Source of the DNA: Marsupella aquatica
Lineage: Eukaryota; Plantae; Marchantiophyta
Reading direction: 5' to 3'
Assembly: GCA_973895155.1 (NCBI GenBank)
Contig: OZ316894.1
Coordinates: 24,116,709-24,180,708 of the forward strand
Length of the DNA stretch: 64,000 nt
Shown: positions 1 to 64,000 of the stretch, piece by piece
Layout: each line of letters starts with the position of its first letter
Position numbering within the stretch: position 1 is the first letter of the stretch
Position numbers and translations under genes: made by a program
Notes under the pieces: model-generated
The model's database searches: none
Told to the model about the DNA's origin: nothing
The model's input: only the letters and a program-made list of their open reading frames with translations

Positions 1-1712
1 ACTACTGTTGAGACTATCGCGCCAAAGTTGGAAGGACTTGATGTCCTTGTTTTCAAAATGTCCTGGCCGGCGGGGATTGCGAGGACATTTATTGTAGGTT
101 TCCAAGACTTCCGAGTCTTTTTTTTGAAAAGTAAACGACGGCTACTCGCCTCGAGGACATTAAACACATCATAAGTACTCTATATGAGGATACGAGTGCA
201 AGCTTTACTAGGGTCCTACTAAATCCAAAAAAGTTCATTTAATGGAATCAGTTCACCAGTTCAAATCTAGCCTTTGATATACGTATCCTCAATCTTGGCC
301 ATTGAGGGATATATTACACATTTAATGCAAAATGGCAAGGACTCGAGTCCTTTTTGTGGAGAAAAAAGGAGAAAAATGGTAGTCCTCAATCATGCAATCC
401 ACCACAAGTCTCCTTTTATTGTATCACCTTTACAACAAAAGTTCACTACACATTCTCCACACTAAGCATGGACCACCTCTCCCTTCTCAAGCTTAGCCCT
501 ACCTTGGCAAGGTAGAGATTCCACTTAAGAGATGAGACTCCCGGTCCCTAACAAATGAAAACTTCCTCCTTATATACTATTCTCCTTCCACACCACACCA
601 AGGTAGCCCACCAAGGACCAACTAAGGACCAAAGTAGAGGACCAAGGTAAAGGACCAAGGATCAAAGTAGCTCACCAAGGACCAAGGACCAAGTACCAAG
701 GTAGCCCACCAAGGACCAAGGACCAAAGTAACCCACCAAGGACCAAAGACCAAAGTAGAGGACCAAGGACCAAGGTCCAATCACCAAAGTCCTCCTAACT
801 ACCAAACTCACACTACAACAAAAGTCCAACTAACTACCACTCCCACTCAAGCTCCTTCACCTTGTGATTGCCTGGTCTATTCAACCATCTCCTAGCCACC
901 CTTGTGCTTGACTTATTCCTGCCTTGTGGTAGCCTCGTCAAAGCGTTTTTACACTTAGTCGGATTTTGTTATTTTGGAAAAATTATAATTCCCCAGCCCA
1001 TATTGTACCCACTGCCAAAAATCACCCATAAGGCCAAAAGGACTTTTGAGTAGATCCATAGATTCTCTGGACATAGGGCTATGTCTTGATTTACTAAGAT
1101 CTAAACAAAACCCTATAACAAATTTTCTAAAATTAGGTAAAGAGGGTTAATTCTTATGTTTTCCAAAATTCTTCTCAACTTTGAGATGCTCCCAAAAAGT
1201 AACCAAAGGTAACCAAGTTCTCCCACAAGTTTCCAGGGATAGAGTGGACCATATTTAACCTACTTTGAAACTTGGAACCCCTACCTTTTCCCATCAGCTA
1301 TTTTTCCCAAGACCCGCTATTTGGTAACTTTAAGTTTTGCCAAAATACTTACAACTCCTAGGTTAAGACCCCACTTGACTTTGTGACTTTTATGTGTGGT
1401 CTAGGGACTACCTAGCACCTATAGGGTGAGTCTTAGCAAAACTTATCACTCAAAAGTATCGGTCATGCCTTCAGCCCGACTTGCCTACTACCATAACTTT
1501 TTTCCGCCCTTACCAAATAACTTACTCAACTCTTGATACTTCTTAGAGAAATATGTCCTCTCCCTCAATTTATTTCCCTACTCTACTTCCTTAGTTATTA
1601 AGTTACCCTAGACCTAACAACTCCGCTAATCACTAAAACTATGTAATTACTACTCCTTAAAAGCAAAAAACTGACGCATTTCCTACTCAAGCCTCCACTG
1701 AGCCATTCCACA
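1..1712 (-). mobile_element. LTR (or LTR part) of a retrotransposon inserted into the Helitron Rep-Hel gene; runs off the left edge
   Basis: Helitron homology stops abruptly at ...YFVPPAAG. The minus strand then starts TGTGGAATGGCTCAG at 1712. There is a TATA-like TATATAAGG on the minus strand near 570. The start and the 1290-1420 segment resemble the LTR-like sequence beginning TGTGGACTAGCTCA at 63332. Confidence 0.6.
595..790. repeat. Degenerate tandem repeat of (CC)AAGGACC inside the LTR
   Basis: Many adjacent copies of caaggac/ccaagg/ccaaag are directly visible. Confidence 0.85.
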
Positions 1713-2030
1713 CCCGCGGCTGGCGGCACAAAATACATCCTACCAATGCTAAACCCTCTTCTTCGTGGGTTCCATGCACGGGAGGATGCATCCCACACAA
1801 ACTCATTGGGGAAATTGTTGTAGAAAAGTTGTCTCTCACGTTCATGTAACGTGTTAGCTTTGAACCACCTTGTGAGGGTTGTGTCCCTATGAGATTCTTG
1901 TTGGACCACATCATTGATCTCAGAATCCTCATTGAACATTACTGATTGTTCCCCCTCACAATGCACCTGCAACCTTTGCACCGAAGTAGTACTCTCAGAC
2001 ATTTCAAACTGATTGATGCGCCATACTCCT
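1713..2030 (-). pseudogene. Helitron Rep-Hel, segment between Rep and helicase
   Basis: GVWRINQFEM..VQRLQVH..TTLTRWFKAN..FPNEFVW..WNPRRRGFSIGRMYFVPP. It joins in frame to YVSAAEG at 23706 once the 2031-23705 insertion is removed. Confidence 0.9.
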
Positions 2031-3076
2031 TGTCGTATGCTAACAAAAGCAAATATCATCGAATATATGCTAAAAACTCGGTGTTCATTCCCGTGGAAGA
2101 ACAAGAATGGGATGAAAAGATGTTTTAAAGTGTTTTGAGTGGTTTAGAGATGGTACTCAACATCTATAAGAAAAATAGAATCTTAAACAAAACACAAGGA
2201 ATTAATAAAATAAGAACAAAGTGACATTTGCTGGATAACAGAATCTTAGAGCTTTTAGAGGTATAGTTTAGCAATATTTAACTCCGTCACCATGTCTTAA
2301 GAAAGAGCTATGGCATTATTTGAGACGTTGATAAGTCAAACATAACCTTGCTATAACTGCTCTCTAGGTTTCTATCATAAATCTATGTTTAAGAAGTGTC
2401 TATGCTCACAAAACCCAAGATAAGTTTTGGATTGTGTGTATAGTAGTGTGTCATTAAAATGCCGGCAACATGTTTCCTTCTTCAGCGATGCGCAATTCCA
2501 AAGAAAAACTAATGAACATTCAGTATACCACAATGGTACTTCAAATCCGTGAATTAAGAATATCGCTACTTCTTAATCATATAGATTTCTATTTCTTGAT
2601 TTCATGCAATACTTATCTTCCAAAGATAAGTCCTTCATGTAAATACATAAATGGACAACAAATGTTGTAGTTTGGATTAGGCACCGACCAACGGATTTTC
2701 TAATACATTCCACAAACTGTATTTTTATGGGTTTTACTTCTTACGGTAATTGCAACATGCATTACCATACAAAGGAGGGGTAGACTTCTAGCACAAGTAA
2801 TCAAATTTCAAGGTATGCAAATCTTCCTTGCACAATTGCATTACACGTACAAGGGACAAAACTCCCAGATGAGGAGATGCAAATAACTATCCACACTATC
2901 TCAAAATGAGACTGGTATCACAATAAGTACATGAGATCGCCCACAGGCTAAGGAGAATGAAGAGACATGCCTCTTCATTTCCTAAGTCTAAACTAAGTAA
3001 AGTAAAAGTCAACTTTGACTAAGGGATAGTCAAATGGTCAAAGCTAAGTAAAAGTCTACAAAATAAAATACTAATC

Positions 3077-4460
3077 TCATACTGTAATAGGAGGAGGGTC
3101 GACTACAAGTAGAGGGAGGCGAGCTACATAACCAAGGGCTATCTTCCCTTTGGTCCTCTGTCCCTTCAAATACTGTCGACGGAAAAGGTCCTCACGGTAA
3201 CGAATCAAATGAGGCTCACTGGTCTTCCGAATGGGATGTCCATCCGGTCCGATCCAAACAAAGTAATCTGATGGCCATGGAATGTCTGGAGCTGGAAGAG
3301 GGAAAGGTGCTATGACCTTTCTACAATGATAAACCCAACTCCAAACGTCAGGAGTCTCAATTGTGGGTAATCTCAGCTTGTCGATAGGTAGCCATAGAAT
3401 ACTACGAGAAATCAAAACCATGTCGTAAGTGTGTGGAAAAGAAAAAGACTCATGACCAAACATAAGTGGAGGTAAAGGAGGTGCAAGAGGAGTGCGTGCG
3501 TCGATGAGTGACGTAATCATCCTATCAAACTAGGCGGGAAAGACAAAAAGAGGCTCAATGTTGGCAACAGAAGAGACAATAGGAGGCTGAGACATCAAAG
3601 GAGTAGGAGCTATAAATGGTACACTGGGAGGCTCTACAGTCTCAGGCTCAGGGGTAGGAGATGGAGGGTGCTCAGGTGAAAATGTAGGAGGGATAGGGGA
3701 AAGAATGGGATCAGGTAGAGGGGGTGTAGGTGAGGATGGAGGAGAGAGTGAAGGGTCAGCAATAGGTAGCTCTGGCACATCAGCATCCATAGGGTGATCA
3801 GGCTATGGTGAAGGTGCAAGGGGTGAAACATGAGGGGGTGGGACGGTACGAGACTCGGAAAGTAAAGCACGAATACAATCAAGTAACTGTAGAGGGGTAC
3901 AACTCAAGAGTCTAGTGGCCTCATCTACCAAATGCTGGTTGAAACCAGCCACACTAGCTAGTCGCTCAGCATCACCAACAAAATCAGTCCATGACGTGTA
4001 AGAAGTGGAAGCAACAAAAGAGGGAGAAGTCATCCCTGGTAGATCTGGTGCTGTCGTCTGCTCCACTGGAGGGGGTCTCGGAGATGTCGTCGGTGGTGGA
4101 GTCAACTCTCTCGCTAACTCTGGCTGAGGTAGCTCAAAGTGTCTCACTCTCCTCCTCCAATCGCTCAGCTCCACTGGTAATAAGCAGCCTCTCAAAAAGT
4201 AAATGTGCGCCAAGTAGGGTGTCAGATAGGTATCATTGGTAGTAGACAAGACAGCCACCTGCTTGGCGATCACCTCCGAAAGAGCTAAGGCCCAGTTGAT
4301 CCTCCTCTTGCCGGTCCATGATACGATGATAGAGTTGGTCAAGTAAACCATAGCCCTGGTCGGTTTGGTCGGATGAAAGATAGGTACAAGGAATCGGAGT
4401 AGATGAGCTAACTCCCGGTTCCTGCACTGATCAATCTTCCAACCAGACCTCCGGTCCCTG
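3077..4460 (-). pseudogene. Retrotransposon accessory ORF, C-terminal part (Pro-rich, with stops)
   Basis: ..GWKIDQCRNRELAHLLRFLVPIFHPTKPTR..NSIIVSWTGKRRINW resembles, from memory, uncharacterised retroelement-associated proteins of bryophytes and ferns. It is followed by Pro-rich ORFs 3803-4351, 3530-3790 and 3077-3520 separated by stops. Confidence 0.6.
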
Positions 4461-7400
4461 CACTAGAAGAAACCGGCCCTATCTGAGACCCTCCCTTACA
4501 TGACTTACTTGAGACCTTTGGAAATTAGTGACTCCAAGGTTATTGGTGTCATCTTTGTTACACCTTCTCAACTAAGTTTTGGTGAATTTTTGGAGAGTCA
4601 TATCTATAACTATTTGGAGTGTTGCAATTGTAACTTAGTGTAGGCAATTATTTTGAAGTTTTATAAGTGACTCAGCACAATTATAATAGCGCTTTCTGCC
4701 ATATTTATCACCATGGTTGCACATATATAAGAACAATATAACTTTGGCTCTTATTAAATAATAATGCCGACCCACATCCCAAATCCAACCCATACATATA
4801 TACTTTATATGTATGATTGACAAAATGATTATAGGTATATGTACCGGAGGTCGGTGCAATTGCAAGTCGCGCGCCATGATGCAGGCCACTGGTTACTCCA
4901 TCATACAAAGAGAAAGACACACACTGAACCCACTAACATCATTTGGCAGCATTCTGTCTCCAAATATACCCCTTGGCCAATTTCAAATGGTTGCAACTCC
5001 CTTCATCTAGGAATATTGAACAGCCCAATATTAGGGACTCTTTTTGTTAAGGGTACAATGCAATGCCTTTGCCGCAAGACCACTTCTACCTACTCTTCCT
5101 TGTAATGCGTGTTGCCCTCAATTGGCTTCATGAACCCCTTCACCTAATGGACCATGCCACAAGTTTCCACGTGTTACATGGTAATGCCTTTGCCCATTGA
5201 CTGTTTTTCCCAAACCCCTTGTGCCAAAACCCTTGGGAGAAACGACGAGTGCCTTCGCGCGCACAGAGTGTCGGCATTTGGCGAGCGAGAAGGAAGAGCC
5301 GAACATCGTCAGGCTTGGGCCCTAGGTTTCCTGAGTGAATCCTATCGAGCTTCTTTGAGTGTCTTGTCTCCGCTGTGCGCTTGCAGTCAAAGGCTTGGAT
5401 TCTCGCTACTATTGGGAGCTCGGGGTTGGAATGAGGGTTGAGTCATTGGCATTTTGTTGGCAGTGGAAGGAGCTGTGGGTTTAGGAGGCTGCTTATTGCA
5501 AGCACAAAACATTGCAGCGGTGACATTGCTAGGTTTTGCTACTGTGCTGAGTGAGGTTGAGGCTGGGTCCAGAGTTTACAAAGGTTGTCGGGAGGTTTAT
5601 CACGGATGACTGGCGATTGGTGAGGCCTATTTGCATTCATCTCCACTATCATTGGGTACCCGAGATACAACGATCGACCTTCTATACAGAGGCGAGGAAG
5701 TGACGAGAACCTACAACTCTTTGCGGGAATGCGTGGTCTTCTGCTTACCTGATTGCCCTCATGCTTGACTGTAAATACATTAGTAAAGTTTTGCTTTGGC
5801 TCAACTTTGGTCTTTTTTGGCCTTGCGTGACTGCGCTCACTTCTCTCGGTTTCCAGTGTGCAGTTGGCTAAAGACCTGGATGTCATGCTGTGAGCGCAAG
5901 CTGCTAGTAGTTGTCCATAGCTTGGGGAAAGCGGTGGGGACTGAGGCCACAAAGGAGTTTGACCTGCGCTTTTTTTTCTTTGCAGCAAGAGCGAGAGTGA
6001 GACGAGTTGCAAATTGAGTTTCATTGAGCTGCTGCCCTGGGCTTGGCGGAGGTCCTACACTCTTGTGTCGCTCACTTCAGCTGCGGTGGGAGCGGGCTTT
6101 TGGTAGTGACCTGTTCAGTTGCAGTGGGAGCTGACAACTTTGGTGGCTGTGGTGTTGAGCTTCTGAGGAGGGCAAGCAACTGCGTGATGTGCCCTTGAGT
6201 GAATGTCTCTTGGAGGAGCTGCGAAGTGGTGAAAGGGGAAGGAGGTGAGCTCGGGCCTGGAAGCAATGTGCTTCTCCAACATTTTTGCACAATGCAATGC
6301 TGCTCAATCGTTTATCCTTCCTCTAAAGCTGAGTGTGACGCATCGACCTTTGACGGGAGTATCTGCATTACAGTTTGCTACATACGGCTGCTCTCTGTGT
6401 GGCAATCGCCAATAGCTAGCGCAATGGAGGGTTCGACGTCAACTTTGAGTCATTGATCAGTGCACACTACATCGCTCTCCCTTTGCTAAACCCTTTCTTT
6501 TGGCTTGGTTCTTGGTGCCTTTGGCATAGGAGCGACGTTATTGCTAATCAACTCCCGAATCAACTTTGGAGGTGCGGGTTAGAAGGGGTTGGAGAGAGGA
6601 GGTCCAAACCGAGAATGCCCTTCACCGTCAACGGTTTCTACTAGTCCCGGCCATGCAGCTGAAAGTGCGCTTCTTTCAGGTGTCGTAGCATTCTGCCAGC
6701 CGGGTGCTTGGACTGCAGAGAAGAGCAGCCACAGTCATTCAGTTCTTCTCCTAGCTCAGCTGCGCATTGTCAACCATCGAGCGCTGCTGCGCGCTAGCTG
6801 TGAACCCCAAGAGGAGCTGCGACAAGGAGGAGATGCAACCAAGAGGAGATGCGACGAAGAGGAGATGCGACCAAGAGAAGCTGCTGCATCCCACATTGAG
6901 TTGGACATTGAGGTAGGGACGTGAGCTACGCACTTTCAACCATCAAGCAACCACCAAGCTCGGCAGCGCTCTGGGATTTGTTGGCCACAGCAGACAAAGC
7001 GGAAGACAAAGGTGAGTGTTCGTGCACCGTTAGAGTAACCGCAAGTACTCTATTACATGCCTCGTTGTTCTCTATTACATGCCTTGTTCTCCCGCCCACT
7101 GTTTCCTGCGATTTTCTTTCTTCCATAAGAGAATGGTGATTTCTTCTTCTATCAAACAAAACCCCACCCAACCACCACACAAGAACGTGGGGTGCGCGCT
7201 TCTTAATCCTCCTCAAACTGGCCCATTGTTCATTGAAACCCCACATATTACCCACCGGCACCAAGGGTCCAGTCCCAACCCGTCTTCCGCTCCCCACCAT
7301 CTTCACTCTCTCGCGCATCTATCTCCTGAACGGCGTCGCTCTCCCTTAGACGCAGAATGCTCCGTTGTGATATTGCCTCCAACTTTTCTAGTGCAGTCTA

Positions 7401-9007
7401 GGCAATTAGACTGCTTTTGCGAAAACTGCCCTTCTTAAAAGTGAGCAATACTAATAAGCCCCGGGGGTGGAGCGTTTGTTACGATGGCCGTGGACCTACC
7501 GTGGGCTATGGTAGAACACTCTATTGTCTATGATGATTCTGAATCTGCTTGAATTGCGAGTGGATGTGCTTTAAGGCAAACTTGTCGGAGAAATTAGAAT
7601 GGGGGGACGGAGCTGTCAGTGCTTAGGTTGTGGCATTTTTGAGATTGTCAAGAGTAATCTGTGATCTCATTTCTAAATGGTTTGAGCTCCTCTGATGTGC
7701 ATAGGAATCGGGCTGAGGAAAGCTTTTGGGAGCTATCATCGGAACTAGCTTTCGATCTATTTCTGCTACTTTTGAATTGGTACTTGGGAAGGCTTTGTAT
7801 CGTTAAGCACTACAAGATTCACAGGCCAGACCTGCTTGCTAGTATGAGGGGCTTTGAAGGAATGTGTGGCCAGGGCTGATTAAGTATGGATTAATTTTGC
7901 ATTGCCTGAGGTACTGAAACTGCCACCCGCTTTGTTTCAATGCCTTTGATATTAATTGTTAATATCTCAAGAGGGTCGTCAACTAAGCTGAAAGGAGTCA
8001 AAGCTAACTACAAGCTAGCAAATACAGAGAATGCTCCCAAGTCGAGTCAGGAGGAAGTTACTAAAACTAGACCTTCACAACTCTCGAAACTGGAAAGTGA
8101 AATTCAGCGTGAGACACGTAGCTGAAGGCCACAAGGATAACTATATGGCCACGCTGTCCCCCATTCAAGTCCAAAGTCCTCTTCAGATTGTCTGAACTCC
8201 TATTGAATGTATTGAATAATTATTTCATCACAGAAATTTTCAGAACAAACACGGAAGCACCAGGGGGCTGAGGATTGGATATTGAGGCTGAAGACATTGA
8301 GGTCATAAACTAGGTGTGGTTCGGGTGACAATGTTAGCAACTGATGCTTCTTCAGGGGAACTTCCCATGTGCAGTTTATCCACACATGATTGACTTTGGT
8401 TCTTGCTGTTTTTCTTTTGGTGTACTCTTGAGTTTGGTGTCACTCTATCCTTTCCTGTAGCCTCGAAATAGGAACACACCTGCTTAGTGGTCCCCAATCG
8501 CCCAATGATTTATAATGACTGTGTCTAGGTGATGTATGCATTGCGTGTTCATTCCAGAAGAATGAATATGTACACTTTGCACAAACCTGGACAGATTTTG
8601 AATGTTATTTATCTGAGTTTTTGTTTGTGAGCTCTGACTTGGAGCCTTAACATTTGTGTTTCTGTGGGGCTGAGCAGAGTTTGTTCCGTCTAGAAGCTGC
8701 TGTACTAAAGTGATCAGCCTCCGGCTTGGAGGTGAATCTTCAATTTTTTGTGGATCCGAGTGACTTCTGTCCAGCTGAGTTTTGCTTTGTCGGGACGATT
8801 GTGTTTGGCTAAGATGCTAGATTGTGGCTTGTCTTCTTGCTTCCAGCTTGTGTATTTTCAATTAATAGAAGTTGGGAACGAAGTGATAATTGAATTTCCT
8901 TATATTAAGCATCTTCACCTAGAAACTCAATACATAAACTCCAGGATTCCCTCGGGACATAAAATGAGCCAAATTGTCTCAAAATTGGGAACCTGCACCC
9001 GCACTAC

Positions 9008-9350
9008 TCAAACAATTGTGTTGGGCTTGGTGGCCTTGTAAGTCTTCTTTAGCTTTCGCAATGGAGGTTGAATCTTGCAGTACGTCAAGGGGAACTTGAT
9101 CTTTGAATCATGGAACTGCTTGGTACTTTCTCGCTTGCACAGAGAGACAGGGACTGTCGTAGTCTTCATGATCTGGATGCAAGGGAACCAAACTCTATGA
9201 CAAGAAGCCATCTCATCATACATCTGCTCTGCAGCTCCGTTTCTTGTGGTATCACAATATTCCTTGTACATGTTGTGATAACCTGTACGACTCTGATACG
9301 TGGACCCAGATACCGAAGTTCTTAATTGTGGTGGGCTTCTTTTCGAAGAT
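9008..9350 (-). pseudogene. RPL18A: Captured last exon of 60S ribosomal protein L18a (eL20), frameshifted
   Basis: CAG|[16 protein letters not shown], then a frameshift, then [41 protein letters not shown]. This matches plant L18a. The splice acceptor is retained at 9351-9352. Confidence 0.93.
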
Positions 9351-10383
9351 CTGGTAGACACATTATTCAGCATTTGCTAACTTCGAAACTAGAAGGGTAA
9401 CACATTAAACAACAGAGAAACTCACAACATCCTCCTTTGGTCCTTCAGAGTCTGTACTTTGATTCTGAAGTTTGACTGAGTTTTTGTTTACTAAAAGAAT
9501 GTGACTGTGTAAGAGTTCCGTTTGGCAGTGGATTGGTTGAAGCACTTCATGCTAGTGTGTTGTCCACAGCTCTTCAACCAGCTTTCGTCTTCCTTGTCTT
9601 TCACCACTTACGATGACATCAATTCAGCTAAGACCATAGAAGGTTCCAAAGCATCTAACTTGTAAAATCGCATTCTGTTACATCAAGGACTAAGGTGTTG
9701 GGTGCCAAAGGAGACAGCACAACAAACACGCTGAAAAGACTTCAGGACTGGGTTCAACAAGGTAGTGAAGGTGCTTAGAGCCATAGTAAGTATGCATTCT
9801 GTATCTTTCTCTGTTGATGTGAGCTTGTGCATAATGGGAGTTGTAGTTGGCAAGAGTTCCAAATATGAATAGATCCAGAAGTATGTGATCATGTACTTGC
9901 TCTATAAAGTTCTGAAGATATAAGCATTTTCTGTTAGACCAGGCAACTTGGGAGTTGGTAAGTGTCACCTGCATCTGAGGGGCTACACCGGGGCATTAGT
10001 GGAGGTTCACTTGCACAACACGACAACCAGTGAATTTTCTCTCTGCTGCAACCTGCAAGGTGAGACTTTCGGTCTTTCTGGATGAAAAAACAGGAGTTTA
10101 ATATGATTGATATACATGTCCGTCGAGAATATGGGTTTATCACCAAGCTCTTTGTCTTAGGAAACTCATAAACTCAGAATCAAATATGTACTATGCACGT
10201 TTCATGCTATGTGTATACTTTGACCTGTAGTTGGAACCAAGACAATGAGTGGGAACTGATTAGTTTAGGTGGTTGCTGTTGGCGAGGCAAGTCGACCTCC
10301 TGCTCACCTTGCTCATCAAAGGACGTGAATAGAGGACATCACAACGAAAGCAACACTTATGGTGAGGACCCGCAACGCTGAAC

Positions 10384-10806
10384 ATGTGTGACTTGCACGC
10401 AAGGCAGAGATGTTGCACCTTGAGTATGTCAGACTTGGGATCCTTCCAGCCCAGTCTGCATGGTACTTTGAGTACCCTGTTGTTTCCAGGAACAACTACA
10501 GCCGGCCTCTACCTGCTTCAGTACCCTTCCCGACATCCTTGGTATTTGTGTCTTGTACATGACCCGCCACAAATTAGGTGCCAAGGGTGTGTACACAGTT
10601 GCCAATATGACTGTCCTGCCTGTAGGGCTTCTGGCCCAGAATTGGATGACCGTTCTCTTGAATGCCGATTTTTGCACAGAGCACAATGTATCATCTGGAA
10701 CCACTCGCCATCCTGCAGTGTGCCTGGTGATGTCACTTGTCCTGCCCTCCCAGACCCCACCACCGGTGACTTTGGTGTCTACACATGTTTGGATCACATG
10801 CTCTAG
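10384..10806 (+). CDS. Hypothetical Cys/His-rich protein (possible cargo exon, acceptor near 10489)
   Basis: 140-codon ORF with CQGC..C..CPAC and further C/H residues, co-oriented with the other cargo genes. No family recognised. Confidence 0.3.
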   Translation: MCDLHARQRCCTLSMSDLGSFQPSLHGTLSTLLFPGTTTAGLYLLQYPSRHPWYLCLVHDPPQIRCQGCVHSCQYDCPACRASGPELDDRSLECRFLHRAQCIIWNHSPSCSVPGDVTCPALPDPTTGDFGVYTCLDHML

Positions 10807-11421
10807 AGGACCACTTGTCACACCGCATGCACAGACCAGATACCATTGACCTATAGCTTAACACTCTGACTTCAACACAGAGGATATTTACTTAAAATTT
10901 TGATGTATGAGCAATTTTGGGTCCAGGGTTTAGGGTCAACAGTACATAACTTATATCCTATTATGCCTGCACTAAGCAAAATATCCTAATTTAAGAGGCT
11001 AGCAAACTCGCATAAAAGTCTCTATTGAAAGACTGCTTTCATGACTGCTTTAACTTGGTGAACATTGCAACGTTGAATGAATTAATGGGCCATGTGATAA
11101 TATGCAAAATGATTTATGCCTCACTTATTTGTCTCAGCCACTATCATAACCTATTTAGGATGTATAAATTTCAACCCTTATGACACTGCTTCATACCAAT
11201 CCTCTTCGAAGAATGCCTGTTTTACATGTCACGACTATTGTATGTGATTCAAATGCATGAAATGTTGTTGCAGATCTCCTTTGGTGAATCATAGCCACAA
11301 TTAAAATTGAGGTGTTGGTGGAGAAATTGTATTAGGGGATCAGTTTTGTGTGTGGGCTCAACATACCAAAAGTATGTGTGCTCTGCATCCTTGTGTGGCC
11401 ATTCCAATTCATTGCAGTAGC

Positions 11422-11565
11422 AAATGCCTTTGTACCTTAAATGCTAAATATATTTTACTTTCTGTGCAGTCTGCTAAATTGTAGAGTCTATCTAAATGCC
11501 TTTGTACCTTAAATGCTAAATATATTTTACTTTCTGTGCAGTCTGCTAAATTGTAGAGTCTATCT
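11422..11565. repeat. Perfect 72-bp tandem duplication just upstream of the PHD gene
   Basis: aaatgcctttgtaccttaaatgc...gtagagtctatct occurs at 11422 and again at 11494. Each copy contains an acceptor-like tttactttctgtgcag. Confidence 0.95.
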
Positions 11566-11576
11566 CATGCGCAGGC

Positions 11577-12257
11577 ATGGCACGGCCTAAAATTCAAGCC
11601 AAAAAGCGTGTGACAGAGGTGAGAAACACAGGTGTACTTGGGGCAGATGCTACTAACTTCTCTGCAAGTCAGATTTTCCAGAAGGCAGCTCATTGTTGTG
11701 CCATTTGTGACGATGGTGGGGGCCTGGTCATTTGTGAGGGCCCTTGCATGAGGCATTTCCACCTCAACCCGGAGTCTGACCTTGCTGCAGAAAACAACTG
11801 TCCAGGGGTGGGCCTCCCGTCAACACACCAGGGAGACTGGATGTGCACTGATTGTTTGGAGAAGCAGGCTAAGTGTGCACAGTGTGGGAAGTTGGGGTCC
11901 TATGAGGGCTCTGTTGATGCTGCAGCAAATGTTAGGAAATGTCCAGACCGTTTTTGTGTGAGATTTTTCTGTTTTGAGTGTTTGCCTACTCATGCCACAG
12001 CTTGCCCACTTCATAGGTGCAAGGCATGTGGTGAGCATGATGATGACTACTGGACTGACATAGTCCACTGTGCTAGGTGTCCCACTATGTGGCACTATCA
12101 TTGCCTGAAAGATCATCAAGCAGAGGGTTATGCTTGTGACAGAGAAATCTATGATCACTCTGCACATGGTGTTGATCGATGGATATTTTATTGTCATCGC
12201 CATGCCATTGATCCTACCTCGCGCACTCCTGTGAGAGATCACATATCTTGGCTGTGA
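11577..12257 (+). CDS. Stand-alone EDM2-like composite PHD-finger protein (226 aa), transposon cargo
   Basis: CAICDDGG..CEGPCMRHFH..CTDC..CAQCGKLGS..CPLHRCKAC..CARCPTMWHYHCL..IFYCHRHAID..TPVRDHI. This follows the recalled EDM2 PHD region (CAICDNGG..CEGSCLRSFH..CKNLGS..CPLHKC..CRRCPKSYHRKCL..IYCQEHEID..TPVRDHV). The N-terminus is basic and NLS-like. The ORF is intact and intronless. Confidence 0.9.
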   Translation: MARPKIQAKKRVTEVRNTGVLGADATNFSASQIFQKAAHCCAICDDGGGLVICEGPCMRHFHLNPESDLAAENNCPGVGLPSTHQGDWMCTDCLEKQAKCAQCGKLGSYEGSVDAAANVRKCPDRFCVRFFCFECLPTHATACPLHRCKACGEHDDDYWTDIVHCARCPTMWHYHCLKDHQAEGYACDREIYDHSAHGVDRWIFYCHRHAIDPTSRTPVRDHISWL

Positions 12258-12849
12258 AGCTGAACATTGTACATGCACAGTGCACCTGATGTGGATGTAC
12301 TATTTTTTGAGATTGCAGAGATTCCAATTTTGAAAAGGAGTTGGGTAGGCGAGTTTATATAGGCAGCACTTATCTTGTGCTCTGGCGTCAGTGGCTGGGT
12401 ACATGCCTATACAAACTTATCCTTACAAGCCTTCTTGGAAGTATTTAGGCTGAGTGGTCATTTTCATAAACACTTTCATCAGACTGCTAAATTAAAACAG
12501 GACTTCTAAGTTGTAAGCGTATAAATTATCAGGCATGCAATTAATCAAATTGCCCTATAAGTTTGTCATTGAATGTATCCTCCTTTACAACAAAATATGT
12601 ATGTGCCATGACAAGTTGGTTGCACTTCATTTCACCACGGATATGGATTTTGTAGTATATATTCAAACAATGTCCTGCATCCGTGCAGGTGCCTAGTACG
12701 TATTGTTCACATATCCCTTGTACCTATCAAAATCGGACCTGAGCACCAGTGGGCCAGATCAACTCAAAAAGCAGGAATTTTGTTGTCCTTGTATTGTCAG
12801 GTGAACCCATTCTTCCAAAATTCACTGTCATCACGTAGAGTGTGTGTAC

Positions 12850-13722
12850 ATGGAGCCTGGTAAACGTAGAAAGTGTGACCACCCAGCAGTGTTTACAGGG
12901 GTCAGAGCGATTTTGGTCCATGGCCAGCATGGGTTGACCAAAGTGCATTGGCCAACTGTACAGAAACGATTCTCTGAGCTCCATGGCACTGTAGTTCAGG
13001 ACATCACTCCAGAGACTACACATGTTGTTGCAGGGACATGGCTATCAGTGATAAAGAAGTGGTCATGGTCCTACATGAATTCTGCAATTACTAAGCAAGG
13101 CCTAAAAGTAGTTGAGGCCTCTTGGATCACAGATTCCATAGCACATAAGATTGTACAGGATACTGAGCAATATGAGTTGTGGGAGGATGAAGAAGCTTCT
13201 GCATCAGCTTGGGCTGAACAAGAAGTCTGGGAAGCAAAGGCACGGCTTGCTGATCTCCAATATGGACCTGTACTCAACAAAGGACAGAGCTCTACAAGGC
13301 TGAAGTGTATGTTGGCTGAGGAGACGAAGCAACCAACCCCCATTCTGAAAGGGCTGAGCATGGTATTTGTGGAGGCGGGAATTGGAGAGGTTAAGTGCAA
13401 AGTGTACAAGTCCACAGTGCTTGACCTAGGTGGGACAGTGGAGGAGAATATAACAGAGGACACCACTCATGTCATTACTAAGTCATATCCCAAAGCCTGC
13501 CGCAAGTTTGGGAAGGGAGACATTCGCTTTTATGTCATGTCCCATAATGTGTTTGTGGTTTCATATGCTTGGCTTGTGGAATCAGTAGCAGCTGGGAAGC
13601 GTCAAAACCCAATGGACTATGATCTTTTTGAGGCCTGGCCACGGAAGGGTCAGGATCCTTACAGAGAGGACTATGAGACAACAAGTGAGGAATGGGTCAT
13701 TAGCGATTCTGAATCAGAGTGA
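12850..13722 (+). CDS. Double BRCT-domain protein (DNA polymerase lambda-like BRCTs), transposon cargo
   Basis: Two BRCT repeats: FTGV..HGTVVQDITPETTHVV..WITDSI..YEL and LKGL..LGGTVEENITEDTTHVI..WLVESV..YDL. The N-terminus has an NLS-like GKRRK and the tail is acidic. The second repeat (VFVEAG..KFGK..YAWLVESV..GK..N..Y.L) resembles the recalled plant Pol lambda BRCT. Confidence 0.88.
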   Translation: MEPGKRRKCDHPAVFTGVRAILVHGQHGLTKVHWPTVQKRFSELHGTVVQDITPETTHVVAGTWLSVIKKWSWSYMNSAITKQGLKVVEASWITDSIAHKIVQDTEQYELWEDEEASASAWAEQEVWEAKARLADLQYGPVLNKGQSSTRLKCMLAEETKQPTPILKGLSMVFVEAGIGEVKCKVYKSTVLDLGGTVEENITEDTTHVITKSYPKACRKFGKGDIRFYVMSHNVFVVSYAWLVESVAAGKRQNPMDYDLFEAWPRKGQDPYREDYETTSEEWVISDSESE

Positions 13723-14155
13723 GGAGTAGTAGCATCAGTTTGGACACAAGTTTTTTTGTATAAATCAGATCATTGAAATAAATGTGATCTTTGAACTAAT
13801 GTACCTTGTTATGGTTGGTGGCAGTTGGGCTTATTTTACTGTTGGCGGATTGTTGTTTCCTGCTGCCTGGGGGTGTCACTGTAAACGTACATGCAGAGGC
13901 GGTACATTTGAGGACAGCGGAGGAGGTGGTGACACCCTCCAACATTTAGGAATTTTGTGTCATTCACTTGACAATAGGTACACTACTTGCGAACCTGTTT
14001 TTTTCTTTTGGGGTGGTTTAGGGTTTGTGAGAATTTAGTACACGTTATGTTAACTCTTTTGGCAGATACAATCAGGGATATATGGAACACAAATACCACC
14101 ATTAGGCATCCTTGTTCACTGCTGTCCATGACTGCAGAGCTCCCAGCCTGTTACA

Positions 14156-17100
14156 ATGCACCCTAGTCACCACCCTCCCCAGACCCAGCCCAGGGCACAG
14201 GCACTGCCTTTGCATCATCCCACAAGGATATCACGCCATGATAATAAGCTTTGGCAGCGTGAAAGGTTACGAACCAGACTTTCAGGAGCCAGTAGGATGA
14301 GATGTCCTTGTGCAATCTGCCAAGGATCCCGTACCAGGGGTCTGAATGAGGTTTGGCGGCATATCGCGGTTCATGGAAGAGATCCACGACATCGAGTTTG
14401 GAATGATCCTGCAGAGGAAGATTCTTCCGACGAGGAGTGGAGGTTAGAATTTGATGCTGCCAATGCTGCAAGACGGGCAAGTGAGGTTCTGCCTGGTGCA
14501 TTTGAAAATGTTGTAGCTGGTCTCTGTGGGTTGTCAGCTCTCCAACGGGATGGTGCTCAAGCAGCACCACGTGACGAAGGAATTCATGTGGAAGAGATGG
14601 TGAGAGACATCTTCCAAGACTTGGATGCATTTCATGATGGGCTGGACAATGAAGAGGATACGGCTACAGATGCAAGTGTGCCCCCTGTCGAAGAGCCTCT
14701 TGATGAGTTTGAGATAGGGCAGGAAACCCCTGGGCATGATGGGATGTTTGGCTCTCCCCTGCAAATACAGGAAGGCAGGAAGTCTTTGTACCCCGGTAGC
14801 AAATGTTCTAAACTGGGATTTGTCATCATGTTCCTGAACATTTGCGGCAACCACAATGTCCCCAACATTTTGGTTTCTGAGTTGTTGGCATTCTTGCGAA
14901 CAACTGTGCTACCAGATGGTAATATTTTGCCCAAGAACATGTACGAGGCAAAAAGATGCATATCTAATCTTGGATTGAACTATGATTCGATCCATGCCTG
15001 TCCTGATGGGCATGTTCTTTTCAGAAAGGAGTATAAAGAATCGTTGACATGCCCTAAGTGTGGGAAGCACAGGTATCGGAACTCAGGAAAGTCTATGGTT
15101 CCCGCCAAGGTACTTCGTCATTTTCCACTCATTCCCAGACTTCAGCGGATGTTCAGAAGCCGTGCCATCTCGGAGATGATGACTTGGGCAACTGACAAGA
15201 AAAGTGATGATGGGCTACAACGACATGCTGCAGATTCAAGGCAATGGAAACTCATAGATGAGATGTATCCCGAATTTGCTGCTAAGCCGAGGAATGTCAG
15301 ACTTGGGCTGTCATTGGATGGGGTAAACCCATTTGGAGACAAGAACAACAAATTTTCGTGCTGGCCTGTAACTATTTTGAATTATAACCTTCCTCCTTGG
15401 ATGACTACAAAGCGATTTTTTGTTCTGATGGTCCTACTGATACCAGGGCCAGACAGTGCTGTATCTGCCAACATAGATGTGTTTCTGGCTCCCCTAGTGG
15501 AGGAATTGAGAAAGCTTTGGGAGGAAGGAGTTCTCACATATGATGTCCTACAGAGGCTTGGGAGGTTAAACCCATTCATCCTTAGAGCCATTGTCATTCT
15601 GACTATAGCTGACTACCCAGCCCATGGGATGATATCAGGCCAAACAACAAAAGGATATTGTGCTTGTACTATCTGTGGGCGCAATGTCACCAGTGAGTAC
15701 TCCAGAGCCCTGCAGAAAGTGATATACATGGGCCATCGTCGTTTTCTGAAGGCAGATCACCCTTACAGAGAAAGACAGGCACTGATTGCACACTTTGGCA
15801 ATGAGATTGAGCAACGTGGACCCCCGGCACGAGTGACCAAAGAGGAGATCAGGCAGTGGGGAGCACTGAGGGATGACTATATCAAACGAGGGGGCAGGGA
15901 AGATGGAGTGAGTGATCCAATAAAGCGATATGGTGTAAAAAGACTGAGCATATTGGACTTGGAGCTCAAGTACTGGAGGGTAAGCCTCTTGGAGTTGATG
16001 CTAATTGGGATACATGTTTTGGTTCAGAGCATGTGCATTCATTTCGAAGAGAGAGACTAAACTTGAGGCATTTCCTGACGCTTTTGCATTGCAACGATGC
16101 AGGAGTTTGAGCCAAGCAAACATAACATTGATGTTATGCACATTGAAAAGAATATTTGTGAGAGTCTACTCAGATTCTTGTGTGGAGAGAAAGACACTGG
16201 TTCAGTGAGATTGGATCTTGAACAGAGGGGAATGAAACCCCATCTTTGGTTGAGGCCACATGCCCACAGAGCTAATGTGCTCTTGAAGTACCAAGCGCCC
16301 TATGTTCTGACAGACACAGAGTGGGAACTATTTGTGCAGAGGTTGAGTTCTTTAAAGGTTCCTTCAAACTATGGCAGTGCTTTCAAGAAGCATATCATGA
16401 CTAGAAAGCTTGGTAGTATGAAAAGCCATGACTACCATATGTTGATGCAACAGGTGTTGCCTTTATGCCTGAGGGGCCTGTTGCAGAAGCCTGTTCGTAC
16501 TGTGATCATGCGACTCAGTGATATGTTTCGTCGTATTTGTGTGAAGGTTTGGGATGAAACACACTTCCCACAACTGACAGAAGATGTCGCTCAGGTGCTG
16601 TGTGACCTGGAGATTTATTTTCCTCCCGCATTTTTTGATGTCATGACCCACCTACTTGTCCATGTTGTGGAAGAGCTACACCAATTTGGGCCTGTGAGTG
16701 CTCGTTGGTTGTACCCTTTGGAACGGTACATGAAGCTACTCAAAGGTCACGTGAGAACATATTACAAACCTGAAGCAAGCATGGCTAAAGGTTACATCAA
16801 GGATGAGACTCTGGGATTTCTGACCGAATACATAGCACAATATGAGCATGTGAAGACCAGGGTGTGGAATTCTGATGAGGAGGAAGGGGTGATAGGTGAA
16901 GTACTGGAAGGGGCTGCAACCACAAAGAACCTGACCATATCTATGAGAGACTTGGCACATGACTTTGTATTGCACAACACTGTGGTGATGGAACCCTGGA
17001 TACAGTGAGTGCATACATGTGCTATAATCCAGTTCATGAGCTTAAATGTTGTGTTCGTGTGGTTTTCTCCTTCAGCCTGTTCATGTTTACCCAAGCTAAT

Positions 17101-17887
17101 GTTGTGTGGTTGTTCGTTCAGGGAGTATGAGTCATTGAAGGCGGCCCATCCCACTGCAGGAACAACTTTTCCAGGTTTCATGGAGTGGATCAGAGTGGCA
17201 ATTAGAGAGCATCACGAGACCCACCCAGACATGGATGCAGATGTTTACCTACTGTCTAATGCCCCTAGCCTGAAAGTGAAGACTTCCAAACGGATGAGAG
17301 CATATGGGAATCACTTCCGAGTGAAGGATGGTGACAGTGCCTACAGGGTGACGAATGACTGCGGGCTCATCACTGTATTTGAGCAACAGAGCCACAATCA
17401 CGACAGGGCCTGGATGGAGATGGGATATGTGGGAGAATTAGTTGACATATGGGCTCTGGACTATGGGGCGGTGTCCAGTCCTGTGATTCTTATGAAAGGT
17501 TCATGGGTGCGGCAGGATTGGCTTGGTAACAGGGCTACCATGAAGAGAGACAACGACGGTTTCTTGCTGGCCAATTTCAGAGGGAAATTGCCCGAATGGT
17601 CTGAGCCATTTGTGTTTCCTAGTCAGGTGGAGCAAGCTTTCTTCCTGGATGTGGAAGACTCCCCAGGTTGGCGTGTAGTGTGTCATAAACAGGCCAGGCA
17701 ACGTCGGATGGAAGGATCAAACCTTGAGTTTCATTTACACTCTCATAGTGCCTTTGATCGTCGGCGTTCAGACCAAGTGCCTGTAGTTCATGATAGCGGG
17801 GACTTCATTCCTGTGACAAGGGTAGATGCATTTGCTGAAGGAGGCGAATTCAGAGATGCAGATGCCAACAGTGTGCCTGTGCCATGA
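14156..17887 (+). CDS. CACTA TnpD/TNP2 DDE transposase, 3 exons (14156-15979, 16103-17004, 17122-17887), apparently intact
   Basis: CPCAIC zinc motif; IHACPDGHVLF; RNVRLGLSLDGVNPF; YNLPPW; DYPA; DVMHIEKNI; KSHDYH; WLYPLERY; EPFVFPSQVEQAFF. The GT-AG introns preserve the reading frame. Confidence 0.95.
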
Positions 17888-18043
17888 GTAATGTGAATTG
17901 TTTGCATGGACATTAGTGAGGGGAAGGATGTGTAATAAAGTAATTCTGAAGCAACACAGATGTATGGATGGATGCCTGGTGATTGTGGTTGCATTGTGTT
18001 ATACGGGGTGACCATAGATGACATGTTTTTGTGGTCCAGTAGG

Positions 18044-21000
18044 ATGGAACAGAGTGACACAGAGATGTGTGAGTATGAAAGGAAAGCTATGGAACAACGA
18101 GCATACGTGAAAGCCAAAATCGTAGAACTGGATCTGGAAAAGGATGTGGCTGAATTGTAAGGGAACGATTCTCAACTACACCCCTCCGCTGAGTTTGTGT
18201 GACATGAATAGTTCAATGTGGCACTGAAATTGTGACTGTATTCTCATATTGGAATGTCGCAGAGCCACAGCATTTTCAAAGAAACAAAAGGAGTATGCAA
18301 GAAGGGTGACCAGCACTATCTCTGGGCCTGTGCGTCGGAGTGACAGGTTGAGCAAGAAGGTCGTACCTACAATGGCAGAATGTGGAGATGACATTGATGC
18401 TGCACAGGTGGGTGCAGACACTAGACAAGAAGATGCAGATGATGAGTATTTTCCAGAGGAAATGGATGAGGATGGGGGTTATGAAGATGAATACATTGCA
18501 GAGCAGCCCCAAAAGAAACATGTAAGTAGTTTTCCCAACAAGGTTTTGAGTTAAAAACTCTTGTTTAGAGGTTTCATATGTTCAGTACTACACATATGTA
18601 CCTTGCTTAGTTCCTGACATTGTAGTTGGTGATGTGATGCAGCGTCCTGCCAGTTATGTTTTGCCTTCGAAGCCTGTGCATGCACCATACCAGCAGGGGG
18701 GGCTGACCTCTGATCAAGGTTGGCGAGGTGGTAGTAGTGGTAGATCCCAGGCTGGTGCCCAATACTATGGCAGGGGGCAAGCTCTAGGTTATGCCCGTGG
18801 TAGAGGCAGAGCAGGTCCAAACCCACAATCTCGTGGGTATGGACGTCCACCTCAACCATGGGGATGTGAGTATATATCTATATGCCAGTTCTTTGTGAAG
18901 GCATGGCACTCCTGAATTTCAGACTGCATATCAATTTTTGACATTGTTTGGGATGTATTGGATTCAGACAACATGAAATTCTGTCCACCTGCCATTGCAT
19001 GCAGATTCTGCCCAACCTGATTGGGCAAATGCTAGTAATGATCAGTTCCAATGTCCACAAGGACAGACATGGGTTGAACCAGGTTGGGAGGATGGTGGTG
19101 GGTCGTGGAATGAACAAGGTTGGGAAGGTGGTGAAGGTAATTGGCAGGGATATCAAAATTCAGTACCTACAAACGCTGGAAGAGGAGCAGGTAATGTCTG
19201 ATCTTGTCAGCAATGGAAGAACTCATTATATGTGGAGTCCATTCACGTGGGGGGGACTCTGCACATGTATAATGATAGAAAATGTATGTGTGCAGGTTGG
19301 ACAGTCGAACCATCGACTCAAGTATTCACTAATGCCCCTATGCAGATGCAGCACGGAAGGGGGACAGGTATGTCGGTGAATGTTCAGTTGTTTTCCTACA
19401 GTTTGTACTTAGTTTTCAGTACATATGTTTGCACACACATACCTAGAAAGTGACATCATCCGGCCCCTGTACTAGGCTGGACAGGTGGTCCAGGGTCGCA
19501 ACAATTTCAGAGTGCAGTCCCTGCACAGGCATCTACAGGCAGAGCTACAGGTATGTATGTTTGAAGAATTTTTCTTGAAGTAAAGCATTGAATGTTGCCG
19601 TCATCCATTCTGCTATATGTAGTTCTCAAGCATGAATGGCATTGTATTTTCCCAGGTGGCTTCAGAACCCCAGGTAGGGTGAATGAAGGGGTGGCCAATA
19701 CAACGCCCAGTACTACCGAGAGCAGTGCACGAGGGGAGGTGACAAAGAAAGGGAACGTAAAGTTGAATGAGAGACAATGGGTGGATGCTGAGTGTCCTCG
19801 CAAGAACCGATGGCATGCTGATTTGAAAGCTGAAGTATTGCGTTGGTTAGATGTGAGTGTTATTAATTTTAAAAAATAGCATCCAAAAGATTGGAAGACT
19901 GTATGTGAAAATGTTGCTGCCAAATGGAATTATGTGGGCAGTGATGATGGCGTGGACATAGGTTGCCTAGAGAGTACAGCAGGTAAAATTATCAAGCAAG
20001 AGAGGTGGAGAATGCATAAGGCTTGGAAGGAAGGTGGGGAGAAGCCAGATATGCCTCCACCAGCCAGTTGTGATGATAAAGTGTGGGCAAGGTTAGTAGC
20101 TTATTTTGTAACAGATGCTTCAAAAAAGAAGAGTTCACAGATGACCGAGGCCAGGTTGAGTGTTCAGAACCCTAATCTGACAGGAAGGACCGGCACTGCA
20201 CCGACAGCTAAACGTTTGGTAAGAATGAATGGCCTAGCTATGTAATTTATGCTCCACTATGTACTATTTTTTAGTGTAAACCCATACATGTAAACTTTGT
20301 TTTTTAGTGTACGTTCCCTGAATATTGATCGATAACTTGTGTTTGCCATGCATGTGCAGAAAGCCCAATTGGGGCAAAGCCCTTCAAAAGAAGAGTTGAG
20401 GGCTGAAATTGTGAACACCCGGGCTCAAGAGGGTGCATCTGAATCCTCCAAGCATGTAAGTTATATGAGTTCTGATTGGTAATTGAATGACCTGCGTTGA
20501 ATTTTAGGTGTACACTGTATATAACATTGATTGTGCATATATTGCCCAACATTTCATATGGAGTGATTGAACCTATACCCCTGTGTCATGTAGGGAGGTG
20601 GATCTTCACTTACAGAGATAAGTGGTCGTTTGAAGGCTGTCGAAACATGTCTTCCAGAGATCAATGAACGTTTGAATTCATTGACTGACTTGTTCCATGT
20701 GAACTTCAAGACATTAATGGAAGCTGTTGTGTCGGTGAGAGATAAAATTGATTCCAATTCTGCAGGAGTTCCACCATCACCACTTGAGGTGGCAAAGTTG
20801 ATGCACTCTTCTGGCATGCCAACGACATGTAGGCTTGAAGGTAAGGCCTTTACAACTGTGTGGGATATGATTATTAAATGTATAGTTTGAATTGACATTG
20901 TTTGTTGAATGTGTTATTTTCAGTAACATATATTGTGGTTGTTGTGTCCATAGAGAATAAGACAGGTGCTACAGAGAAGAAGTATGAGAACCTGGCAAAT

Positions 21001-21750
21001 ACTCGCTGTAATTTAGAGGCAACAAAGTTGCAGTCTGTACAAGCAACTTGTTTGACAGAGGGCAGTCAACCATGTTTGGATGAGGATGACATTGGCAAGG
21101 GAGTGGATGATATCAATGTTGGGGCAAATGAGGATATCAGCAAGCATGACAATGATACCATTGAGCCAGATTCATGCTATGTAGATCTTGACTCCATTGC
21201 AGAGATAAATGATTTGCAGAATGTATCATTCTCAATGACAGGTGTGCCTCTTGTTGAGATAAATCCAACCAAAGAGTTAGTTGGTATGACACTCCCAGGT
21301 GATGAACCTGCTACTGTGATAGTCCTAACAGAGGAACCTACTGAGCCTAGCTTCACTACTGTGAAGAGAGGAAGCATGCGCACACGAAGCAAGTCTGCTG
21401 GTGGGAGCAGAGCCATGTCAAAGGTTTCATACAAACCTCCAAGAACAGTGCTGGCAGAAAGATCTAAGGTGGAAGTGGGGAAAGCACCTAATGCTGAGGG
21501 ACAAAGTGGCTTGTTAGCTGTTGATGAGAGTGGAACACGAGTAGGATTTGCCAGAGTGCAGGTTGGTTCCACAACGTTCCATGGCAAGAGGATTCCCCCA
21601 GGTTATTCAGTAGTGTTAGTCACATTACTAGTGAAACCTAAAGCTGTCCTTCCCATTCCAAACACAAATGATGATCCTCCTCAAAAGACACTTGGAGATG
21701 CTGCAGGTTCTTTGGTATTATGGCCAAGCAAGTTCATAGAGGATCCATAA
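18044..21750 (+). pseudogene. CACTA TnpA/TNP1-like multi-exon gene with an in-frame nonsense codon at 19877-19879
   Basis: N-terminal EYERK helix; central RW..DL..LD.SV..W.YVG..ERWRMHK..W..LVAYF..S.QMTEAR block; C-terminal FHGKRIPPGYSVV..LPIP..TLGDAAGSLVLWP (TNP1-type). The TAG aligns with a Q in CACTA-3. Exon borders are only partly resolved. Confidence 0.8.
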
Positions 21751-22249
21751 CAATGTCATGCCATTATTTGTTTGTAGTGTGAGTCATGTTATGTAGATTT
21801 TAGATGTCAAGAAGCAGTACAAGAATCATGTCCTCTTGGAGATTCATAGTATCATGCATGTGCTTTCAGTTATCTCATCCTACAGTCATCAATTATGAGT
21901 TCCTGTTTTGTCTAAATTACATTGATCACATTGTAAACTATTCCATTGGAATTCAAATGATCTTCATTTTTTAGCAAGATTGTGATTGTGTTTAATTCTT
22001 ATGAATGTTTTATGTAGGATCTGCTTATATGATGCTTTGTTTCATGTGGATGTCATTCATGCTATGTTCATTTCTTGTATTCAATGTGTTATATTTCTAA
22101 AGTTAGAACATCAGGTTTCTATGTAATGTAATGTCGAGTGCTCTCTCTCCTTATGAACTGTCCCTCTGTGTTCATTAGTCATGGTTATAACTTGCATGTG
22201 AACCTTATTAGTTATAAACATGAGTATATAGAGTCCCAAATGGTTCTGT

Positions 22250-22600
22250 TGTGTGACGCGGGCCAGGGTCTCCATTGGTCTCTCCTGTGACACTAAATAG
22301 TCACACGCTAGTCGTTGTTGAATGCGGGTAAGTCATGTATGTGACTTACGATGTGACTCGCTGAAGTCATATTGCAGTCACGTCGAAACAAGGCTAGACT
22401 CCACAATAAAGTCACAGATCAGTCACAAATGGGTATCAAGCAAGTTGCAAAGCCCAGTATCAATAGTGACTTCCATTTTTTGGTCTCAACTTTTGCAACT
22501 CCAAGGGTCACAGCGTGGGTCAAGTCACGTTGAGTCACAATGAAGTCACATGAGCCAAAATGAGTCATATATTGCGGTCTCAGTTCACCTCGGATTCTTC
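22250..22600. repeat. CACTA-1 right subterminal region rich in short (A/G)GTCA(C/T)/TGAC motifs
   Basis: Dense agtcac, agtcat and gtgact copies in both orientations next to the TIR, typical of CACTA subterminal repeats. Confidence 0.7.
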
Positions 22601-22608
22601 TAGTGCTG

Positions 22609-22908
22609 GTACCTCTAAAATAGGGGACAGTCAAGTCCTCTCCAACAGAGATAAGTCTCTCTCCCTCCTGGCTCAACTGGTACACCTCAAAAACAACAGC
22701 GGTGGTACACACATCAGCTGAACCTCTAGTAGAACTCCGAAAAGTGCCAGCTCGGGGTGGACGAAGAAAATCGGCAATGATGGACCCATGCACCATATCC
22801 CAAGGAAGAAAAAGTAAGGAACTCAAGCCCATCTCTACCAGGTTACCTAGGACCTGTAGGTAAGGTCACCCTGATGGCCTTACTAATTGGTAAGCTTCTG
22901 GTGGCCAT
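22609..22908 (-). pseudogene. Retrotransposon accessory ORF, N-terminal part (separated by CACTA-1)
   Basis: MGLSSLLFLPW..VVFEVYQLSQEGERL..PYFRGT continues in frame into 4460 and below. An upstream ATG at 22908 needs a frameshift to join. Confidence 0.65.
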
Positions 22909-23705
22909 AGCTCAGAAAATCTGAGAAGGCTCTAGAGCTCTCCTCCTAAAAATGGTTAAGCATTGAGGCTCAAGAATGAAATCTCAGGGATCTAAGGTAG
23001 TTGCGCTACTATCAATGGGAGAAGGAATGAACTGAAAAGAGATAGAAATGAAGGAGCTCTGATCAGGCGAAGCTCTCAAAATTGCAATTTCTTCAATTCC
23101 AAGAAATCAGAGAGCATCGATGACCCAATACTCCTCAACATCTCATCAATAGCAGTTCAGAATCGGGGTGAACATTCTCTAGGCAGCTGCACTCCTATAG
23201 CAATTGAAATGAGCTCGAATGGTGGTCTAACAAGTGAGCACTGAGGGTCAAAGCTCGCGCCCTACTGCCGGCCACCTTGGACGTCCCTCAAAGAAAACTG
23301 GAGAAAAAGGTTTGGGCCGGCGCGGACGTCACATTAGGTCGTGGCGGGGTGGACGTCCCGAACGTCCCTACGTGGAGGCCGTCCAAGACGTCCTTGAGTT
23401 TTTCATGCGGGCCAGCGTGGAAGGAGTCGGCCGTCCTTGCAAAAAATGGGTGCCGTCCCGGCCGTCCCTACGAGGAGGCCGTCCAGGCCGTCACCTCATT
23501 TTTGAAGCTCCTTTCAACTTCTTGCCGTCTTGACGTCTAATATGTGAAAACCAGAGTAGCCTTGACATCTTCCAATGGTATCCTTACCCATTTGAGCTTA
23601 TACTAACTTAATTTTGCTTAAAGGGCCTTATAAAAACTTAATAATTTTTAAAAATTTATGGTTTTGATACTTTAACTCTCTTTTTGGAATAATCACCTAA
23701 TTACA

Positions 23706-26700
23706 CTCCTTCAGCAGCAGACACATATCTAGCATCTAAATGCTCCTTTACTTCGTCTCGTTGCTCAACCTCCACCGTTGCTTTATCGTGCCCTTTATAA
23801 CAGTACTTATATAAATGCTTGATTGCTTTAATTGAAGAACAAATCTCCACATTGATATGAGCATTAAATCTCATGCTCAAATATGGATTATGAGGAACAA
23901 CCCACCTATTGTCAAACTTAAATCTGCTTTGATCTTTTGAGAAACTCCGACCATCATCCCGACGTCGATACATAGGATACCCATCATCTCCAAAAACAGT
24001 TTCGGATGAAAATGATCGCGGATAGCCCTTGCTGCACTGTCCATCAACCATGCAAGCCCGCATGCAAGGTGAGTTTGGATACCCGCGACCGCATGGACCA
24101 TGGACCATAGACTTCATAATAGTCTGATATAATTGGGGATGTACTTGTGCGTCCGGTATTTCTGCCGAAACCAATTCGTCAACCAACTCTGGGGTGCGCA
24201 ACTTATGTCGTTCCACCAAAATTATCAGTATGTGGGCGTGCGGCAGACCCCTCTTCTGAAATTCAATGACATACATAGAGGCAATAGGTCTACCTAATAC
24301 CCCTGTCCGAATGTCTGCCAACAGGGCCTTCAACTTAAGTTTGAACACTCTTGCCAGAATGTCATCGCGGTCAGCTGGGGTCTAGTAGGGGTAGCACTCC
24401 GCTCTGATTTCAGGCCATTCAGGATTGCACGTAAAAGTTATAAAAAGGTCTGGAGGCCCATATGTTCGAACAACCGCCATGGCATCCTGATAGGCCTGCA
24501 TCATATGTCGTGCACTACCTCCATAGGTTGATGGTAGAATATAGGTCCTACCCACATCACTTGCTCGTGCGTCCTCATTTTGAACTGCATCTTGTAGCCC
24601 TTGATACAACTCGGTCCTTAGCTTCTTTTGATTATTACGAATGTAGGTGAGTCGTGTTTGATCAATACATGCATAAGCATCCACAATGTATTGCTTGAGC
24701 AATCGTCCTCCACGAAGCAACCAATCATCTCCACGCCTTGCATGTAACCTATACGCATAGTACTGAAGTTGCGTCACCTTCTTAGAACCATTTTGCCCAA
24801 CCCTCGCTCCTGCTTCAACAGCCACAATAATTCCATCTTGGAATTCATGGCCTGCCAATGGGGTGTCGTAAGACCACCCATCCTGTCCATGAGGAAAAAA
24901 CAAAACATAATGAAGGGGAGCATACGACCGATGCCACTCGGAAATCCTTTGTAGGCCACCATTCCTCTTCCTTAGGATTATGTCCCTACCACATGTTTCA
25001 ATATCTTCCTCTCCCACCATAATTAATCACGCCAATTTCATCTATTGTGGGCTTATTATAGCACCTAGGGTCAGCATCTCGCTCTGCTATAATACGTAGC
25101 GATACCTCTGCCACCTCAGTGCCATCAGTCAATGCGGCTCCCTGCATTTTTGAAGAGCCCCACATATGGATTGTATGTATGCAGCATGTCTTGCAATGAA
25201 GCTAACACAGCATGATCCAATTGTGGCATCCTGTTCATCCTACAACCCAAGAAAAAGCCATGAGACACAACTTACTGGAAACATATACTTAGAATATGAA
25301 AGGAAAAATCTTTTAAGAATGTTGCACATATAACTTATTTACCTGTTTCCCAACTCATTTTCTGTATCATGAATATACAGCTGAGCAAATTTTGGTCCTT
25401 CTCCATCAGGCGGCAAGAGGCTACCGACACGATGATATAATGCTCCTTGGATACGAAAGGAATATGGGCCTTGATTACCACCCCTTTCATCAATTTTAAC
25501 ACCTAGGGACGTAAATGCCAATGCATTATTGTAGCCTCGAATATTCTTCCAGAATGTTGTAGCTGCGGCATCGGTACCAATCAACAAACTCCATAGAGGT
25601 TCAGGGGGATCACCAAGTTCAGACAATACCACCTTCCCTCCGGCGCAACACATGGTAAAGAATGGGTTGCGTTGCGTCCCTGACTTGCACTCTTCAATCG
25701 AATGAAGCGCTTTGCATTGTGGGCACTCAATGTTCATACATCCCAAAAGATGTCGACCCATTGAAGGGTCCAATGGCTGTCTTGCCTTCGGTAACTGTTG
25801 GATTTGTTCCAATCTTTGGCGCTTCTGCAAAACAACATGTGGATTGGGTTGAGCCGGAGTATCCGGCACAAGATTTGTGCCTCCCATTTCCTCTTGGAGC
25901 ATATGCTCAATTTCCTCTTCTCCATCTTTGTTTGACAAATCCAAGGTGCCCTCAACAAACATGTCAAATTCATCACCCCCATCATCGAGGATCAAATTTG
26001 GCCCCTCATGAAGAGCACCATCAATGAGCCAATCTTCATCAAAGACGTGAGGGTCAGACCGTTCATTGTTTGGTATGGATTCACAGGGTGGGGGTTTAGC
26101 CATAAAGGCAACCCCATCTTGTAAAGCTCCATCAATGAGCCAATCCTCTTCAAAGACGTCCAGTTGTTGTGTCCCATTGTTGGTTATGGGCTCGCACGGT
26201 GGGCCAATGGCAAAATCCTCTGGAGGCTGGTCAACCCCACATGCGTCTAAGGCACCATCAATGAGCCAACCTTCATCAAACATGGGAGAGTCCAATAATC
26301 CATTCACGGGATCTGGGCTGGTACCAATAGCGATGGATCTGGCCGATGCCTGTTGAGCAGCCCTTGCTTCATGGCGAAGCTGCCTTCCACTATTTGCGCG
26401 GGCAGATGCCAAAGTTGGTCCCCAAGTTGGTCCTGTACTTGACCCCTCAAAGGAGGCCAATGATGTTGCTGGTGCCCGCCGCGGTGCCCTTGCTTCGTGC
26501 CATAGTTGTCGACCACTAACTGTGCGGGCAGCTAGACGCCACACTTGGTGCAGTAGTTGTGGCACTTGGTTCTGGTACCAAAAGTATTGGACTTGGTGGA
26601 ATACTTGCTACGGCGACCAAAGGTCCCACAGTTGGTGTGGAAGTTGGTTGTGGCACCGTACAAACTTCAGCCCTCTCTTGTAGCCGTCGCTCAGCATATC

Positions 26701-26785
26701 GTTGGCGACATCTTGCATTTGTGACTACCCTATTCTGGGCATGCAACTCCCGATCAGCTTCCAGTCTCTCACGTGGGGTCCTCAT
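23706..26785 (-). pseudogene. Helitron Rep (HUH endonuclease) portion of Rep-Hel with frameshifts and a stop
   Basis: Zn finger CPQCKALH..CCAGG; NIRGYNNALAFTS; AQLYIHD; ILPSTYGGSARHM; motif 1 PDLFITFTCNPEW; HUH motif EFQKRGLPHAHILI; motif 3 KHLYKYCYKG. There is an intron near 25222-25342 and a stop at 24382-24384. Confidence 0.95.
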
Positions 26786-27639
26786 GGTCCAGGTTCTCTC
26801 TTAAACCCCTTCATTGTCTGCATCCAACCCACAAAACCTATGAGAATTTTGTATGCACCCAGAATCAAGCTAACAGACCCCTAACTATGTTGAACGCCGG
26901 TTGAGCCACACCTTTGCAAGAGACTCGAGACATCTGAGGAGATCCAATATCTGTCGAGGATACCGCTTACCACAATCCCTCGTCTCACCCTCCCAACCTT
27001 GGTGGCGATCATCCTACTCCCAGGATCATGTCTCTTGCCCCTATGGTTTTCACTATGCTTCCAGTTATCCCTATTTAACCATTTATCCCCGGCTTCCAAT
27101 CAAGCTCAAACTCTCATTGGGTGCCATAGAGCTCACAAAGAACTTTGGAGGGGCCAAAATAAATTGTGTAGCAACCATATTCTATGTTCGCATCCATGAT
27201 GGGTCCATGTTGGGGTCACCCATCCCGCGGCCGTAACCTTTGGGGTGAGGCCACCATCTATTACCCTTGTTTATAAATGCGGGGGACCCAACCAAATTTG
27301 TGGCAAATTAAGCATATTTCATTTTTGTGATAGGATGGCCGATTGCCATGGCCGTCACCCATGGGCGGTGGCCACCATCAATTCCGATGGTCACTGGCAC
27401 CTCAATCCGATGGTCGCATGCATCTCATTCTCCAAAATGTTAGTCCCCTTATATATACTTCTGGGGACCTGCCACCCCCGAACCACATTTAACACTCAAA
27501 TTTTGGCCTCCAACCCAAATAGTACTTGGTGCATGCATCTGATGAGCGTAGCGGGAGTCAGGCATCGCTTGACGTGCGAAGCATTTAAGCCGCCATTGTG
27601 GCAAGGACAAAGAGCCCCAAAGGTCATCGGCAAGGGCAA

Positions 27640-28820
27640 GTCAGCATTGTGGAAGTCCAGGTGTGCACATAACCGCACGGCCGCGACAGGATTTTTTTGG
27701 CCAGCCCCTGGAGTCAGCCAGCCACGGGCGAGGCAGGATTTTTTTGGCCTGAAGCCGCAGTCCAGGCGCGGGAGGGGGGTGAGGTACGGCAAGCTTGTCA
27801 CCGGCAAGCGATGGCATATAAGGCAGCAGGAGGGCACAGGCGAGCAATGTGAGGACCATGGCAGGCGATAGAGTCCAGGCGTGCACAGGGGAGGGGAGCG
27901 AGGGCGAGCAGCACGGCCATGGGCAAGTAAGGAGGGGCACTGCAGGGCCACCTCGGTCCAGGCGCACTGCGCGAGGCAGCCAGGGGCAACCGAGGGGTGG
28001 CAGGCCAGCCGTGCACAGGGGAGGGGAGTGAGGGCAAGCAGCAAGCCACGGCTACCCACGGCAAGCCACGACAAGTGAGGGGGCAAGGTAGGGCCGCCTC
28101 GGTCCAGGCGTGCCTTGTGCAGGCACGGGCGGCCAGGGGCAACCGAGGGTTGAGGTTGCAGGGCCAATGGTTGAGGGAGGAGGGGCGACGGATGGCCGTG
28201 GCAGGGCCGCCTTGGTCCAGGCGTGCTGTGCGGCTGATGACCGTGGCAGCCAGGCACGCACAAGGAAGGGGAGAGAGCTACAAGCAGCCAGCCACGGGCG
28301 AGTGAGGAGGGCCGAGGGCTGGCATTGGCAAGCAAGGAGTGGCGGGCAGCCGATGGCCATGGCAGGGCCCTCGGTCCAGGCGTGGTGAGGGATGGCCATG
28401 GTAGGGGAGCGAGGGATGGCAGCGGCAGGGCCAAGGGCAAGTGAGGTGGCAGGCAGGGGCTGCCAGCCAACAGTGGCAAAGGGCGGGCCTGGGGCGAGCG
28501 AGGGGGCAGGCCTGGGCAAGCAAAGGGGCTGGCAGGGGCTGGCACCCGACACAGCCCTCGGTCCAGGCGCTCCCAGGGATGGCCGTGGCAGGGCCCAAGG
28601 CAAGCGAGGGATGGCCGTGGCATGCAGGGCCCAAGGCAGGCGAGGGGGCAGGCAGGGCATGCAGGGGCTGGCAGGCGATGACAAAGGGCCTGGGGTATGC
28701 GAGAGGGCAGTGACGAAGGGCCTGGGGCAAGGAGGGGGCATGCAGGAGCTGACAGCCGACAACGACAAAAGGCAAGCGAATGCAGGGGCGAGGCTGCTAG
28801 ACCGGGGCATGCAATGAACT
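27640..28820. repeat. GC-rich, strand-asymmetric degenerate repeat in the Helitron 5' region
   Basis: The motif (CTCG)GTCCAGGCG recurs near 27760, 27872, 27951, 28097, 28210, 28369 and 28556. GATGGCC(G/A)TGGCA also recurs. Confidence 0.8.
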
Positions 28821-29310
28821 GACAAACGCCCCCCCCCAAAAAGCCAAAGAATCCAACGGCAATGGATCCTTCTCGCTCATATGTCATTTCGTAAACAAAC
28901 GAAAGCTCCAAAAGGGCGGCATTGAGTATATAGTGTTAGATTTACACTAATTCATATATGCAACTGCGGATTTTCATGAGACTCTGGAGCACCCAGTTTC
29001 TTTCCATTGGAAAAAAACAATTACGAGACCCACATGACAAGTCCATTCCAACAATTTTGGCCTTGGTTGGATCTCATCATGTTAGACATTCATTTATTTA
29101 TTTTTAGGTCTAGAGTTACAACTACAGCCATAATTAGACTAACATTAGTCACATACTTGGTTAAGTTAGTCATTTTGTATACTCTATGCACAAGAGCATT
29201 GTTGTTTGTGAAAAAGAACGTACTCAGGCTCATTACTATATATGAAGCTAATTGAGAGATAGCTTCTAGGGAGAAATTGGATAATCACGGAGATTCACTC
29301 TGGCCAACCT

Positions 29311-30770
29311 TGGGGTCCTCATTTATTTCATTTCTACCCATCACACAAAAGTAAGTATAGGCTTGTTACCCAGTTTGTTGTTGGGTTGACAATTAAAAAT
29401 ACTTTAATTTAAATTTATGTAGAAGAACATTAGTGTTTCAAAATCCAATTTTGAGAACTATAAGAAAAGATATGGTGAGAAAAATATTTTTTCCTAGTTT
29501 TGAGGGTTAGTGTTTAATAGCTAAAAATGTTGAATGTGATATGAGACCCCCTTTAGAGTGAGGCCCCCAAGTGACCAACGAGCTAAAGTGACGCTAAAGC
29601 TCTTGTATATTTCCTTTGACCTAGTCTCATTTGAGGTGAACCAGGTATCTCTATTTGTTGACTCGAGTGTTGACTGCTTGTTTGTCGGATGTTCATGGGC
29701 ATGTCATTATGAATGTTGTCTTTGCACAACACATCAATGGTTTCTGCCACAAACACAAACAATGGTGTTTGTGGTGACAAACAAACACAACATTTTGTGT
29801 GTGAAAAGAGGGGGAAATAAATTTTTGGTTTTGTTTTAGTTTGGTTTAGTTGAGCTTTAACCACTACTTAGATAAACTTTCCAGGCACTTTTGGTCAGGG
29901 CTCACTATGTACTAAGTTTACCACCTATTATTGAAATTTGCTATGTTCATTGACTAAAAGGGATTGAAGTCTCATATATAGTGAGACACCCTAGTAGGTT
30001 TCTTAATTTTTGCATATATGGACAGGATGGCAAATCCAACAAGGGGGACCGAGACTAGAATATATATAAAAAGGCAAGAGCCATTCATTTAGTCCTTTAT
30101 TACTAACAATACTAGCTCAAAACCTGTGCGTTGGCACATAATTACAAAGATGTCTTGAAGGAAAAAGATGTTGTGTCGCCAAGTCTTCATTGACTAAGAA
30201 AAAATAGATGTTACAGTGTCGCCCAAGCCCGCGCCCAAGATGTAGTTAAGAATTAAAAAAATGTCATGTCGCCTCAGGGGCCTCACTCCAAGAGAAGTCC
30301 CATATCACACGCAAGGCTTGTGGGTCTTATATCACCCCGCATATCAGGCTCGATAATTTTAGCTATTAAACACCCTAAAAATAAGAAGAAAATATTGAAC
30401 TATGTTTTCTACCCCTACCATTTTATAATAATATTCTAAAAATGCTTATAAAATTCATTTCTAAACCCCTATCTTTTCTTACAATTATCAGGCAAACCCC
30501 TATACTTACTTTTGTGTGATGGGTAGAAAGTAAATAAGTGAGGACCATGGGGCGCAAAGTTTTCAAGTAATAAACACTCTAAAACTTAAGAAAATAAAGT
30601 AGAATTTTACTATTTTAAACCCCTGTCCCACATTAAATGGTATTAAAAGGCCCCTATAGTTCTAATAATTCTCAAAATTAGATTAAAACACCCCTATATT
30701 TCTTGAATTAAGATTGAAACCCATAACTTCTTTGCACGCAATGGATCCAAAGAAAAGAAGTGAGGACCCT
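29311..30770. repeat. Dispersed ~230-bp repeat: one copy at ~29311-29550, an inverted copy at ~30322-30548, and a diverged copy at ~30560-30770
   Basis: tttctacccatcacacaaaagtaagtatagg (near 29331) is the reverse complement of cctatacttacttttgtgtgatgggtagaaa (near 30499). The ttagctattaaacac and gaggacc blocks are also shared. Confidence 0.7.
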
Positions 30771-33348
30771 GAGCGTGTCGCCCAAGGTGTCATTAAGAAA
30801 AACAATATCACGTCATCCAAGATATTGTCAAGGAAAAAGATGTCGTGGCACCCAAGAAGTCCTTAAGAAAAGAGATGTCATGTTGCCCAAGATGTCCTTA
30901 AGAGGAAAGATGTTGTTAAGTTAACAAGATGTCATTAAGACAAAAATTGCACAAAAGATGGTGTGGTGAGAAGAAGATGTAGAGATGAGAAGAGATATCA
31001 AAGTGAGAAAAGAATTTGAAATGAGAAAAAGATGTATCTGAGGTGAGGAGAAGATGTTGAAGTACGTGAACAAAGAATGATGCCGACGAAAAAAAGAGGT
31101 GTTGAGCTGAGAAAAAGAAGTCGAGCTGAGAAAATAAAATGTCAAGTAGAGAAAAGATGGCAAGGTGAGAAAAATATGTGAAGATGAGGAAAAGATGTAG
31201 AGGGTGAGGGAAAGATGTTGTGGTGAGATAAAAATGTGAATGTGAGAAAAAGGTCAGATGTCGTGTTGAAAAAATATGTCAATGACAAAAGAAGTCGTTT
31301 AGGTGAGGAAATTAAAGAAGTTGAGGTGAAAAAAAGATGTCAAGGAGAGAAAACATGGCAAGGTGAGAAAAATATGTAAAGATGAGGAAAAAATGTAGAG
31401 GAGAGAAAATATGTTAATGGTGAGGGAAAGATGTTGTGGTGAGATAAAAAGGTCAAGATGAGAAAAAGATAGATGTAAAGTTAGGTGCGGGGTTAGGCGA
31501 GAAAACATTTCAAGGATTGAAACAAATATCAAGGACAGAAAATATGTCGAGGGTGAGAAAAATGGTCGTGGTGAGATAAAGATGTCAATTTGAGAAAAAA
31601 GGAGATGAGAAAAGTATGTCACGACAAGGTAAATTTGTACAGTTAGAAATAGTGGTGTTCCACAACCCGTGCATTGCACATAGAAATTGGAGACGAGAGA
31701 TAAGGGTCACCGCAACATAGAGTCTAAGCACAACCAAATGATATAATTAACATATTTCTAACTTTAATTTTTTAGAGAAATCAATATTTTATTTGTACTC
31801 AAGTGTTTTTCACACTTTAAAGCTATTTTTTAAGTTTTCAATTATTTAAATCTCAATTTTCATAATTTTATAAAATTAATATTTAGATTTTGTTTTCTTT
31901 ATGTTAATCAGGTTTTGGGTAGGCTATGGGTAGCTTGGGCAGAGGTATTTGAGATTAAAAGGGGTATGGATGGATCTTAAGTTTCTAAAATAACCAAATA
32001 GTTAATAAAGGGCTAGGATTGGTTCCCATTTTTTCTTGAGTTGGTGAATGTACAATGTCTATTGTATATGGTATTATAGTGACTTTTCTCCTCCTTGTAC
32101 CAAACAATTAATTGTGCTTGATTTCATTCAATTAAATTTTCTCATAATTGCATTATGCAGTCAATATTGTTTTCTTGTGAGACGGCCTTTCCCCCATCTC
32201 AGTTCTCACTGCCTTTTTTTGGTAGCAGGTGTTCGTGGCTCTTCAATGGGCCCAGGCATTCACTCTCCTTCTAGGGCTGAGAGGCTGTTGGTATAGGGCC
32301 TCCTGTCAGGTTCCGCTTCGGTGACCCTCCTATGCGGTTTACTCTAGAGCTCTACCAGGGCTTTCAGTTCTTCACTCAGTAGGGTGTTAGCCTTCACAGC
32401 TCCTTTGTAGGTGACTTTTTGGCCTTGTGCCTTCTTTGGCTTGTGGTTGGGGACCCCTTGGCTTGTTTTTCTTGGGGCCCTTTCCCCTTTCCTTCCCCTT
32501 CATTGGGTTGTTTTGCCTTTGGGATCTTGTCTCCCCGTTCGGCGTTTGTGCAGTGTGATATATATTTCTTGTGCATCCATGATAGTAAAGTGAGGGTCCT
32601 ACTTAATACTCTTGCATGCAAGAGGCTTAGTTCCATTTTTTGTGTTTCGTCTCTACCATTGGATTCATTTTTTGTGTGAAAAGGTTGCCAGTCCTTTTGG
32701 TCCACATTATAGATAATTCACTCTTGGTCTTTTGTCTCTACCATTTGATTCCTTTAATTTTTGTGTAAAAAGATTTCCAGTCCTTTTGGTCCACGATAAA
32801 TTAAAGATCCATGCTATATTTAATTCACTCTTGGTTGTATGCCTTATATTGAATGATTATTTTGTTTATGGCACTCCAATTTTGAATGACGACCACTGCC
32901 TAAAACTGCACCTTGTTGGTATTGCCAAAGCATCATCCTACACTCCCAACACTCAAAATGAAAATGATTGGGCATCCCCCAAATCAATCTCAACAAGTGA
33001 CTAATGCCTCAAAGGTTTATGAGGGAAATTGTGGGGACCCACCTAGTGTTTATTACATTTATTAGGTACTAATATTTGTTCACTTTAATTAGTTTTCTGT
33101 GTATCATTCCACCAAGAGTTGGAGGAGGGAGATTTTGGCAGTATTTAGCCGATTAAAAAATCAGTGGCAAAACCAACTAGTTGTGTCATCTTGGCTTGTG
33201 GAAAAGGCAAATAGTTACTAAAATTGACGTCTACTGACTAACAAGGTATAGAGCGCTTATGAAACATCAAATAAGATTTTTTGATGCAAATTCAAAAATG
33301 TTATGAGCATTTTGATGTAGACAATGATTTTATAGTGTATATATTAGA
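30112..33348 (-). mobile_element. Probable non-autonomous Helitron (3.2 kb)
   Basis: Minus-strand 3' end: hairpin TGTGCCAACGCACAGG followed by ...GAGCTAG|T (CTAG at 30112-30115). Candidate 5' end A|TCTAATATATACACTATA at 33348. Contains an internal minisatellite and no coding capacity. Confidence 0.6.
30150..31625. repeat. Purine-rich degenerate minisatellite (GAGAAAAAGATGT(C/T)-like units)
   Basis: Many aaaagatgtc/aagatgttg/gtgagaaaaa units, densest in 30780-31625. Confidence 0.8.
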
Positions 33349-34875
33349 TTTAAAACTTAAAATCATCAAAAATAGGAGAAACTAAAGCCTAGATGGACTG
33401 CTAGGTTATCTCCATCTATCTCCATGGACTGTGACAGAGGACAGACCATATTACACATAATCATGGGACAGCTTAACTGCAAATGGATGGTAGGTAAATT
33501 CTGTCATTAATTGTCCACCTACATTTCAGTCATGGTAAGAACATAATGTGCACCAAATTCTGTCACGGTAAGAACGTAACACCAAAAACTGAAATTAAAA
33601 ATGTATAATTATGAAATAGAGAATGAAGATGCACATTTAACATTTCCTGTAGTTTCCGTAGCAACAAAGTATTTTAAGGTCTCCTTGTAACAAGAACAAC
33701 GTCGTATGAACAACATGATTTCCGATAGCTCTGCAGCAAAAAAAACGCTCTTTATGACAAGAACATTGCTCTCTGAAAAATATGATTCATCAACAATACT
33801 CCCCAAAAGAAAAAATCTTAAGTAGTTCTATAGCAATAAAATTAGTCAAAACACTTTTTATGGCAACAGCAATGGTCTCTGAAAAATAGGATTCCACAAC
33901 AACGCTCCCCTGGGCCCTCACTCTCTATATATTAAGTGAACCCCCCTGAGAACAGACCCCCCCTTGTACCCCTTCTTAATATTTTTTCTTCACTTGTTAA
34001 TATAAAATTATTAAATTTTGCTATTAAATTTTACCCTTTTGTAACTTATAAAAGGGTCTTTCAGATAATTGAAAATACCCTTGACTTTTTCAAATTATGA
34101 ATATCATATAAACATGCAAACTACTCAGAAACATAAATTATGTGTAATGATGTTATTTTGCATAAGAAACCTGATGTGAGTACAGGTTTCATATAGATTA
34201 ACAAAATTAGCACCAGATAATTATAGTATTGCTGGTTGCTTATAAACCTCATAAACATGAACTAATTAAATTAACACTAGAATGTTCTACTACCCTTGAA
34301 GAATAATTGCAAGTATACTATTGCATATACATGTATACTATTGAGTATGCATGACTGTATACTGTTGCTAAATTATTCTAAATATTATAAACTAAGCATG
34401 ATTCTCAGTCTGTAAAAATCTCCCTGACTCAAGTAAAGTTCTGCTTGACTCAAGTAAAGTTCCCCATGATCATGACTAAGCATGATGATCAATGTGAAGT
34501 CACTAGCTCAAATACAGTTCTTGGCAGCTTCTTTTGAACCTGATACATCAAACCACACATTAATAATTGATTTTGGACCATACTCATTACACAAGAAAAT
34601 CACTGCTGAGAAATATGAGAATAATACCATTAGGTCCTCTTTGGCTAAATTGTTACTTAGACATGCTAGGTAATTTCTCTGTCATCTTTGCAATCAAACA
34701 ATTGATTGAAATGTCAGAAGCATTATCAAAATTTCTATTCAAAAGCTTTTCATACCAATTACATACTTTTTTTTTCTTTTTTTTTGGGGAGCAAAAATCA
34801 GGTACTTACATACTTAAAAGGTACATGCAATAACCAGGCAATAACTATGACAATTGCTTACCCTGTTATATAAGA

Positions 34876-37800
34876 TTAAGGAATTTTGTTTTTGGCAAAA
34901 TTATCAAGAGCAACTGCATCATCTGGATGCAATTGAAAAACTCCTGGGCATAGTGGATCCACTGTCAAGTGAACTGTTGATATAACAGAGTCCAAATCAA
35001 TGAATTGTGGATCACACACATTGTAGGCAAATTTATTGGAGAAAACCATTGGAACATAATTTTACATGCCTCCTCACCACCAGGCCTATCAAGTAAATCC
35101 AATTCACCTCTTGCTCTGTCCTGTTTCCCACCATATTTTTTGTGTATACTTTGTATTCTGCCTATCCACCACATATATTTTGGTGTCGTATTTGAAGACA
35201 TTGCAACAGCTGCACCTCTGGGCCTCTTTGGATTTGGAACAAGATCATCTGATCTACTGCCAATTCTCTTTCCTCGTCCTTTTCCTCTCAATGTTCGTGA
35301 AATTGCCTCTGAACTTCTGGTTTCAGGAGCACTATATGTATCATCCAAAAATAATACTCCACAGTCTGAACCTACTGTAACAAACATTGTTTGAGCACCT
35401 GCCCTCACATTGGGTTTGTCCACTAAATTGTTGAAGTAGTGATTTTGCTTTATCCGGGTCAATCTGTCTTTACTGAGGAGAGGGTTCAGGGTCAGCTGGC
35501 TAACCAAAGTACTTTTGTAAATGGACCGATTTTGATCCACCACACCTTGTCTCTACAGGATGTGGAAGGGTACATTTGGAACTCAGTGCATGCATTTTGG
35601 GCAAGCTGAAGACCTTCTTGCAAAGCAATCACTATTTCTCCATTTGTTTCAATCCCTGCATAGTCCATTTGATCTGCTACAATAGGAATCCCTGCTGGGA
35701 TTGTAGTGAGCTTCATCCAAATGTTTTCATGTTTTTTGTGGCTCTTCCCTGCACCCATCATTCCTTCAGCCAGATCCATTGCAGCCAATCAATTTTGATT
35801 GGTAGCGCATTCTACTAACTCAGCCAAGTCATAACTTTGCTCATGACCATTCATACCTCCTACAGCAGAAAAAAACTGCTCACAAGCATCTGACCCAGTC
35901 AAATACAATGGTACTGGAAGATGTCAAAAATTGTCCCTGAATTGGATTACCAACAAGATCACAAAATGAACTGACATTTGAATGTCAAGGAAACTTTGCA
36001 TGGGAATGCAATTTTTTGTGAAACTGATTGGTTGTGTATTCCCTCCCACAGAATGGTTTCCATGAAAGCACCATTGACGCCATAGTCTAAAGAAAAATCC
36101 AACCTTCCCACAATGGACAATCCTCTGTCGCAAAACTCAGACTAGTATTCAGAAATATATCAATGTAGTCTGCACATATCCTAGTGTAAACTTCTGTCCC
36201 AAGAGTCTGTTCAACTCTTGCATCACCACGTTGACGAAGCATCTGTAAGGAGGACTATACTTTGCGGCTACAGAGACGTTGTGCACTAGCCCAATTTTGC
36301 CTATCTTTCCTTGACTTGTCCTCTTCATTCAAGCCATGATCACTGTTCAGGTACACCTTGTAACAAGATATGATGTGACTCAAGTTCGCCATTTCTGCTC
36401 CTAATTTCAAAATACGAGAAGTAGAATCCAATGGGTTCACTAACTTCTTCCCATTATTAATAAAATCTTGATCGTGGAGTCCATATGCATGGATCAATGG
36501 TCCAGCAGTGGTCATAGAGTGAGTCAATGTCCAAGCTTCCCACCTCAGGTCTTGTCTTGGCCCTGGTATTCCATTTCCAGAGTAGTCTTCCAGCATAAGC
36601 TTTCTCCTCCATGCATCCCCATCGCTGGCATGACCCAATAATGGCCCCACTGACTCTAGGCAATGAGTTGTCCACAGTGAGACTAGGGTATTCCATTGTC
36701 GCCTGACCCATGGAGCATCAAACTTGTTACATGTACCCATCCCCAATATGCACAATCGAGGGAATCCAGTAACAAGGGCATTTACTATCAAACACCTTGC
36801 CTGGTGAGCTACAACATAACTGTCAAATGCATCTGCAATGTTGTTGAAGCCAACTTCTCCTTCCCCCACCATGATCTCCAAACCAACACTACACTCATGG
36901 TTGGTTTTTGTCCCACAAAACCCAAGAAGAGTATCATGTTTAGGCAACCATGTGCAACCAATAGCAGGCGGTCTTTTCATTAGTTGCTTGTTCAATATTT
37001 TTGTGTAACACAAAATATTAAACAGAAAGAATGACCAGAGCAAGAGGAGGCATGAGTAGTCACCTCACAGTTCTCTTCACACAAGTCTCGTCCTCTGCCA
37101 AATAGCATGGAATGGGTCCATGAATATTTAATCGAGCTTTCAATTTGGAAAAAATTTCCGCAACAAACTGGAATTGCTCTGCATGAATTCCAACACGAAA
37201 CACTGCCATACCTCTCCTATCTCGTTGAAGGGTGTTGATAGTAGGACCAATTCCATTGGTTGCAAGACAATCAACTACATGCCTTCCACCATGTAAAAAT
37301 AGTGTTTGACAGAGAAGCTTTGTTCTAGGCTTAAAACGATATCCTGTCTTCTCTCTATTGATGTTCTGTGCTATGTCTGACAACATATCCCACAGAGCTC
37401 CTCTCCCACCAAAGGCACCTCGTTTGTGTGCTAGTATTATTGAATGACAGAATTTCAAAATAGTTGCTTTGTTTGGTTCTTGATAGTGAAGACACACTTC
37501 ACTAATGCTGGGGACCAGAGCCTTTGCCATGAGTAGCTTGTGACTCAAGATTCTCTGCAATTTTTGCTCTCTCAAAATTTGGTTCCTATAGCTTTTAGCT
37601 TGGTACTGAACCTCTGGAATAGTCAGGTAGTCTAACCGCCTACCTTTACCAGTTGTTCTACAACCTCATTTCTCACTAGCTTTGTACTCCCTGTAAACTC
37701 TGAGTCGAAAGTCCTGCTCTGTTTTTATGCTAAAACAGAGCGAACAGGTCAAGTCAATAAAACCTCCACCAAGTTCTGATATTTGCCTACAATCTCTGTG

Positions 37801-37957
37801 TCTAAATAAACCAGAGATCACACAGGTTTCTTGAGTTGTCAAACACCACACCTCTGCCCTCACTATGGGCTCTGCATACCAATTCCCATCTAATTTCAGT
37901 TGATCATTTAAGATTTCCTTGATAGGCCTGGTATCTGAACCATATTTCACCACATCA
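34876..37957 (-). pseudogene. P-element/THAP9-like DDE transposase, decayed, 5'-truncated by CACTA-2
   Basis: Motifs in P-like order: LAEDET (D1), GHASDGD (D2), DQDFI(N)NGKKL (DxxH-type), DRQNWASAQRL, and LTGSDACEQFFS (E, read between annotated ORFs near 35870-35905). Several stops and frameshifts. Confidence 0.75.
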
Positions 37958-38000
37958 CACTAGAAGAAAACAGGGCCCTTTATGACCAATCACCCAAAAC

Positions 38001-39789
38001 CACACGATTTCGGACCGACCGAGAAGTGTGTCGGAGTTCTTGTTTAGCCCGATCCCGTTTTTTTCTAAGGCAATGCAATGACCGATAAAACTGGCAAAAA
38101 CTCTCCGAAATGCCACTTTCCTCCATTGCATCGCCGCGGGAATGCAGGGAGCGATACGTGCATCAGGTTTTACATTCCATCAGTGAAAAAGTCCGAACTG
38201 CGAGTAACTTGGTCCGAACCGTGTAATCCAGGAACGGCCATGCACTAACCCAGGTAAAGGGGAAACTTAACCATGGTTAAGGGGAAATTAACCATGGTTT
38301 AGAGCGTCTCCTATATAAGAGGAGCGGGCTGCCCATAAAACGTTTGCTTTTGCCAGAGAAAATATCTCCTGACTAAGAGCGAATACCAAACTCCCATCGA
38401 GTCTTACATTCCTCCCAAGCGATTCGACTCTTTCTACCGAAAACCCGATAAATTTATCGGAACAGCCATTCCTGTTCAAGTTCTCCATGTAAGACTAACT
38501 AGTCATTTAGTGTAAAATGTCCAGATCCGAGCGGACTGCGATAAATTTATCGCATTTTGCATTCCTCGATTGCAATCATTTGATCCAGTGTTTAGAGAGG
38601 TGTTGCCTTCATTCCGATAAATTTATCGGAGTCTTCATTCCTTTCATGGAAAGAGGAGTAATTGAGAATCCGATAAATTTATCGGAGTTGTCATTTTTGT
38701 GAAAGATTGAATTCAGGGCTTAGGTGTCTGAGGAAGTCATATTTTCAATTCGAATGCGGAGTGCAATAAACTTATCGCATCCTCCTGTGCGAAAAACTTA
38801 TCGGCGGTGGCCCTTTTATAGTGTCTATTGAGGGGTTGGCCCACGTGTCCACTTTTGATTGGCTGTCACCCTAAACGACAAAATAGCAGAAAAGGGTATA
38901 TTTCTTGGATTTCCAATTTCATTCTCACACGTGCATCGTGGCAAAATTATATAGTTTTGAAATTGAAGCGATAAATTTATCTGATGTTGGTATTGCAAAA
39001 GTGGTTCCTTCATATGGAAGTTGCAATTTGAAATTGAAGCGATAAATTTATCTGATGTTGGTATTGCAAAAGTGGTTCCTTCATATGGAAGTTGCAATTT
39101 TGAAATTGAAGCGATAAATTTATCTGATGTTGGTATTGCGAAGAGTTTTCTTCATATGGATAGGAATTTTGAAATTTAACCGATGAACCGAAGGATCTTA
39201 GTATTGTCGACTTGTATTTTTGTCGCCCGTAGTTTTTGCGATAATTTTATCGGACTGCGCATTGTTGTTGAAAGAATGGCATGTTGACTATGGTCACTTG
39301 CGGAGGTAACTGGTCAATTGCGGAGGTAACTGCAAGGTAACTTTGACGAACCGTGCAGTAATTCTTATCGATTGTGATGTAAAATATTTTTGGTAAATAT
39401 CCAAAAACTGAGAAAACTAAGATTGGGTCGAAGCTTTCATGGCTCAAATCCGGAGTCCGATACAGTTATCGCACTTGGCTCGAAACGTGGATATGGATTT
39501 ATAGATAAGACCTTTCATATATCTTCGGAGAGCGTGAATATGAGGTTGAGGAGAAAGTTTTTCGGATCTAATTGTTCCTTGATAATATGAATGTTTGTTA
39601 GCATGAATTTCATTGGTTTTGATCATTATTAAATTTGCTGTTTCAATCCGAACTCCGATACAAATTATATTATTTCCCCAAAAACATGTTTTTGATGAAA
39701 AAAACTGCCGATTTCGCGAGATTCGACGGAAAATGAAAATACACTTCTCGTTTAGAGGAAATAGTTCTCGTTCGGTCCGAAATCGTGTG
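38001..39789. mobile_element. Non-coding TIR element (1.8 kb), superfamily unassigned
   Basis: 25-bp TIRs: CACACGATTTCGGACCGACCGAGAA (38001) and TTCTCGTTCGGTCCGAAATCGTGTG (ending 39789), one mismatch. No TSD is visible. Confidence 0.85.
38958..39160. repeat. 71-72-bp tandem repeat, about 3 copies
   Basis: aattgaagcgataaatttatctgatgttggtattgc occurs at 38961, 39032 and 39104. Confidence 0.95.
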
Positions 39790-40114
39790 CAATGACGAAG
39801 ATGAATAAATGACCAAAATTTCTAATGACACAAAAAGAATGACAGGGGAATGACTGTCCACAATGACCAATAGACCACAATGACAAAATGTTAACTTTTG
39901 CGTCATTTTGTATAATGTCTGTAATGACTGATGCGACCAAAATGACCCAATTTCCTTAAATGGTCAATTTAGATACATGTCCTAAATGACACAATTAATA
40001 ACAACAATGATAAATCAGTGTTAAGCAACATTATAGTCACTTTGGACAACGGTGATAAATGACAAAAAATGTATTACCGTCATTTTAACCAACGGTGTTA
40101 AATGACGGTAATAT

Positions 40115-40535
40115 AGGGTCAATCTGAAAATGAGAATATATCAGTGTTTACAACAATATATTGTCATTATGGATTTCTCCCATAAATGACTAACTCTAGG
40201 GTCAATCTTGAAATTATGACATATCAATGTTTACAAGAACATACCGTCATTATGTACTTCTCTCATAAATGACTAACTCCAGAGTCAATCTTGAAATTAT
40301 GATATATCAGTGTTTACAAGAACATACCGTCATTATGGACTTCTCTCATAAATGACTAACACCAGAGTCAATCTTGAAATTATGATATATCAGTGTTTAC
40401 AAGAACATACCGTCATTATGGACTTCTCTCATAAATGACTAACTCCAGAGTCAATCTTGAAATTATGATAAATCGGTGTTTACAACAACATACTGTCATG
40501 GACTTATTGCATAAATGACTACTTATAGAGTCATT
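40115..40535. repeat. 83-bp tandem repeat, about 5 copies
   Basis: tcagtgtttacaa-like anchors at 40141, 40224, 40307, 40390 and 40473. Each unit has GTCAT..ATGAC inverted pairs. Confidence 0.95.
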
Positions 40536-40659
40536 AAAGAACCCAAGAGATATGAAGATTAAAATACTCAATAGTCATTCCAGACACCGGTCATAATTGT
40601 AGAGTCATTGATATAGTTGATAACCCTTCCACTAAGTGCGGGACATAATAGTCATCATT

Positions 40660-43600
40660 GTCCTCCCATTGGTTGCAGCATTAGCAATTTGAACACATGT
40701 CTTGCATTTACTTTAGGCATGATGCACCTAGCTTTGGGGAAATCACTCCCAAGTCATACACCTTTGGAGTGATTTTCCAGAAGTGTCATCATATATAGAT
40801 GCACGCATACTATCGTATCCAAAGGCAAATGAAACATTTTTGTCTCTCCAAGAAGTAGGGCAATACCAATGGAAGGTTGTCATCCTTTGTTGTAATTGTG
40901 TCATGTTTGTGCCGGTGTTTGGATGGGGAATATTTTAATTTGCAAATAAATAGTGATGGGGCATTCAAGGAGCTAGTGTAATCTTTATTGGGTCATTTCA
41001 AAAAATATTTGCATCACAAATACCAATGACTACAAGTAGGGTCATTAAATTTGTCATATGGACTGTGATATAAGTCAAGTGACTGGACTTGTGGTCATTT
41101 GTGTGGTCTCTCATGCAGTCATTAAACACAAGCACAAATGACCAGTTTGGGGCTAGGGGCTGGAGGTGGGCCCTAGAGTGCCATGGGCCCCCACATAGAG
41201 GTGAGAACCCCTCCACTGGGTGTGGGACACTATACTCATCATTGTCCAACCACTAGTTGCGACATAAACACTTTGGACACATGTTTTTGCGTTTACTTAA
41301 GGCATGATGCACCTTTGGGGAAATCACTCCCAAGTCGTACGACTTTGGAGTGATTTGCCAAAAGTGTCACCATGCATGCATACCATCACATCCAAAGGCA
41401 AATAAAAGTTGTTTTTTGGTTCTCCAAGAGGTAATGTTGCACCAATTGAAGGGGTAGGGGAGTTGTGCTTCTCAGTATGGTGTGGGTGTGGGATTAGGGA
41501 AGAGGAATATTCCAATCTTGTAAGGAATCTAAAGTTGGCTCTCTTTGGAGGTACTAGGGCCTTTATTGGGTCATATGTGAGCAATGGCCCATCATTAATA
41601 CCAATGACTAACAGTAGGGTCATTAAAACTGTCATATAGAGAGTCATATCAGTCTAATGATTGGATTTGTGGTCATTTGAGGGGTCCCTCATGCAATAAT
41701 TAAGGAAAAGCACAAATGACCAGTTTGGGGCTAGGGGCTAGAGGTGGGCCCTAAAGTGCCATGTGGCACCACATAGAGCTCGCAACCCCTCCACTAGGTG
41801 TCAAATACTATAATTACTATTCTCCAACCACTAGTTGCACCATTAGCAGTTTGGAGCCATGTTTTTGTGTTTACTTAAGGGATGATATAATCTTGAGGAA
41901 ATCGTTCCCAAGTCATACGACTTTGGAGTGATTTGCCAAAAGTGTCACCATTGATGCATACCGTCCTATCTAAAAGGAAATGAAGCCATTTTTTTGTCTC
42001 TGCAAGAAGTAGTGCAAGGCTGTTGTCCTTCCATGTAATTGTGTCATGTTTGTGCCGGTGTTTGGATGGGGAATATTCTATTTTGCAAATGAATAGTGAC
42101 GGGGCACTCAAGAAGGTAGTGTAATCTTCATTGACTCATTTCTGAAAAAATTGGTGTCATAAATACCAATGACTACAAGTAGGGTCATTAAATCTGTCAT
42201 ATGGACTGTCACATAAGTCAAATGACTGGATTTGTGGTCATTTGAGGGGTCCTTTGTGCAATCATTAAGCAGAAGCACAAATGACCAGTTTGGGGTTAGG
42301 GGCTGGAGGTGGGCCCTAGAGTGCCATGGGGCCCCACATAGAGCTGAGAACCCCCTCCACTAGTTGCGGGACACTATACTCATCATTGTCCAACCACTAG
42401 TTGTGCCATGAACACTTTGGACACATGTTTTTGCGTTTACTTAAGGCATGATGCACCTTGGGGAAATCACTCCCAAGTCATACAACTTTGGAGTGATTTG
42501 CCAAAAGTGTCACCATGGATGCATACCACCGTATCCAAGCGCAAATGGAGCCATTTTTTTGTCTCTCCAAGAAGTAGCACAACACCAATGGAAGGTTGTC
42601 ATCTTGTGATGTAATTGTGTCATGTTTGTGCCGGTGTTTGGATGGGGAATACTCCATTTTGCATATGAATAGTGTCGGGGCATTGTGAGTAGGTGTTGTA
42701 ATCTTCATTGGGTCATTTTGGAGGAATAGTGTGTCATAATGCCAAAGACTGCAGTAAGGGTCATTTTTGCAGTCATTTTGGAAGTCATTTGTGCACAATG
42801 ACTGCATATGGGGTCATTATAGAGGTCCCTCATGGTGTCATTATGGACCATCAGAAATGACCATTTTGAGTCTAGGAGCTTAAGGTGGCCCTAGTGTGCC
42901 ATGGGGCCCTACATGAAGGTGGCAACCTCTCCACTAGGTGCAGGGTACTATACCCACTATTCTCCAACCACTAGTTGCACCATGAACACTTTGGAGCCAT
43001 GTTTTTGCATTTTGTTAAGGCATGATGGAACCTTGGGGAAATTACTCCCAAGGCATACGGCTTTGGAGTGATTTGCCAAAAGTGTCACCATGGATGTATA
43101 CCACCACATTCAAAGTTAAATAATAATTGATTTCTTGTTCTCTAAGAGTAAGCGCAAAACCAATGGAAAGTTGTTGTCCTTCGATTTAACTATGTCATGT
43201 TTGTGCTGGCGTTTGGGTGAGGAATATTCTATTAAATTGCTAAGGATTTGCCAGGGGCCACTCCGATAGGTAGTGTAATCTTCACTGGGTCATTTTGGAG
43301 GAATGGTGTGTCATTAAAGCCAATGACTACCATATGGGTCATTTTGGCAGTCATTTGGACCAAATGACTGCATACCTGGTCATTACAGAGGTCCCTCATG
43401 GTGTCATTAAGGACCAACCTAAATGACCAGTTTGGGGATAAGGGCTGGAAGTGGGCCCTAGACAGCCATGGGGCCCTACATGGAGCTGGCAACCTTTCCA
43501 ATAGGTGCGGGACACTATACTTACTATTCTCCAACCACTAGTTGCACCATGAGCACTTTGGAGCCATGTTTTCGCAATTACTTAAGGGATGATGCAACCT

Positions 43601-44085
43601 TGGGGAAATCACTCCCAAGTCATACAACATTGGAGTGATTTTCCAAAAGCACCATCATGGATGAATATGTTATGTTCCAAAGGCAAATGGAGCCATTTGT
43701 TTGTTCCTCCAAGAGGTAGTGCAACACCAATGGAATGGGCGTGGTAGTGGTGCTTCCCTCTATGGTGTGTGTGCTGGTTAAAGGTATAGGAATATTCTAT
43801 TTTTGCATTGAACCTAGAGTGAGCTCTCTCGGGAGGTACTAGGACCTTCATTGGGTCATTTTTGCACAAAGTTGTGTCATAAGTTCCAATGACCACAAAT
43901 AGGGTCATTACATATGTCATATGGACTGTCACATAAGTCAAATGACTGGATTTGTGGTCATTTGAGATGTCCCTAGTACAGTCATTGAAGACGAGCATAA
44001 ATGACCAATTTGGGGCTAAGGGCTGAAGGTGGGCCCTAGAGTGCCATGTGGCCCACATAGAGCTCGCAACCCCTCCACCAGGGTA
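40660..44085. repeat. ~570-580-bp tandem array, 6 diverged copies (partial copies continue to ~45050)
   Basis: The anchor ccactagttg recurs near 41250, 41828, 42394, 42968 and 43535. Each unit has aaatcactcccaag..tttggagtgattt and aaatgaccagtttgggg..gtgggccctag (with substitutions). Confidence 0.95.
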
Positions 44086-46717
44086 TTTTCTATTAAATTG
44101 CAAAGGAATTGTAAGGGGGCACTCCTAGAAGGGGCGACGACTGTTGAGGGGATCTGATAGAAAGTTTTTGAGGCATCCTCTGATTGATAATGAGGTTGTT
44201 CGTGCCTCAAGATTTGTAGATGAGGAGGCTGAATCAACATCGAGATATGAGAGTAGTGAAGTATCTACTAGCGAGGAAAGCATAGAGAATTCAGGTTCCG
44301 ATAGTTCTATTGATGTTTAGTCAGGATTAGATGACTATCGATTTTGTCCAAATCTTCTTGATATTTCCTCATCCTTGTGGATAAATATCACTTTAGAAAG
44401 AAGTGGTACTTTTAATGTATTTGAGAATGGAAAATTAGTTATGTATCATCTCAAGTCATCTCAATAAAATACTATTGGTACTATTTTGGTTCATAGGGTT
44501 TTGGATATGATAGAACAATTTTTGCTAGCGAGGTTTGCTAGCAACTTTCATGATGGATTGAATAATTGATATTAGTTTTTTTCTGCCAAATAATGAAGTT
44601 AAATGTGAGGTTTTGCTTCGCTAGCAATGGCTCTGTCTCGCTATTAGTATATGTTTTTCCTATCTGCTTTCTCCTTTTTACTAACATTGTTAAAAGCCCC
44701 CTATATAACTATGTCATGTTTGTGCCGATATTTGGATTTTGGATATATTCTATTAAATTCCAAAGGAATTGTAAGGGGGCACTCTGAGAGGTAGTATACT
44801 CTTCATTGGGTCATTTTCACATAATGTCTGTCATTAATGCCAATGACTACAATAAGGGTCATCTTGGTAGTCATATTGGAGGTCATTTGGAGCAATTGAC
44901 TGCATATGTGATCATTAATGAAAACACCTCAAATTAGGGTAATCTTGGTTGTCATACTAGAGGTCAGAAGTACCAAATGACTGGAAATGTGGTCTTTACA
45001 AAGGCTACTGGGGGGTTCTCTTTGGAGGTACAAGGGAGTTCATTGGGTCATTTGTGAATTAAATGGTGCTTCAATTTGAGGACTAAACATGGGGTCACTC
45101 ACGCTGTCTTATTGGAAGCCATTAATGTTGGCATATTGGAGGTCCTATTAATTTTTTGTTACCCAACAACTAGTCGTATCCTTAGTCGCCCGCCGTACAT
45201 TGGGTCATTTAGGTGGGGCCCTCTTTAATTTGGATATACCACAACCTTCATTGGGTTATTTGCAAACCAATAATAATTCATTAGTTGCCACACAAATGTG
45301 ATTTCCACAATTAGTCTAACCATAGTTAAGAGTTAATGCATAACAATATCCATGGCTTATGGTGGTCATATATAATACCAGATTGGTTGCACATAGGGAG
45401 TTGCAAGTTGGGCGAGAAGTTGGGAGGACATACATTTAGGTACCAAAGGTAATGATGGGTGCATTGGGTGGAGTCTAACTGTGGTCATACTCAGGTGTCC
45501 AAGGAAGGCATATGAGGCCCTAGCAAGGCCACAAGGGGCTCAACTTTTGTGACCAAAGCTTTCTGGTCTCAAACGTATTTAGTTATGGTCTTAAAGTGGA
45601 TTTAGTGTGAACCATATGTTGAGGTTGAGGTTATGAGGCAGCATGGTGAACTTGAAGTTGGAGTTTAACCCTAAGACTTAATCAGAGCATCTTCAAAGGT
45701 TACTATGTCCCCAAAGTTACTATGCGCAACGGGACCTTTGGGGAAGAGCACAAGTCGTGAAATGTAGGGTCACTAGAAGGAAATGATGTTTTTATTACTG
45801 AAAAAATGACTAGCTTATGAGTGGTTTGGGACAATTTACAACTCATTCATTTGAGTTCACAAAGGCAAGTCGCTTTGGTATAGTAGTCCTTTTGGACATA
45901 GAGTTGTTTTTATCAACAACTGCAAATTGCAGGTTGTTTATGACACCGTCCATTGGGAGACTGACGGTCTTAAATAACTCAAAATCTTAGTTGAATTGTG
46001 TTTCGTTAAAAAGAACTGATGGTCTTAAATAACTTAAAATCAGAGTTGAATTGTGTTATGACTCATCAAATAAGGAAACGACATGTGTCTAAAGCCATCA
46101 AATAGCATTTAGACACGTGGAAGGTCTGAGCCACACAAACCAAATTACAAGTGGACACGTGTCTCCTTTATATCATCCCAGCAGCCAACAGGTGACACTT
46201 TGATAGCTTAATTCCTAGTAGGGTACACGTGGAGATAATTGTAGTTATTTAGGACATGTTTATAATGACTACTATCGGAGTGATTTTGTTGATGTCTTAT
46301 ATTACCAATATTTGAGTCTTTTCTGCTCAGTCATTTATGACTTCATGGAAGTTATTTAGTTAGTCCTTTGTGTCATTTCATAATTGGACCAATTCTCCCA
46401 ATTGGTCCTATTTCCAATCATCCTGACAAATTGTCTAGCTAGAAAGACATGTCTTAGAAATCAACTGCAAGAGGATATATACATTGCAAATATACACAAA
46501 AAGCCATTGAATGAATATAAAATTCTGCATAGAGACTGTAGACTTCATTTCACCTCCAATGTACAGGTGATCGACTGTTCAGAATCACAGTAAAGTATTT
46601 CCTGGATGAACTAATCACAAAACAAGTCTATTGGCCAACTCAGCTTGTGCATCAAAACTACTCGAGCTTGAACCAAAGAGCTCAAGTCACTACATTCTAT
46701 CAAAAAACAACTCCTTG

Positions 46718-49700
46718 CTACTTCCTCATCAACTTCTGGTACCACAAGAAATGTCTGTCGCCCACATCCTTCAGAAATTTGACCTGAGAGTTTGGATGCT
46801 CTTTCTCAAGTAGAGGTGCATCCTGTTCAAACACCTCATTTGCAATCACGATCAAATGTCCTGGTGGAATTTCATTGCCATTGTAAAAATCTTGCCCCCA
46901 GACTCCCTGCACTGTTGCAAGAGCAACAACCCGAGAGTCCACTGGGGACTTCAATTTCACCACGTCCCCAATCTTGAACTGCCAGCAGTAAATCAATATA
47001 TTACGGCTAATTTAATGAGAGACCATATTTTTAATCTGCGGTGCCAATGAACCCTTGGCTTGCAACAATACTGATGCGCGCCATTTCAAGGGATGTAATC
47101 ACTGCTAAGTGAATCATGCATAATGCAGGATAGTGAACAGATGCAAAATGATAGTAATTAATTTAGAAAAGGAGAAATCTATGAAGATTGTCACCTTCAA
47201 CACAGTTGGTGAAGACGCTGACTTCAGAACATCCGTACTTAGAGGTCTTGAAGGGGTTGGGTGTTCTGAGATTGTTTCATTGCCCTCTTCAAGAGCCTGC
47301 ATGATTCCCACCTTTGGCATCTGATCAAATGAAAAATTAGACAAACTTAGACTGAGAGCATAGAGTCAGGTGTGCATATATATTGGACTGAAAAAAATTC
47401 TACATACTGTGCATATTCCACTCGAACATCCACCATCCACGTACAAGACATAGAGCTAATTTGTAAGAACACAGGCCTGAGAAAACTTTGAATGTACACA
47501 ATTCCTGAGCCCCTGCGCTAAGCACCTTGTCACAAAGTTTGCATCTATACTATGAGATAGTTGAGTGCAGCACACAAACCTTACCTTTCCTTTAGGTTTT
47601 CGGCCCTTGCCTGTCTTAGGAGTTAGTTGAGGTGAACTGGAGATAAGGACCTTTGTGGGATCATCTAAGACCTCCTGCTTTACAGTCACAGAGTGACTAT
47701 ACTCCGCATCGTCCATCAGGTCTTTCTGCTCCGCACCTTCCTCACCGACATGGACATATATTATTCAATTTTTCAGATGATCGAAATGCTTTTACAAATC
47801 ATTTGCATTACAATGATTTTACAAAATTAAGCTCTTAATTTTCGATCACCCAGAGCAAATGGTCATGACCTAGCTTAGAGTACAAATTAGACAGACATAC
47901 CCTCTTTGGACAGATCCACAAAATTCAACTTCATTGCAGAACTCTTTGGTGCTGAAGTGCCCGATGCAGCCTTAATTGTGGAAGTGGGTAGGCTTGACGT
48001 ACCAAGTGCTCCAGGTCCACCACCCCCCTCTTGGGAAGCTTCAATATTGATACCTACCCCTCCTACATGAGATGTCTCCTTCTGATGCAAAACACTCATA
48101 TGTTGCTGGTAATTTCCCAAGCTCTCTGCAATTGTCTTAGCCACCAGTGCCAACCCAGCAGCTAAAGTAGTATTGATAGAACTGGTTATTTTCTCACAAA
48201 TCACTTCATCATTTCGCTCAACTACAAGGTTGGATACAGGTGTCTGGAAAACCACAGTGAGTAAAAAAATTAGCCATATACAGCCACTTTGTGTCCTCTT
48301 AAAATATTACCCGAGACAGGTGTACTTACAATATGGAAAGGAAGAGAAAGAAACTCACGATTGAGTTCCTCCCTAGCTGGTGAGCAGGTGTACCAAGGAT
48401 GGACTTAGTACTTGCCAAGGATGGGCTTACATCTGACCTCCAACCCAAACCATTTGCTTTGTCATCAAAAGGATTAGGTCGAAGGTCTGATAGACCTGGG
48501 CTATGACCTCTCTGCCTCTTCTGAAAAAGGCAGGAACAACTATCAGCACAATAATGCAATCAAACATTTATCAGCACACTCAGAGAATGTATGGCACAAA
48601 CTGAAAGATGATCATGTCATAAGGGTTAGCACACTCACATAAATTGCCTCCCTCCCACGATAGCCACCTCGTCCAACTTTAGATGGATTCTTCACTTCTG
48701 CTCTCGCTCTAGTCATTTTCTGAATGTTGGTTAGTCCTTCTGGGGACAACCACCACTCACAAAGTGTTTTCCATTGCTCAGGCTTGACATTTTCAGGAGG
48801 CTTCTTGTCCAAGCGCTTCCCAATCGCTTGAAAATGCTTGTGAAGTTTTGCACGTTGAGCCTTCATTATTTTTGACAAGTGGGACCTGAACTTCTTCTCA
48901 GACAAAGTCCCCCCTACATACTGCCAATTAGTAGCCATCACATCATACAAATGGATAATAATGTCCTTGTCTTGCTTAGCAATGTTACGCACGGAAGGGT
49001 CGAGTCTGCCAACACAAGCTGCACGAAGGTCGTCTGCCCAACGTCCCCGGAACTGGTCACTTGCATCAATATCGTCATTCCAAATCTGCACACGAGACAT
49101 CATTGTCGATTGTGATTGATTCAAACTAACCGATGCTGTCAGTAGGATAAAGGTCGGGGCTGTTTCCAACTTCTATTTAAAAATTGGCAAGCATCCTATT
49201 TTGATCCTATGTTGATCTGCTAGAAGAGTTTGAATTAAAGTTGGCATGATACCTGAATACTTGCTTTCTTCATGCCCATTTTACTTCGCTCAGCTGTGTG
49301 ATCCACCCAATGTTTCTTTGCAGCTCGAGACATCTGCCGCATAATTGACTGTTGGGACGGTCCACTTGCACTGGCCATCATAGCACTTCCCTGAGGGATA
49401 GGGGTCACTACAATATCAAAGATTTACATCTTAGTTCAGACTTAGAATTTGCCACCAATATACTTGAACCCTGACTTGAACTTGGCATTAAGCCTTGCAA
49501 CGTACATTGACAAGTAATTAACAGCCATGGTCATCCCATCATATTTTACATTCAATCACAATCATAGGCTGTGTCATATTCAAATTCATACATAGCTAAT
49601 GTAAAGAAGCTAGTATAGGTGGAAACTTACGCAAGCTGACAACTCCCGTGATGGGATCTTTATAATACTTAGTAGAGGTGTGTGAGACAGCCTAAAACAA

Positions 49701-50456
49701 TATACAGTCAACAATCAGTACATTTACTAAATATCTTCAATATTCTTATAAGTTGCGGACATATTTCATATATTAGTAAGATATAGCACCATAATTGGTG
49801 TCCTTCACAGCACAGCAAAAAAATGAAAAATTAATTAGACACGTACCCCTGCGCGTTGTTTGTCCCCAATGGTTATCTCGTCGTCACAATTCCCCCAGTC
49901 GGCGCCTCCCTCATTCTCAGAGTCACTGTAAGGTGTACCTTCTGACCGCTCACTGCCCTCAATATCTGAGCCGTTGTCTGCCATAGTTGGTATGTTCATC
50001 GCTTGCTGCCTTGCACTCTTCCTTGTTGGTAGAGAAGGTACCTGCAATTGCGCTGGTTTCTTTCTATAAACACGTTTTGTTTTGCTTCTTCCCACACCTT
50101 CTGAACTGCCTTTCATCAACCCAAACTAATGTTAATTAATGTCATTCATGCAAATTTTCAAAGGCCACATTATTTAACAATGCCAATAGCAATTCCCAGG
50201 CCACTGGACGCATTCAAATTCTACTCTAATGTTAATCATATAAAGATTGACATAAGGTGGACTACCAAAGTTGGGAGGGACTATATATTCAAGACCTGTT
50301 CAAATCTGCCGCAGATTTTCCAATCACAGCTGCAATGAAGGCGTTGTTTGCTTTTATGTTCCTCAATCTCTCCAACTCATAGGCCGTGAGTTCAGCATTT
50401 GACTCTTCTGGGGACTCATCAGCCGAATCCAAGACCGAATCACTTGAGTTCTGCAT
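46718..50456 (-). CDS. CACTA TnpA/TNP1-like multi-exon gene
   Basis: ATG at 50456 with exon ..ELTAYELERLRNIKANN; central exon RWADDL..LDPSV..WQYVGG..QWKTLCEWW..KMTRAR..GRGGY; last exon VALATV..GNEIPPG..V..DAPL..FLW. Exon structure and intactness are not fully resolved. Confidence 0.8.
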
Positions 50457-50483
50457 CCACACACTACCAACATAGCCACACGG

Positions 50484-53400
50484 TTACTCTTCCTCAGAAT
50501 CTTCCTCATCTTCCCAAACATCATCCTGTATTATCTCTTCAACTGATTCATCTGTCACCCTTGCAACTGTTTGCTGAGCGACTAAGCTCTCTCCTTCCTC
50601 CAATGGCACAGCTCGGTTAGCAGCTGCAACAAGCTCCGCTTCAACTACCTCGTGATGGTCTACAAGATCATTGTATTCAACATCATAGATACCCTCAACA
50701 ACTCTACGAGACCTTCCCTCCTTATGAAGGACATGCCTCCATGAGGTTCTAGCCTCGTTAGGATAGAAGAAAACTTGCTCAACTTGACCAGGCAAGACAT
50801 AGTCTAACTTCTCGGCTGCAGGATAAGGCATGTTAAAGTTGGCCAGCCAGAGACCAGTTTCATCATGTTTCATAGATGGACCAGTATTGTCTGGTCCCCA
50901 CTTTGACCGGACCCATTTTGCCTTGAGGATAATGGCTGGTTCTAAACGCAATAGTGGTCCATAGTCAAGTTTAAGAATCTGGGTGAGAACCCCAACGTAG
51001 GTTTGCTTAGCCAAAGCAACTCCTGACTGATCCCTTCTCTGCTCGTGGAAAGTGGTGGCCAACCCACTGTCAAATGTAGCGTACCCTTGACAATCTGTGT
51101 CCCTAAGATGGGATAGCTCACGCCAACTACCATCCCTTCCTTTACAGCGCATTACCCTGTAATGATTTCCATAAGCCTTCATTGAAGTATACGTCAAACC
51201 ATGCTGGCTTGGGGGAAAGGAAATAGCCGTCAACAACAACTTGTTTTCATCATCATCAAGGTTAGCTTCGGAAATCTCATTCCTAAACCAAACCCCAAAG
51301 GGAATTCCCTCCAATTCTTGAGGATAAGTTGCTGCTCTACGCCTGTGTGGAGGCCGTGTCTGGTTATTTTGTTGGACAAAAGCTTCCCTCTGTCTTCTTC
51401 TCTCTTCCTCTGCATTCTCATAGAGCCTGCAAACCAATCCAAAAACGTACAATATCAACCACTAATTACAATATCTGAATAATTATCAGCAAGTTACAAA
51501 GTGTGTCATAAATAATAGTTGCGCAAGTAACAATTTACCTCAACCATGGTGTTACCAACAAATTATTCTGTAGGTAGTATGTATGAGCAGCATCTCGATC
51601 TACCACAGTCAGAGTGACTTTGCATGAGGCCCCTTCCAACACCACCCCTTTAACTCCTTCCTCCTCTTCAGCATCCCAAACACGCCTCCTTGTAGATTGG
51701 CAGTCTACCATATACTCTGTCACAAATCCTAAAGCCTCTTCGAGAATGTATCCTTCTGCCATTGATGCCTCTGGTCGTGCCTTGTTCCGTACAAAACCCT
51801 TCAGATTCTTGAGGTATCGCTCAACTGGATACATCCATCTTTGTGATACAGGCCCACAAATGTCCAACTCTTCCACTATATGCACCATGAGATGAGTCAT
51901 AACATCAAAAAAGGACGAAGGGAAATGCATTTCCAAAGCACAGAGTGTTTGTGCTACATCTTTCATCAACGCATCCTTTGTTGTAGGGTCCCAAACTTTA
52001 CAGCAAATCTTACGCCAAACTCTGCACACACTCACAATGGCCAATCGGGGTCCCTTGTCCATCAAATTCCTCAATGCCAATGGAAGGATCTGCTGCATTA
52101 GGCAATGATAATCGTGAGATTTCATACCTGCCAGCTTATTGCTAGGCCGCACACACTTAGCTAATGAGCTGCCAAAGTCTATGGGAACTTTCAGACACTT
52201 CAAGGTTCCCAGAAATTGTGTGAGCTCTGATTTGCTCATGACATATGGTGCCTTGGGTTTCACAAAGTGATCTTTTTTCTGGTTTGGATGAGGCTTCATC
52301 CACAATTGCTCATGAACACCTTCAACTTGCATATCATTCCGGACAGCAGCAGTGTCCTTCTTCCCAGAAGTTGTGTGGATAAGATTATGCGCAATGTTTT
52401 TCTCCGTGTGCATTGGATCAAGGACATGATTGATCAGAAGTTTCTGCGCGCCAGATATAATAGAACATGAGTAACAAGTTATAAACATGAGAGCAAAGTC
52501 TTGACCAGTCATTTCTTGTGGCCAAATAGATTCATCTACCTTCGAAATGCATAGGCGACGGATACAAAGAAAAATAAACTGACTCTGGCCATTGTGGCTC
52601 CCCTGCCATAATAAAAAAACAACGATTGGTAGTGGGCTCTTCCCAAAATTTTCCCGTCCCAATTGCAGTGGCCAGAGTCGACTAATTTAGAATACAATTT
52701 AGAATACTAATGAAGAAACAGTTCTGTTAGTAACAAAATTGTAGGGTTTTGAGCAAACTCTATGGGTTTTTAAAGTTATCTTAGTCTTTCCAAGGAAGTG
52801 AAGTGGACAGGTAGCGATAGCAGATTGAGGCAACATGACCCGTAAGATAAGCGACTCTACATCGTGGTTCCTGGCCTTGGACGGCACCACAAGAAATAGA
52901 AAGGGCACTATGATGACCAGGAAAGGAGGAATCATACGACAGGCCCTTACTGCTTATCAGAATGAATTAGATTTTAATTTAGATTCTAAAGTTTTGCAGG
53001 CAGCCCTTCAAACGGTTGTAGGTAGCATCGAGAACTACTACAAAGCATTATTAATCATATCTCGCTAGTTCAAACATTAATTTACGCATACTACAATCTT
53101 AAAACAAAACAATATATTCTAATCGTTTGATTCATTCATTTGCACATGCCTACACAAAAACAAATACTAAAAACCCAAAAAGTACCAGGTCATCAAAGCA
53201 GGGGTAAGAGACCCTTGGAGAACTAACTGAAGAGCCGACTAGGCAAAGACCCAATTCTACAGATGCCTGTCCTCGCAGCCCCCACAATCAATCCAAGAGC
53301 CAGACTGCCTGCCAGCTAAGAGATTGCCAAACATCTATGCGACTTAGCACATTACACACTGTAATTAAACACTGTGGGCCTGTTCCCTCACAAAGACCAA

Positions 53401-55322
53401 GAATGTGCTCGAGCAAAACTGATGAATAGCTGTTCAATTCAAACTTCCACACGAAAGAGTCTTGTAGATAACTAGTTTAAATAAGAGAGATAAGAAAAGG
53501 TAAAGTGATAACTCACAGTCCAATATGGCAGCACGGCAAGACCCTGTTTCCTCTTGACTCCATGGAGCTTTGATGGGCAGTGCTTGCTTCCTTGCTTGGC
53601 CCCTTCTTTTTTCAGAAACTCTTCAACTTCAGCAGCATAAGCCAGCTTTAGCTCGCATGTCATCCTGGGGGGAGGGCCTCGTGACTCTATCTTTCCATCA
53701 AACTTTGCAGCATAGTCAGGAGTACGATACTTGTGATTGGCCTCCAGCCATCTACGGCTTCCAGGGAACACATTTTTTGATAGAGACTGGGACCTTCTAC
53801 AAGTGACATTGGGTCCACACACTACACAACCATGGTATCCTTTGGTCACTTGACCAGAAATGAGGCCCAAAGCTGGATAGTCATTCACTGTCCATAATAG
53901 AATGGCCCTCAGTGTAAACCACTTTTGTTTACCCGGCCTATCTAGTGCATCAAAGCACTTGACTCCTTTCCAGAGCTCTGAAAGCTCTTCTATTAGTGGG
54001 GCCATGTAGATATCTATGTTACGATCAGTTACAGATTCAGGTCCAGGAATCAGTAAAGACAGCATAATAAAAAACTTCTTAGTAGACAACCAGGGAGGTA
54101 AATTGTAATTTAATAACATTACGGGCCATGTGGAATGCTTTAGATTGTTCTCACCAAACGGGTTTACACCATCCAAGGCTAATCCAAGATGAACATTCCG
54201 TGGCTCACTCTCAAAAGTATCATCTATATTAGCTTCAATTTCTGCCCAAGCCCTTGAATCTGCTACGTGACGGACCTTTCCATCCTTGCTCTTATTGTCT
54301 GCATGCCAGGTCATGAGCTCCGAAATGGCTTTACATCTATACATGCGTCTCAGTCTTGGTATGAGGGGAAAGTGACGGAGAACTTTGACTGCCTGCTTTG
54401 ACTGCCCAACCTGCTTGTACCTAGGTTTTTTGCAGGTTGGACAGTGATCGCACTCTAATAAATCCTTTCTGAACAAAACACACCCATCCTCACAAGCATG
54501 GATTTTGACATAATCTAATCCAAGATGACCAATGAGCTTCTTACATGCGTACAGATTCTTAGGAAGCAAATGCTTTGATGGCATAGTGTGTTTTGCCATC
54601 AAGGAAAGAAGCTCATCAACACCTGAGTTAGTAAACCCGTTGTTATGGCAGGTGTTCAGAAAGGTCAATACAAAGGACAGCTGGGAAGTATTGCACCCCT
54701 CATATAGAGGCGCACATGCCTCTGTAAAGGCATTCATCATTCTTTCTTCTGACTCTTGATCCCAACACTCCTCTTGACTAGTCTGCTCCTGAGGTGTGGA
54801 AGTTGTGGACTCCAAGAGCTCATCCATATTAAACATCTCTTCCCCACTTCTCTCTGGATTTTCCCTCGAAGGACTTTCATCTACAGGATCACTTGGATGG
54901 TTTTCCACTGGCAATGCCAAATCCTCCAACAACCGGGGAATTTCCATATCACAGGTTACATCAATGACAGACCCTCCTATAGCTCCAGTATCTATATTGC
55001 TACCCTCTGATGGAGGATTGACCTCGCATAAGTGTTCATTCCACTCCTCATCTGATGTGTCACATTCATCTCCCCACCAATGTCGCTGAGATGGATGTCG
55101 GGAGTACAGTAACAGGTGCTTCTTGACTGTGTGAACACTCACACGGTTACCCCTACAGTTGCAAATGGTGCAAGGGCACTTTATCTTCCCTATACTTGCA
55201 GACCTACAAGCAGCCAGTTGTCGACGCCATAATTTGTCATCCCTAATATGCAACTGAAGATCACTCCTTCGGAAGTCTCTGAATAGCCGAGACTGTCCAA
55301 AGCCTACACGATTGGCACTCAT
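50484..55322 (-). CDS. CACTA TnpD/TNP2 DDE transposase, 3 exons (55322-53517, 52443-51539, 51426-50484), apparently intact
   Basis: CPCTIC; IHACEDGCVLF; RNVHLGLALDGVNPF; YNLPPW; NDYPAL; DPMHTEKNI; KSHDYH; WMYPVERY; QVEQVFF. Intron positions and phases match the CACTA-1 TnpD. Confidence 0.95.
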
Positions 55323-57059
55323 CTTTGCCAATAAACTTAAAAGACTCTCACCTTACCGGACCACAATGACATGCAGTACAACACACCTCAAAGTTGAATC
55401 AGCGCGACGAAGCTACTGAATTTTTGCTTCAATTTGATCACGTAAGTGGGACTGCACATTGCCAAGCTCAAATTTGAACATAGTGTTTCATTCCCTCTCA
55501 TCATTTTCGCTGTATATGGAGAGTAGCACGTACTCACGATTATATTCATTGTCACATTCTCACTTCATGCTAACCTTCTCGTGTAACTGGCAGTGATTGA
55601 ACCACTTCTAGGAGATGATACAGAATTTAAATCCATGGCATCACATGCAATAAAAAGAAACCAAAGGCGTTGATACCTGCTGAGTCGAGGAGAATCTTGA
55701 AGTCTTCAAACCAAGGAGCTTGCATCGTAAACCCCTCACACCTTCAAGGTCACGGACAGACAGCATGAAATGACATCCATCAGCCATGGTCCAAAGCAGT
55801 ACTACTCCATCTAACTCTGCTTCGAGTCCAGGATGACAGACTTACACGCGAATAGACCACAACAAGAAGTTAAAGAAACTTGACACGCATTGACCAGGCG
55901 CGACAACAGAAGTTAACAGGGTTGCGACTGCGAGGGCGGTGAAGTTAACAGGGTTGCGACTAAAAACCTGAGCAATGAATAAGTTGTTGCTCCTGCAGTC
56001 TTGCTGCAAGTCACTGATTCGTCTGCTGACTCTACTTCAGCACCACAACAATTCAAATAGATGGCAACCTCGATTTCCTTTCTTGCTGAGGTCCTGGAAA
56101 TCACCGAGTTTACAACTTCCAAAGCGGGCGGTATGATCACCTTGTCTGTCCCACTCCAAACTTCGATTCTATCATGCAAATCCGTCCAACATTTGAAGAA
56201 TGAGTTCACCAACGATTAAGCCAAGACGTGAGGCGGTTCAGGGTGAGACTTGCGACGGGCACTGCAGATCAAACTAAGAATGCGAGAATGAGCCTAAGGC
56301 AAAGAGTCGAGAAACCGAAACCAACATGATGCGAACAAATGTAAAGACTCTGTGCCGCGCGGAGCCGGGCGGGAGTAGGGATCTTACTGCAGAGTGGGAC
56401 CCGCCCTCCCAATAAATCAACTTCTCATTTAATTACCATTGACATTACCCTAAGACAACAATATTAGTGGAGGTCCTTCACTCTTACCTCAAATTCATAA
56501 TAAATTCCCTCTATATCCTAAGATATTTATTCACTAGAAAGTGAACCCCTACTCCTTAAGTAGTCCCTTACAAAGTCTACAACTAAACTCCACTATCAAA
56601 ATTAACCCTTTGAGTGTTTTACATAACTCATTTCCAAAGCTTCTTCCAAAGTCAAAAGGGCCATCTATCATGTAATAATTTGATGTCAATTAACCATACC
56701 CATACCCATTTTGGCCAAACTACTGGCAACATCTTAGCTAGAAAAGTGTGACAAAGCTAACACTCTTTTGTTGGATATTATAGCCAGATTCAAAAATGGA
56801 AAGTATAGGGTGAAGATGGTACAATATTAAATGCACTACCTTTCTGGCCGGTCAGACGATAGTCCAAATTGACCTGTGGATCAAGTATGTTAGAACGCAA
56901 GCTACCTCTCTTTTCGTCCACCCCTTTTTGTAAAGTGCCCCGGTCTTAAGAAAGGGTCAGATAGATTAAAATAATTAGTATTGACTAGGTACTGAATTTT
57001 AGCCTGGCCTGGGGATTCTGAAATTTACGGTCAAACACCATTCAGCACCCACCAGTCTC

Positions 57060-57689
57060 AAACCACTTGGGTGATTCAGTGGTTTTATAAAACACGGCTC
57101 GCACCACTGCAATGAGAGTGGTATAAGCAGTGCTTTAATTCTTGTCATCTCAAAGCACCTGATTATGAGTGGATTCTGAGTGGGTTCTTCAAGTTGCAAA
57201 GACCCAAGCTAAGAGGGCTGGCACATTGTATTTATAATTTTAGAACATGGGGTGCCAATGGTAGGCTCATGATTTTTGGTTGTAGCCTTCCTCATTCCTC
57301 CAACTTAGCTCCATCACATTGCTCCTGAAGGACAGCTCTAACACAATGGCCTCCCAGTTTGAGCAAAACCACCCACCCCATCACACAAGAAATCAAAAGG
57401 TGCTAAGTTTTGGGGCACATAGAAGTTGAGCAACTCCTTCCACCACCTTTAGCAACATCACTCCAAGAGTTTGTGGAATTGGAGAAATAGAGTTAGTGGG
57501 TGACCCTACCATGTACCACTGGTGAAACCACTCAGACCTCTTAGTGGTTTTATAAAACATGGCTCGCACCACTGCAATGAGAGTGGTATAAAGCAGTGCT
57601 TTAATTCTTGTCATCTCAAAGCACCTGATTATGAGTGGATTCTGAGTGGGTTCTTCGAGTTGCAAAGACCCAAGCTAAGACGTGTGACA
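57060..57689. repeat. ~155-bp direct repeat pair (57060-57214 and ~57525-57680)
   Basis: gtggttttataaaaca..gcaccactgcaatgagagtgg..gacccaagctaaga is present twice and nearly identical. Confidence 0.9.
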
Positions 57690-60051
57690 TATTATTTTGA
57701 CAATCTAATTTGAGTAGATGAGATGCAAATAGTGTATGTGTGCAAGTTTTTTGGTTATAACTAACAGCTGCATGCTTCTTCACTCCTCCACGTCAGCCCC
57801 TTAGTGATATTAAATTAATTCATTTTAAGCAAGAACTAAAGATTGTCTCGCGCAAGACTAAGTGCCAAACGGATAACATTTAAATTAATTAATTTGTGGT
57901 AGAGTTGGGAGGTAGCAATGTCCAACCACCGTATCAAACTACATTCTTTTTATTCAGATTTGTTCTGTAGAGATTAATTGAGAAATATTTACTTTGGGTG
58001 TATATGCTTCTATGTCCCTAGTCTAAGGTAAGAACCTTTGGATCAACGTAAGTTTGTGTGCCAGTTAAGCAGTTTAAACATACACTGTCTGCTTCTAGCA
58101 TTGGTGTAGTCACTAGTGCTGCGCGTTAAGTTTAGTTCAAGAAGAGGAATTCTCGCTACGAGAAGACTTTGCCAGAATGCACTCCTTTGCCAGTTTTCCA
58201 GAATGCACTCCCCTTGCATTCCTTTTGAGTGAATCCTGAAACGCGAGCAGAGGGGACGACACACACCCGCAAGCTATAAACCACAAGCGCAAGCTGCTGC
58301 CATAGGACTCTTGTTGAAATCGAGTACAGTTTTGTAGCATAGCGGATTTCCTATAGCGGTTCATCGGCATCAGTGAGTGAGCACGCGAGAGGAAGGGAGG
58401 TGGAAGGGAAGCAAGGAAGGGAGGGGGAAAGAAAATCTGACTTCAAGAGTTCCGTCAAGGCGCAAGCGGCAGTTTTCTTTGGCACGGATCAATGCTTACT
58501 CGAAGCAATTCTTACTCGAAGCAATACGAAGGACGGATTGACGTCAAGCTTACTCGAAGCAATTCTTTCAAATCTTAGTGATCACTCTGGCTCGGCACAA
58601 ATGGAGGGCTCAATTTCTTGACAAAAGGTCAATCACTCACCGCCCTTGCGAGCTGCGAGGCCGTCAACTTCCTAGTTCGCCACGCCCACAACCATCTTCA
58701 TCAGCTCTTCTCTTGAATGCTGTCACTACATTTCTCATTTCAAGAAGGCAGGCAATCGCAATGGGAAGCCACTGAGAAGTGATGACCTTCATTAGATGCG
58801 AATTGCACCTTAGCTAAGACAGTTTAGGGTTTGCAGATGGAATAATTTCATGGCTGTATGGGATGGTTGCAATTGGGAGGGACGGGTCACAGGGTGATTT
58901 CTCTTGCATATACAACGTGAGGCCAGGTCATAGGGTTGACAGTCTGGAAATTTGGAATATTTTTACAAGTGTTGTTTCTTACGAAGGAGGAATTTAATTT
59001 GGTCGCGCACAGGTAGGCTATAGGTAGGCTACGTAAGGGGATGAGTGTGAGGTTAAGACGATTGCTGGGAAACCTGGTGGAGGGCAGGCAGGAGGCCATT
59101 AGGATAGCAGAGAGGAACAAAAAGTTTGATTCAAGCTGCTGGAATTGTTGAGGCCGACATCCAACTTTCGTCCGCTTCCATGGAGAGGAAAGCGACAGGA
59201 AGACTTTGTATTCCCTATCTTTGTATCTGTCATCATCTACTAGCTCTTTGTGTTCCTGGTTAGACTAGCTTGGTGGTCTCTCATACATTGCACGGTTTTG
59301 GAAGAAAGTGTGGTGGCGAGTGGCTGGACTATGTACTTAATACTATCTCTCCGGTAAGTCTCATTATTTGTTCACCTATAATTAATTGGATCTATTGTCT
59401 GCTTACTCAGACAAGCGTTCAGTTTGTCAGTTTTGCCTTTCGTTCCTTGGCGACTCAACCTAGCTACTTCATATGCATTGTAATATCTCGTAGCACCTGT
59501 GTCCGTTACTATCCAGAGTTTGCAATTGAGTTGGGGAGAACCCCATTGCACTGTCAACAAGAAGATTGCAGTGATTTGTCGAGGGCAATCAGCCATTAGA
59601 CTCTACTTTTATTAATTAGTTGGTCACAAATGTTATTCTTCAGTTGTTATTTCAGCACGCCCGGCATGGTAGTATGTTGCTGATCAAAGCCCGATCGGAC
59701 TGCATTGCAGAGTTTGCAGCTTCTCATTTGATTAAGAAAATAATGACCAATTGCAACAATTTAAGAAAAGTTGCTTTGAGCCGTTCATTGATGTTGTTGA
59801 TGTCTTCACCACAAAGAAATCTGCAACAAGGTTTTGCCAAATTAAGATCATGCTTGTCGTTGAGGGGTCCACGTGCTTTCAGAGTCACTTTGTATTCTTC
59901 TATATCCCTTAGGGCTGATTGTTATACATTGAGTCACAACTAATTCACAATATTTTTGTGGCTTTCTCAGGTAAGTTTCCTCGCTAGGGTACATCATCGA
60001 TCCTTTGCAAGCAAACGGGAGACTAAGCTAGTAACTGAGTCCGCTTGCAGT

Positions 60052-60801
60052 ATGGCAATAGAGGCAAAGTTGGAGGATGCATGGAGCACCTGTAGGCAAG
60101 CTTTTGGTGCAATTTTGTGGTCAGCTGTGGCCTTAGTTTGTGACAGCCTGTTTTGGTCTTGCCTTGGACTACTGAGCGAGTTTTTCCGCTTTTTGCATGA
60201 GCTGCTTGAGCGTCTCATTGCTGTTGCTCGTCCTCAACCAGAAGTTCCTGATTTCAGCCCTCAGTCTGTTGGTAATCTCACTGTTGTTGCTCGTCCTCAA
60301 CCAGAAGGTCCTGATTTCAGCCCCCAGCCTGTTGAGAATCTCACTACTGTTGCTCGTCCTCAACCAGAAGGACATAGTTCCAGCCCTCATCCTGCTAAGA
60401 ATCCAAAAGATGAGCATGGAGAGCAGCAATGGATGCATCCTGTATATGAGCACCATAGCCAGCCAGCTCAAATTCCAGCTCAGCAACCGATAGTGAGAGA
60501 GCAACATCTACTGTATGAGCATGGGCAGGCAGCTCAAGTTTCAGGGCATGGCCAGCATCAGATTGATCCAAGCTTTGATGTATTATATTTTAGATGCAAT
60601 CATCCCTCCTTGCATAGTAGGAAACGGTGGTATGCAGTGGGGAAAGGCCGGAATCCTGGTATCTATGAATGTTGGGAAGAAGCAGAGCGCGAAGTCTCAG
60701 GTTTTAGTGGCAATAAACACAAGTCTTTTAGGCTTATAGAAGAAGCAGAGAACTGGTTACTGGGTCATGTGCCGATAGAAGGTCTACATAGGAATTTATA
60801 A
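60052..60801 (+). CDS. Protein with a C-terminal RNase H1 hybrid-binding domain (Cauli_VI/viroplasmin-type), transposon cargo
   Basis: RWYAVGKGRNPGIYECWEEAEREVSGFSGNKHKSFRLIEEAENWL is the canonical HBD signature. No RNase H catalytic domain follows. The N-terminus has a hydrophobic stretch and 3 VARPQPE repeats (units of about 60-63 bp). Confidence 0.88.
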   Translation: MAIEAKLEDAWSTCRQAFGAILWSAVALVCDSLFWSCLGLLSEFFRFLHELLERLIAVARPQPEVPDFSPQSVGNLTVVARPQPEGPDFSPQPVENLTTVARPQPEGHSSSPHPAKNPKDEHGEQQWMHPVYEHHSQPAQIPAQQPIVREQHLLYEHGQAAQVSGHGQHQIDPSFDVLYFRCNHPSLHSRKRWYAVGKGRNPGIYECWEEAEREVSGFSGNKHKSFRLIEEAENWLLGHVPIEGLHRNL

Positions 60802-61914
60802 GAACTTTTGCGGATCTAACTTGGCAGTGTTGTTGCACTGCACATTGTAATACATTTTGTAAAATTAAAACAATTTCAATGTTTATTTGTACTCACACGT
60901 TGTACAAGATGAAGTCTACTTATGGTTGAGTAACCAGCAAACTCTCTTGCGATCCTTTGCAAGATTGTATTTCCACCAGAATATTTATACTCCCACCCGC
61001 AGAGCTTGCATTGTAGTAGTTCCGTGCTCATTACCAACTGGCCCATGCAAATCCACATTTAACTGCGTAAAGAGCTTGCTACCCTGGTTGCTACTAAGAA
61101 ATGATTTGTAGGCCAAATCAAACTACAAATGGTCCAACATATATTTGTTCAGCAAATATATAGCAGCTGCTCAAGATAGAAGTGTACAACTATATGTTCC
61201 TGACCAAGTCTTTTAATGGAAAACACTGATGTCTCAAGGTTTCTGTTGGGCCAGTCCTTTCTCACCGTTGTCCCATATAACTCTATGTGTCATAGTCATT
61301 AGCCACCGTCACCCAAACAACTACAAAACTACCTTAAACAACTAGAATCCTCTTCATCTCTAATTAGAGTAGTTTTTTAAATTGTCCTTAGTCACTCAAA
61401 TAAAACAAATGAGTTATTCTTTCTATTGCAGTGGTAAACTTAGTTGCTTTTACAAGCCAGATACCACTCTTTGAAAACACAGTTGTTGGGATTGCTTAAG
61501 AGTTGTTTCCGACCAGGAGTAAAAAAGGACATAGTTGTAAAAACCCAATTTCCTTCTAGTGGGTTTTTGTGGTTGATCTGCGCTTTTTCTTCAGAGGAAT
61601 GTGTAGTGGCGGTGGGCAATGTGCATGGAGTGCGGGGCGCATTGAGGTCAGTCACGCAGAGTTTAGGCAGCTACCATGGAGCGCGCACTCCATTTCTTCC
61701 CATATTGTATCAGGGTGCTGCGCGCGGTCGGGGGAGTAGGAAACCTTAGGGTCAGCCGGTAGGACGCGGGAGCTACAACAACGGAGGAGCTCCGATCCAT
61801 TATAGTGTCGCGTAGCATTGCAGAGCATTGGGCGTTGCAGCTATAGGTCTCAGAAAGCTGCAAAGGGTGACGACGTGCGATCGATGATAAGCACATTGTT
61901 GTGAGGATACATTA

Positions 61915-62230
61915 CATTACGAAGGAGCTGCAGGAGGTTACCTCAGCGAAGGGCGACGAGCTGTGACCGGTGATAACCTGCGGGTGATAAGCTGCGAGGA
62001 GTGGGAGGATACATTGGGAAGGAGGTGCGAGCTGTGACAGGGGATAAGCTTCCGATAGTATTGGAGCTGCAGGAGGTCACAGGAGGCAGGAGGTCACATT
62101 GGTGGAGCTGCGGGAGGTTATAGCAGGCAGGAGCTACGGGAGCTACGAGAGCTGCAAGAGGTTACATCAGGGAGGAGTTGCAGGAGCTATAGTCGGTGAG
62201 GAGCTATTGGTTGGTCAAGAGCTGGAGTTA
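61915..62230. repeat. Degenerate GGAGCT(G/A)C repeat
   Basis: Multiple ggagctgc/ggagctac/gagctgtg units. Confidence 0.65.
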
Positions 62231-63331
62231 GGTTTGTGCGCTTCCCTCTCTCTCTCTCTGACTGCTCGAGTTTTGAAAATAAGGGTTCGGCTGCCAAAGT
62301 AAATTAGGAAACGCCATTTTTCCTGTCTGTCTGTTGATTTCCGACAGTCCCTATCAATTGTTCGATTGTTCACGTTGGTCCCTGTCTTGTTTGTTGGGTT
62401 CTAGCATTGCCTAAACAGATCCCCCTAGTTCCTGTACAGTTTTAGGCTGTTCATCCTATAGCCACTGTCAAGTCTGCGCCTAGACTTGCTCAATCTTTCA
62501 AGTCCATGACTGTTTTTGTTATGCAGCAGAATGTAGCCTCTCAAAATAAATCATTCACACAACTCTGACCAAATTAGCAGTTCAAACTGCCACTCGTCTC
62601 CCTGGTTCAACCCAATGCACATCAATTGATCAAATCCTCTGCCAGTATGTAGAGCACAATCATATATTTGATGAGGCCCCATATTTTGAGAATTGTTGAA
62701 GGCAGCCCTTGGTTTGGGGTTTAGTAGGGAATGAAGATATAAGAGTCGGTTATTGAAGTTTGGTGATCGAGCCTAGTGTCTCAAGAAGAGCTTAAACTGT
62801 TGTGGGTATTTTATAGTATTCCAAACGGTTGGTTCACTTTGTCATTGACCTCACGGTATACCTGTTTTGAAGTTTGGGCCAAGCGCGAGTAGAATTTTAC
62901 CGCCACTTAGACTCTATCTACATATATGCGGAGGTTCTCAACCTCGTACACATAGGCACCTGCAGAGCACTAAGCTAACAAACAATACTGGATGTGTAAC
63001 TCAGGTCTCACTGATTCTCTCTGGCCAAGTATCATTCTCCGTTTCCATCTCTCCATTCCACATCCCATTTGGTGAAGCTCATGCAACAGATGGCAATGCT
63101 TTCGACCTGTGCCTTAGACCCCAGTGTTAATATACAAGAGGTTTAAGCTGAGTGAGGCATTGAAGTAGAATCACCGGCTGTTAATCCTCGCAGAGAAGGA
63201 CCTGCCCTTGACAGTACCATAGCCCAGACCTAGTGAAGACCCACTGAATGACAAACATCTGCGTATGTTGGATCTCTGTTGCGCTCTACTTTCTTTCACA
63301 TATTTTCTTGTCTCTGTCCTCTATGTTCAGC

Positions 63332-64000
63332 TGTGGACTAGCTCAAAATAGGGTATGTAAGAAACTCATCATTTTTTTGCTTTTTGTACAAGGATAGTAA
63401 GAAATACATTTTAGCATTAGTAAAGTACTTAGGGTTTGCAACCCTAAGTCACTAAGGAAGGATAGTAGGGAATCATGGAAGGGAAAAATATGTTGTTCTA
63501 AGAAGATGTAAAGGGATAAGTGAGGTCTTTATGGTAGGGCAGCAAATATTCTTTCCTTAGTTAGGATAGGCGACTAAGTCGGGACCGGAAAATGACCCAA
63601 CACCTGACATCTCATTTTTGGCTAATATTTCTCCCATGGGTGCGGGGAGGTCCCTAGGGAACCCTGAAAAATTATGAAGTGAAGTAGGGTCTCAACCTAG
63701 GAATTGTGAGTATTTTGGCTGAACTTAAAATAACCATCTAGCGGGTCCCGGAGAAATTAGCCAAGGGGTAGATATTTTTAGTTCGAGGTTAAAATTGGGT
63801 ATAGTATAGCCCATAATATCCCTTGAAAGTCTAAGAAGTAGTTTATCAACTTTGGTTAGTTTTTGGGAGCACCTCAAAGATTGGGAAAAGTAATGCAACA
63901 TATAGATATGGGCAAACTTAGGTATTTTTAGAAAAGTCAGTGCGGGGTATTTAGTGCGTTTGACAAATTCAGGAGGGAGTCCTATGTCCAAAAATCCCAT
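63332..64000 (+). mobile_element. Start of an LTR related to the one at 1-1712 (opposite orientation); runs off the right edge
   Basis: Starts TGTGGACTAGCTCA..ttttttgcttt. The block gggtctcaacctaggaattgtgagtattttggc..tagcgggtc matches the reverse complement of ~1310-1375. Confidence 0.65.

Follow-up and report, generated by a model that had tools for sequence, protein, structure and literature searches.

Separate genes for host-type binding domains in two CACTA transposons of Marsupella aquatica, one of them a possible EDM2 mimic

Two full-length CACTA elements of Marsupella aquatica, CACTA-1 and CACTA-3, carry separate genes for host-type binding domains. They lie in a window of 64,000 nt, the whole stretch of DNA analyzed here (assembly GCA_973895155.1, contig OZ316894.1, positions 24,116,709-24,180,708, forward strand). 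CACTA-1 encodes an EDM2-type PHD protein and a double-BRCT protein, and CACTA-3 encodes a protein with an RNase H1 hybrid-binding domain (HBD). These cargo genes are likely selected accessory genes that arose by a KAONASHI-like capture of host domains, with a putative role that is likely to consist in keeping the transposon expressed and mobile where chromatin is silenced. Mimicry of EDM2 is the most likely mechanism. To the full reading, namely that conserved separate genes of host-type binding domains reside in recently mobile CACTAs and that the PHD protein mimics EDM2 at H3K9me2 chromatin, we give slightly less than an even chance.

Organization of the CACTA elements

The terminal sequence CACTAGAAG is found in five exact copies in the window (4461+, 22605-, 37958+, 45771+, and 61561-). 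Both elements have the hallmarks of CACTA (En/Spm) transposons: CACTA...TAGTG termini with short inverted repeats, a 3-bp target site duplication, and a TnpD with Transposase_21 and DUF4218 domains, both above the Pfam cut-off. The termini, the duplications (CTG/CTG and GGT/GGT), and the spliceable TnpD frames thus bear out the preliminary description, which had recognized two full-length CACTAs. The pairing of the termini rests on the target duplications since the sixth-order chance figure was computed for one mismatch only. The two TnpD proteins are 45% identical over 1058 columns. When CACTA-1 is taken out in silico, the open frames 22419-22865 and 3803-4462 (minus strand) rejoin as one across the site. 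For CACTA-3, public contigs exist with the empty site and with a second flank. Both insertion sites are other repeat-like sequence, and the CACTA-3 flank is many-copy.

All features are listed in Table 1. An Rfam search gave no match. A Pfam scan of 67 further frames of at least 60 aa (cargo regions and 37958-45770; the nine of the 76 listed frames that lie in tandem repeats were left out) returned the ribosomal protein L18a (RPL18a) frame as the only one to pass.

Table 1. Features of CACTA-1 and CACTA-3 (positions in the window)
Feature	Position	Strand	Basis or remarks
CACTA-1, full-length, 18,145 bp	4461..22605	+	CACTAGAAGAA common to both termini; CTG duplication at 4458-4460 and 22606-22608
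Captured last exon of RPL18a gene, behind AG acceptor	9008..9350	-	PF01775, E 6e-17
Possible fourth cargo frame, Cys-rich (putative)	10392..10806	+	138 codons if read across 10550
PHD gene, intronless, 226 aa, EDM2-type triple PHD cassette alone	11577..12257	+	Pfam, profile search, ligand alignment
Double-BRCT gene, intronless, 290 aa: two BRCT domains, linker, acidic tail	12850..13722	+	PF00533, E 2e-13, two stretches
TnpD of CACTA-1, 1163 aa	14156..17887	+	Exons 14156-15979, 16103-17004, 17122-17887; GT-AG introns
Putative TnpA-like multi-exon gene region, CACTA-1	19880..21750	+	PF03004, E 5.5e-5 (below cut-off); placed after TnpD
CACTA-3, full-length, 15,791 bp	45771..61561	-	Terminal inverted repeat of 14 bp, perfect; GGT/GGT target duplication
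Likely TnpA-like gene region, CACTA-3	46700..49172	-	Position only; no Pfam match
TnpD of CACTA-3, 1217 aa	50484..55322	-	Exons 55322-53517, 52443-51539, 51426-50484
HBD gene, 249 aa, C-terminal RNase H1 hybrid-binding domain	60052..60801	+ (antisense to TnpD)	PF01693, E 8.5e-16

The EDM2-type PHD gene

The PHD ORF has three NSD-type PHD matches in Pfam, each below the cut-off. A profile search with this ORF retrieves named EDM2 proteins (E about 1e-20), and the two cassettes share about 30-36% identity, the zinc ligands, and the same end motif, so that EDM2, already proposed as the parent, is borne out. The RFD is seen in the long relatives only. As the protein consists of 226 aa with the cassette alone, and has neither the RFD nor the methyltransferase-like (ELP) region, it is derived from EDM2 but is not an EDM2. 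In a quick tree (66 of the 145 cut rows, without bootstrap; P0015 and P0089 were excluded as out of frame), a single branch separates the short PHD-only proteins, 12/12 rows, from 54 EDM2-like rows, with an SH-aLRT of 100 and a stem of 1.7 changes per column. Within this short clade, the proteins are 40-81% alike.

Selection on the protein is indicated by the 24 zinc ligand positions, which are also conserved in the EDM2-like rows. Across seven relatives of 44-81% identity, chosen as the most complete ones and including two that are 91% alike, 166 of 168 ligand cells are kept, compared with 49% of the residues other than C/H. Simulated neutral drift left all 24 ligands intact in 11 of 3000 runs when identity was 81%, and in none of 3000 at 75, 52, and 44%. 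A test for the absence of stop codons is biased because protein databases hold open frames only and the seven most complete relatives were picked. Together, the sequence comparisons argue strongly for purifying selection at the protein level.

The short proteins also differ consistently from EDM2. Ligand 132 has changed from H to C in 13/13 short rows with a residue there (1/60 EDM2-like rows), and Q35 is fixed in 14/14 short rows. Position 38 is acidic (D/E) in 47/64 EDM2-like rows, and the acidic residue is absent in 14/14 short rows. As this position, which precedes the first Cys pair, carries other residues in the short proteins, the H3 specificity of the cassette has probably shifted, and EDM2-like histone binding cannot be assumed. 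An AlphaFold model of the protein (pLDDT 90, pTM 0.84) has PZP and double-PHD readers as its top Foldseek matches.

The long relatives are named genome proteins in 5/5 cases looked up. Among 17 clusters of short relatives looked up, none has a member in a named proteome, all lie on contigs of at most 13.4 kb, and five have a full-length member, the others being cut or out of frame. A metagenome scan with a degenerate PHD motif gave four loci, which were rejected as they all were bacterial NADH-dehydrogenase-like translations; tblastn and blastn gave no match to the cargo. A scan of viral contigs for the PHD cargo found nothing.

The double-BRCT and HBD genes

The two repeats of the BRCT ORF form a gapless alignment (25%, E 4e-12). 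Relatives of 294-295 aa have 54-60% identity, and the domains are more conserved than the linker (Fisher p 0.015 and 0.0008), which gives moderate support for purifying selection on the protein, weaker than for the PHD ORF. The repeats presumably resemble the BRCT of plant Pol lambda. An actual origin from Pol lambda, as had been suggested, finds no support: PDB searches returned generic, weak matches (BRCA1, Lig4, Rtt107, Rad4; E 0.001 or worse) with no Pol X BRCT among them. Atlas matches were all under 0.9, and no long protein was present among the length-limited matches. A metagenome scan with the BRCT alignment gave 172 pattern matches, of which 0 were confirmed, and a viral contig scan for the BRCT cargo found nothing. 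An AlphaFold model from three sequences was set aside (pLDDT 35).

The HBD ORF starts with a hydrophobic N-terminus of 57 aa, followed by a low-complexity linker with 63-bp repeats. The HBD matches the N-terminal domains of yeast and human RNase H1, and this type of domain occurs in other TIR elements as well. Identical positions in a relative number 54/57 in the N-terminus, 43/92 in the linker, and 38/46 in the HBD, and purifying selection is here again moderately supported at the protein level, less than for the PHD ORF. All three cargo ORFs reported in the preliminary description are real and open, but that of the HBD lies on the strand opposite to the CACTA-3 TnpD.

Captured host DNA in CACTA-1

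The RPL18a exon, for which no upstream exons were found, is by its sequence ordinary captured host DNA that CACTA-1 holds as well. The copy in the window is frameshifted by one extra base at 9303. This base is absent in sister contigs making up all of the depth in X2, 50/73 in X5, and 1588/8333 in X4, and the exon is then open for 113 codons. The frameshifted exon is thus a poor neutral control and was rejected as one. In the Cys-rich frame, sister contigs have two more bases than the window copy at 10550. The downstream part of this frame has no Pfam match, and no PDB match under E 2.9 was obtained.

Copies of the elements

Near-identical copies are numerous in public contigs. Those of CACTA-3 differ by a few bases per kb, so openness of the frames within this family says little. 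Among 59 indels in sister contigs, the 12 best-supported ones all fall outside the three ORFs tested (p 0.0005; cargo alone, p 0.015). Three variants in cargo ORFs are found among those listed (40 of 767 and 40 of 396), and all three change the amino acid. A public contig of 2,129 bp joins the HBD to the element terminus and runs into a different flank; its depth (136.5) is about that of a contig on the TnpD side (146.9). The cargo is not single-copy, single copies alone being one of the outcomes that the preliminary description had named as speaking against it, and a second insertion site has the HBD attached to the end of the element. Gaps in the X4 cover over the HBD region were not taken as evidence, as 57% of the run was read.

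Deep tiled cover suggests that the PHD and BRCT genes are carried by many copies. No contig spanning both cargo and TnpD of CACTA-1 was among the contigs listed. Run X6 has a different organism label; its deep diverged contigs lie over the PHD ORF and the core of TnpD and largely miss the spacers, depth being a hint only. Cargo relatives (PHD, BRCT, and HBD) share start and stop positions. The metagenome and viral scans located no diverged relatives, and the cargo relatives placed inside a CACTA are near-identical copies.

Proposed function and alternative explanations

EDM2 is recruited to transposon H3K9me2, and the EDM2 part that is missing from the cargo is a methyltransferase-like domain (PMC7529245). 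EDM2 suppresses premature polyadenylation in heterochromatic transposable elements (10.1101/2022.09.21.507229), and Spm elements activated by TnpA retain H3K9 methylation (10.64898/2026.08.24.746577). As an EDM2 mimic, the PHD protein would bind the element's own H3K9me2-marked chromatin, would recruit or displace ASI1/AIPP1, and would let long intron-containing transposase transcripts form, the mark not being removed. The cargo genes are presumably expressed, the PHD protein may still bind histone H3, and selection would act on the element's behalf. With less weight, the double BRCT might engage end-joining factors at breaks made by TnpD, and the HBD might bind RNA:DNA hybrids; in plants, the BRCT of Pol lambda binds Lig4/XRCC4, and the polymerase is active at excision sites (PMC4444747). 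The cassette may be unable to recruit partners since it lacks the RFD and the C-terminal parts of EDM2, and the direction of the benefit is uncertain because EDM2 represses Mu1 yet activates COPIA4 (PMC3632883).

A wider version appears rather doubtful to us. It holds that an old, widespread CACTA clade of little-studied land plants has the EDM2 cassette as a gene of its own, with altered H3 specificity, that this lets transposase transcripts pass through H3K9me2, and that a double-BRCT protein serves alongside as an adaptor for end joining. If true, it would describe a mimic of the host's read-through of intragenic heterochromatin, an anti-silencer that reads the mark and does not erase it. 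The lineage-wide ‘variable slot’ of accessory genes formerly proposed rests on two elements and is conjectural.

Chromodomains tether some gypsy integrases to chromatin, and the PHD protein (with the BRCT protein) could similarly be maintained by the element as a tether between heterochromatin or repeats and the complex that carries out transposition. Every selection argument for the mimic applies equally to such targeting, both window insertions are in repeat-like sequence, and capture of Chromo/PHD readers by transposable elements has been tied to insertion preference (10.1101/2021.11.30.470311). However, the readers are encoded apart from TnpD and not as fusions with it, their tether to TnpD/TnpA is putative, two insertions cannot establish a bias in a window so rich in repeats, and CACTA-3 also sits in a repeat, yet without a PHD gene; we regard targeting as unlikely. 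Similarly improbable is that the short PHD and double-BRCT genes belong to the host, a poorly sequenced plant lineage, or to other mobile elements, are kept for the benefit of the host, and are recent passengers of CACTA-1. The diverged relatives could lie outside such elements, the element demonstrably took host DNA in the RPL18a exon, and the few differences between CACTA-3 copies make openness uninformative. Yet named proteomes hold no short-family member in the 17 clusters examined, decay is seen in many members as it would be in repeats, the X6 contigs favor the PHD ORF and TnpD core over the spacers, and the cargo genes have no introns, whereas an intron end is still present in the captured RPL18a piece.

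The preliminary description proposed decoys or adaptors. As pure decoys, the proteins would block EDM2, end-joining factors, and RNase H1 throughout the genome by occupying their binding sites or partners. Each ORF is indeed a binding module without the rest of its parent, but a block of EDM2 would be harmful to host genes that contain intronic heterochromatin and can reduce transposon transcripts, and anti-silencing of a broad kind is reported to be rare among plants (PMC12973397). We consider decoys quite improbable; mimicry fits at least as well because EDM2 promotes heterochromatic read-through as much as silencing. Neutral Pack-type capture, in which frames are open merely through recent amplification, is the most improbable of all, with hardly any weight left to it. 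Near-identical copies, decayed relatives, and the non-synonymous nature of the listed cargo variants agree with it, but the ligand conservation in the diverged PHD relatives, the domain-wise conservation in the BRCT and HBD ORFs, and the common start and stop positions do not, and for the PHD gene it is largely refuted at the sequence level.

Comparison with known systems

The grouping of the PHD ORF with other short proteins in a PHD-only clade, and the occurrence of an EDM2-type reader as a separate CACTA gene, are likely new. A literature search (subscription journals, Repbase reports, and the supplement to the preprint on Spm with its survey of 962 Spm proteins were outside it) found no description of EDM2-type PHD or double-BRCT genes in CACTA. 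The preliminary description knew of no account of such cargo; within this search, this holds for these two, but not for the HBD and one BRCT type, which are already among CACTA accessory proteins: Table S6 of PMC12973397 has Cauli_VI (the RNase H1 N-terminal domain) in 3/775 active CACTA clusters, one BRCT type in 1/775, and PHD entered for MULE only. That pipeline took elements of 2-12 kb, and CACTA-1 and CACTA-3 are longer. In the parts of that study available to us, we found no function or selection test on Cauli_VI accessory proteins.

With its acceptor site, the RPL18a exon is typical of fragments captured by Pack-CACTA elements; unlike such fragments, the PHD, BRCT, and HBD ORFs are under constraint and have a start and a stop of their own in common with diverged relatives. 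The PHD ORF has the same triple atypical PHD cassette as EDM2/ELP of the ASI1-AIPP1-EDM2 complex, but has 226 aa instead of 700-1600, lacks the RFD and the methyltransferase-like part, is intronless and transposon-borne on its own long branch, and differs by the H-to-C ligand swap, a shortened second finger, and the lost acidic residue before the first Cys pair. Grau-Bove et al. (10.1101/2021.11.30.470311) likewise described histone readers captured by transposable elements, with a proposed role in targeting or evasion. Those are fusions with transposon proteins, whereas here an EDM2-type gene stands separately, and the term ‘CACTA’ is absent from the main text of that paper. KAONASHI resembles our case as a host-derived domain in an extra gene of an autonomous DNA transposon, long conserved and linked to anti-silencing (PMC13317346), but it is an Ulp1 protease fused to VANC in VANDAL/MULE elements, in contrast to the non-catalytic readers in stand-alone CACTA genes. 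Ulp1-like cargo of TIR elements was grouped with KAONASHI as the closest known system.

The known plant transposon anti-silencers VANC and TnpA bind DNA motifs and cause demethylation. If our reading is true, a PHD-only EDM2 derivative on a transposon would represent a different route, one that works by reading histones and through RNA processing, and might account for the transcription of elements on which H3K9 methylation persists. The 226-aa protein would also be a natural minimal probe of the binding targets of the EDM2 cassette, which is directly testable. Like TnpA of Spm/CACTA and VANC of VANDAL, the cargo would be an element-encoded factor countering silencing (10.64898/2026.08.24.746577), but TnpA derives from the transposase and binds specific DNA sequences, while the cargo is host-derived and additional to the putative TnpA-like region.

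Two Complete CACTA Elements

The motif CACTAGAAG has five exact occurrences in the window, two pairs of which delimit complete elements, CACTA-1 and CACTA-3. In-silico excision of CACTA-1 together with one target copy restores a single minus-strand open frame and thereby confirms its limits. After GT-AG splicing, both TnpD transposases are open (1163 aa in CACTA-1, 1217 aa in CACTA-3) and share 45% identity, so the two elements represent distinct families. The preliminary description of two distinct, complete CACTAs with target duplications and open TnpD frames thus stands. It had also placed all cargo ORFs upstream of the transposase, which holds for the PHD and double-BRCT ORFs of CACTA-1, whereas the ORF with an RNase H1 hybrid-binding domain (HBD) lies near the 5' end of CACTA-3 but antisense to TnpD.

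Features of the window
Feature	Position	Strand	Remarks
CACTA-1	4461-22605		CTG on either side; paired CACTAGAAG termini
CACTA-3	45771-61561		GGT on either side; paired CACTAGAAG termini
PHD ORF	11577-12257		CACTA-1; Cys-rich, 226 aa
Double-BRCT ORF	12850-13722		CACTA-1; 290 aa
HBD ORF	60052-60801		CACTA-3; 249 aa, C-terminal PF01693
Hydrophobic N-terminus of HBD protein	60052-60222	+	57 aa
Exact 72-bp tandem duplication	11422-11565		CACTA-1; immediately before PHD start codon
Internal duplication	57096-57666		CACTA-3; segment of ~130 bp
Helitron Rep/helicase pieces	23701-26607	-	PF14214 at 23704-25026
	1598-2143	-	
	63357-63879		
Inverted similarity	1179-1441, 63617-63879		suggests further Helitron-like copies
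Frame split by CACTA-1	3077-4460, 22609-22865	-	~317 codons once rejoined; may be a retroelement accessory gene; longer part without Pfam match
Nested inverted repeats	29314-30684		arms 25-53 nt long, roughly within 29300-30700; resemble a MITE or foldback element
Long frames	34965-37665	-	195, 269, 201 aa; resemble a broken-up transposase-like gene of a different element; no Pfam match
Candidate third CACTA	37958-45770		perhaps non-autonomous or truncated; unpaired CACTAGAAG terminus (37958-37966), subterminal-like inverted repeats, then 71-bp and 83-bp tandem repeats
Tandem array	40600-45260		6-7 units of ~575 bp

The RPL18a piece of CACTA-1 consists of the last exon preceded by an acceptor site; no further upstream exons were found. 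It had been regarded as a decayed control for the open cargo ORFs, a contrast that we cannot uphold: the frameshift is one extra base, absent from many sister contigs (contigs of element copies from public sequencing runs), among which several more letters differ. The piece is still a captured fragment but no proof of a contrast in decay. Positions 10392-10806 (+), where contig coverage is deepest and most variable in two runs, may hold a fourth, Cys-rich frame, broken at 10550 in the window copy.

An EDM2-Derived PHD Family

A word-based search with the PHD protein retrieved two relatives (81 and 75% identity). Profile searching against 1.84 billion representatives yielded 268 matches at E ≤0.001. 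Among the best 150 of these 268, seven short proteins are followed by long ones. The 30 long relatives scanned mostly contain NSD-type PHDs, often with an RFD, and one of the long proteins is named EDM2, which bears out the earlier reading of the PHDs as EDM2-like. Liverwort and angiosperm proteins are among the best-ranked named relatives, a mix that does not narrow down the lineage of the host, a land plant. A quick maximum-likelihood tree separates 12 short rows from 54 EDM2-like rows (SH-aLRT 100, stem 1.7). Judged by sequence, the PHD gene is EDM2-derived and a member of a separate family of its own. Full-length members, found in only five of the 17 short-PHD clusters looked up, start slightly ahead of the first finger and end right behind the last motif of the cassette. 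The grass proteins P0034, P0036, and P0073 (320-386 aa), which have a basic N-terminus and otherwise consist mainly of an EDM2-type PHD cassette, are a case apart because they group with the EDM2-like rows; they are a possible independent PHD-only offshoot.

Across seven relatives (44-81% identical to the window protein, picked for completeness, two of them 91% alike), the 24 zinc ligands are intact in 166 of 168 cells, compared to 49% for other residues. In simulated neutral mutation of the window gene, all 24 survived in 11/3000 runs at 81% identity and in 0/3000 at 75, 52, or 44%. The short family differs from EDM2 in a second-finger ligand (His to Cys in 13/13 versus 1/60 EDM2-like proteins), in an invariant Gln35 (a fixed difference), and in position 38, acidic in 0/14 versus 47/64. 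Acidic residues at the equivalent position in other PHDs contact H3K4. The predicted structure (pLDDT 90) matches PZP and double-PHD readers.

The Double-BRCT and HBD Genes

The double-BRCT protein has two relatives plus three cluster mates (294-295 aa, 54-60% identity), and in both relatives the linker is less conserved than the BRCT domains (Fisher p 0.015 and 0.0008). Under neutral drift, the ORF stayed stop-free in 2/3000 and 0/3000 runs, a test biased by a database of open frames only. Both BRCTs align with each other without gaps (E 4e-12), which points to an origin by duplication of a single domain. PDB searches for their parent gave generic matches only and no search named it, so Pol lambda, which they may resemble, is a putative parent.

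The HBD ORF has a single relative cluster (61-67% identity), with identical residues at 54/57 positions of the N-terminus, 43/92 (47%) of the linker, and 38/46 of the HBD. The conserved hydrophobic N-terminus may form an amphipathic or membrane segment.

Copies and Mobility

Five public runs with three organism labels contain 62-79% of the words of window 9000-17000. In four runs, 2888, 1262, 408, and 122 contigs matched 8900-16100, covering all 30 bins in three. One contig of run X2 with a single difference has a depth of 2506, while diverged contigs lie near 30; this contrast and the coverage suggest many near-identical copies of the CACTA-1 region, although contig depth is no copy number. 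None of the contigs listed spans both cargo and TnpD of CACTA-1.

The HBD gene moves with CACTA-3, since a 2,129-bp contig of run X1 extends from 59663 across the HBD ORF, reaches the terminus with two differences, and then enters a different flank, an X2 contig breaks off precisely at the terminus, and loose contig ends match the left flank in 4/4 runs (the empty site, though perhaps within a different copy of the repeat that flanks the element). The concern that cargo occurs in single copies therefore does not apply to the HBD, which we found with the CACTA-3 terminus at a second flank.

Why the Cargo May Be Kept

The 12 best-supported of 59 indels among sister contigs all lie outside the PHD, BRCT, and TnpD frames (p 0.0005; cargo alone 0.015). 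Among the variants listed, three fall within cargo ORFs, and all three change an amino acid, which counts against selection. Neutral capture is very improbable in our judgment, and we doubt that the cargo consists of host genes carried as passengers. Taking the mimic, targeting, and decoy readings together, the cargo genes are probably kept for the sake of the element.

EDM2 is recruited to transposon H3K9me2, with ASI1/IBM2 and AIPP1 as partners (PMC7529245), and together they hold back premature polyadenylation within heterochromatic stretches of TEs (10.1101/2022.09.21.507229). Under EDM2, transcript levels of COPIA4 go up and those of Mu1 down (PMC3632883), and TnpA activates Spm elements despite persisting H3K9 methylation (10.64898/2026.08.24.746577). 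If the long intron-containing genes of the element sit in marked chromatin, a private EDM2-type reader would benefit it. That the PHD protein acts as such an EDM2 mimic is quite possible but short of probable, every functional step being conjectural. It is unlikely that the readers serve targeting, and a global decoy is more doubtful still. A role of the BRCTs at excision breaks, as cited for Pol lambda (PMC4444747), would fit if Pol lambda is their source.

Comparison With Known Systems

Among accessory proteins of active CACTA clusters, Table S6 of PMC12973397 has Cauli_VI in 3/775 and one BRCT type in 1/775, and enters PHD for MULE only; a term search of the main text of PMC13547354 finds neither PHD nor BRCT. 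In the literature searched, neither an EDM2-type PHD-only gene nor a double-BRCT gene is described for a CACTA; Repbase or closed supplements may hold one. PHD and Chromo readers fused to TE proteins are already known (10.1101/2021.11.30.470311), and KAONASHI is a host domain retained as a transposon accessory gene (PMC13317346). The observation is real, host-domain accessory genes as such are already known, and its novelty rests mainly on the PHD-only family.

Follow-up and report, generated by a model that had tools for sequence, protein, structure and literature searches.

A CACTA transposon in the genome of the liverwort Marsupella aquatica carries what is, to judge from its sequence, an intact and conserved accessory gene of the element, which apparently arose from the PHD module of an EDM2-like plant protein. 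The gene lies at 11577..12257 on the plus strand of the window (the whole 64,000-nucleotide stretch of DNA that was analysed) and encodes a stand-alone triple-PHD protein of 226 amino acids, which starts with MARPKIQAKKR and ends with TPVRDHISWL. In our preferred reading, to which we give a probability of about 40%, the product reads chromatin as an accessory protein kept by selection; it would tether the transposase machinery to nucleosomes and may be gated by its own tail.

The CACTA element and its surroundings

The element occupies 4461-22605 (18,145 bp, 18.1 kb) and has CACTA...TAGTG termini with inverted repeats (left 4461..4500, plus strand; right 22566..22605, minus strand), in which 11 bp are exact and 25 of the 40 positions of the left end match the right one; it is bordered by a CTG target-site duplication (4458..4460 and 22606..22608, plus strand). 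These limits were confirmed by excision in silico, since removal of the element together with one CTG restored an interrupted minus-strand frame, leaving it open to its terminal stop. The restored frame, of about 293 codons, is split into two parts (22606-22832 and 3803-4460), lies between Helitron pieces and has no Pfam match; it is probably another nested element. Helitron ORFs were found at 23701-25020, and inspection by eye suggested a Helitron-like piece at 1598-2059; the CACTA element flanked by them is therefore nested in older repeats. The first-pass annotation had called the gene transposon-encoded, which was borne out, and had taken the nested context to fit insertion into heterochromatin. 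The nesting is real, but it does not discriminate, because this repeat-rich window also contains a second complete CACTA element (45771-61561, 14-bp terminal inverted repeat, GGT duplication, minus-strand genes) in which no PHD match was found. It also follows from this second element that the PHD reader is dispensable for some CACTA elements of the window. Its own cargo ORF (60052-60801, plus strand) encodes a C-terminal RNase H1 N-terminal domain (PF01693, E 3e-15).

Additional repeats were observed in the window. A third CACTA-type left end is present at 37958, for which the window yielded no matching right end. Tandem repeats of 71 bp (38956-39169) and 83 bp (40115-40529) are followed by a degenerate tandem array of units of about 570 bp with internal near-palindromes (40611-45260), and the region 36255-37530, where CpG is very low (0.20), contains two minus-strand ORFs of 241 and 156 aa without a Pfam match; it is possibly an unclassified element.

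The gene order within the PHD-bearing element is an RPL18a fragment on the minus strand, the PHD ORF, a twin-BRCT ORF, TnpD, a TnpA-like gene and a subterminal array. The gene set of CACTA/EnSpm elements was thus recognized: TnpD (14156..17887, plus strand; Transposase_21, DUF4218 and DUF4216) has an open frame of 1163 amino acids over the exons 14156-15979, 16103-17004 and 17122-17887, its two introns being predicted from GT-AG borders and frame, and the multi-exon TnpA-like gene (18044..21750, plus strand, start approximate) matches Transposase_24 with E 5.5e-5, which is below the cut-off, and has in this copy an in-frame TAG at 19877-19879. The subterminal array of AGTCAC and GTCACA words (22290..22570, assigned to neither strand; 10 of each word in 22200-22605) consists of candidate TnpA sites. 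The RPL18a/eL20 piece (9008..9370, end approximate) was captured without introns, is 5'-truncated and frameshifted and runs antisense to the genes of the element; it is a decayed passenger and serves as an internal control within the element. The twin-BRCT ORF (12850..13722, plus strand) is intact, encodes 290 amino acids and contains two BRCT domains; no close atlas cluster was found for it (best 0.88), and its matches to BRCA1 were weak only. Fusion of the PHD and BRCT ORFs was considered and is unlikely, since in full-length homologs of the PHD protein no more than about 10 residues follow the DHISW-type motif.

Integrity, domains and predicted fold of the PHD protein

The frame has no stop, and an equally long ORF with an ATG was found in none of 300 base shuffles of 4461-14100 (9.6 kb), which agrees with the intact 226-aa ORF first reported. 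The absence of introns, claimed at the same time, holds for the coding sequence but not for the 5' leader. A perfect 72-bp tandem duplication (11422..11565, plus strand) with a pyrimidine tract and AG resembles a splice acceptor, and a further acceptor-like CAG ends at 11574, 2 nt upstream of the ATG, which makes a spliced 5' leader likely and leaves room for an N-terminal extension. With another acceptor-like site at 12800, upstream of the BRCT ORF, this suggests that both cargo genes might be expressed from spliced leaders.

Three Pfam models of NSD-type PHD fingers were matched in order, PF23011 (39-93), PF22908 (96-140) and PF23004 (148-180), each scoring below its own gathering cut-off, and all 24 zinc ligands are present (C41-C93, C100-H146 and C148-H209). 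The fingers are encoded at 11697..11855 (PHD1), 11874..12014 (PHD2) and 12018..12254 (PHD3 together with the EDM2-type TPxRDH tail motif), all on the plus strand. The description as a whole composite PHD region ending just after TPVRDH was therefore correct. So was the statement that the other EDM2 domains are absent: Pfam gave PHD models only, with none of the RFD, the acidic regions or the methyltransferase-like ELP domain, while the EDM2-like proteins P0007 and P0020, by contrast, carry a DNMT1-RFD. No DNA-binding domain known to Pfam was found in the ORF either.

AlphaFold2 with an alignment of 105 rows gave a confident model (pLDDT 86.7, pTM 0.80), in which residues 1-4 and 10-22 fall below 50; an earlier model built on 6 sequences reached a pLDDT of 51, too poor for its fold search to be used. 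Among solved structures, PZP and NSD PHD tandems come closest, with middling scores, the best being the NSD2 PHD tandem (Z 5.6, rmsd 2.6, 75 aligned residues). No EDM2 structure was found in PDB searches.

Family and origin

Five homologs, 217-245 aa long, share 37-81% identity with the protein and keep its size, start and end. A profile search at E <=0.001, run against a protein library in which each 50% cluster has a single representative, gave 562 hits, and the best 150 of the 562 were examined. The short family comprises 20 members, 13 of them placed by a tree of 152 rows and 7 short fragments assigned by motif; the family counts do not include the fragments P0067 and P0106 or P0156, a sister on a long branch. 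It forms one clade with support 100/100 (11 rows treed), and the module thus does stand as a unit of its own, as had been proposed. Nine of the 20 sequences are full length and 11 are truncated or frameshifted, P0159 and P0160 being judged from profile coverage. Among the five full-length homologs, four have 24 of the 24 ligands and the fifth 22, whereas identity at the remaining PHD positions drops to 28-29%; ligands kept while other sites diverge are the mark by which protein-level selection on the family is recognized in the sequences.

The scores support an EDM2-type module, as first suggested, over an NSD-type or unrelated PHD. All six members tested had their best host match, at 75-117 bits, among the EDM2-like proteins of liverworts (Calypogeia, Marchantia), compared with 11-66 bits for NSD-type rows. 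The likeness to EDM2-like proteins (Arabidopsis EDM2, Marchantia MARPO_0028s0116 and liverwort paralogs with a C-terminal PHD module, among them MARPO_0005s0286 and Calypogeia CAM6087769) extends to the whole atypical PHD module with the His-Cys insert of PHD1 and the TPxRDH tail motif. NSD1/2/3 share with it the PHD1-3 models, the order of the three fingers, the ligand spacing and the closest solved fold, but they lack TPxRDH, and the PHD ORF lacks SET and PWWP. Compared with the EDM2 layout given in the accessible text of PMC7529245, the ORF is without the RFD, acidic, PGR, methyltransferase-like and proline-rich regions; it differs furthermore in the missing acidic patch before PHD1, a His-to-Cys ligand, a short linker, the A-R-x-K start and its location in a transposon. 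On these sequence features we do not class the product as an EDM2 family member; it has an EDM2-type module only.

The donor was narrowed less closely. In the free tree the short-family clade stands outside the green EDM2-like rows (81/67) on a long branch, the distance to the host proteins being 1.13 changes per site; joining it to the liverwort paralogs with a C-terminal PHD module (lnL +2.7, p-AU 0.61) or to canonical EDM2 (lnL -0.7, p-AU 0.46) did not separate the two hypotheses. Homologs of greater length were sought by single-sequence search, which gave none, and by the profile search, which found 3. Among 11 loci of a metagenome scan none was shown to be a family member: seven are grass-like EDM2 or short EDM2-like genes, three are unrelated PHD genes and one (L009) has no long frame. 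The viral contigs searched gave no family match, and a single bacterial hit was rejected as a chance match in a broken frame. Short stand-alone EDM2-like proteins occur also inside the angiosperm clade (grass-like transcripts), so the loss of the other domains happened more than once. The location in a transposon is established for this element and its near copies, and the 19 other members are known from sequence alone.

Near copies and their variation

The stretch searched for near copies, 58% of which consists of the PHD and BRCT ORFs, was found whole or in part in 10 of 12 sequencing runs, covering three organism codes and three studies, with at least half of its words in five; no RNA run was among those listed. 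In the four runs examined, pieces at a depth in the thousands occur beside rare gapped pieces at depth 13-34, a pattern that fits a multicopy family, although depth does not equal copy number. Contigs in the runs X1 and X5 bridge the spacer between the PHD and BRCT ORFs (12311-12859). None of 12 indels (the best 12 of 24) falls in either ORF; about five of the 12 look independent, and the chance of finding none in the ORFs is about 0.014. Two high-depth pieces within the PHD ORF have 31-32 changed letters and no gap. From the best 40 of 250 variants, 11 are in the PHD ORF, four synonymous and seven non-synonymous at a neutral share of 21%, and none of the 11 hits a ligand position. These variants show no departure from neutrality, and no selection is visible in them.

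Ligand and pocket changes in the short family

The different zinc ligand that had been noticed at first reading proved to be characteristic: where the motif was found, the short family has Cys instead of His in all 13 rows (Cys132 in PHD2 of our protein), compared with 2 of 135 other hits. Cys is an ordinary zinc ligand. The shortening of the linker was likewise seen again, 7 residues following Cys132 compared with about 22-28, counted by eye, in most land-plant EDM2 rows.

The pocket of PHD1 was compared with AIRE, the AIRE positions being assigned by their offset from the first Cys of PHD1. According to the available text of PMC2261226, D297 of AIRE PHD1 binds unmodified H3K4, L308 packs on K4, D312 binds R2 and is required for H3R2 binding, and D297 and A317 stand where K4me3 readers have their aromatic cage. 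The R2 acid (D312 position) is D or E in 19 of the 20 family members and the L308 position is Leu in 19, represented in our protein by the kept R2-site acid and Leu50. At the D297 position 18 of the 20 have His, which departs from an H3K4me0 reader of the AIRE/BHC80 type, and the A317 position is His or Gln in all 20, compared with Ser in 89 of 111 others; in our protein His stands at 39 and 60. An acid within four residues of the first Cys is found in none of the 20 members and in 115 of 120 other hits, and EDM2-like rows have theirs one place further up than D297 (94 of 111). There is also no Trp or Tyr of an H3K4me3-type cage (ING2/BPTF) at the D297 and A317 positions of PHD1, where His and His/Gln occur instead. 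With D312 and L308 kept and D297 and A317 changed, PHD1 therefore probably still accepts an A1-R2 start, with a K4 preference unlike that of EDM2.

The N-terminus

The first-pass annotation had described the start of the protein as NLS-like. The basic start is present and its lysines may act as an NLS, but it is better described as a conserved A-R-x-K motif. Residues 2-10 (11580..11606, plus strand) read A-R-P-K-I-Q-A-K-K, an A-R-x-K-x-x-A-K-K pattern which we take to fit histone H3 at A1, R2, K4, A7 and K9. With the initial Met chosen by a rule preferring [AT]R, R2 is present in 13 of the 19 members that have a Met in range and absent in six, and K4 is present in 10 of those 13; shuffles gave a mean of 3.1 and reached 10 in 0 of 20,000, a significance that is overstated because the rows are kin. 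The A-R-x-K start is spread over three deep branches, a fourth having R-x-K behind an extension, and several members have a lysine at positions 8-9, while residues 11-27, the linker, are only 0-18% identical in four more distant homologs. In liverworts and algae, M-A-R is likewise the start of many EDM2-like host proteins, and thus the A-R part of the motif may be inherited.

Two observations on other proteins belong here. Nine liverwort and algal EDM2-like proteins (P0016, P0018, P0019, P0021, P0022, P0028, P0082, P0093 and P0122) start with M-A-R-[TVA], followed by a W-x-[LV] motif which is absent from the angiosperm EDM2 starts compared; this start is perhaps an unnamed N-terminal domain. 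Short grass-like EDM2-type proteins of 320-390 aa (L004:541-1662, L005, P0035, P0043 and P0061), consisting of the PHD module and tail, nest in the angiosperm EDM2 clade and start with M-A-R-x-K, a possible independent case of the motif.

Discussion

In the reading that we prefer, the product would likely bind the N-terminus of histone H3, through a His/Gln-lined pocket that would favour a K4 state other than that of EDM2, and would tether the TnpA/TnpD machinery to nucleosomes in a particular state. Lacking DNA specificity, such a reader could work for its own element only with the help of a partner; through contact with TnpA or TnpD it would become element-specific, and target capture would be biased. 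After removal of the Met, its own H3-like tail might lie in the PHD1 groove or be methylated by the host, and binding would be gated in this way. BRCT domains point to a cut-and-repair step, and the neighbouring BRCT protein might link the cut ends to repair. Arabidopsis EN/SPM TnpA and TnpD have been modelled as one complex (PMC13547354). There is also an analogy in RAG1, which is steered by the PHD finger of RAG2, a PHD-bearing partner tying a related transposase to histone state. RAG1 is descended from Transib, whose transposase has motifs in common with EnSpm (PMC12730594). The likeness is one of function, and no homology is claimed; RAG2 has a single H3K4me3-type finger with an aromatic cage, which PHD1 of our protein lacks.

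The alternative that survives best, possible though doubtful, also takes the gene as selected cargo, which would loosen silencing as a decoy: it might shield the H3 tails at the element, offer its H3-like tail to host H3K9/K4 writers or readers, or compete with host EDM2. The conserved A-R-x-K start with lysines at 8-9 would suit such a role, as would a reader module without effector domains. There are also precedents for anti-silencing by proteins that elements encode: VANC of VANDAL MULEs (PMC5735166) and Spm TnpA, under which elements are activated with H3K9me still in place (bioRxiv 10.64898/2026.08.24.746577). Together with other accessory proteins of host origin, such as the MAIN-related VANC and NDX-B in EN/SPM, they represent chromatin helpers that elements have recruited from host regulators. 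However, VANC and TnpA bind DNA motifs, according to the accessible parts of these sources, and the product studied here, whose anti-silencing role is putative, has no sequence-specific DNA-binding part and would act genome-wide unless tethered; broad anti-silencing is moreover said to be rare in plants in the available text of PMC12973397. Nor is the element set apart by its CG/CHG decay: CpG is depleted as in its neighbours (0.39 vs 0.44), and CAG depletion is close to that of the PHD-less CACTA (0.90 vs 0.88).

A more elaborate form of the tethering model is rather unlikely as a whole. Here the protein would be a self-gating chromatin adaptor, whose H3-mimic tail fills the re-lined PHD pocket until nucleosomes displace it or host writers modify it, and which together with the twin-BRCT protein would form a RAG2-like kit sensing chromatin state for the transposase.

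It is unlikely that a longer protein of the element has the ORF as its last exon, or that the family consists mainly of host genes with one captured copy. The CAG 2 nt before the ATG does permit an in-frame upstream exon, and short host-type EDM2-like proteins exist (the grass-like transcripts and the liverwort paralogs), but the M-A-R start is conserved across distant members, no long protein stands inside the short-family clade among the 152 rows treed, and the seven members looked up all come from unannotated Logan/JGI assemblies, and many members of the family are broken, as multicopy element genes would be.

Marginally less probable is a neutral passenger, an EDM2-like fragment that was captured and spread with a successful element and has no present function. 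The decayed RPL18a fragment in the same element is such a passenger, 11 of the 20 family sequences are broken or partial, the variants of the near copies look neutral, and capture by Pack-CACTA elements is described as common (PMC13317346, in part). Against this, homologs at 37-81% identity have preserved the ligands as well as the size, start and end of the protein, the family has fixed changes of its own, a long branch (1.13 changes per site) parts it from the host proteins, and the ORF has no indel among the best 12 of 24.

The least probable reading is the mechanism first proposed, in which a mini-EDM2 reads H3K9me2 and recruits AIPP1/ASI1 so that a long spliced transcript of the element is read through its own heterochromatin: its EDM2 ancestry, the acceptor-like sites before the cargo ORFs, which suggest long spliced transcripts, and the distal polyadenylation favoured by the AAE complex (PMC7472560) speak for it, but it is weakened, and less likely than the decoy, because all other EDM2 domains are missing and the pocket is changed (acid before PHD1 lost and A317 position His/Gln in all 20), and in rice only the ASI1-AIPP1 pair interacted in one study (PMC10106862), though OsEDM2 co-purified in another (PMC9292364), as far as the accessible texts of the three sources go. 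Bryophytes differ by lineage in the marks on their transposable elements, with H3K27me3 on many elements in Marchantia and H3K9me2 in Physcomitrium (available text of bioRxiv 2022.10.24.513474).

PHD readers carried as transposon accessories are already known from CR1 non-LTR elements, Rehavkus MULEs, Chlamys PLEs and Chlamydomonas elements (PMC8557442). According to the parts available, the Chlamys fingers sit in a core protein and most MULE PHD rows in the transposase, while here the module is a separate gene, triple, EDM2-type and in a CACTA element. In the accessible part of Table S6 of a survey of 1007 plant genomes (PMC12973397), PHD appears in MULE clusters only and in none of 775 CACTA clusters, and no NSD-type PHD model appears at all. 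We found no title or abstract reporting a CACTA-borne EDM2-type PHD gene in the full-text literature searched, Repbase, most subscription papers and bioRxiv supplements lying outside that scope. PHD cargo in transposons is thus known, and for what appears from its sequence to be an EDM2-type triple-PHD gene in a CACTA element no report was found.

Beyond TnpA, the target choice of CACTA elements and their resistance to silencing are poorly known. EDM2 lets plants tolerate transposons inside genes; if the element keeps and re-tunes the reader of EDM2, it would exemplify directly how a transposon can appropriate a chromatin sensor of its host. With 226 amino acids and a confidently predicted fold, the protein lends itself readily to testing, and as a natural variant it could be used to map the binding of the EDM2 PHD fingers. 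If its H3-like tail gates the finger, a plant DNA transposon would join the short list of histone mimics.
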